In this document: positions 1 through 32,227 of the stretch, piece by piece
How the letters are laid out: each line of letters starts with the position of its first letter
Numbering within the stretch: the stretch's first letter is position 1
Origin: a virus
Length of the DNA: 32,227 nucleotides
Reading direction: 5' to 3' (one strand)
Virus record (IMG/VR): IMGVR_UViG_3300012139_000001
Location: 1-32,227 of that record
Notes under the pieces: generated by a model
Told to the model about the DNA's origin: nothing
Seen by the model: the letters and a program-made list of their open reading frames with translations, nothing else
Databases searched by the model: none
Program-made: the position numbers and the translations under genes

Positions 1-123
1 AGTGTGTTGGTTGGGTTGGCTGGGTTCCGCGTGTGGCGGATCGTTGCGGTAGACACGATCTTTGATAGGCCGCGGGAACGCGTGCTAAATGGTGCGCCCG
101 TGTGGGTGCAAGACCTCGTCTAT
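1..123. repeat. Terminal overlap, copy 1 (identical to 32105-32227)
   Basis: The 123 nt are identical by direct comparison. Confidence 0.95.
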
Positions 124-270
124 TGCGCTTGGTGTCTGGGCTGGTGGATTACCGGTGTGCTGGGTGTGCTTGTTGGTTTGGGGTTTGGGTTGGTGTGGTG
201 GCAGGTCGGGTTAGTTTGGTTGGCGGGCAGCGCGGTTACTGGGCTGCTCGGTAAGCTTGATCAAGTTTAG
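1..270 (+). CDS. Small membrane protein, DUF1360-like; 3' part of the gene that starts at 32078 and crosses the window junction
   Basis: The frame is open from nt 1; nt 1-123 equal 32105-32227 and are in phase with ATG 32078. An FRVWRIVAVDTIFDRPRE motif is followed by W/G/L-rich hydrophobic segments (CAWCLGWWITGVLGVLVGLGFGLVWWQVGLVWLAG). Stop TAG at 268-270. Confidence 0.6.
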   Translation, partial: SVLVGLAGFRVWRIVAVDTIFDRPRERVLNGAPVWVQDLVYCAWCLGWWITGVLGVLVGLGFGLVWWQVGLVWLAGSAVTGLLGKLDQV

Positions 271-305
271 GCAAAAACCCGGTTTCAAGTTAGGCAAAAC
301 CTCAA

Positions 306-1979
306 CTAGCCGAGGGTCGCGTAGGTTAGCCCGGTTTTAATCTCCGCTTTCAATGGTAACCCCTCGGCCCAGTCGGGTACGGTTTCCATGATCATTTTCA
401 ACGTGCTTGGTGTGGTGGGGGGTTCGCAGATTAGTTCATCGTGCACGTGCCCGACCACGCGCTGTTCTTCCTCGGCGCACATGAGTAGGTGGGTGGCGAG
501 CAGGTCGCGGGCGATTGCTTGCACGATGTTTTCAGCTAGTCGGCCTCCCCACGAATCAGCACGCGCGTGCAATACTCTGCCCGAGGGTAATAGGTATCCT
601 TTTGGATTGTGATCTTGCTCTAACCGCCGCCAGTATGCGACGATACGCGGGTTATGCTGCCGCCAAGCATTTACGATCTTGGAGAGTTGATCATCACTGC
701 CGAGTAGGCCGGCTCTTCGGAGTGCGCCGGTCCCGCCACCATATCCGAGGGCTAGCACTGCGATTTTACCGGTGCGCCGGTCCGCGCCTAATCGTCTTCC
801 GGTTTCGGTGTATACGTCTCGGCCTTCATGGTACGCGTCTAGTAGCCAGGTTTCCCCAGCTTGCCACGCTAATATGCGGGATTCGATTTGCGCGTAGTCT
901 CCGACGATTAGCGGCCCTTGGATGGTGTGTCGGATTAGCCCGCGTAGTTGATCATACGATGCGGGATTGCCGAGGTGTAGGTCTACGGTCGTGGTATATG
1001 GTGTATTAGTCGCACGGGGCAGGTTTTGGGGTTGCACTAGTCGCCCAGCCCATCGACCAGTGTGCGCACCATGATATTGGTACATGCCGCGGATACGCTG
1101 ATCGTTAGGGTCAGCAGCGTCGATTAGTGTCTGATATTTTCGGGTTGCGGTTCCGGCGAGTTGCTCGCGTAGTTTTAGCGCGGTGTAACCAGTGTCGGTT
1201 AGGTCAGTCGGTGGGTAGGTGAGGGTGTCGGTGATTGTCTCAGCTTGTAAGTTTTTATGCGGGTACCCTTGGGCGTGTAAGGCGGGTAGGAGTTGTTTCG
1301 GGCTACGCGGATTCTCAATATTGAGCAGCCCGGCTAGTTGATCATAAACCTGTTTTTGATGATCTTCTGCTGCTTGGGCGGCTAGTTCGCACAGAGCAAG
1401 ATCAATTTTTAGGCCGCGGTCGTTAACGTGTTCGGATTCTACCCAGACGCGCCGTTCAAACGTTGACCATGCGGGTAGCCGTGCGAGTAACTCGGCGCAG
1501 ATGGTCGCGTCTTGGCGCGCGTACGCTAAGAGTTCCTCCCATTCTAAGGGCGCGTCTTCTGGTCTGTAATATTCGCCGCCCGCCCAGCGTCGCAGTAACC
1601 GCGTACCAGCCGCGTGCTTGCCGGGTAGCCCGTAATGCTCAGCGACAGCGGCTAATCCTTGCGGGGCACCGTCTAACGCGGTTAGGGCCATGGTGCACGT
1701 CCACGCTGCGGGATCAGCTAAGCGCGGATTATTTGCCCAGCGGGCGAGGATGTGCCGATCGAATCCGGCGTTATGCGCTGCTTTCGGTGTGGTTGGATCG
1801 GTTATGCCGGGGATCGTGTCGAGTTGATCGACTAGTGCGATTTGTGGGGGTTGGTCGGGTTGGGTGGTGTCTTGCCATGCGCAGCAGCGAATTTGGGTTG
1901 TGGGATGATAGGCGTATGCGTAAGCGCCTACCCGACTAAGATCAACTTTAGAGTAGGTTTCGAAATCTAAAACGATCAT
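306..1979 (-). CDS. Family A (Pol I-like) DNA polymerase with N-terminal 3'-5' exonuclease domain
   Basis: 557-aa ORF starting at ATG 1979. It has the Exo I motif LDFETYS and polymerase motifs DYAQIESRILAW (A), RRTGKIAVLALGYGGG (B) and HVHDELICE (C). Confidence 0.9.
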   Translation of the reverse strand: MIVLDFETYSKVDLSRVGAYAYAYHPTTQIRCCAWQDTTQPDQPPQIALVDQLDTIPGITDPTTPKAAHNAGFDRHILARWANNPRLADPAAWTCTMALTALDGAPQGLAAVAEHYGLPGKHAAGTRLLRRWAGGEYYRPEDAPLEWEELLAYARQDATICAELLARLPAWSTFERRVWVESEHVNDRGLKIDLALCELAAQAAEDHQKQVYDQLAGLLNIENPRSPKQLLPALHAQGYPHKNLQAETITDTLTYPPTDLTDTGYTALKLREQLAGTATRKYQTLIDAADPNDQRIRGMYQYHGAHTGRWAGRLVQPQNLPRATNTPYTTTVDLHLGNPASYDQLRGLIRHTIQGPLIVGDYAQIESRILAWQAGETWLLDAYHEGRDVYTETGRRLGADRRTGKIAVLALGYGGGTGALRRAGLLGSDDQLSKIVNAWRQHNPRIVAYWRRLEQDHNPKGYLLPSGRVLHARADSWGGRLAENIVQAIARDLLATHLLMCAEEEQRVVGHVHDELICEPPTTPSTLKMIMETVPDWAEGLPLKAEIKTGLTYATLG

Positions 1980-2004
1980 GGTCGGGTAGGCGCTGCGAGG
2001 TTGA

Positions 2005-2541
2005 TTAGATCAGATCCGTTTTCTGCGTGTTGTTAAGAGGTGTGAAGTCGTCTTCGGGGCTGCTAGTCGCACCGAACGGTTCTCCCTCCGTCATTTTCTG
2101 CAAGTTGTTCAACGCGAAGCTAACCCCGTGTTTCCCCGCATAAACGTAGGCGAAACTGGTTAGGCTGACGCGCACGTAGCAGCCGGCGTAGACTTCGCTA
2201 GGGTTTAGGATTGGTTGCATGTTTTGGTCGATCACACTTGGCCGCGTTGTTGATCTTGCGGTTAAATAGTAGTGGTTGCGGCGTTCCGGGTATTTTTCTA
2301 GGTCTGCTTGGTCGCCGTCCATGATTACTGAATCGATTTTGTGCGGTTTTTTCCCAGCCCATTTACTGGGGATGGCTTGAGTGACCGCATCAGCCTCGGC
2401 CTGCCGGAGTTTCCCAACGGTTTCTTGATCATCTTTATTAATCAAGATCATTAGGCTGTATTTTGGTTTCTCATCGCCCCACGCGAACGGTTCGAACAAA
2501 TTCGGATAAGATAAGCGAACTTTACCAGTAACTATTTTCAT
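2005..2541 (-). CDS. DUF2815-type phage ssDNA-binding-like protein
   Basis: The N-terminus MKIVTGKVRLSYPNLFEP and the size fit DUF2815. The gene lies in the usual DUF2800 / DUF2815 / PolA replication module. Start taken at ATG 2541; the ORF track starts at TTG 2547. Confidence 0.7.
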   Translation of the reverse strand: MKIVTGKVRLSYPNLFEPFAWGDEKPKYSLMILINKDDQETVGKLRQAEADAVTQAIPSKWAGKKPHKIDSVIMDGDQADLEKYPERRNHYYLTARSTTRPSVIDQNMQPILNPSEVYAGCYVRVSLTSFAYVYAGKHGVSFALNNLQKMTEGEPFGATSSPEDDFTPLNNTQKTDLI

Positions 2542-2601
2542 GATCAATTTTCCTTTTCTTCTGTTTCTCTTTATAGGTAGCCTGTTTGGCTAAGCCCTAG
2601 T

Positions 2602-3582
2602 TTACCACGAATCCAGTAGAACACGTAGCGCGAACTCTGCCTGTTGCGGCACAACCCCATTCCCCAGCATCATTTGTTGCGCAGAATACGAGACACCTAA
2701 CCGCGGATCAGTAACCCACCCATCCGGCAACCCCATCATCCATTCTAAAAACCGTGTAGACAACCGCCCGCTATGATCAACTTCTAAAGGTTCCGGGACT
2801 AACCGTTCGAGCATCTGCTCCCACAACGCTACCCGCTTAGCGTACTTCCCCCATTTTCGAACAAATCCAAGATCGTCTCCTGAGCTGGTGCGCGCGTCAA
2901 TTCCAAGATTTGCACTAGCGCTGTCTGGAAATCCCCGGAAGCTAAACGCTTCGCTAAACCCGCATCGGTTAGGGTTGACGGATCCTGCGCTAGCGGGGTT
3001 TTGAAAAGTTGATTTTCGCTGGGCGACCCCAAAAACCCGTTTTCTTCGGTGAGGCGCTCCAACTCGGGAAGCAGTGACGCTCGCCCATCGAGTGTCATAC
3101 CCGAGTCCGGCCAGGTCTCCGAGTACACACCCAAGCGCCCGAAGATGTCCGGCTGATCCGGCACCATCCAAAGCAGTTCCTCCGGATCCCACACTGCGAA
3201 CGGCATACGCTGATAATATGCCCTCAACATTTTCGAAAACAACCCATCTCGGCCATAGTTGATCAACAGCATAAGCCATTTGTGTCCATAATCCGGTGCG
3301 TGTGGAAGGTGCTAGGCCGGCGCGTTTCCCCGCTGTGGAAACATCTTGGCAGGGGAACCCGCCGCATAAAATATCGACGCGTAACACTGAGGGCCAGTCT
3401 ATGCGCGTAATATCCCCGAGATTCACGGCGTCTGGCCAATGGGCAGAGAAAATCTTAGAGCTGCTCTTGTTGATTTCGGAGTGCCAGACGGTTTTAGCGT
3501 TGAATACTTTTTCTACTGCTAGGTCTAACCCGCCGTAACCGGAGAATAGGCTACCGATCCGCAGCTGATGATCTTGGACCAT
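2602..3582 (-). CDS. DNA (cytosine-5) methyltransferase
   Basis: Full C5-MTase motif set: I FSGYGGLD, IV GGFPCQDVS, VI FENV, VIII HRRKRVF, IX/X LEWMMGLPDGW and GNGVVP. The variable region between VIII and IX is short, which suggests a single short target. Confidence 0.9.
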   Translation of the reverse strand: MVQDHQLRIGSLFSGYGGLDLAVEKVFNAKTVWHSEINKSSSKIFSAHWPDAVNLGDITRIDWPSVLRVDILCGGFPCQDVSTAGKRAGLAPSTRTGLWTQMAYAVDQLWPRWVVFENVEGILSAYAVRSVGSGGTALDGAGSAGHLRALGCVLGDLAGLGYDTRWASVTASRVGAPHRRKRVFGVAQRKSTFQNPASAGSVNPNRCGFSEAFSFRGFPDSASANLGIDARTSSGDDLGFVRKWGKYAKRVALWEQMLERLVPEPLEVDHSGRLSTRFLEWMMGLPDGWVTDPRLGVSYSAQQMMLGNGVVPQQAEFALRVLLDSW

Positions 3583-4021
3583 GCGCTTTGTCTATCTGCG
3601 AATACACTACCTTGATCAAGATTACTAGATCGTTAACATCGAGTTTTGGGTTAGCCGTTTTCAGGTAGTCGCGGATCTGTTGCTCAGCTTTGGCGAATTC
3701 CCGGACCTGCGTAACTGGTTCCCCGCGAATCGACAGCTCCCAATATGGGGCTAAACGCTTAGCTTTAACCTTGATCAAATTCAGTGCGTGCGCACGGGCC
3801 ATCGAGTAGTCTTCACGATGCCCGCACGCGTTTTTCCACGTATCGCACTGCCAGCGGTGCGATCCGTCATAGGATAATCCGCGTTTAATCTCGCCGCGTG
3901 GTCGTCCGCAGATCACGCATTCCCATAAGACTTTGATCTTGAAAAAGTTTTCGGGTCGGCCTTCGTGCTGGTCGAACTTGGGGATATGAATTTCTCGCAC
4001 ATCTTTTTTGTTCATGATCAT
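3551..4021 (-). CDS. Hypothetical protein with Cys/His cluster (possible zinc ribbon)
   Basis: 156-aa ORF whose ATG 4021 overlaps the upstream stop (ATGA). Contains the cluster CVICG ... C ... CGH. The 3' end overlaps the methyltransferase start by 32 nt. No family recognised. Confidence 0.5.
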   Translation of the reverse strand: MIMNKKDVREIHIPKFDQHEGRPENFFKIKVLWECVICGRPRGEIKRGLSYDGSHRWQCDTWKNACGHREDYSMARAHALNLIKVKAKRLAPYWELSIRGEPVTQVREFAKAEQQIRDYLKTANPKLDVNDLVILIKVVYSQIDKAHGPRSSAADR

Positions 4022-5169
4022 TTTACCTGTCCGAAGTCTTGTTCTAGCTGACTAGTCGCTGGTCGGGGGTCGGTTTCGCGGACTAGGCACACGTTCCCGC
4101 TGCTCGTGCCAACCAGGTCGCCTAGGAGTTGATCGACTTGGTCGCGTCCGCCTAGTGTGCGGTCTAGGCTGGTGAACGATGCGACCCGGGGCGAAGAGAT
4201 TTGCTCTTCCGCGTATCCCGCGGTTTTAAGTTTATCGATCGCCCGAGCGTGATCAACAATTGTGCGGCGTGGGCGTGGTGCGACTAGCTTCCAGCCTTCC
4301 ACGTGTTCGCCGGCGTTTAGCGTGTGGGTGGTGTGTGCGCGTACGTCCCGCGCCCATTGCTCGGCTCGTTCGGCCTGTTCTAATAGTTCTGGTAGGTCTT
4401 CGGTAGTGGCGAGCATTGGCGGGCCGAAATCTTCTATTGCGGCCCACGCTTGACGTGTGGTGCACACACCAGCTGCGGGGCACCAGCGGCACGCCTCAGC
4501 GCTCGGGATGGCTGGCGCGTCAGGGAGCCGGGTTGCTGCTGCGCCGGGTTGGGCGTGTGATGCTTCCCAGTCGGCTAGCTCAGCTGGGGTTAGCGTCCAT
4601 TCGCTGGCGCAGCCGTCGATCCTCGGCTGGTAAATGATTAGGGTAATAGTGTCGATCTTGTGGATTAGTTCGAATTGGCGCATAGCACCGCTGGCGTAGA
4701 ATAGGAGTTGCGGGTTGTTTTCTGCTTCTACGCACACACCACGCCCATATTTATAGTCTGCGATGGTTAACGTGCTTGTGGCTTGATCATAAAGGATTGC
4801 GTCTGCGGTTCCGTGGACACCTTCGACGCGGCTGGTCAGGTGGTGCTCGATTTGCGCGTGCGTGTTCGGGCGGGCGGCGAGCATTTCCGCCCAGTCTTGG
4901 GCGAACCCGATTAGGCTGAGTTGATCATACGCGCTACTCTGCTGCTCGCGATGCCACCGTGCTAATTGTTGATCATGTTCTTTTTGGGTGACGAGGCCTA
5001 AGCGGTGGGATGCGAGGATAGCCGCGATTTCGTGGGCGATTGTGCCTTCTTGGGCGGCTGGTGTGGTGGGTGGTTCGGGGAGTTGCGCGCTTAGTCTGAT
5101 GCTGGCGGGGCATGCTAACCAGCGGTGGGCGCTGCTCGGCGACAACAGCGCGTGCCCGCTGGTGGTCAT
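4018..5169 (-). CDS. DUF2800 / Cas4-RecB-like PD-(D/E)xK exonuclease
   Basis: Has the N-terminus LLSPSSAHRWLACPAS, the nuclease core TADAILYD ... IADYKYG and a C-terminal Cys cluster CRWCPAAGVC. ATGA overlaps on both sides. Confidence 0.8.
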   Translation of the reverse strand: MTTSGHALLSPSSAHRWLACPASIRLSAQLPEPPTTPAAQEGTIAHEIAAILASHRLGLVTQKEHDQQLARWHREQQSSAYDQLSLIGFAQDWAEMLAARPNTHAQIEHHLTSRVEGVHGTADAILYDQATSTLTIADYKYGRGVCVEAENNPQLLFYASGAMRQFELIHKIDTITLIIYQPRIDGCASEWTLTPAELADWEASHAQPGAAATRLPDAPAIPSAEACRWCPAAGVCTTRQAWAAIEDFGPPMLATTEDLPELLEQAERAEQWARDVRAHTTHTLNAGEHVEGWKLVAPRPRRTIVDHARAIDKLKTAGYAEEQISSPRVASFTSLDRTLGGRDQVDQLLGDLVGTSSGNVCLVRETDPRPATSQLEQDFGQVK

Positions 5170-5519
5170 GGTGTGGCTTCTTGTTCGGCGAGGAACTTGG
5201 AGAAAAGGTCATGCTTGGCGAGTGTGTCGAGGTCGCTTACCCTCGCGACGCCGCTAGCGATCAGCGCGGCGCGTACTAAGTCGGTTTTGCCTTGGTCGAT
5301 TAGTTTTAACGCGGTTTGTGAGGCTTTTTCGGTGAGCTCTTTCACATCCGGGGAGCTTGGCGCTGGCGCTGGCAGTGTCGGGGTTTCGGCGGGCTCTGGT
5401 TCGGGAGTTGGTGGCGTAGCCGCAGCAGTTGCTACTGGTGTCGCATCGTCGAGGATGGCGAACAAGATTTCGCGGTCCTTAGCCGATAATGGTTGGGTTA
5501 GGTCTATGGTGATGATCAT
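5166..5519 (-). CDS. Hypothetical protein with Pro/Thr/Ala-rich linker
   Basis: Start taken at ATG 5519, which overlaps the upstream stop (ATGA); the longer ORF in the track would overlap the HTH gene. The protein begins MIITIDL and has a central PTPEPEPAETPTLPAPAPSSP linker. Confidence 0.55.
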   Translation of the reverse strand: MIITIDLTQPLSAKDREILFAILDDATPVATAAATPPTPEPEPAETPTLPAPAPSSPDVKELTEKASQTALKLIDQGKTDLVRAALIASGVARVSDLDTLAKHDLFSKFLAEQEATP

Positions 5520-5764
5520 TTTAGAAAGCTTTCTGCTGTGGGTTTTAATCTGTTGTGAATGCGGCTTTTGCTCTGCCGCTGTGCTGCCCAGGTGGTGATC
5601 GTCTCCGGATGCCAATAAGGGGTCCGGCCTAGGCGCCCGTCACATTCGGGCATGAGTTTGCGAGTGCGGTAGGTGTGCACGGTCATCATCGTTACTCCGA
5701 GGTATTCGGCGATGTGTTGAAGGGTCCACACGCCGGGAGTGTTCAGACTAGGGTCCGTGGTCAT
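5516..5764 (-). CDS. Small helix-turn-helix DNA-binding protein
   Basis: 82 aa. WTLQHIAEYLGVTMMTVHTYRTRKLMPE looks like a MerR/excisionase-type HTH. Confidence 0.6.
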   Translation of the reverse strand: MTTDPSLNTPGVWTLQHIAEYLGVTMMTVHTYRTRKLMPECDGRLGRTPYWHPETITTWAAQRQSKSRIHNRLKPTAESFLK

Positions 5765-5821
5765 AGTAGATCGGCTCTGTCTCCGGTTGGGTCATTTTCT
5801 GTTTCCCTTGCTTGGGGTTGT

Positions 5822-5847
5822 GCGGGAGGGCTTTGCCACCTTCCCGC
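5822..5847 (-). terminator. GC-rich hairpin between gene 5857-6099 and the HTH gene (attenuator or terminator without U-tract)
   Basis: GCGGGAGGG (5822-5830) pairs with CCTTCCCGC (5839-5847), with one mismatch and an 8-nt loop. No T-tract follows on the transcribed strand. Confidence 0.35.
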
Positions 5848-5856
5848 CTAGCGCTT

Positions 5857-6099
5857 TTATTTCTGCTTTAGGATGGCTAGTGCTGCCTCGCGGGCCAGCA
5901 TCTGGATAGGGTATTCAGTGACAGTCCAGCCAGTCGCTTTGCTTCGATTGAGGACTAAAAAGGTGGCTTTTTCGCGAGGTTCGCGGGGGTTGTCTGGACG
6001 CTTCGGGTACCAGCCGAAAAGCGTAACGTGTACGTCTTTCGTTTTTGCGTGGGTTAGCACGATTAGGTTGCCTTCTGTGAGTCGTCCTTTGATGATCAT
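5857..6099 (-). CDS. Hypothetical early protein
   Basis: 80-aa ORF immediately downstream of promoter P1 and the conserved leader AGGAGAAACAGAAATG. No family recognised. Confidence 0.55.
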   Translation of the reverse strand: MIIKGRLTEGNLIVLTHAKTKDVHVTLFGWYPKRPDNPREPREKATFLVLNRSKATGWTVTEYPIQMLAREAALAILKQK

Positions 6100-6137
6100 T
6101 TCTGTTTCTCCTGTTTCGTCTTGCTCTCTATATCTAT

Positions 6138-6166
6138 AGACTAACTCAGCTGGGCCTAGTTGTCAA
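6138..6166 (-). promoter_or_regulatory. Early promoter P1 (leftward): TTGACA-17 nt-TAGTCT
   Basis: On the minus strand the sequence reads AACTTGACA, a 17-nt spacer, TAGTCT, then a ~35-nt leader ending AGGAGAAACAGAAATG at gene 5857-6099. Confidence 0.6.
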
Positions 6167-6210
6167 GTTGATCCGGAAAATATTTTTTATCCGCCTAATC
6201 AACTTGACAA
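6160..6210. repeat. Perfect 13-bp inverted repeat TTGTCAAGTTGAT / ATCAACTTGACAA separated by 25 bp
   Basis: Read directly from the sequence. Each arm contains the -35 box of one of the back-to-back promoters P1 and P2. The spacer between the arms is AT-rich (GGAAAATATTTTTTATCC). Confidence 0.85.
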
Positions 6211-6232
6211 AGCTTGCCTAGTCCAGTAGGGT
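6204..6232 (+). promoter_or_regulatory. Promoter P2 (rightward): TTGACA-17 nt-TAGGGT
   Basis: AACTTGACA at 6201-6209, a 17-nt spacer, TAGGGT at 6227-6232, and an AGGAG RBS before ATG 6264. Confidence 0.6.
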
Positions 6233-6263
6233 AGTCATAGTCACAGAATAGGAGTCCCTCAAA

Positions 6264-6485
6264 ATGACCACCGAAACCCACACACCCAACGGAATACCCC
6301 GACATTTCAGCGCAACACCAGCCAACATCCTATGGATACGCGCCAGCCGCCACAAAAACCTCGCCCAAAAATACGAACAAGACCTACACACAGCACTAAC
6401 CACAGGCGCCGACGCGATAACCCTCGCCCACCTAGTCGACCAATACGAACACGATGCCACGCAGATAGACGCTTGGCGCGCATAA
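6264..6485 (+). CDS. Hypothetical protein; the only plus-strand gene inside the minus-strand early arm
   Basis: 73-aa ORF with an AGGAG RBS 8 nt upstream of ATG 6264. It has its own promoter (6204-6232) and a hairpin terminator (6495-6543). Confidence 0.55.
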   Translation: MTTETHTPNGIPRHFSATPANILWIRASRHKNLAQKYEQDLHTALTTGADAITLAHLVDQYEHDATQIDAWRA

Positions 6486-6494
6486 AAAGATCTT

Positions 6495-6543
6495 GGGAGG
6501 CCTAGCCGCTCAACAATCGGGGGATTGCACGGCTAGACCTCCC
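6495..6543. terminator. Hairpin terminator between convergent genes (6264-6485 plus strand, SNF2 minus strand)
   Basis: GGGAGGCCTAGCCG (6495-6508) pairs with CGGCTAGACCTCCC (6530-6543): a 14-bp stem with one mismatch and a 21-nt loop. Confidence 0.55.
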
Positions 6544-6552
6544 TCCCAAGGC

Positions 6553-7935
6553 TCATCCGCGTAACGCCTCGAGTAACGCATCTTCCACACGCGTTTTACT
6601 CTGTAAAGCCCGGTAGGTTATCTGATCAATCTCAGCGGCCCGTAAAATATGCACGATCACCGTATTTTGCTGCCCTTGTCGGTGCAACCGCGCGTTCGCC
6701 TGCGACCATAACTCCCCAGACCAAGGCAAAGACGTCCACACAATCGTATGCCCCCCATCCTGTAGGTTAAGCCCGTGACCAGCAGAAGCGGGATGCGCCA
6801 CTAATACCGAACACGAGCCGGTAATCCACGCGCTCAGACTCTCATCCGACAACGCCCGTGCTTGGGGCAACGCGTTCAAGATCAACTCTAATTCCGCGCG
6901 GTAACGGTAAAAAACTAGTACCGGACTGCTAGCGGTTTCTACGATGTCTGCTAGTGCTCCCATTTTCGCGGTGTGCAGTAGCGTGTAAGGTCTGCTCTTT
7001 TGATCAACTTCTAGTGGGGTTTGCTCGCGGTCCAGATGATCATATTGATCATGATAGGCGAAACCAGCTGAGACCTGAGCGAGCTTGTTACCTAATACTG
7101 CGGCGCCAGCCACACCAACCAAATGATCATCGTCTAACTGGGCAACGAAATCGTTTTGCAGTTGATCATACACCTTAACCGCTGAACCAGGAAGAATAAC
7201 ATCGACAGTGTTAAAGATCATTTCCGGCAAATCTAAATGATCTTCGACGCGGAACGATAACACGATATCGCGAATTCGTTCAGTGATGTCCGCTAAAGCC
7301 CAGTCTGGGTCCGCTACTACCCAGCGGAGCACACCTGGAATGCGCGTGTCTGGTCGGCAGTACCGTTGGCGGAACTCGCCCAGCGTGCGGCCCAGCCGCT
7401 CCCCACCGTCTAATAGACGAATCTGCGAGTAAAGGTCTTGCACGCCGTTCGGTGTAGGCGTACCGGTTAGACCCCACACGTTTTTGATCACGCGGGACAA
7501 GGCTAGGGCTTGTCGGCTGCGGCGTGTGCTCGCCGTCTTAAACGAACTCAGCTCGTCTAAGATCAAAGTCTGATACTGCCTACCAGCCTGAGCGGGGTCA
7601 AGATCACCGAGGTTATCCCGGGTCACGATGGTCAGGTCCGCTGGCCGGTCTGCGAGTTTCTCGGCGCGTTGCGCGCGCGTACCAACCACTAGCCGAGAGC
7701 GCAGGTCATACCGCCAGCGTGGGGTCTCCCAGGGCCATACATACCGGGCGACTCTGAGCGGCGCTACTACTAGCGCGGGGAGATGCTCCGCGGTTAGCGC
7801 GCTGAGGGTTGCCGCGGTTTTCCCTAATCCCATTTCGGCGAACAAGGCAGCCCGGGGGTTTGCTTGTAGGTGGGCTGCTTGTTCGTGCTGGTAGGTGTGT
7901 AAGGAGAGCTTGCAGCAGCAGTCCCGCGAGCTCAT
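6553..7935 (-). CDS. SNF2-family helicase/ATPase
   Basis: Motif I EMGLGKT, motif II LILDELSSFK, and C-terminal HPASAGHGLNLQ and RLHRQGQ. Start taken at ATG 7935, which overlaps the upstream stop (TAATG); the track start at 7965 is a TTG. Confidence 0.85.
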   Translation of the reverse strand: MSSRDCCCKLSLHTYQHEQAAHLQANPRAALFAEMGLGKTAATLSALTAEHLPALVVAPLRVARYVWPWETPRWRYDLRSRLVVGTRAQRAEKLADRPADLTIVTRDNLGDLDPAQAGRQYQTLILDELSSFKTASTRRSRQALALSRVIKNVWGLTGTPTPNGVQDLYSQIRLLDGGERLGRTLGEFRQRYCRPDTRIPGVLRWVVADPDWALADITERIRDIVLSFRVEDHLDLPEMIFNTVDVILPGSAVKVYDQLQNDFVAQLDDDHLVGVAGAAVLGNKLAQVSAGFAYHDQYDHLDREQTPLEVDQKSRPYTLLHTAKMGALADIVETASSPVLVFYRYRAELELILNALPQARALSDESLSAWITGSCSVLVAHPASAGHGLNLQDGGHTIVWTSLPWSGELWSQANARLHRQGQQNTVIVHILRAAEIDQITYRALQSKTRVEDALLEALRG

Positions 7936-8342
7936 TAGAGCTCGTCTCTGCGATAGGGATCCCAATAATAGGGTTCATCATTGTCATCTTGATCATCTTG
8001 ATCATCTTGATCATCTTGATCATCTTGATCATAGTCGGGCAAGGGTTTTTCGTATTGTTCGAATCCCGCCCACCGGGCCATTAAATAATAGAGAGTAGCG
8101 GCCGGCATCAGAAACCATTGCACGAGCGCATCGTAAGACTCGGGGCTAGACCCTTCCCACTGGTAATATGCGTGGCCTTCCTGGTAGTTATCTTGGTCGG
8201 TGTAATAGCGGGCTCCCCAGGTGGCGTCTTCTGTGCCTGGTGGGGCCCAGCCGATCGCTAAGACGCCTTTATCTGGATGCGAGTAGATCGAGTGTTGGTC
8301 TTGGTCTCGTGTGACTTTCAGGCCCGGGTTGAAAATGATCAT
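7935..8342 (-). CDS. Acidic hypothetical protein with (DDQ)5 repeat
   Basis: Start taken at ATG 8342 with RBS AGGAAAGGAA upstream. The C-terminal DYDQDDQDDQDDQDDQDDNDE is encoded by the 9-bp tandem repeat at 7985-8032. Confidence 0.6.
   Translation of the reverse strand: MIIFNPGLKVTRDQDQHSIYSHPDKGVLAIGWAPPGTEDATWGARYYTDQDNYQEGHAYYQWEGSSPESYDALVQWFLMPAATLYYLMARWAGFEQYEKPLPDYDQDDQDDQDDQDDQDDNDEPYYWDPYRRDEL
7985..8032. repeat. Tandem 9-bp repeat (CATCTTGAT) x5.3
   Basis: Read directly from the sequence. Each unit contains TGATCA. It encodes (DDQ)n on the minus strand. Confidence 0.95.
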
Positions 8343-8376
8343 GGTAGGGTTCCTTTCCTGTTTCGCTGTTTTATCT

Positions 8377-8574
8377 TTATCGCATGTTTTCCCAGACGAT
8401 GGACCAGAACTCGTCATGATCAAGATCGAGGTAGTAGCCGCGGGAGCAATGAAGGAGTGTTTCGTCAGCGATTGTTTCGATGTCGAAGTCGTCGCGGGTA
8501 GCGTCACCGGCTTCGATGGGCTCGATTATTTCGCGTTGGATAGCTTCGTTGAGGGTGGTGTAGTAGGTAGTCAT
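8377..8574 (-). CDS. Very acidic small protein (65 aa)
   Basis: ATG 8574 is preceded by AAGGAAAAACAGAAATG. Hand count gives 16 Asp/Glu against 4 Arg/Lys. No family recognised. Confidence 0.55.
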   Translation of the reverse strand: MTTYYTTLNEAIQREIIEPIEAGDATRDDFDIETIADETLLHCSRGYYLDLDHDEFWSIVWENMR

Positions 8575-8609
8575 TTCTGTTTTTCCTTTTCGTCTGTTTC
8601 GGTGGATGG

Positions 8610-8831
8610 TTAGGCGCGGGCTTGGTAGACTGCTTCTTCGTAGGCCTCTTGCCAGTCGAGCGCGTAGCCGGCATGATCGTTCGCAGCCAGGCAAGCGTCT
8701 TTTGACGATTCGAAACCTTCCGCGATTAGTGTGTGCTCGCAGTTACCGTCTTCGAAGTCGGTACGCATGCCTACCCAGAAGCTGGGCTCGGGGTCGTTTA
8801 CGTTGGGCTTCATGATGTAGTAGGTGTTCAT
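8610..8831 (-). CDS. Acidic small protein (73 aa)
   Basis: ATG 8831 is preceded by AGGAGAAACAGAAATG, and this is the first gene after promoter P3. Hand count gives 14 Asp/Glu against 4 Arg/Lys. The N-terminus MNTYY resembles MTTYY of the next gene. Confidence 0.55.
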   Translation of the reverse strand: MNTYYIMKPNVNDPEPSFWVGMRTDFEDGNCEHTLIAEGFESSKDACLAANDHAGYALDWQEAYEEAVYQARA

Positions 8832-8872
8832 TTCTGTTTCTCCTTTTTCGCTGTTGTCTTGCTGATATGAGT

Positions 8873-8901
8873 AATCTACCAACGCCGCGCCAGTCTGTCA
8901 A
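8873..8901 (-). promoter_or_regulatory. Early promoter P3 (leftward): TTGACA-17 nt-TAGATT
   Basis: Minus strand GAACTTGACA, a 17-nt spacer, then TAGATT. The sequence was verified against the VRR-NUC C-terminal translation; the TAG of the -10 is the VRR-NUC stop codon. The leader is nearly identical to that of P1. Confidence 0.6.
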
Positions 8902-9145
8902 GTTCAACTGGGCTACTTATAGTCACGACTTGATAACCGAGCCGGATAAGACGCGCATGCCACATCGACTGCGCCGGCGACACGCGCCCGGACTCAGATT
9001 TTAACTCGATGAATACGGTACGTCCCCAAGGTAAGAGCACTAACCGATCTGGTAGGCCCGCTGGTGGGGGGCGAAGCTTGACCGCGACCCCGCCACGCTT
9101 AGCCACCAGAGCCGCCAGACGCTCTTCTAACGCGTTTTCACGCAC
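8876..9145 (-). CDS. VRR-NUC domain nuclease
   Basis: GLPDRLVLLPWGRTVFIELKSESGRVSPAQSMWHARL matches the VRR-NUC core (PD ... ExK ... Q..W). GTG start at 9145, overlapping the upstream gene by 8 nt. Confidence 0.75.
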   Translation of the reverse strand: MRENALEERLAALVAKRGGVAVKLRPPPAGLPDRLVLLPWGRTVFIELKSESGRVSPAQSMWHARLIRLGYQVVTISSPVELDRLARRW

Positions 9146-9353
9146 TCGCGGCAGTTCCCTGCGGGAGCGGCTCAGAAGGCGTTAGAGCCGCGTCTAAGTC
9201 CTCTCGCCGGAACCGAAGCAAACCCTGCTTGCCGCGCGCAGGGCCCTTATAGGCACGAATCAACCGTTGATAGGCCCAAGTCCGCAAAGTATGCGGACTG
9301 ATATTCAGATACTCGCTCGCTTCTTGCGTGGTAAACCAGCCGTTACTAGACAT
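9138..9353 (-). CDS. Small HTH DNA-binding protein (excisionase/MerR-like fold)
   Basis: Contains FTTQEASEYLNISPHTLRTWAYQRLIRAYK ... RFRREDLDAAL. It is the first gene of the leftward arm. Confidence 0.65.
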   Translation of the reverse strand: MSSNGWFTTQEASEYLNISPHTLRTWAYQRLIRAYKGPARGKQGLLRFRREDLDAALTPSEPLPQGTAASA

Positions 9354-9448
9354 GCGTAAAAGAGTAGCATAAACAGCCTATATACGTTTATATTCGTATA
9401 TTAGCGCCTACCGTGCTTATAAAGTTGATCATCTGCGATACTGTGCTG

Positions 9449-11935
9449 ATGACTCTAAGACTCATCACCGAAAACCAAACCAGCGGGCTGCTCACCATCA
9501 ACCACGCATCGACAGTGACCGGCCCGTGGACCCCCGCCACCTATTCGAACTGGGCAGACCTCCTCGAAACCCTCCAAATCGCTGAACCACCCACACACCA
9601 ACACAAAACCGACATCCCCCTAATCTATGGAGGAACACTCCAAGGGCACCGCAAACGTGACACAGACATAACCGCGCGCACCCTGCTAACCCTCGACTAC
9701 GACCACGCCAGCGCAGACTGGGCAGAACTTACGCGCAAAACCCTAACAGGGCTCGCATGGGCCGCACACACCACCTGGACCCACAACCCAGATCCCACAG
9801 CCATAGGACAACACCGCTGGCGCCTAATCATGCCTCTCACCCATCCGCACACACCAAGCGCATACGAATGCCTCGCCAAACTTGTCGCACAGGCACTTTC
9901 CGGCGCAGACACCATCCGCATCGGGCAAGGAATGCACACGCCCAGCATGCGTACCGGATACACTTATGAAATCGGCGAAGGCGAACCGCTCGACCGGGAT
10001 ACCTGGGAAAGGCTCCACCCCCCAGCCCCGACAACAGACCAAGATCAACAAGCGGAACGCGACGAATACGCTCGGCGTGCTGTTGATCACGAACTAATCC
10101 GACTAGATCAACTCTCCCTGCTCGGCTGGGCTGGCCCCCCATGGGACAACACTTGTTACGCGGTAGCGGTAGCGATCATCGAACTCTGCCGCGCCAACTG
10201 GAACACACTAAGCGAAGATCAACTGCAAGGTGAATGGATGCAACGCGCGCCTAGTGATGAGAACTTCGATGTGCGTGAGCACCGGCGAATCTGGGCGAGC
10301 GCTAGCCGGCACATCCAGGACACCGGACCACGCGCGCTACCCGACCGATTCCAAACCCTTACCGATCAAGATCAGCCGCAGGTAGTGAGTGACCTGCCAG
10401 TGCTGGACGTCACCAACGCCTACCAAGCCAGCCGCTGGCTAGTCGCCTGGACAGGCCACCCAGGCGGGCCGCTGAACACGATCTACCGGCGTGGCGGGCA
10501 ACTCGTCGCACTCGCCACCACCAACCCCCGGACCATGGCCCTACCCGGTACGGATACACCAGCCCCCCTGATCCCCGTCACCATCCCCGCATATGTCGGC
10601 ATCGTCCACACCTACATGCAGCCCCGCACGTGGAAGGCAGGGGTTTGGCGCACCACCAAACTACCTCGAGATGTGGCTAGTGACCCGGTCAGCGTCCCCT
10701 ACCTGCTGCCACATGTGCGCGACCTCACCGGAACCAGCCAAACCCCCTGGATCAACCAAAACGGCCGACTCATCTGCGAGAGCGGTTGGGACCAGGCCAG
10801 CGGCGTCTTAACCCAACTCACCGGGCAACTAATCGAATGGGACTGGCAAGCAGCCAAAGACCCAGACCGCGACGCGGCACGCGCAGCACTACGCACATGG
10901 ACCGACCTCCTTAACGAATTCAGCTGGGAAGACCCACAAGACCAAGTCACCTACCTGGCCCTAGCCCTAACTCCGCTTATTCGCGGCTGGACCCTCGACA
11001 CAGGAGGCCGCTGGCCCATGGGCCTAATCACCGCCCACACACCAGGGTCAGGGAAAACCCTCCTAGCCAACATCCTCCAAGCCTTGCACGGCGGCACCAC
11101 TCACCCACTAGCCGAAGGCCGCGGCGACAGCGAAGAAATCCGAAAAATGATCATGAGCGTACTAATGGGCGGAGGTGACACCGGCCGAATCGTCTTACTC
11201 GACAACGCAGTACGCCTAAGCAGCAGCGCACTAGACGGCCTACTAACCAGCGGTGAATGGACCGACCGCGTCCTAGGACACACCCAAACAATCAGCGTCA
11301 ACAACGACAAGTTGTGGCTAGCTACCGGTAACAACCTCACCCTTGGCGGCGATTTAGCGCGGCGGTGTGTGTGGGTGCACGTAGACCCCGGCGTGCCCAA
11401 CCCGGAACGACGTACCGGCTTCCGTATTGCGCGGATCGTGCAACACGCTGCTGAGCGACGCGCTGAACTCTTGGACGCGCTGCTAACCATGATCATGAGC
11501 TGGGCTAATAGCGGAATGCAGAGCAGCGGTGAGAGCACAGCCGAAGACAACTTCGCCGACTGGCGCCGATCCTGCCAAGGCGTACTGTCATGGGCTGGAC
11601 TCGCTAGTGCGGAAACTCTAAGCACCCAAGATACACGCGGAAACTATCAACCCGACCCCATCGAAACCCAAACCACCGCCGTACTCGAAACAATCTGGCA
11701 CACACACCAAGACACACCTTGGACCGCCAGAGAAGTGCTAGACAACCCAGAGCTCGGACCAAAAATCTTCGAGCACCTCGAAATGGGAAGCCCCTCAGCA
11801 CTCGGAACCTGGCTAAGAAGTCGCGCGGGCAGATGGTGGGGAGGCGTCTGGCGAGTCCAACCAGGGCCCAGTAAAAGCACCTCAATGAGCCAAAGAACCG
11901 CCATTTTTTGGCGAATCCAAAAACACGGGAGTTAG
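9449..11935 (+). CDS. DNA primase (prim-pol-like N-terminal domain) fused to a P-loop SF3/D5-like helicase
   Basis: Acidic motif LLTLDYDH in the N-terminal half; Walker A ITAHTPGSGKTLLANIL and Walker B RIVLLDNA in the C-terminal half. Start taken at ATG 9449; the track starts at GTG 9413. Confidence 0.7.
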   Translation: MTLRLITENQTSGLLTINHASTVTGPWTPATYSNWADLLETLQIAEPPTHQHKTDIPLIYGGTLQGHRKRDTDITARTLLTLDYDHASADWAELTRKTLTGLAWAAHTTWTHNPDPTAIGQHRWRLIMPLTHPHTPSAYECLAKLVAQALSGADTIRIGQGMHTPSMRTGYTYEIGEGEPLDRDTWERLHPPAPTTDQDQQAERDEYARRAVDHELIRLDQLSLLGWAGPPWDNTCYAVAVAIIELCRANWNTLSEDQLQGEWMQRAPSDENFDVREHRRIWASASRHIQDTGPRALPDRFQTLTDQDQPQVVSDLPVLDVTNAYQASRWLVAWTGHPGGPLNTIYRRGGQLVALATTNPRTMALPGTDTPAPLIPVTIPAYVGIVHTYMQPRTWKAGVWRTTKLPRDVASDPVSVPYLLPHVRDLTGTSQTPWINQNGRLICESGWDQASGVLTQLTGQLIEWDWQAAKDPDRDAARAALRTWTDLLNEFSWEDPQDQVTYLALALTPLIRGWTLDTGGRWPMGLITAHTPGSGKTLLANILQALHGGTTHPLAEGRGDSEEIRKMIMSVLMGGGDTGRIVLLDNAVRLSSSALDGLLTSGEWTDRVLGHTQTISVNNDKLWLATGNNLTLGGDLARRCVWVHVDPGVPNPERRTGFRIARIVQHAAERRAELLDALLTMIMSWANSGMQSSGESTAEDNFADWRRSCQGVLSWAGLASAETLSTQDTRGNYQPDPIETQTTAVLETIWHTHQDTPWTAREVLDNPELGPKIFEHLEMGSPSALGTWLRSRAGRWWGGVWRVQPGPSKSTSMSQRTAIFWRIQKHGS

Positions 11936-12260
11936 GTAACCCTAAAAAAAAGCAGTTTTTGCACATTAAGCAGTTCTCCTAGTCAGCTACAACCAATACT
12001 TCATACCCTACAACACTTGATATATGTGGTTTATCTCATCAAAACTTAAGACAACTCTCAGAAAAAATTTTATTTGATTGACTAGGAAAGGTGCTTAAGC
12101 TGTTTAAGGTGCTTTTCCTGTTAAGTAAATTTTTTTAGGTCTTGTTAGTGGGCCCTAAGTGGGTTTGATCGTTCAAAATTAGTTGACACTAATATACTTA
12201 ATAGAAGTACCAGTGAACTCGAAAATAACCCCGAGTAGACAGCCCAAATAAACTAAGCCC
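11936..12260. other. AT-rich non-coding region upstream of terS (candidate packaging site, late promoter or origin)
   Basis: No ORF, and a clear drop in GC relative to the flanks. Contains direct repeats AAGCAGTT (11950, 11968) and AAGGTGCTT (12088, 12106), each pair 18 bp apart, the palindrome GCTTAAGC, and TTGACA at 12183. Confidence 0.5.
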
Positions 12261-12749
12261 ATGACCACTAGCACCGACCTAACCGCGACAGTCGTGGACC
12301 TACGCCTAGCTGGCTGGTCATACCCAAAAATCAACCAAGAGCTCCGCATCAACAACAGCGCTACCCTCTACGCTGAACACTGCGCAGCTAATCCAATCGC
12401 CGACCTAACCGAGCAGCGCTTCACCCAACACGAACGCCTAGAGGCTCTGCACGCCGCGCACTACCCACACGCACTACAAGCGGACAGCGACCACACGCGC
12501 ACCGTCCTCCAAGTCATGAAGCAACAGCAAACCCTGACCCCCGATGACCGGGCTGGGGAGCACACGCAAACGCTCTTGCTCGCTCAGGCCGCACAGCAAG
12601 CCCTCGCCCGCCTCGGGATGACCCCAGAATTCCAAGCAGATTTCGGCCGCGCCTGGCAGGCTGAACTAGAACGATTGCAGGCTACGCCCGGACGCATGGC
12701 TGCTGATTGGGACGCTGAACTAGCACACATCGACGAACTCGACCCATGA
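12261..12749 (+). CDS. Putative small terminase subunit
   Basis: 162 aa with an N-terminal HTH-like segment (VVDLRLAGWSYPKINQEL). It lies directly upstream of terL and is coupled to it by an ATGA overlap. The call rests mainly on position. Confidence 0.45.
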   Translation: MTTSTDLTATVVDLRLAGWSYPKINQELRINNSATLYAEHCAANPIADLTEQRFTQHERLEALHAAHYPHALQADSDHTRTVLQVMKQQQTLTPDDRAGEHTQTLLLAQAAQQALARLGMTPEFQADFGRAWQAELERLQATPGRMAADWDAELAHIDELDP

Positions 12750-14197
12750 CCACGAGATCCCGAGAGCAATCGGTCATAACCGCCTACCAGCAGCTAGTCC
12801 CTACACCTAAGAGTAGTGCGCTAGCGCTCGCCCGGTGGATAGAACCGCTTACCCAAACTCGACCACACCTCAACTATTTGGACGAGCTCCTAACCGCTAA
12901 TCTCGCCGCTCAGGAACAAGGCACGTCCACCCAGACCCTAGTCAGCCTCCCCCCACGCACAGGCAAAAGCACCCTTTGCGCCGTCTGGTACCCCCTCTAC
13001 GCCTTGACCAGGAACCCAACCCTAAAAATCGGATTAGTCAGCCACACACCAGACCTAGCCACCAGCTGGGCCAGGACGATCCGCGACCACGCCCAAAACC
13101 CCAGGGCCCGCATTCAAGTGCACAAAGCCACACGCTGGACCGCGTCAGAGTGGCGCACCAGCCAAGGCGGCGGACTCTGGGCCCGCTCAGTAGGCCAAGC
13201 ACTCACCGGCCTCGGATTCGACTTGCTAATACTCGACGATGTGGTGAAAGACCACGCCAGCGCACACTCACCGGCGAACCGACGTCACCTCTGGGACTGG
13301 TGGCAAGCCAACACCAGAACCCGCCTAGAAGCGCCTTACACCTTGCTAATCGTCGGCACACGCTGGCACACCGACGACCTCATCGGCCGACTAACAAACC
13401 CCGAATACACACCACCAAACACAGACCAACCCTGGCAGGCAGTGAACCTCCCAGCAATCGCCCCGGACAGCCCCCCTTGCCCCCTAGGACGCGCTCCCGG
13501 TGATCCCCTTTACACACCCTTAGGCCGACAAACCAGAGCCGCGCAGCTCCTCGAATGGGCGAAAATCCGCGCGGCCGTAGGAACCAGGACGTGGCAGGCT
13601 CTCTACCAAGGCACACCAACCAGCGAAGAAGGCCGCGTGTTCCATGCGCATTGGTGGCAACGCTGGCGCACACTCCCCACCAGCCGACCGCAAAGAGACC
13701 TCACAAGCTGGGACATGGCGTTCAAACCCGGCAATCATAGTGACTGGGTGGTAGGACAGCACTGGCAAACCTGGGCAGGAGACCGCTACCTCATCGACCA
13801 AATCCGCGGCCGCTGGACCTTCAGCGAAACCATCCACCACATGCGCACATTCATCGAAAAAACCGGGGCACGCGAGCACCTCGTCGAAGACCGAGCAAAC
13901 GGCACCGCCATAATCGATACACTAAAACGCGAAATCCCCGGAATAATCCCGATAAACCCGACACAAAGCAAAACTGCGAGAGCTCAGGCGGTAACCCCGG
14001 AAATCGAAGCAGGTAACGTGTTTCTGCCCGCCCAGGCTGGTTGGCTCCCCGAATTCCTCTTAGAGGTTGATCAGTTTCCCGCTGGCGCGCATGATGACCA
14101 AGTGGACGCGCTAACTCAAGCCCTGTCTCGGTTGCGGTTGTCTGGTGTGGGTGGCGCCAGGGTAAGTCGTCTTGCTGCTGTGAGACATTTAGGGTAG
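12746..14197 (+). CDS. terL: Large terminase subunit
   Basis: Walker A LPPRTGKSTL, Walker B DLLILDDV, coupling motif GTRWHTDDL, and C-terminal nuclease acidic motif GAHDDQVDAL. Confidence 0.85.
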   Translation: MTTRSREQSVITAYQQLVPTPKSSALALARWIEPLTQTRPHLNYLDELLTANLAAQEQGTSTQTLVSLPPRTGKSTLCAVWYPLYALTRNPTLKIGLVSHTPDLATSWARTIRDHAQNPRARIQVHKATRWTASEWRTSQGGGLWARSVGQALTGLGFDLLILDDVVKDHASAHSPANRRHLWDWWQANTRTRLEAPYTLLIVGTRWHTDDLIGRLTNPEYTPPNTDQPWQAVNLPAIAPDSPPCPLGRAPGDPLYTPLGRQTRAAQLLEWAKIRAAVGTRTWQALYQGTPTSEEGRVFHAHWWQRWRTLPTSRPQRDLTSWDMAFKPGNHSDWVVGQHWQTWAGDRYLIDQIRGRWTFSETIHHMRTFIEKTGAREHLVEDRANGTAIIDTLKREIPGIIPINPTQSKTARAQAVTPEIEAGNVFLPAQAGWLPEFLLEVDQFPAGAHDDQVDALTQALSRLRLSGVGGARVSRLAAVRHLG

Positions 14198-14209
14198 GCG
14201 GGGCCTATT

Positions 14210-14542
14210 ATGCGGGGTATGTATCAGCGGCCTATTGATTTGTTCCCTGTGGACGTTTATGGTCCGCTCGCCCCGGGGGTTGATCAGATCCGTTTTGGCC
14301 GGTTATTCGTCAGGGATGACCGACTGTTTATCGCCGCGAGTCCGGATCGGGGTAAAACAGTGTCCTGGGTCAGGTCTTACCCGTTGCCCGACACTGGGCC
14401 GAAGCGGTCTACTGGGCCTTATTCGCGTTGGGGGCCGTGGAAGTATAAGAGTTGTGGGTGTAATAGTAGTTGGCGGTCTCAGACGGTCGACGGTTTACGC
14501 GCTCTCGCTGTTTCTGAAGATCAACAACAGGCGAGTCCATGA
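14210..14542 (+). CDS. Hypothetical protein between terminase and portal
   Basis: 110-aa ORF with protein-like composition. It competes with the overlapping ORF 14235-14555. Confidence 0.45.
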   Translation: MRGMYQRPIDLFPVDVYGPLAPGVDQIRFGRLFVRDDRLFIAASPDRGKTVSWVRSYPLPDTGPKRSTGPYSRWGPWKYKSCGCNSSWRSQTVDGLRALAVSEDQQQASP

Positions 14543-14567
14543 TCAACACTATTAGGGGTTGTTGATC

Positions 14568-16604
14568 ATGGCAGGCGCGTTAACGCGAATCCGGGACACA
14601 CTCTGGCCAGCGCGGCCGGTAACCGCAGCACTACCCCCCAGAATCCCACAAGGCACACTCAACCACACCTTACCGGCTAAACGTGACACCGGCAGCGCGT
14701 GGTACGCGTACAGGCATGTTGGGGAAGTGCATTACGCGGTATCGCAGCAGGCGCGGCTGGTTGGCCGCGTTAATTGGGATGTTAAAATTGATGATCAACT
14801 TTTAGAGGCTGATACCGCGGAGAGTTTGTTATCTGAGTGCTTCGGTTCCGGGTTATCAGAATTATCTAGGCTGTGCGCTGCGCATCTCCTAGTATCAGGC
14901 GCTTATTATCTAGCACAGGGTCAATGGGCGGATGATCAACATTATGCGGATGATCTTGGCGGCTGGACGGTCCTAGCCTGCCCTATTAGTGGAACGAGTA
15001 GGCAGCAAGCGAAAACCGCGAGCGTTCTCATTCACGTGTTGAACGCTGACCCGGCGGACCCGTCGCAACCGGACAGCCCGGTGCTAGCAGCCGGTGAAGT
15101 GATCAGCGAACTCTTGTTAGCCCGGGCGCAAGCACGGGCGAGCGCCCGGTCACGTACCGCGCAATTACAAACCGTACTCTACCCGTTGGATGGGGTTGCG
15201 GAGCCAGCCGAATTCGAAGCGTCCCTTTTGGATATGATTAGTAGCCCGATCATGGACGAACATAGTGTTAGTAGTGTCGCACCTAATTTGATCGGCTTTC
15301 CGGGGGAGATGATCGATCAATGGCGAACCCTAGATTTTACTGGTCCGGTTGATGAGAAAGTCCAAGAGAAAATATCTAACCTGGTCAAACAATTAGCGGT
15401 GATCTTGGATAGTCCCCCTGAGATTTTGTTGGGCACCGGTGAGGTTAATCATTGGAGTGCGTGGCAGATTCAAGAGGATAACTGGTTAGGGCACGTGGAA
15501 CCGTTAGCGCGTAGGGTGGGTGATGGGTTCGCGCGTGCTCTCTCAGCCGCGGCTAATGTTGATCTTGGACGTGTGCAAGTGTTACCGGACCCATCCCCTT
15601 TGTTGCAGCGTCGCCCGTTAATAGCTGATGTGCTCGCCGCGTATCAGGGTGGTCTAGTTAGCGGGGAGTGGGCGCGCGCCCAGTTGGGAGCGGATGAGGA
15701 TGACCGCCCGACCCTTCCACCAGAGCAGCAATCGGGGGGTGTTGCGGTGATGCCGCCCACGCGTGTAGAAGGGTCGGGCTCTACTGGTGAGCCTACCTCG
15801 GTTACGGCCGCGGTAGGTGTTGCAGAGATCGCGAGGGGTGTTGCGGAGGCGTCTGGCGCGTGGATTGCGCAGCGGCTAGCTGATGTTGACCGACAGTTGT
15901 TTGACAGTGTTGAGGATTTGGTTACGAGTGTGGTTGAGCGTGTGCTCACCAGGGTGGGTGCGCGTGTCCGCTCGCGGTTGCAAGGTTCACCGGAAGCCCT
16001 AGCGTGGCGAGACAAGACGAACGCCGAGTTAGCGGTCATGCGGGGCGCCGAGTTGGCTGGTGACGCGGGCGAGTTGGTCGCCGGGCTATTAGTGGATCGG
16101 TTTGGGCGGCTGGTTGCGCGCGCGGTCTCACAGTGCATCCAAATACTGGGCGTAGGGATTGAAGCGGATGCGCAGCTGGTGGATGATGCGGCTAGCGGAC
16201 TGGTCGCTGAGGTTACTCAGATAATTGAGGCACGCCTAGCAGGTAGACCAGAGCAGCCGGGTCGTGTTTGGGGGGCGGTACGCGGGGCGTTGGCTATCGC
16301 CGGTGGGCAACCCCGACCAGTTAGCACGGATGAAGCGGTTACGGCGGCTATCCCTTTGGCGGGGTGGATCGGTATCGGGGTCGCACTCGGCGGGATTGTG
16401 GGTGCTGCGGTGAAAGCAGCGGGTTGGATAGCTGAGGGATATCGCTGGGTGCACGCGTACACCGGGGATCAGCCGTATCCGCCGCATCAAGCGTTGGATG
16501 GCCAGAATTTTGATGGTCTAGCGGTGAATAATTTTAGTCCTGGTGATCATGTGGGCTGCCGTTGCTATGCGAAACCGGTTTTAGTGTGGAAGGGACCCGG
16601 ATAA
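14568..16604 (+). CDS. Portal protein fused to a MuF/SPP1 gp7-like head morphogenesis domain
   Basis: The position after terL and the size fit a portal. The C-terminal end YRWVHAYTGDQPYPPHQALDGQNF ... GDHVGCRCY is the MuF-family signature. ATG 14568 is preceded by AGGGG and the 12-mer TTGTTGATCATG. Confidence 0.7.
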   Translation: MAGALTRIRDTLWPARPVTAALPPRIPQGTLNHTLPAKRDTGSAWYAYRHVGEVHYAVSQQARLVGRVNWDVKIDDQLLEADTAESLLSECFGSGLSELSRLCAAHLLVSGAYYLAQGQWADDQHYADDLGGWTVLACPISGTSRQQAKTASVLIHVLNADPADPSQPDSPVLAAGEVISELLLARAQARASARSRTAQLQTVLYPLDGVAEPAEFEASLLDMISSPIMDEHSVSSVAPNLIGFPGEMIDQWRTLDFTGPVDEKVQEKISNLVKQLAVILDSPPEILLGTGEVNHWSAWQIQEDNWLGHVEPLARRVGDGFARALSAAANVDLGRVQVLPDPSPLLQRRPLIADVLAAYQGGLVSGEWARAQLGADEDDRPTLPPEQQSGGVAVMPPTRVEGSGSTGEPTSVTAAVGVAEIARGVAEASGAWIAQRLADVDRQLFDSVEDLVTSVVERVLTRVGARVRSRLQGSPEALAWRDKTNAELAVMRGAELAGDAGELVAGLLVDRFGRLVARAVSQCIQILGVGIEADAQLVDDAASGLVAEVTQIIEARLAGRPEQPGRVWGAVRGALAIAGGQPRPVSTDEAVTAAIPLAGWIGIGVALGGIVGAAVKAAGWIAEGYRWVHAYTGDQPYPPHQALDGQNFDGLAVNNFSPGDHVGCRCYAKPVLVWKGPG

Positions 16605-17644
16605 TGGTTATCAATATTGAGAGTGTGCGCGCGCGGCAGCTTATTCGTCGGGTACGCGCTGTTACCGCAGCGGCTGGTGGCGAGCTGCTCATACACGGGT
16701 TATTGATCCCCTACGATCTACCTTCGGGGGATGGTCGGACGATCACACGGGATGCGGTCACCTGGGACCTAGGCGGCGAGAATAGTCCACCGATCCCCTT
16801 GTTATGGGCGCGTGAAGGGTCAGGTCATGAAGGGGCGACGGTCGGCCGAGTAGTGGAGGCGTGGGCGGACGACACCGGGGTTAATGTGACTGCGGTGTTG
16901 GATGCGGCTAGCACTGATCTGTTAGCGCGGGAACAGGTGGGCCGGGTCGCCGAGCTTGTCGAAGCAAGAGCGGCGGGTTGGAGCGCGGGGTTAGATGATG
17001 TGACCGCAGACGAAACCGCGGAAGGCGGTATGCGCGTTACCGGGGCGCGACTGCGGCATGTCGCGATTGTGGACACGCCCGCGTTCCCCGGCGCTTTCCC
17101 CCAAATAGGGCCCGCACCAGTGAACGCGAAAGCACTGTCCGGGCTCACGTTTCCCGCAGCGCATTTCGAGCGCTGGTCGAGTAAGGACCCGGTCGCGTTC
17201 CGTGTGGAAGCTGATGGTCGTGTGTGGGGGCATGGTGCTGGTGTGAGCGCTGGTCGTTGGCCGGGCCGCGCGAGGTTTTATCAGCCAGACCCGGATCCGG
17301 AGATGAAAAATTTTCATACGGGCACAGTGCTGTTGGATGATGGCCGGCATATCAGGGTGGGTAGTCTTAGGGGCGGCGGCCCGCACGCGCCCACCTCAGT
17401 GGATTTGGCGGGGAACCGGGCGCATCATGACGTCTCGACTACGGTTTGGGCGCGGGCGCGGGCGTGGGATGATGAGCAAGGCCGCTTATGTTTCACTGGT
17501 TCGGTGGTGCCCGGGTTACCTGCTCAGTTTCTAGGGCAAGTTGCAGGTTTGGGCCTTAGCGCTGAGCTTTGGCCTGTGCGGGGTTTATCAAGGCCTAGTC
17601 TTGTTTGTGCGGTGAGTGTTCCGGATCCGGCTTGGCCCGTGTAG
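16604..17644 (+). CDS. Capsid maturation protease (actinophage type)
   Basis: TAATG overlap with the portal gene. Segments VWGHGAGV, FHTGTVLLDDGRHIRVGSL, GPHAP and the C-terminal SVPDPAWPV follow the pattern I recall for actinophage maturation proteases. Position is between portal and capsid. Confidence 0.6.
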   Translation: MVINIESVRARQLIRRVRAVTAAAGGELLIHGLLIPYDLPSGDGRTITRDAVTWDLGGENSPPIPLLWAREGSGHEGATVGRVVEAWADDTGVNVTAVLDAASTDLLAREQVGRVAELVEARAAGWSAGLDDVTADETAEGGMRVTGARLRHVAIVDTPAFPGAFPQIGPAPVNAKALSGLTFPAAHFERWSSKDPVAFRVEADGRVWGHGAGVSAGRWPGRARFYQPDPDPEMKNFHTGTVLLDDGRHIRVGSLRGGGPHAPTSVDLAGNRAHHDVSTTVWARARAWDDEQGRLCFTGSVVPGLPAQFLGQVAGLGLSAELWPVRGLSRPSLVCAVSVPDPAWPV

Positions 17645-17718
17645 TATGCTGCTCGTGTAGTGCCCGTAGGACACTCCTCTGTACTGTCATTTAATTGATC
17701 ACGAGGGAGGTCCTTGCG

Positions 17719-19338
17719 ATGGACCCGTTAGAAATCGTTAGCCGCCTAACCAGCGAAGGGGCTAAAGCTCCGAGCACTGAGGACCTAAGCGCAGCCGCTC
17801 AGGAGCTACGCGTTGCATTGGATCTTGCTACTCAAGGGGATACTCCGGACCTGTCGGTTGCCAGGGATTTACGGGCCGCGCTGGATCAGGCGACCGGTGA
17901 ACTCGCGCAGCGTGCCGCAGCAGCGGAGCAAGCGCGCGCTGAGGCGGCGAAGCTCCGCGAAGGCGCCGGACTAGAGCAGCTGAGTGATGCACCAGTTGAG
18001 GATGAGCCGGAGAAAAAGGAAGACGAGCCTAAAGAAGACGAGGAAGAGTCTAAGAAAACGGAGGAGCCGAAAGCAGTCGCCGCGGGCATTACAGATGTGA
18101 TTACTCGTTTGCGCGCCAGGGCTGTTGCGGATTCGCAGCCGAAACCCGCACCACTAGTAGCCGGAGTTACTCTTAGGGCTATCGGCCCTGCAGCTGGCGT
18201 GGAGTTAGATCAAGCGGCGGGTTTCGCCCAATTGGGTCAAGTGTTCTCGACACATGCTAAGAGTCTCACGCAAGGCCGTAGCGCGATGGTTCGTCTTGAG
18301 CGCAGGTATGCGCCTGAGCGTGTCCTCGGGTCGAATGGAGACCAGAACACTTCACGGATCGAGCGCGTGCTGGGTCCTGACGCGCTGGCGGTTACGGCTG
18401 CTGGCGGGTTGTGCGGTCCTGGTGATGTGGATCATTCGCATCCTATTTGCGCGGAACAAGGCCGCCCAGTACGTGACGCGCTCGTTCAGTTCAATGCTTC
18501 GCGTGGTCGAGTAACTTTCGCGCCGGCGGCCGGGTTGTCTCAGGTCGCGGCGGGGGTTGGTGAGTGGTCGAGTGAGACCGATGCGGACCCGGGCACGCAG
18601 GTGAAAGAGTGCCCCCCGGTCGAGTGTCCCGAGGAAATCTCAGAATCGGTGGACGCGATTTACCGCTGTTTAACGATCGGGAACTTCCAAGCGAAGTTCA
18701 GTCCGGAGTTTTGGGCTAGCCGGCTCGAATTACTGGCGGCGGCGCATGACAGGGCGGCTGAGCGTAAAGCACTCCGGGAGATGGAAGACGCGGCTACTGA
18801 TGTGCCGGTGCAAGGCCCAGACGGTGGTACGCTCCGAAACTTTTTGACCGCGGTTAACCGTGCGGTCGCTTACGATCGAGACGCTAATCGGAACCTGACC
18901 GGGCGGTATAAGCTGGTCGCTGATCACTGGGTGCGTGATGCACTACGCAATCAGGCGATCGCTAACCAAGGGGTCGCGAATAATTTCACTGATCTACAAG
19001 CCACAGATCAGCTCATTAATAGCTGGTTGAACGGTGTCGGGGTTGACCCAGTCTGGACCTATGATGGTACTTATGATGGTGCGGCTAATGCGCATCGCGT
19101 GCTTTCGGGTCCCGGTGATTTCCCGGATACCACTTCGTTCCTCTTGTTCGGTGAAGATGCGTTCGTGTTCCTGGATGGCGGCACGCTCGACTTGGGGACG
19201 AGTATTAGCGATAGTGCGCTAGCGTCGACTAATGATCGGCAAGCGTTTGCTGAATCGTTTGAGAAGGTCGCTTATCGTGGGTGTGGTGCTTATGATGTCG
19301 CGTTTACTGTGAGTGATGTTTGCGGCTGCCCAGCATGA
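17719..19338 (+). CDS. Major capsid protein with N-terminal coiled-coil/acidic scaffold-like domain
   Basis: RBS GAGGGAGG lies upstream of ATG 17719. The N-terminal ~130 aa are Ala/Glu-rich with EDEPEKKEDEPKEDEEESKK. Later motifs AAGGLCGPGD, RGRVTFAP, KECPPVECP and FLDGGTLDLGTSISDS are recalled from actinophage capsid proteins. Confidence 0.6.
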   Translation: MDPLEIVSRLTSEGAKAPSTEDLSAAAQELRVALDLATQGDTPDLSVARDLRAALDQATGELAQRAAAAEQARAEAAKLREGAGLEQLSDAPVEDEPEKKEDEPKEDEEESKKTEEPKAVAAGITDVITRLRARAVADSQPKPAPLVAGVTLRAIGPAAGVELDQAAGFAQLGQVFSTHAKSLTQGRSAMVRLERRYAPERVLGSNGDQNTSRIERVLGPDALAVTAAGGLCGPGDVDHSHPICAEQGRPVRDALVQFNASRGRVTFAPAAGLSQVAAGVGEWSSETDADPGTQVKECPPVECPEEISESVDAIYRCLTIGNFQAKFSPEFWASRLELLAAAHDRAAERKALREMEDAATDVPVQGPDGGTLRNFLTAVNRAVAYDRDANRNLTGRYKLVADHWVRDALRNQAIANQGVANNFTDLQATDQLINSWLNGVGVDPVWTYDGTYDGAANAHRVLSGPGDFPDTTSFLLFGEDAFVFLDGGTLDLGTSISDSALASTNDRQAFAESFEKVAYRGCGAYDVAFTVSDVCGCPA

Positions 19339-19382
19339 TCAACCAGGGTAAGATCAACTAGTAGGAAGTAGGTTGGGTGGGG

Positions 19383-20810
19383 ATGGCTTTACCAACACCA
19401 GTTAGTCTTGATTGGGGGCCAACCCCACCAGGCCAAGGTCTCTTAGGCGTGGCGCGTCCGCTCCCTAGTGGGTGGGAGCGGGGTATATCGTTCGCGGATG
19501 CTAGTTGTATCCCAGCCACGGCAACAGGGATATGTCCGGTACCGGGGTTCACCGGCACGCTGCCGCAGTATGTTTGGTCGGGTTTTGACGAGCTTCGTTA
19601 CTTGTGCGCACCATCACCGCCACGGTGGGAACAAGGCGTTGAGTATCAGAGTAACGATGGTGATCTTGGTGACCTCGTCCAATTATCTTCGGGCGAGATA
19701 TTGGAGTGTACGACTAGCGGGGTGTCGAATAATTATGATGGTGACCCTGAGGTTGAACCGATTCCTGATGATAATGATGGTTCGGTTGGCACGCGGTGGG
19801 TTGAGCGGCGTGACGGGACCGCGGTTTGGCGTCGGGTCACTGATCACACGGGCAGCGGTGAGAGTGTTAGTCTGACTTTGCCCGGTCGGGGATCAGTGGA
19901 GTTTACTTGTGAGGATTACCCGATCGGCCCGAGTGATGATACGAAGTTTTTGGAGCGGGCGCGTGCTGCGTGGGGCGCGGATTGCGTGCCGGACGCTTGG
20001 GTTCAAAGTCCCGGGGGCGGTTATACTATCGGGTTTCGTTTGGGTGGTGCGTGCGCGGAGGATTTACCTTTATCGCCGGATCGGGAGCCTCAAGCGGATG
20101 AGCACACCGAGGTTAACGGGGATCCTGGGACACCAGGCGAAACACTAGAGTTAAAACCTTTGGGCCGTCCGGTGGAAGCGGTTTTTACGCCTGTGACGTT
20201 GATCATGAGTGTGGCTTGTACTGGTGCGGGCCGTCAGGCTGTGGAGAATCTCGCTGGTGCTGAGTTGGATCTTGCTCGGGATATGGTGTTAGCGGCTGAG
20301 TTGTTCACTGGTGGGACGTCGGCGCGGGACACACCACGCGCGGGGGGTGTGGCTGCGGGGAACCCGAGCCTGGTTGGTAGCGCTATCTCGGTGGGTGAGT
20401 ACGGGAGTGTTGCGCAGGCGGTCGGCTGCTTAGAAGAAGCTTTGCTGCGGGCGAATGGTGGTCGGGGCGGCGTGTTGTTCGCGTCTCTCGTGTGGCAAGC
20501 GTTTTTGAGGGATGCGGGTTTGGTGTGGCGTGATGGGGCACGCTGGCGCAGCCCTAGCGGTTTGCTGGTGGTCGTGTCGCCGGCGTTTGATGGGCGCGCA
20601 CCAGGAGCCACCGAGGCGCCAGCGCAAGGCGAGAACACGTTTTTGTATGCGGCGGGGAATGTTTGGGCTGGTATTGGTGAGCGCTGGCAGTTGGATAGTT
20701 TTGATCGTGCGGTTAATACGATTGAATCAAGGGCTGAGGATATTGGGATGGTTGTGTTTCCGCCGTGCGCTGTTTTTGCTGCGGGGAGTAGTCAGGTCTT
20801 AGCTTGTTGA
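19383..20810 (+). CDS. Virion structural protein; the C-terminal half looks HK97-fold capsid-like and there is one CBM5/12-like insertion
   Basis: The C-terminal pattern AVGCLEEALL ... LLVVVSPAFDG ... NTIESRAEDIGMVVFPPCAV parallels the HK97-family C-terminus (E.R..l.v..P.A). Residues ~84-151 carry the Trp-bounded module also found in the next gene. Confidence 0.4.
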   Translation: MALPTPVSLDWGPTPPGQGLLGVARPLPSGWERGISFADASCIPATATGICPVPGFTGTLPQYVWSGFDELRYLCAPSPPRWEQGVEYQSNDGDLGDLVQLSSGEILECTTSGVSNNYDGDPEVEPIPDDNDGSVGTRWVERRDGTAVWRRVTDHTGSGESVSLTLPGRGSVEFTCEDYPIGPSDDTKFLERARAAWGADCVPDAWVQSPGGGYTIGFRLGGACAEDLPLSPDREPQADEHTEVNGDPGTPGETLELKPLGRPVEAVFTPVTLIMSVACTGAGRQAVENLAGAELDLARDMVLAAELFTGGTSARDTPRAGGVAAGNPSLVGSAISVGEYGSVAQAVGCLEEALLRANGGRGGVLFASLVWQAFLRDAGLVWRDGARWRSPSGLLVVVSPAFDGRAPGATEAPAQGENTFLYAAGNVWAGIGERWQLDSFDRAVNTIESRAEDIGMVVFPPCAVFAAGSSQVLAC

Positions 20811-20847
20811 TCATGGGCACGGATAATATTAGGGAAGGTTGTTGATC

Positions 20848-22470
20848 ATGGCCGAACGAGGTTTCACACCGATACGCGGGCGTACCATACGGATTACGCA
20901 ACTGGATGATTGTTGCACGCCGCAAGCTGAGGGTGCGGAATGCGCGGTTAGCGTGTTCGACGCGTTCACCCTCGCCAGTTTTGAAGCGAATGTTGAAGAG
21001 GGGGAGACGCAGATCACTCGGAAGGCTAACGGGGATTTGTGCGCTAACGAGAGTGACCCGAACCTGCTTGTCGATCTTGGCGTGACCCTAACCCTATGCC
21101 AGGTACTACCAGAAACGGTTAGTCTCTTAACGGGCTGGCCGGTTGTGAGGGATAGCCGCGGGGTCGCGCAAGGTGTGGACGTGACCGAGGGTGCGAGTTT
21201 CGCTGAGGTCGCAATCGAAATCTGGAGCGGTGTCGCTGGCACCGCGTGTGGTGACGGTGCGGCGTATGGTTACACGATTTTTCCGTGCACTACTGGTTGG
21301 AGTTTGGACGGTGAACTGGAATATGGGGGTTTGGATACGACTTTCACGCTTACTCTGACCGGCAGGGCTAAGGGTAGGCACGCGTGGGGAGTAGGACCCT
21401 ATGCGGTTCAGTTGGATGAGAACGGTGATCCCGGTCCGTTGTTGACGCCGATTGTGCCTGGTGGTTTGGCGCGTATTGGTGTGACTGATGTGCCCCCACC
21501 AGCGAACACAGGTGGTTGCGTATCGGCGACGCGGGAGAATGGTTACACGTGGCCGCCTGAGGAGGACCCGATTGTTCAAGGTTGGCAGCCGAACACTGAG
21601 TATCGGGTTGGTGATCAGGTTCGGTTGAAAGGTGGGCAGATCGTCACTGTCAGCGAACCGGGTACGAGCGGGTCGACGGAGCCGAACGCACCGGAGGACG
21701 GGCAAACCGTGGAAGACGGGTCAGTGGTTTGGCGCAGGGATGATACGCGCGCGGTGTGGACTGCTGATGCGTATTATGCGAGTGGTGACCGTGTGCAGTT
21801 GAGCACGGGGGAATGGTTGACTGTTCGGCAAGCGGGTCGGAGCGGCACTACTGAGCCGGTCGCGCCCGGGCCTGGTGAAACCGTGTCCGATGGGGATGTG
21901 CTCTGGGAGCAGGATGGGGAGCGGAACCCTGATCGTGGGCAGTGGCAGCCGAACACTACTTACTGGGAAGGTGACACGGTTCGTCTGAGCACTGGTGAGA
22001 AGGTGACCGCGTATCAGACTGGGGAATCCGGTGATACTGAGCCAGAGGCGCCAGCTCCAGGCGGGCGAGTATCGGATAACAGTACGGGTTGGTCTCGGTC
22101 GAATAAGTGGCAAGCGTCGGAGCCGTATAAGACTGGTGACCGTGTTCAGTTGAGCTCGGGGGAGTGGTTGCAAGCGGGCAACGACGGGCGTAGCGGTACG
22201 AGTGAGCCACCAGCACCGGGACCAGAACAAACTATCCAGGATAATGAGGTGGAGTGGCGGCAGGATGCGGAAGATAATCCGCCTGCTGATAGGCCACGCT
22301 GGCAGCCGAATACTGCATACGCAGTGGGTGATGAGGTCGAGCTGAGCTCCGGTCAGGTTTTGCGGGTCACGGAGGCGGGTACTAGCGGTAACGATGAGCC
22401 GGTAGCACCAGGTGACGGGCAAACCGTCGAGGATGGGACGATAGTCTGGGAGCAGATCAGCGAAGGATAA
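20848..22470 (+). CDS. Structural protein: tail-tube-like N-terminal domain (~245 aa) plus five C-terminal CBM5/12-like repeats
   Basis: The N-terminus ERGFTPIRGRTIRITQLDDCCTP ... resembles actinophage major tail proteins from memory only. It is followed by five repeats of 55-64 aa, each W.PNT.Y..GD.V.LS.GE ... SG..EP.AP ... W. Confidence 0.45.
   Translation: MAERGFTPIRGRTIRITQLDDCCTPQAEGAECAVSVFDAFTLASFEANVEEGETQITRKANGDLCANESDPNLLVDLGVTLTLCQVLPETVSLLTGWPVVRDSRGVAQGVDVTEGASFAEVAIEIWSGVAGTACGDGAAYGYTIFPCTTGWSLDGELEYGGLDTTFTLTLTGRAKGRHAWGVGPYAVQLDENGDPGPLLTPIVPGGLARIGVTDVPPPANTGGCVSATRENGYTWPPEEDPIVQGWQPNTEYRVGDQVRLKGGQIVTVSEPGTSGSTEPNAPEDGQTVEDGSVVWRRDDTRAVWTADAYYASGDRVQLSTGEWLTVRQAGRSGTTEPVAPGPGETVSDGDVLWEQDGERNPDRGQWQPNTTYWEGDTVRLSTGEKVTAYQTGESGDTEPEAPAPGGRVSDNSTGWSRSNKWQASEPYKTGDRVQLSSGEWLQAGNDGRSGTSEPPAPGPEQTIQDNEVEWRQDAEDNPPADRPRWQPNTAYAVGDEVELSSGQVLRVTEAGTSGNDEPVAPGDGQTVEDGTIVWEQISEG
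21583..22467 (+). repeat. Five tandem coding repeats (55-64 codons) of a Trp-bounded CBM5/12-like module
   Basis: The repeats start at residues W249, W307, W369, W424 and W488 of the track ORF. They are diverged at the DNA level. Confidence 0.8.
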
Positions 22471-22494
22471 TCCCAGAGCAGTTGGAGGGGTCGC

Positions 22495-23274
22495 ATGGAA
22501 GTAGAAGGCTGGGAATGCTGGCCGACTCTTGCATGCGACCCCGACTGCGAAGACCGCTTAGACGGTTTGGGTGATGAGCTCCGCTTAAATGTGGAACGGC
22601 AGGCTGCGTATTGGTTGTGGGTTTTGTCGGGTCGCCGGTTTGGGGTTTGCCCGGTCCGTGTGTGGCCTTGCCGTGAGGTGTGCGATGAGCCTCCGGGTTG
22701 GGCTGGGGTGATCCGCGGACCAGGGCAGAGTCTGGTTAATCTTTCGTGTGGTGTGTGCGCGGGGGTTTGCGGTTGCTCGGAAGTGAGCGAGGTCCTTATT
22801 CCGCATACCCAAGCGGTTCGCGTGGTTGATCTTGGGGATGGGGTGACGCGGGATCCCGCTTCTGTGGTCGCTGTGTTTGATCACCGGCGTATCGTCAGGG
22901 TGGATGGTGGGACGTGGCCGGCGTGTCAGGATTGGGCTTCAGGTGGCAGTTGGAGCCTGACCGTTGACGTGGGGCATCCGGTGCCGCCTGGTGGCGCGTT
23001 GATGGCCGGCAGGCTGGCGTGCGAGTTGGCGCGGGCGTGTGAAGGGGGTAGTGGTTGCGGCCTGCCCGAGGGGGTGCAGAGTGTGTCCCGGCAGGGGGTA
23101 ACACTGAGTTTTCAGGATCAGCAGCAAGCGTTTGATGGGTTCGGCTGGTCTACTGGTCTCGCGGATGTTGACCGGTGGCTTAGGATGCTCGCCCAACCAG
23201 CTAAGGGTTTAGCCAGGGTGGTTATTCCGGATCGGGCTCGGCCTAGTGTTCGTTCTTGGCCTGTGAGCGTGTGA
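22495..23274 (+). CDS. Head-to-tail adaptor/connector protein (Cys-rich actinophage type)
   Basis: AAYWLWVLSGRRFGVCPVRVWPC ... CGVCAGVCGC matches the pattern recalled for actinophage head-tail adaptors. Position is downstream of the capsid genes. Confidence 0.5.
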   Translation: MEVEGWECWPTLACDPDCEDRLDGLGDELRLNVERQAAYWLWVLSGRRFGVCPVRVWPCREVCDEPPGWAGVIRGPGQSLVNLSCGVCAGVCGCSEVSEVLIPHTQAVRVVDLGDGVTRDPASVVAVFDHRRIVRVDGGTWPACQDWASGGSWSLTVDVGHPVPPGGALMAGRLACELARACEGGSGCGLPEGVQSVSRQGVTLSFQDQQQAFDGFGWSTGLADVDRWLRMLAQPAKGLARVVIPDRARPSVRSWPVSV

Positions 23275-23280
23275 CAGGCG

Positions 23281-23616
23281 GTGGGCGTGGTGCTGGATTG
23301 GACGCAGCTAGTGATCGCGCTGGTTGGTGGTGGTGGCGTGTCCGCGGTTGTTACGTGGTTGGCTACCAGGCCGAAGACGGAGGCTGACGCCGCGGCGGTT
23401 GCGAGTCGTATGGCGGCGGAGTGGATTGAATCGCAAGCCCGCAGGATCGCGCTACTCGAGGCGCGGATTGACGCGTTAGAAGCTGAGTCGGATGATCTCC
23501 GCGTGTGGTCGTGGCGGGCGTGGCAAAGGCTTAGCGTGAGCGCGCGGGCGGCGCAGGGCCCACCACCAGGAGCCGGGCAAGCACGGCCCAGTCCGAGCGT
23601 GGAAGGGACCGGCTGA
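23281..23616 (+). CDS. Membrane-anchored coiled-coil protein, lysis-associated
   Basis: GTG start. Has one N-terminal TM segment (WTQLVIALVGGGGVSAVVTWLA) followed by a heptad-like ARRIALLEARIDALEAESDDL. Its stop overlaps the endolysin start. Confidence 0.45.
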   Translation: MGVVLDWTQLVIALVGGGGVSAVVTWLATRPKTEADAAAVASRMAAEWIESQARRIALLEARIDALEAESDDLRVWSWRAWQRLSVSARAAQGPPPGAGQARPSPSVEGTG

Positions 23617-24431
23617 TGGCTAATGCGGTTAGCAGGGCTGAGTGGGGGGCGCGGGCGTGGCGCCGGCAACCGATCATCATCCCACCAGGCGAGCGGAAAT
23701 ATTTTGTGGTGCATTATCCGGGCGCAGGTGCGCCGCCGGGGGATGTTCGGGATTTCGCTAAATGGTGCGAGAACATTCACATGAGCAATCCAGAGTTTAT
23801 CGCTATTGGCTATAACTACGTGGTTAGTGGTGGGCGCGCTGCGGTTGGGCGGGGCCGGGATGTATTAGGTGGGCATAGTCCCCCGCGTAATCGGGATGGT
23901 ATTGGTGTGTGCGTGCGCACGGTTAACGGTGTCCCTGCTGAGGAGGATTTACGCGCGACCCGCGCATTATATGATCAATTAAATCAAGAATTGGGACGTA
24001 AGCTAACGGTTTGGTGGCATGGTAGGGATTATGCTACTGAGTGCCCGGGGAGTATTTTACGGGATTGGGCGCGTAAGGGTATGCCTGTCCCACCAGTACG
24101 AGAGTGGGATGAAATGGCATCTAAGCAAGAAATTTTTGAGGTTACGCGGCAAGCGGTGGAATCGGTTTTGCACACTGATAAGGTGGCGAAGCCTGATGGT
24201 AAACCAGAGTTTGAGCGTAGGGTTCCAGTGTCAGCGCGGGGCACGTGGACTAACAGTCACATTTTTTTGCATCGTAAGTTGGACCGGTTAATCGCGATGT
24301 TAGAGGAGGACCGCGCGCATCATAAAACCGATGATGCTCACCATCAGGCGGATGATCAAGAGCACAAGGCGGATGATGATCACCATAAAGCGGATGATCA
24401 ACCGCCCATGCCACCACCAGTAGAGAATTAA
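23616..24431 (+). CDS. Endolysin, N-acetylmuramoyl-L-alanine amidase (PGRP/Amidase_2 type)
   Basis: Contains FVVHYPG, IGYNYVV, GGHS and the Zn-ligand context YATECPG. The C-terminal tail has four His/Asp-rich heptads. Confidence 0.85.
   Translation: MANAVSRAEWGARAWRRQPIIIPPGERKYFVVHYPGAGAPPGDVRDFAKWCENIHMSNPEFIAIGYNYVVSGGRAAVGRGRDVLGGHSPPRNRDGIGVCVRTVNGVPAEEDLRATRALYDQLNQELGRKLTVWWHGRDYATECPGSILRDWARKGMPVPPVREWDEMASKQEIFEVTRQAVESVLHTDKVAKPDGKPEFERRVPVSARGTWTNSHIFLHRKLDRLIAMLEEDRAHHKTDDAHHQADDQEHKADDDHHKADDQPPMPPPVEN
24315..24398 (+). repeat. Four 21-bp in-frame repeats encoding His/Asp heptads (AHHKTDD AHHQADD QEHKADD DHHKADD)
   Basis: Read from the sequence and from the endolysin translation. 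Confidence 0.8.
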
Positions 24432-24435
24432 GATC

Positions 24436-24717
24436 ATGAATGATGGTGTGGAATCTCCACCAGCTTGGGTGCGGAGAATCATATATTGGGTGTTCGCGAT
24501 CTTAGGGTTAGTGCAAGGCGCGTTGGCTGCGGGTTTCGCTGCTGTTGGGCAGCCCTTACCTGCTTGGGTGTTGATCTTGAACGGGGTAACCGGGTTTCTC
24601 GTATCGGCTCCGTTGATTGTCGCAGTGTTGCATGTGCGCCCACTGCCACCATTGCAACCCGCACCACTAGCAGACACTACGCCTGTGGCGGTCGAGGATT
24701 CTAGTGGTGTGGTGTGA
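24436..24717 (+). CDS. Holin-like protein with two TM segments
   Basis: 93 aa with TM1 IIYWVFAILGLVQGALAAGFAAV and TM2 AWVLILNGVTGFLVSAPLIVAVL. It lies directly after the endolysin. Confidence 0.6.
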   Translation: MNDGVESPPAWVRRIIYWVFAILGLVQGALAAGFAAVGQPLPAWVLILNGVTGFLVSAPLIVAVLHVRPLPPLQPAPLADTTPVAVEDSSGVV

Positions 24718-25226
24718 GTGACCTGGTCGGTGTGTGGCGACTATTAGCCCGGATAGTTGAGGCCGCTCAAGACATTAGGGATGGTTGCGGGTTAGAACCA
24801 GTGTGCCGCGCTAGCGTGGTCCCGGCTGGGTTGGTGGCGTGGGATGCGTGCGAACGCACAGCGGACGGCCGCGACGGGCAACTGTGGGCGGCAGTGCAAA
24901 CACTAACCCCAGCTAATCCTAGTGGTGGGGCTGCGGGCTGTTGGCGTGGCATCTGGCAAGCTGAACTCGGTATTGTGCGTTGTGCTAGTACTGTGGATGA
25001 TCAAGGACGCCCACCACCAACGCAATGGTTGGCGGAGGACGCTTGGACACAAGCCCGGGACGCTGACGCACTAGCCCGCTTAGTGTTGTGTTGTCAGGAC
25101 CGTTGGGACCCAGACCAGCAGACTAGTGAGGTCGAGCTGGTGGGTTGGGATCCGTTGGGCCCGGATGGTGGGTGCGTGGGTGGCCGTTGGACTATACGAG
25201 GAGAATATGATGAGTGCTGCGCTTGA
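24714..25226 (+). CDS. Head-tail connector (stopper-like) protein
   Basis: GTGA overlap with the holin gene. SVVPAGLVAWDACERTADGRDGQLWAAV resembles actinophage head-tail stopper proteins (recollection only). Confidence 0.4.
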   Translation: MSDLVGVWRLLARIVEAAQDIRDGCGLEPVCRASVVPAGLVAWDACERTADGRDGQLWAAVQTLTPANPSGGAAGCWRGIWQAELGIVRCASTVDDQGRPPPTQWLAEDAWTQARDADALARLVLCCQDRWDPDQQTSEVELVGWDPLGPDGGCVGGRWTIRGEYDECCA

Positions 25227-25416
25227 ACCAGTCGAGTTGATCCTAGCGGATGGTAGCCGGATTAGTTTGCCTTATAGGGTGGCTGCGGGGATGGTGTCCA
25301 GGGGGCGTGCGGATTGGGCGCCACCACCGAAACCGAAACCACGTCGCGCGGAACCAGAACCCCCACCAGACCCGGAACCAGAACTATCCGAAGGTTCGGG
25401 CGAGAGTAGTGCTTAG
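25207..25416 (+). CDS. Small hypothetical protein with Pro-rich tail
   Basis: RBS GAGGAG lies upstream of ATGATG at 25207. The C-terminus is PPPKPKPRRAEPEPPPDPEPE. Confidence 0.4.
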   Translation: MMSAALEPVELILADGSRISLPYRVAAGMVSRGRADWAPPPKPKPRRAEPEPPPDPEPELSEGSGESSA

Positions 25417-25771
25417 GGTCACGCTCGGCCGGCCCGCTGGTGTTGATCACGTCTCGGGCGTGGTCGGTGCCGCGTTAGCTAAAGCCCTAGCCGAAGCAAC
25501 ATTAAAAAGAGTACGGGCGCGTGTTGATCATGCAGCAGTGCAAGCGTTAACGGTGCGTGGCGTGAATCAGTATGCGGCGCAGATAATAGGGTCGCGTGGC
25601 GGACCGGGCAGGATTATTAGTCGGCGTGGACGAATGTTAGGCCCGTTCCAGCGAAGGTATGCGGGTTCGTTTTGGTTGCGGTCGGTTATGGGCGTGGGTT
25701 TCGGCCCGCTAATACAAGCGGAGGGTAGTAGGATCACCGCTAACGATCTTGATTTAACTTTAGCAGTCTAA
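25409..25771 (+). CDS. Hypothetical structural protein (neck/tail-terminator position)
   Basis: GTG 25409 overlaps the upstream stop by 8 nt. The longer track ORF from 25250 would fully overlap the previous gene. Function is guessed from position only. Confidence 0.35.
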   Translation: MLRVTLGRPAGVDHVSGVVGAALAKALAEATLKRVRARVDHAAVQALTVRGVNQYAAQIIGSRGGPGRIISRRGRMLGPFQRRYAGSFWLRSVMGVGFGPLIQAEGSRITANDLDLTLAV

Positions 25772-25792
25772 ATTCGGGGGATTTTGTTGATC

Positions 25793-26110
25793 ATGAGTAA
25801 AAGAGTAGTAGAAACCAGAAAAATTAAACTAGGCGACCAAAACTATGAGTTTCGCGTTCCGAAAGTCGCCGGAATCCTGTTCGCACTAATGCACATTCGG
25901 AACCTGCCGGAAAACGAGCGTGAAGCTTATATGATATATGAGCAAGTAGAATGGTTGAAAAAAGGTTTAGGCGAAGAACAATGGAAACTAATTGAGGGGA
26001 GGTTGAAAGACGATGACGATATTCTCGATTTTCCAGATCTTAGCAACAGTACTTTGGGGCTGGTAGGGGAAGTAGCGGGACGCCCCCCTACATCGTCCAC
26101 CGCATCCTAA
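25793..26110 (+). CDS. Tail assembly chaperone (G-like short form)
   Basis: 105 aa, acidic, ending in GRPPTSSTAS, and located immediately upstream of the tape measure gene. ATG is preceded by TTGTTGATC. Confidence 0.7.
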   Translation: MSKRVVETRKIKLGDQNYEFRVPKVAGILFALMHIRNLPENEREAYMIYEQVEWLKKGLGEEQWKLIEGRLKDDDDILDFPDLSNSTLGLVGEVAGRPPTSSTAS

Positions 26111-26364
26111 TAATGGTTGCGGTGGACGCTCCTTTACGCGGTCGCATGATCAGTATCGGTGTGGACTGGCGTTCTCTCCCAGTCCGCGACCTAGTTGATC
26201 TTGTCTACTTTTGGTTAGTTGAGGGGCGGAGTGAAGCGGACGCAATGAAAACTCTGTCTAAGTTCGAGGTTCCCCCGCCAGGTTATTCGGGGAGTTTGGC
26301 GGGTACTTCGTGGGACCCGGACACTATGCTAGACGCATACCAGCGGCAAGCTGGCAGCATCTAA
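25793..26364 (+). CDS. Tail assembly chaperone, -1 frameshifted long form (G-T like)
   Basis: The heptamer C CCC CCT at 26083-26089 lies in the zero frame CGC CCC CCT. The -1 frame is open from 26089 (TAC ATC GTC ...) and runs into ORF 26113-26364. Confidence 0.55.
26083..26089 (+). promoter_or_regulatory. -1 programmed ribosomal frameshift slippery heptamer C CCC CCT
   Basis: The zero frame CGC CCC CCT ACA was verified against the translation RPPT. The -1 frame is open into the downstream ORF. Confidence 0.5.
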
Positions 26365-26383
26365 CCAGAGGAAGGGGCGGGGT

Positions 26384-29008
26384 ATGGCCGGTATTACTGT
26401 TCCCGTCCAATTCCGCGGTGATTTCGCCGGCGTTACTGGAGGCCTGACCCGTGCGCTTAGTGGCGCGGCCAGGGGCGCGAGCGGCGCTTTTAGCGGAGTC
26501 GGCCGCGGGCTCACCAGTGCGCTGGGAAATGCGGCTAGGACCGCGGGTCAGGACCTTGTCAGGGTAATGACCTCGGCTGGGATTGTCGCGGGTACCGCGT
26601 TCGCTGGTGGTCTCGCAGTACTAGCTAGTTTTAGTGGGGAGGCTGTTCGAGCCTCGGACAGTCTGAGTAAGTTTCAGACTAGTTTGCAGTTCGCTGGTTT
26701 GGGTGCGCAGCAAATTGATCAACTGACGCAGGCTACCGCAGCTTATGCGCGCGCTACCGTGTATGAGCTGGGGGATGTGCGGAGTATTACCGCGCAACTC
26801 GCCGCTAATGGTGTGCCCGGGTTTCAGAATCTTGCTATGGCCTTGGGGAACTTGAACGCGGTTAGCGGAGGCACTAGTGAGACGTTCCGCCGGGTCGGTC
26901 AAGTCCTAACACAAACAGCGGGAATAGGGAAATTAACAACCGAAAACTGGATGCAGTTTTCCGAGGCGATCCCCGGGGCAGCTGGGCGGATGCAACAAGA
27001 ACTGCAAAAAGCTGGCGCGTTTACCGGTAACTTTCGGACAGCGTTAGCGCAGGGGCAGATCTCGGCGCAGGATTTCGGCGCGGCTATTCAGAATCTTGGT
27101 TTTGATAAGGTCGCTCAGCAAGCAGCGACTAGCACGAAAACGTTTGAGGGCGCGGCTGGGGGTTTACGCGCGACTATCGTGGATGGTTTAGCGGAATCGT
27201 TTAACACGCTTAAACCTGGGTTAACGGGTTTTATTAATCTTTTGAGTGGCGCGGCTAAACCAGCGTTAGACGCACTGGGTAAAGGCGCGCAAGCAGCCGC
27301 GCCGTATCTGGAAACGTTTGTTAAAGCGATGTCTGGTGACACTAAGATAGGCCAATTTTCGGGGAGTATCGGTAAGTTTAATGATGCGATCTTGAAGATT
27401 AAGGGAACGGTCGGCCCGGTTATAACTAGTATTAGTAGCGCGTTCGATAAGCTTTCGGGTAATCAAAAAGCGATGGCGGTATTGACTGGTTTGGGCGCGG
27501 CGTTCGGGGCTGTCGGTGTTGCTGCTTCCCAGTTTCTGGGTCCGTTGAAAGGTTTGTTGGGACCGTTGGGCGGGTTCGGTGGGTTATTGCGCGTGGCGTT
27601 TGGTCCTTTGGGTTTGATTGTTGGTTTGTTCGCTACGGCGTGGAATGGTTCGGAACAATTCCGTAATGCGATTATGGGGCTAGTGGATCAGTTCGCCCCG
27701 TTAATATCGGTTTTGGGGCAGAATATTCAACCGGTTTTGGGTGCTGTTAGTGGTCTTATGGGTGTGGCTGCTGGCGTGGTAGTGAATTTGGCAACGGCTA
27801 TTGCTCCGCTTATTACTACGCTGGGCGCAGCATTGGCCCCGATTTTGACTACTTTAGTGCAAACGTTGTTCCCGATTTTAGCGTCGACTTTGACGCAGTT
27901 GGGCCCGATTATTAGCGGTTTAGGCGGGTTTTTGACTGGTTTGGTTTCGAATATTATGGGGTTTTTGATTCCTGCTATTCAGACGTTAACTCCTATTGTT
28001 ACCACGGTTTTTCAGGGTCTCGGGACCATCATTCAAGGCGCGCTCAATGTGGTTATGGGTATTATTAATACTGTTATGAGTTTGCTTAAGGGTGATTGGC
28101 AAGGCGCGTGGGATGGTTTAAAGCAGATCGTTACTGGTGTGTGGGATGTTATTAAAGGCGCGGTTACTACTGCTATTAATGTGGTTAAGGGGATTCTTAG
28201 TGCGGCGTGGAATGGGATTAAGACTGGTGCGCAAGCAGCGTGGAACGCGGTTAGTAAGGGTATTAGTGACGCGTGGAACGCGATCACTAATGCTATTGGC
28301 GGGGCTATTAATGGCATTAAGAATACGATTAGTAATTGGTTGACGAACGCTAAAAATACTATTAGTAACGCGTGGAACAGTATTGTTAACGGGGTTAAAC
28401 AAGTGTGGACGAATCTTGGGAACACGGTTCGCACTGGCGTGACTAAGGTTGTCGATTTTGTTAAAGAGTTACCTGGGAACATTGTTAGAGGTCTCGGGAA
28501 TATGGGGAACCTACTAGTGGACACTGGCCGGGACCTAGTGCAGGGGATGATTAACGGGGTTAAAAACGCGGTTGGCGGGCTGGTCGATGCTGCTAAGAAT
28601 ATGGTTGGTAGTGCGATTAATGCGGCTAAAAGCGTTTTAGGTATTGATTCGCCTAGTAAGGTTTTCGCGTTGATCGGGAAACAAGCGGGGCAGGGTTTGG
28701 TTTTAGGGTTGAACGCTTCGCAGGCTGCGGCAGCGCGGGCGGGGGCTAGTCTTACGCGTGCCGCGACACCTTCCAGCCCGACTATAAACGGGTCAAGATC
28801 AACAACAGTTACTAGTCGGGACGGGTCAAGATCAACAAGCGGTGTGAGTGATGGTGGGCAGTTTGTTTATGCTCCCCAGTTTTACGGGCCGACTACGGGT
28901 AGCGCGCGTTTGCGCGAGTTGGATTGGGCGCGCCGCTACGCTCCCCAGGTCAGCGCGCCTAGGGATAATAGTTATCCGTTTGATCTTTCGCGTGGGGTTC
29001 TGGTATGA
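26384..29008 (+). CDS. Tape measure protein
   Basis: 874 aa, Gly/Ala-rich, with central hydrophobic segments and reiterated W-N/D motifs (AWNGIKTGAQAAWNAVSKGISDAWNAITNAIGG ...). It lies downstream of the chaperone pair. Confidence 0.9.
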   Translation: MAGITVPVQFRGDFAGVTGGLTRALSGAARGASGAFSGVGRGLTSALGNAARTAGQDLVRVMTSAGIVAGTAFAGGLAVLASFSGEAVRASDSLSKFQTSLQFAGLGAQQIDQLTQATAAYARATVYELGDVRSITAQLAANGVPGFQNLAMALGNLNAVSGGTSETFRRVGQVLTQTAGIGKLTTENWMQFSEAIPGAAGRMQQELQKAGAFTGNFRTALAQGQISAQDFGAAIQNLGFDKVAQQAATSTKTFEGAAGGLRATIVDGLAESFNTLKPGLTGFINLLSGAAKPALDALGKGAQAAAPYLETFVKAMSGDTKIGQFSGSIGKFNDAILKIKGTVGPVITSISSAFDKLSGNQKAMAVLTGLGAAFGAVGVAASQFLGPLKGLLGPLGGFGGLLRVAFGPLGLIVGLFATAWNGSEQFRNAIMGLVDQFAPLISVLGQNIQPVLGAVSGLMGVAAGVVVNLATAIAPLITTLGAALAPILTTLVQTLFPILASTLTQLGPIISGLGGFLTGLVSNIMGFLIPAIQTLTPIVTTVFQGLGTIIQGALNVVMGIINTVMSLLKGDWQGAWDGLKQIVTGVWDVIKGAVTTAINVVKGILSAAWNGIKTGAQAAWNAVSKGISDAWNAITNAIGGAINGIKNTISNWLTNAKNTISNAWNSIVNGVKQVWTNLGNTVRTGVTKVVDFVKELPGNIVRGLGNMGNLLVDTGRDLVQGMINGVKNAVGGLVDAAKNMVGSAINAAKSVLGIDSPSKVFALIGKQAGQGLVLGLNASQAAAARAGASLTRAATPSSPTINGSRSTTVTSRDGSRSTSGVSDGGQFVYAPQFYGPTTGSARLRELDWARRYAPQVSAPRDNSYPFDLSRGVLV

Positions 29009-29943
29009 GCGGCGGTTGGGCGGTCACCCTGGACGGGGTTACGCTTAGTGGTGGGTCGCATCCGGGGGAGGGCTGTTTAACAGCGCCGCCTTTAGGCCTT
29101 GGCCTGCCGGGTTTGCGCACGGAGGATGTGACTTACCTTCAGCGTGACGGTGTCCGCATGTTCAGCGACTGGTACGAGCCGCGCGTGATCACCTTAGAGG
29201 AGGTGATGGTCTGCCCTCCTAGTGGTGGGTGTGACCCTCCTGGTGCCTGCGCTGATGTTCGCGCGCGTGTGCGGGACATTCTCTTAGCGTGGCAGCGCAG
29301 GTGTGAAGACGTCGAGCTGGTGATTCATACGGATTGCGAGGGGGAGGGTCCGCCGGCGTTGGTGGGCCCGTATGGTGTGCGCGGCCGGCCTAGGGTAGCT
29401 GAGGTGGTTTGGGGTCGCGGGCCTAGGGCTTGCGCGACTTTGCTTTTGCGGTTTGATGCTGTTGATCATCGCCTACTCGTCTTAGACGAGAGCGGGGAGC
29501 CGGGTAGCGGTCGAAAATGTGTAACGCTTACGCCGGAGACAACTACGCGTTGCCGCACTTATCCGCGTTGCTACCCATCCTGTTACGAGGAAACGACGGG
29601 GGACGATGGGAGCGGTCCAGTGTCGGCGTGGTCGGATGGGACAGTCTGCGTAGGCGCGACGGTCACGCTCTGCGGACGCTTGCAGAATCCCAGGGTTGAG
29701 AACATTACAACCGGGGAATGGTTCTCATATCGGGGGACTATCGAGGCTGGTGACCCTTGTGTGATAGTTGATACCGGGGAGGGGACTGCGTCGCAGGGTG
29801 GGGAGAACCGGTCACACTTGTTACGCGGTGACAGTAGGTGGATGCTAGAGCCTGGGGAAAATCGACTGCGGTTGACTTCGTTTGGCGCGCAGGATACCGG
29901 CACGGCTGAGGTTTGCTACCGCGATAACGTGATCATGGCCTAG
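29005..29943 (+). CDS. Distal tail protein (Dit-like)
   Basis: ATGA overlap with the tape measure gene and 312 aa long. Called from the canonical position after the tape measure. Confidence 0.55.
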   Translation: MSGGWAVTLDGVTLSGGSHPGEGCLTAPPLGLGLPGLRTEDVTYLQRDGVRMFSDWYEPRVITLEEVMVCPPSGGCDPPGACADVRARVRDILLAWQRRCEDVELVIHTDCEGEGPPALVGPYGVRGRPRVAEVVWGRGPRACATLLLRFDAVDHRLLVLDESGEPGSGRKCVTLTPETTTRCRTYPRCYPSCYEETTGDDGSGPVSAWSDGTVCVGATVTLCGRLQNPRVENITTGEWFSYRGTIEAGDPCVIVDTGEGTASQGGENRSHLLRGDSRWMLEPGENRLRLTSFGAQDTGTAEVCYRDNVIMA

Positions 29944-29958
29944 CGTGGTGATCATGGT

Positions 29959-31056
29959 ATGAGTGTTTGTGCGTGTGGGTCGGATTGGCGGGTCTTAGCA
30001 GCTGATCTCCGCACAGGCCGTTTTGAGCGGGTATTACATCCGGTTAGTTTTGAGTGGTCGACTCGGCTTATCGAGTTTGGGCAGGGCACGCTCACACTAG
30101 CAGCGAAAGATTATCCGATTCGCGCGGTTTGGCCGATGCTAACCATGATCATTTTTCAGCGGCGGACTGCGGAGGGTGATTGGGTTGGTGAATGGGCTGG
30201 ATACGTGGACGCTGTCCGCGTGGATAGGGGCACTGCGCAGGTCGGGTTAAAAGAATTGGCCGCGTATTTGGAGCGCAGGACGATTAAGCAGACAGTGCGG
30301 TGGGATCAGGTGGAGCAAACGGTTATCGCCCGGGATCTCGCCCGGTTGGGTTTGTCGCGTGGTGTGCCGCTTAATCCTGTTGCTGCTCCGTCGGAGATCC
30401 TTAGGGATCGTGAATATCCGTGGTGGGATCGGAAAACGATTGGGAGCGCGATTGTTGATCTTGCCGGGGTCCTGCGAGGCGTCGAATGGGAGAGCATCCC
30501 CCGCGAAACGGGCGGCACGTGGGTGGTCGAGTTGATCTTCCGGGACCGTGTCGGTGTGGACCGGGATTACACGCTGCGGAGTGATCGCGAGTTAGCCGAA
30601 TATTCGCTAGAGATATCGAGTGCGGATCAGGCGAATTGGGTTGATGCGATCGGCAGCGGTCAAGAAGAAACGACGCTAATAGAGAGCGCGGAGGAGCGGC
30701 GTTATTATCCGCAATTGGACGCGGCGCCGCGTTGGTCGGAGGTGACCCGACGGTCGACACTCAGGGAGCACGCTGAGGGTTGGGCTGGGATGTATTGGGA
30801 ACCTCGGGCTACGCCTACCGGGGTTATCCGCGGGCTAGCTAATCCGGATCCTGATTTGTTGCGTTTGGGTGATACCCACCAGGTGCGCCTGTCGTATGGG
30901 ATGGGGTCGTATGTTGGGACGGTGCGTGTGATCGGTTTGGGGTGGCGTGTTAGTGCTGGTGAAGCGGTTTCGCGCGCGGTTGAGTGGCAGCCTCTCGCCT
31001 CAGCTAGCACCGCGCTATTAAATCAAGAGTTTTTAGATGACTGCCTGGACTGTTAA
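29959..31056 (+). CDS. Minor tail protein (tail-tip, Tal/ReqiPepy6 gp37-like position)
   Basis: 365 aa, following Dit. General resemblance to actinophage minor tail proteins (recollection only). Confidence 0.45.
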   Translation: MSVCACGSDWRVLAADLRTGRFERVLHPVSFEWSTRLIEFGQGTLTLAAKDYPIRAVWPMLTMIIFQRRTAEGDWVGEWAGYVDAVRVDRGTAQVGLKELAAYLERRTIKQTVRWDQVEQTVIARDLARLGLSRGVPLNPVAAPSEILRDREYPWWDRKTIGSAIVDLAGVLRGVEWESIPRETGGTWVVELIFRDRVGVDRDYTLRSDRELAEYSLEISSADQANWVDAIGSGQEETTLIESAEERRYYPQLDAAPRWSEVTRRSTLREHAEGWAGMYWEPRATPTGVIRGLANPDPDLLRLGDTHQVRLSYGMGSYVGTVRVIGLGWRVSAGEAVSRAVEWQPLASASTALLNQEFLDDCLDC

Positions 31057-31091
31057 ACGGGCGTACACTCTACTAGGGAGGTTTGTTGATC

Positions 31092-32081
31092 ATGGAAGTT
31101 AATCCGCCATCGTATGCGCAGGATGGGTGTTACACGGCGCAGCAAGACCGGCAGATCCTCGCGGGCATGATTTGTTCGGATGGCGTGCAAAACCGTCGGG
31201 GCGGTGACATGCTCGTCACGCCTTCCACTGAAGGTTTAGCGGTTGATGTTGCTGCGGGGGAGGCGTATATCGCTGGGGATGATGTGCAAGGTCAGGGCAT
31301 GTATTTCGTGGTCAATGATGCGAGTAAGCGCGTTGAACTTGCTGCAGCGGACCAATCCGACCCGCGTATTGATCTTGTTATCGCGCAGGTGCGCGATTCC
31401 GAGTATCAGGGTGATGAGAGCCGCTGGGATATTATTGTTTTGACTGGGACACCGTCGCCGGAGCCGCAGCCGCCCAGCCTGCCGGGTAACGCGATCCGCC
31501 TAGCTGAAATAACTGTGCCCGCTGGTGCGTCATCGGTGGCAGCGGAGAATATTCGGGACCGTCGGGAGCAGGCTGCGTTATGTGATCAGCTCTGCTCATG
31601 CCCCCGCTCGTGGATCGCTACCGTACAAGACGACGAGGTTTTCGGGGCGGACGGCCGGCAGCCTTCCACTAAACTCCGCGTGCGCGGGCTCCCCACGGGG
31701 CAGGACGGGTTCGAAGGCTCTTATATTTTCGAAGCGATGATCATCGTACAAGCGAACTGCGCTAACCAGCGTGTGCTTATTACGATGGATGGTGCGACGT
31801 GGTCGGCTGGTGGGATCGGCCCGGCGTTTAACCATCAAACCGGGGAAGGTGGGGACGCTCGGTTCATTAGTGTCGACTTGGCGCGTGCTGGTGGTATTTG
31901 GATGGGCACGGGGGAGAACACGCCAGCCGATGATAACCGGGGTATCCCGATCTGGATCGCGGGGATAATGCGCGCGCGTGACGCGGAGGTTGGGTTCGGG
32001 TTTGAGCGTGAATCTAATGGCTGTCAGATCGTGTTGGAGCGCGGGTCGTATTGGAAGATTACGCGTGCCGTGGCCCCATGA
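31092..32081 (+). CDS. Minor tail / receptor-binding-like protein
   Basis: The N-terminal domain SYAQDGCYTAQQDRQILAGM ... LAVDVAAGEAYIAGDD ... DPRIDLVIAQVRD follows the conserved N-domain pattern of actinophage minor tail proteins. ATG is preceded by GGGAGG and TTGTTGATC. Confidence 0.5.
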   Translation: MEVNPPSYAQDGCYTAQQDRQILAGMICSDGVQNRRGGDMLVTPSTEGLAVDVAAGEAYIAGDDVQGQGMYFVVNDASKRVELAAADQSDPRIDLVIAQVRDSEYQGDESRWDIIVLTGTPSPEPQPPSLPGNAIRLAEITVPAGASSVAAENIRDRREQAALCDQLCSCPRSWIATVQDDEVFGADGRQPSTKLRVRGLPTGQDGFEGSYIFEAMIIVQANCANQRVLITMDGATWSAGGIGPAFNHQTGEGGDARFISVDLARAGGIWMGTGENTPADDNRGIPIWIAGIMRARDAEVGFGFERESNGCQIVLERGSYWKITRAVAP

Positions 32082-32227
32082 TCATTTTAGAGTTATTGGG
32101 TTTGAGTGTGTTGGTTGGGTTGGCTGGGTTCCGCGTGTGGCGGATCGTTGCGGTAGACACGATCTTTGATAGGCCGCGGGAACGCGTGCTAAATGGTGCG
32201 CCCGTGTGGGTGCAAGACCTCGTCTAT
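32078..32227 (+). CDS. DUF1360-like membrane protein, 5' part (continues at nt 124 of the window through the terminal overlap)
   Basis: ATG 32078 overlaps the upstream stop (ATGA). The translation MIILELLGLSVLVGLAGFRVWRIV runs into the sequence also seen at nt 1-270. Confidence 0.6.
   Translation, partial: MIILELLGLSVLVGLAGFRVWRIVAVDTIFDRPRERVLNGAPVWVQDLVY
32105..32227. repeat. Terminal overlap, copy 2 (identical to 1-123)
   Basis: The 123 nt are identical by direct comparison. Confidence 0.95.

Follow-up and report, generated by a model that had tools for sequence, protein, structure and literature searches.

Selective enrichment of the palindrome TGATCA in the DNA of an uncultured phage and its relatives

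The phage genome and the placement of TGATCA

The window, which is the whole stretch of 32,227 nt that was analysed, begins with a 123-bp sequence that recurs as a direct repeat at its end. Thus, the unique genome is complete, comprises 32,104 bp and is circular or terminally redundant. Terminase, portal, capsid and tape-measure genes identify it as the genome of a phage. Its gene homologies lead to actinophages and Actinobacteria and, judged by them, an actinobacterium seems to be the host. The source is a small, uncultured phage of the lytic type.

The hexamer TGATCA occurs in this genome at exactly 72 sites, or 2.24 per kb, none of them inside the terminal repeat. An earlier sequence-only reading had counted about 72 and had described most of them as WTGATCAW; indeed, 52 of the 72 (72%) are flanked by A/T at both ends. 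The leftward early and replication arm (1-9400) is assigned 33 sites, about 3.5 per kb (258, 389, 688, 949, 1339, 2426, 2541, 2774, 3260, 3613, 3772, 4015, 4250, 4784, 4922, 4970, 5513, 6093, 6623, 7001, 7037, 7046, 7124, 7163, 7485, 7990, 7999, 8008, 8017, 8026, 8336, 8417 and 9426). The 32 sites previously placed in the first 9.4 kb are those up to 8417, and the one at 9426 makes 33. The rightward late arm has 39, about 1.7 per kb (10084, 11148, 11490, 14068, 14281, 14540, 14563, 14792, 14933, 15100, 16544, 17696, 18921, 19336, 19841, 20200, 20808, 20843, 21612, 22878, 23972, 24353, 24377, 24395, 24998, 25444, 25525, 25788, 26147, 26716, 29186, 29463, 29930, 29949, 30146, 31087, 31583, 31738 and 32079), and the terminase-gene stretch between 11490 and 14068 is free of them. 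Five of the 72 form a tandem array, (TCTTGATCA)x5, at 7987..8031. Gene 7935-8342 on the minus strand, whose product is an early protein of 135 aa, contains this array, and the units are translated there as an Asp-Asp-Gln repeat within the acidic tail at the C terminus. The window has five units, and the ENA copy of the contig (L162) three.

Many sites coincide with gene boundaries. On the minus strand, sites lie at the start of the gene for an ssDNA-binding protein (2005-2547; TTGATCATG, 2541..2546) and in the start context of genes 5857-6099 (ATGATCATC, 6093..6098) and 7935-8342 (ATGATCATT, 8336..8341), while two others join a start to the TGA stop of a neighbour, namely ATGATCA at 4015..4020 (start of 3551-4021, stop of 4018-5169) and the site at 5513..5518 (start of 5166-5519, stop of 5516-5764). 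On the plus strand, four late genes have in common a ribosome-binding-site-to-start spacer that bears a site: the portal gene (ggggTTGTTGATCATG, 14563..14568) and, with the same conserved spacer, the major tail protein gene (ggaaggTTGTTGATCATG, 20843..20848), gene 25793-26110 (25788..25793) and gene 31092-32081 (gggaggTTTGTTGATCATG, 31087..31092). The last of these also ends in a site (32079..32084), which provides its TGA stop and overlaps the ATG (32078) from which the last gene reads across the junction. TGA likewise serves as the stop of genes 14210-14542 (14540..14545) and 19383-20810 (20808..20813), and of the major capsid gene, 17719-19338 (19336..19341); the latter is the site that had been assigned to the gap before gene 19383. 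Two sites are intergenic: one in the divergent control region between an HTH gene (minus) and the primase gene (plus) at 9426..9431, and one upstream of the major capsid gene at 17696..17701. Altogether, 11 of 36 gene starts have a site, which could mean a local role in expression instead of the genome-wide mark discussed below.

Selection on the DNA rather than on the proteins

The excess of TGATCA is not a matter of composition. Dinucleotide-preserving shuffles (n=100) gave 4.61±2.11 copies with a maximum of 13, and Markov models predict 5.5 (zero order), 5.0 (order 1), 13.3 (order 2) and 27.2 (order 3, a null that had been suggested with the initial reading). The word is therefore about 13 times more frequent than compositional chance (4.6 to 5.5) would have it. 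It ranks first among all hexamers, with an order-2 observed/expected ratio of 5.4, and the runner-up among palindromic hexamers reaches only 3.1. Avoidance of restriction sites by phages has reportedly been documented by Rocha in 2001 and Rusinov in 2018, and concerns palindromes of 4-6 bp that are targets of type II enzymes; TGATCA is the BclI site. Other palindromes in the window follow this usual avoidance, with TGTACA, TCTAGA, TACGTA and ATGCAT at zero copies each, whereas TGATCA departs from expectation in the opposite direction.

Coding constraints do not account for the excess either. In 1000 shuffles that preserved codons and protein, internal coding TGATCA averaged 24.6±3.8 and never exceeded 36, compared with 56 observed; an 8-mer extension of its core, treated below, gave 4.35±1.86 against 18 in coding DNA. 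Shuffling of codon order left only 8.5 internal sites. The sequence-only reading had taken the excess to be genuine and to run against coding constraints, and both points are supported. The codon-preserving shuffle, which it had also suggested, does not reproduce the counts. The internal sites are mostly in the frame xxT GAT CAx and codon choice depends on context: Asp codons in T|GAY|CA are GAT 43 times and GAC once, while the two codons stand at 24:22 where no T precedes them. Overall, 43 of 76 synonymous opportunities for TGATCA are taken. At the protein level, the dipeptides Asp-Gln (66 vs 30 expected) and Asp-His (24 vs 12.7) are doubled, and all four sites in the nuclease fall on residues that vary among homologues.

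It could be argued that the excess is no more than a by-product of coding and translation, produced by codon usage, by the dipeptides of the proteins and by conservation around gene starts, and has no meaning for the DNA. Gene starts, stops and ribosome-binding-site spacers do account for about 16 sites, and the protein-preserving shuffle by itself retains three times as many sites as the codon-order shuffle. Nevertheless, this explanation has next to no chance of being correct: it is ruled out by the synonymous shuffle, by the 43:1 choice of GAT and by the equality of oriented words on coding and template strands (see below), and even the third-order Markov model stays far below 72.

The trait is also shared with relatives, in which the counts suggested earlier were made. 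It is found in five related contigs, the most distant of them with 68% amino-acid identity: the early arms of three (L161, L175 and L176) contain 3.6-3.8 sites per kb, and another (L300) has 5 sites against 0.39 expected. By comparison, the median order-2 ratio at 129 other loci is 0.8. Enrichment in TGATCA is thus a trait of the clade. Individual sites persist as well, since 20 of 26 are kept in relatives where 9.4 would be expected from frame-matched hexamers (p=3e-5); a wider comparison, which is not independent of this set, gave 28 of 38. Words one mismatch away are at expectation, TAATCA/TGATTA being an example (10 vs 10.3 in the synonymous and 8.6 in the codon-order shuffle). Neighbours that are undepleted and sites that are conserved mean that selection, not biased conversion, has placed the excess, and that it acts on the DNA itself, as the sequence-only reading had proposed; codon bias and doubled dipeptides concur.

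Half-sites, strand symmetry and the C5 methyltransferase

The 8-mer singled out earlier is found 13 times as AGTTGATC and 9 times as GATCAACT, within 685..30537 and on both strands, where 0.80±1.02 copies would be expected. This agrees with the at least 22 copies that had been reported, with two positions corrected (6890 to 6880 and 30529 to 30530). The copies start at 685, 946, 1336, 1822, 3257, 4127, 4919, 6166, 7160, 9423, 25235, 26193 and 30530 on the plus strand and at 1940, 2775, 6880, 7002, 10106, 10217, 14793, 19352 and 26717 on the minus strand. Its standing as a distinct word is not upheld, however. The base ahead of GTTGATC is A in 22 cases, T in 22, G in 6 and C in 2, so TGTTGATC is as common as AGTTGATC; the core is extended in these two ways equally often, and the 8-mer is no separate unit. 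The final A of TGATCA is missing in half of its 22 copies, and the oriented consensus around the core is W-G-T-TGATC-W-T-S.

By arithmetic on the Markov table, the excess grows with the completeness of the palindrome. GATC lacking a T/A flank is at expectation (74 vs about 73), half-sites are about twofold enriched (89 vs about 40) and full palindromes 13-fold (72 vs 5.4). Oriented forms are equally frequent on coding and template strands (TTGATC 35/41, GTTGATC 20/21, TGATC 106/103), which places the signal on duplex DNA and not on RNA. Between the genome strands, TGATC is balanced (116 on plus, 117 on minus) and TTGATC is found 55 and 34 times, with five of these from the tandem array. A recombination or repair signal had been among the candidates named earlier; as oriented words are strand-symmetric, an oriented one of the Chi type does not fit, and neither does a signal of the KOPS type.

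Methylation by the phage had also been invoked. The genome encodes a C5 cytosine methyltransferase (2602..3582, minus strand; PF00145, E=1e-36), its only methyltransferase, but two of the relatives, L161 and L176, lack the stretch of about 2636-3533. Since these keep the enrichment (3.6-3.7 sites per kb), the enzyme is excluded as its cause. A footprint of very-short-patch repair linked to this enzyme was rejected too, because the deamination products, TGATTA and TAATCA, are undepleted. Among the phage genes, no GATC-specific methyltransferase, Dam-like gene or GATC-binding fold was detected, an observation that does not favour the mark considered in the next section.

Known iterated words and possible readers

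Highly iterated palindromes (HIP) of cyanobacteria were reportedly recognised by Robinson in 1995. They include HIP1 (GCGATCGC, with variants GGGATCCC and TCGATCGA), which populates cyanobacterial chromosomes (PMC4390886, PMC5861425). Phage TGATCA resembles it in being a short, top-ranked palindrome that is centred on GATC and far above Markov expectation, dispersed over coding and non-coding DNA and over unrelated genes and frames beyond what codon usage explains, written at synonymous sites, and devoid of a gene-level function. Conservation between related genomes beyond background, a property of HIP (Xu 2018), is likewise seen. By contrast, the phage word is a 6-mer flanked by T/A instead of an 8-mer flanked by GC/GC, and it is carried not by a cyanobacterial chromosome but by a lytic-type phage of 32 kb whose genes resemble those of actinophages. 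HIP are further associated with a methyltransferase of the same genome that recognises part of the palindrome (Elhai 2015, PMC4390886), while no cognate enzyme was found in the phage, whose sole methyltransferase is dispensable for the trait.

The word itself has a precedent in marine Synechococcus and high-GC Prochlorococcus, where TGATCA/TTGATC reaches 0.70-0.87 per kb (order-2 ratio 3.4-5.8) and was termed a 'weak oligomer'; in BL107 and CC9902 no hexamer outranks TTGATC/GATCAA, and these TGATCA-rich picocyanobacteria are without the GATC methyltransferase DmtA (PMC4390886). Word, extension and ratio are thus alike, but the density is lower than in the phage and its relatives, the word is weak there and dominant here, and the phage genes point to Actinobacteria. 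The earlier statement that no function or precedent had been described is, consequently, too strong, as GATC-centred iterated palindromes are known in cyanobacteria (PMC4390886). As far as could be found, the literature holds no earlier description of a highly iterated palindrome in a virus.

Proteins do read TGATCA elsewhere. The P1 pac site consists of TGATCA/G hexamers and is cleaved in a Dam-dependent manner. A conserved TGATCA core is also present in the RctB iterons of Vibrio cholerae chromosome II (PMC3401445). Elements of this kind form a single local cluster where packaging or replication begins, and several hexamers would be expected within about 160 bp, with few elsewhere. By contrast, 67 of the 72 phage sites are dispersed. 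The one local cluster, the 45-bp array at 7987-8031, is part of a gene, varies in copy number and lies some 4 kb away from the terminase genes, and the phage has no Dam gene; a pac site of the P1 type or an iteron array is, therefore, rejected. Chi, KOPS and the uptake sequences DUS and USS are also short words enriched many-fold throughout genomes, within genes, by selection on the DNA. Nevertheless, Chi and KOPS differ in their asymmetry and strand bias, and uptake sequences belong to competent bacteria and not to phages.

Perhaps the best account of these observations, although a tentative one, is that TGATCA is in this phage lineage a selected, HIP-like mark on duplex DNA throughout the genome. 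Selection would introduce the word wherever constraint is weak, namely at synonymous sites, in Asp-Gln and Asp-His dipeptides that vary, at second codons, in ribosome-binding-site spacers and at TGA stops. The unit recognised would be the half-site TGATC on both strands, extended as W-G-T-TGATC-W-T, which suggests a symmetric, dimeric reader like those of the GATC family. The benefit appears to depend on the number of sites per genome and not on the location of each. We infer that the reader is most likely a host protein, perhaps part of a methyltransferase-linked or other GATC-family system of DNA discrimination, for which dense marking might mean 'self' or protected. For HIP1, a role as a self-mark that depends on methylation is now proposed (bioRxiv 10.64898/2026.06.24.733823). 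Sites in the early arm are twice as dense as in the late arm, which speaks against a mark insofar as 'more is better' explains this only through a weaker protein constraint there. Also against it, Actinobacteria, the phylum indicated for the host by homology, are generally not known to have GATC biology of the Dam/MutH type.

A different, rather doubtful view is that the code is owned by the phage and not copied from the host, with a phage protein, the replisome or the recombination machinery reading TGATCA genome-wide, perhaps for self/host discrimination, genome protection or genome organisation; if true, a highly iterated palindrome would here be known from a virus for the first time. Passive drift towards a host chromosome rich in TGATCA through mutation or repair bias is unlikely. 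The oligonucleotide usage of phages generally resembles that of their hosts, and the observed/expected ratios of the bacteria in which TGATCA/TTGATC are top hexamers (700-870 per Mb) are similar to the 5.4 of the window. In addition, the excess pooled over actinobacterial prophage loci is weak (1.59 vs 0.74 elsewhere), and that of the nearest terminase relatives is two- to threefold. However, undepleted neighbours are contrary to a conversion drive, sites are conserved at twice background, and 2.24 per kb is about three times the value of any genome in Elhai's table. Moreover, phages of TGATCA-rich Synechococcus have no excess (S-CBS1 0.53, Syn5 1.2), and actinobacterial conjugative-element loci are at 0.47.

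Binding by a phage-encoded protein that coats, compacts, silences or protects the genome, most densely in the early arm, is distinctly unlikely. The putative readers would be a 71-aa HTH_17/excisionase-like DNA-binding protein (9138..9353, minus strand), an 82-aa protein that matches HTH_17 weakly (5516..5764, minus strand) or a Cys-rich 156-aa early protein. A palindromic core with graded half-sites suits a dimer, the denser early arm, the site in the divergent control region and those at gene starts agree with such binding, and the trait tracks the phage clade and not actinobacterial DNA in general. Nevertheless, an HTH operator would be expected to exceed 6 bp, sites occur in all genes and frames with weak constraint as their only positional logic, nothing links these proteins to TGATCA, and structure predictions were uninformative. 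Highly improbable, finally, is a signal for replication or recombination, that is, sites at which the 828-aa primase/helicase would preferentially begin, or sites of entry, nicking or protection for a DUF2800 nuclease, a Gp2.5-like annealing protein or VRR-NUC. One site per 450 bp is close to a priming or recombination interval, the conserved replication module accompanies the trait in all relatives, and the protein-read cores of P1 and RctB offer a parallel. Known primase sites, however, are 3-5 nt long and Chi-type sites are oriented, while the words here are symmetric with respect to both transcription and genome strand. Glutamicibacter phage Montesquieu, whose module order is the same, reaches an order-2 observed/expected ratio for TGATCA of only 1.6.

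Enrichment of TGATCA and the unit recognised

The palindrome TGATCA occurs exactly 72 times in the window, or about once per 450 bp, which agrees with the approximate hand count of the sequence-only reading (about 72). It ranks first among all hexamers, and every other palindromic hexamer stays at or below 3.1 times its expectation. The number expected depends on the null model: 4.61±2.11 (maximum 13) in dinucleotide-preserving shuffles, 5.5 from base composition, and 5.0, 13.3 and 27.2 under Markov orders 1, 2 and 3, respectively, the order-3 value already taking in TGAT, GATC and ATCA, which are themselves inflated by the sites. The excess is real and robust. The 8-mer AGTTGATC, for which at least 22 copies including the complement had been reported, is found 13 times and its complement 9 times (22 in all, against 0.80±1.02 expected), and both flanks are A or T in 52 of the 72 sites, as had been described for most of them. 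The positions listed in that reading are correct to within a few bases, and two require a small correction.

GATC per se is not enriched. By arithmetic on the NGATCN table of the window, there are 74 copies of GATC that lack both the 5′ T and the 3′ A (about 73 expected), 89 half-sites in which TGATC or GATCA stands alone (about 40 expected), and 72 full palindromes (5.4 expected). Thus, the TGATC half-site is enriched and paired half-sites are far more so, a gradation that is expected if a symmetric dimer selects. The oriented consensus is W-G-T-TGATC-(A/T)-T-(G/C), and the base before GTTGATC is A in 22 cases and T in 22. The 8-mer AGTTGATC, which had been proposed as a signal of its own, is therefore one of two equal variants. 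Oriented words show almost no preference between the coding and the template strand (TTGATC 35/41, GTTGATC 20/21, TGATC 106/103) and are also near equal between the two genome strands. This equality rules out RNA-level, codon-pair and oriented Chi-like explanations, and the recombination signal that had been among the suggested functions is consequently not one of the oriented Chi type. Neither the asymmetry of the flanks nor orientation by arm is significant.

Coding constraint and the placement of sites

A coding by-product would be a word that follows from the proteins and codons in use. When start and stop codons are left out, 56 sites are internal to coding sequences. Permuting synonymous codons within each gene, which keeps protein sequence, dipeptides and codon usage, yields only 24.6±3.8 sites (maximum 36, n=1000), and permuting codon order yields 8.5±2.9. 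A shuffle that preserves codons and dipeptides was the check on which the sequence-only reading had staked its claim; the counts are not reproduced and the excess stands. Codon choice is also specific to context. In T|GAY|CA, Asp is encoded by GAT 43 times and by GAC once, whereas the GAT:GAC ratio before CA with another preceding base is 24:22, and that of all Asp codons is 351:296. In addition, T precedes GAT-CA in 43 of 67 cases, against 23% generally. A coding by-product is ruled out by the two shuffles, these context-specific codon counts and the strand symmetry.

In effect, the proteins themselves are shaped by TGATCA, with amino acids changed to carry the word. Three dipeptides are in excess, namely Asp-Gln (66 copies, 30 expected), Asp-His (24 copies, 12.7 expected) and Met-Ile (13 copies, 4.6 expected), and 43 of the 76 xxT-GAT-CAx places that the proteins permit are realised. 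In the nuclease, for instance, the Gln or His of all four sites lies either where homologues vary or in a clade-specific insertion.

A repair drive that turned near-matches into TGATCA would deplete its one-mismatch neighbours. These are at expectation with two exceptions, so there is no sign of biased conversion; TGATTA/TAATCA, the deamination products if the cytosine were 5-methylated, number 10 against 10.3 expected. The exceptions are TGACCA/TGGTCA, the synonymous alternative, which is low (9 against 20.4), and AGATCA/TGATCT, which keeps one half-site and is high (41 against 20.8). The excess is the outcome of selection that acts on duplex DNA and favours a palindromic word whose TGATC half-sites are read.

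Besides these internal positions, TGATCA fills weakly constrained junctions. ATGATCA begins five genes, the start of a sixth, the ssDNA-binding protein gene, carries a site as TTGATCATG, and altogether 11 of 36 gene starts have a site within 10 bases. Four late genes share a near-identical spacer, GG(A)GG-TTTGTTGATC-ATG, at 14551-14570 (portal), 20831-20850 (major tail protein), 25776-25795 (gene 25793) and 31075-31094 (gene 31092). Six TGA stop codons lie within a site, three of them in ATGATCA start/stop overlaps, and only two sites (9426 and 17696) are plainly intergenic. Early gene starts are mostly ATGA(T/C)CA(T/C), preceded by an A-rich ribosome-binding site such as GGAGAAACAGAA.

Five of the sites belong to a 9-bp tandem array, (TCTTGATCA)x5 at 7987-8031, which encodes Asp-Asp-Gln repeats. 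The ENA copy (L162) of this contig has three units (4737-4763), a difference that reflects a true polymorphism in length or else a collapse during assembly. The array codes for the variable (Asp-Asp-Gln)n acidic tail of a 135-aa early protein. Site density in the early arm is twice that of the late arm, mostly because opportunities for Asp-Gln/His per residue are doubled there. The end of the primase gene and both terminase genes, small and large, fall within the longest stretch free of TGATCA (11496-14067, 2.6 kb), and the bin 12001-14000 holds only four GATC. This stretch is possibly a more recently exchanged module, but is not significant alone.

Relatives, methylation and iterated palindromes elsewhere

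No near DNA match to the window was found among 50,697 phage records. Searches of metagenomes and IMG/VR yielded four partial relatives, namely L161 (86% nucleotide identity; 13 sites in 3.6 kb), L176 (83-87%; 23 sites in 6.2 kb), L175 (75-82%; 11 sites in 2.9 kb) and L300 (68% amino acid identity in the primase; 5 sites in 4.35 kb against 0.39 expected). As all four are rich in sites, TGATCA enrichment is a trait of the clade, a small one of uncultured, actinophage-like siphoviruses. Of the 26 window sites covered by non-redundant alignments, 20 are conserved in relatives, where frame-matched hexamers predict 9.4 (p=3e-5). Sites also turn over, and 18 occur in a relative only. Outside the clade, the median order-2 observed/expected ratio is 0.8 (129 loci). 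It reaches 2-3 in the nearest terminase relatives (46-49% amino acid identity), the ratio is 1.6 in Glutamicibacter phage Montesquieu, whose replication module has the same order as that of the window, and Microbacterium phage Kozie has no TGATCA site at all.

A scan for TGATCA clusters in part of IMG/VR found the word both abundant and dispersed in at least one unrelated contig. This contig, L279, is a 13.5-kb fragment of an HK97-type phage (47% GC) with 42 TGATCA (order-2 observed/expected 4.3), 193 GATC and 20 AGATCT. Another contig, L238 (68% GC), has 9 sites in 5.5 kb. A scan for triple clusters returned mostly coding tandem repeats among the matches listed. L279 indicates that iterated TGATCA may recur in other phage lineages.

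The excess had also been linked to the C5 methyltransferase that the phage encodes (2602-3582, minus strand). This gene is missing from L161 and L176, in which its neighbours adjoin, and both contigs are equally rich in sites. Its absence there and the lack of a deamination footprint rule out the enzyme as the cause. Only its catalytic half matches M.HhaI and M.HaeIII. The gene, an indel difference, lies in the 2-kb bin of lowest GC (0.514), and at each of its two Asp-Gln opportunities there is a TGATCA site.

The hexamers of P1 pac have a TGATCA core. TGATCA is likewise the conserved core of RctB iterons (PMC3401445); both are local clusters, unlike the dispersed sites of the window. Closer parallels are the GATC-centred highly iterated palindromes (HIPs) of cyanobacteria (Elhai 2015, PMC4390886). 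Among hexamers, TGATCA or TTGATC/GATCAA ranks highest in marine Synechococcus and high-GC Prochlorococcus, and TGATCA-rich picocyanobacteria have 700-870 sites per Mb with order-2 ratios of 3.4-5.8 (PMC4390886). The window has the identical word, the identical extension and a similar ratio (5.4), at a density three times higher. The ratios of S-CBS1 and Syn5, phages of TGATCA-rich hosts, are 0.53 and 1.2; hence, simple mimicry of such a host is not automatic. HIP1 is conserved through selection, without a gene-level function (Xu et al. 2018, PMC5861425), and has been proposed as a methylation-dependent self-mark for DNA uptake (2026 preprint, bioRxiv 10.64898/2026.06.24.733823). By analogy, the window would be of the iterated-palindrome kind and HIP-like in its working, outside strict HIP membership because it is non-cyanobacterial and no cognate methyltransferase was found. 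The word could be a counterfeit or shared host mark, a code owned by the phage, or passive mimicry; the reading protein and sharing with the host decide among the three.

Phages are textbook cases of palindrome avoidance. The window lineage reverses this to an extreme, with one restriction-type palindrome per 450 bp, and no report of such enrichment in a phage was found in the literature. The function of iterated palindromes has been an open question for 30 years, and this 32-kb phage, with its 72 sites, would offer a much smaller, recodable system for testing such a mark. It would also reveal whether viruses exploit or counterfeit the "self" marks of their hosts.

Genome, host and other biased words

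An exact 123-bp direct repeat is present at both ends of the window (1-123 and 32105-32227), which implies that the genome is either closed and circular or terminally redundant, with a length of 32,104 bp and a G+C content of 56.9%. The repeat equals the assembler's 141-bp k-mer overlap minus 18 bp, and 18 bp is also the difference in tandem-array size between the window and L162. The identical sequence is recorded as ENA contig ERZ27241844:k141_139648 and in the Logan assembly of SRR6448510. Thirty-six genes were called and compared with the gene calls of the public contig. They describe a tailed phage in which two arms diverge. Genes on the leftward early arm (~300-9350) code for a family A DNA polymerase, a Gp2.5-like ssDNA-binding protein, the C5 cytosine methyltransferase, a DUF2800/PD-(D/E)XK nuclease, an SNF2 helicase, a VRR-NUC nuclease and two small HTH_17 proteins. 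On the rightward late arm (9449 to the end) are the genes for a primase/helicase, terminase, portal, major capsid, major tail, amidase endolysin, tape measure and minor tail proteins. Neither an integrase nor a Dam-type methyltransferase was found in the genome, and a promoter and terminator scan of the control region was uninformative.

A 156-aa early protein (3551-4021, minus strand), conserved in L161, has a Cys-rich motif (CVIC...C...C-GH) that suggests a zinc finger; searches gave no family, PDB or confident structure match. Single-sequence structure predictions for two early proteins without assigned function gave pLDDT values of 45-47, and PDB sequence searches with the small proteins returned no match.

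Portal matches are actinophages throughout, the best polymerase matches are phages of Glutamicibacter, Brevibacterium and Corynebacterium, the endolysin is closest to Streptomyces and Kitasatospora proteins, and the methyltransferase is closest to Micrococcales and other Actinobacteria (~50% identity). Judging from these homologies, the host is likely to be an actinobacterium. A cyanophage, which Elhai's TGATCA finding had brought to mind, is rejected on the same homologies and is also disfavoured by the lack of excess in S-CBS1 and Syn5. The terminase has relatives of no more than 49% identity in genomes and IMG/VR, which give no close host lead. Contigs with methyltransferase homologues are actinobacterial conjugative elements that are not enriched, and those with endolysin homologues are distant phages. 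The pooled TGATCA excess is weak in actinobacterial prophage loci (1.59), 0.74 in other phyla and 0.47 in actinobacterial conjugative-element loci.

Other words are also biased. The E. coli-type Chi octamer GCTGGTGG has 15 copies, about one per 2.1 kb, of which 10 are on the plus strand (140, 5158, 9060, 16175, 16673, 20564, 25136, 26603, 31806 and 31887) and 5 on the minus strand (13059, 13677, 21496, 22207 and 24457). Synonymous shuffles give about 4.6, a roughly threefold excess (8 against 2.4 and 7 against 2.3 by coding orientation). This leaves the host inference unchanged, and the host appears to be Gram-positive. A second over-represented word, CACACACCA/TGGTGTGTG, unrelated to GATC, has 12 copies against about 1.6 in synonymous shuffles, at 4463, 4733, 9592, 9765, 9848, 11036, 11701 and 13043 (plus) and 4329, 22749, 23903 and 28135 (minus). 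Ordinary palindrome avoidance exists alongside: TGTACA, TCTAGA, TACGTA and ATGCAT are each absent (5.5 expected), and CTGCAG (2 against 9.5), CGTACG (2 against 9.5) and CATATG (1 against 5.5) are scarce. These avoided palindromes are candidate restriction targets in the host.
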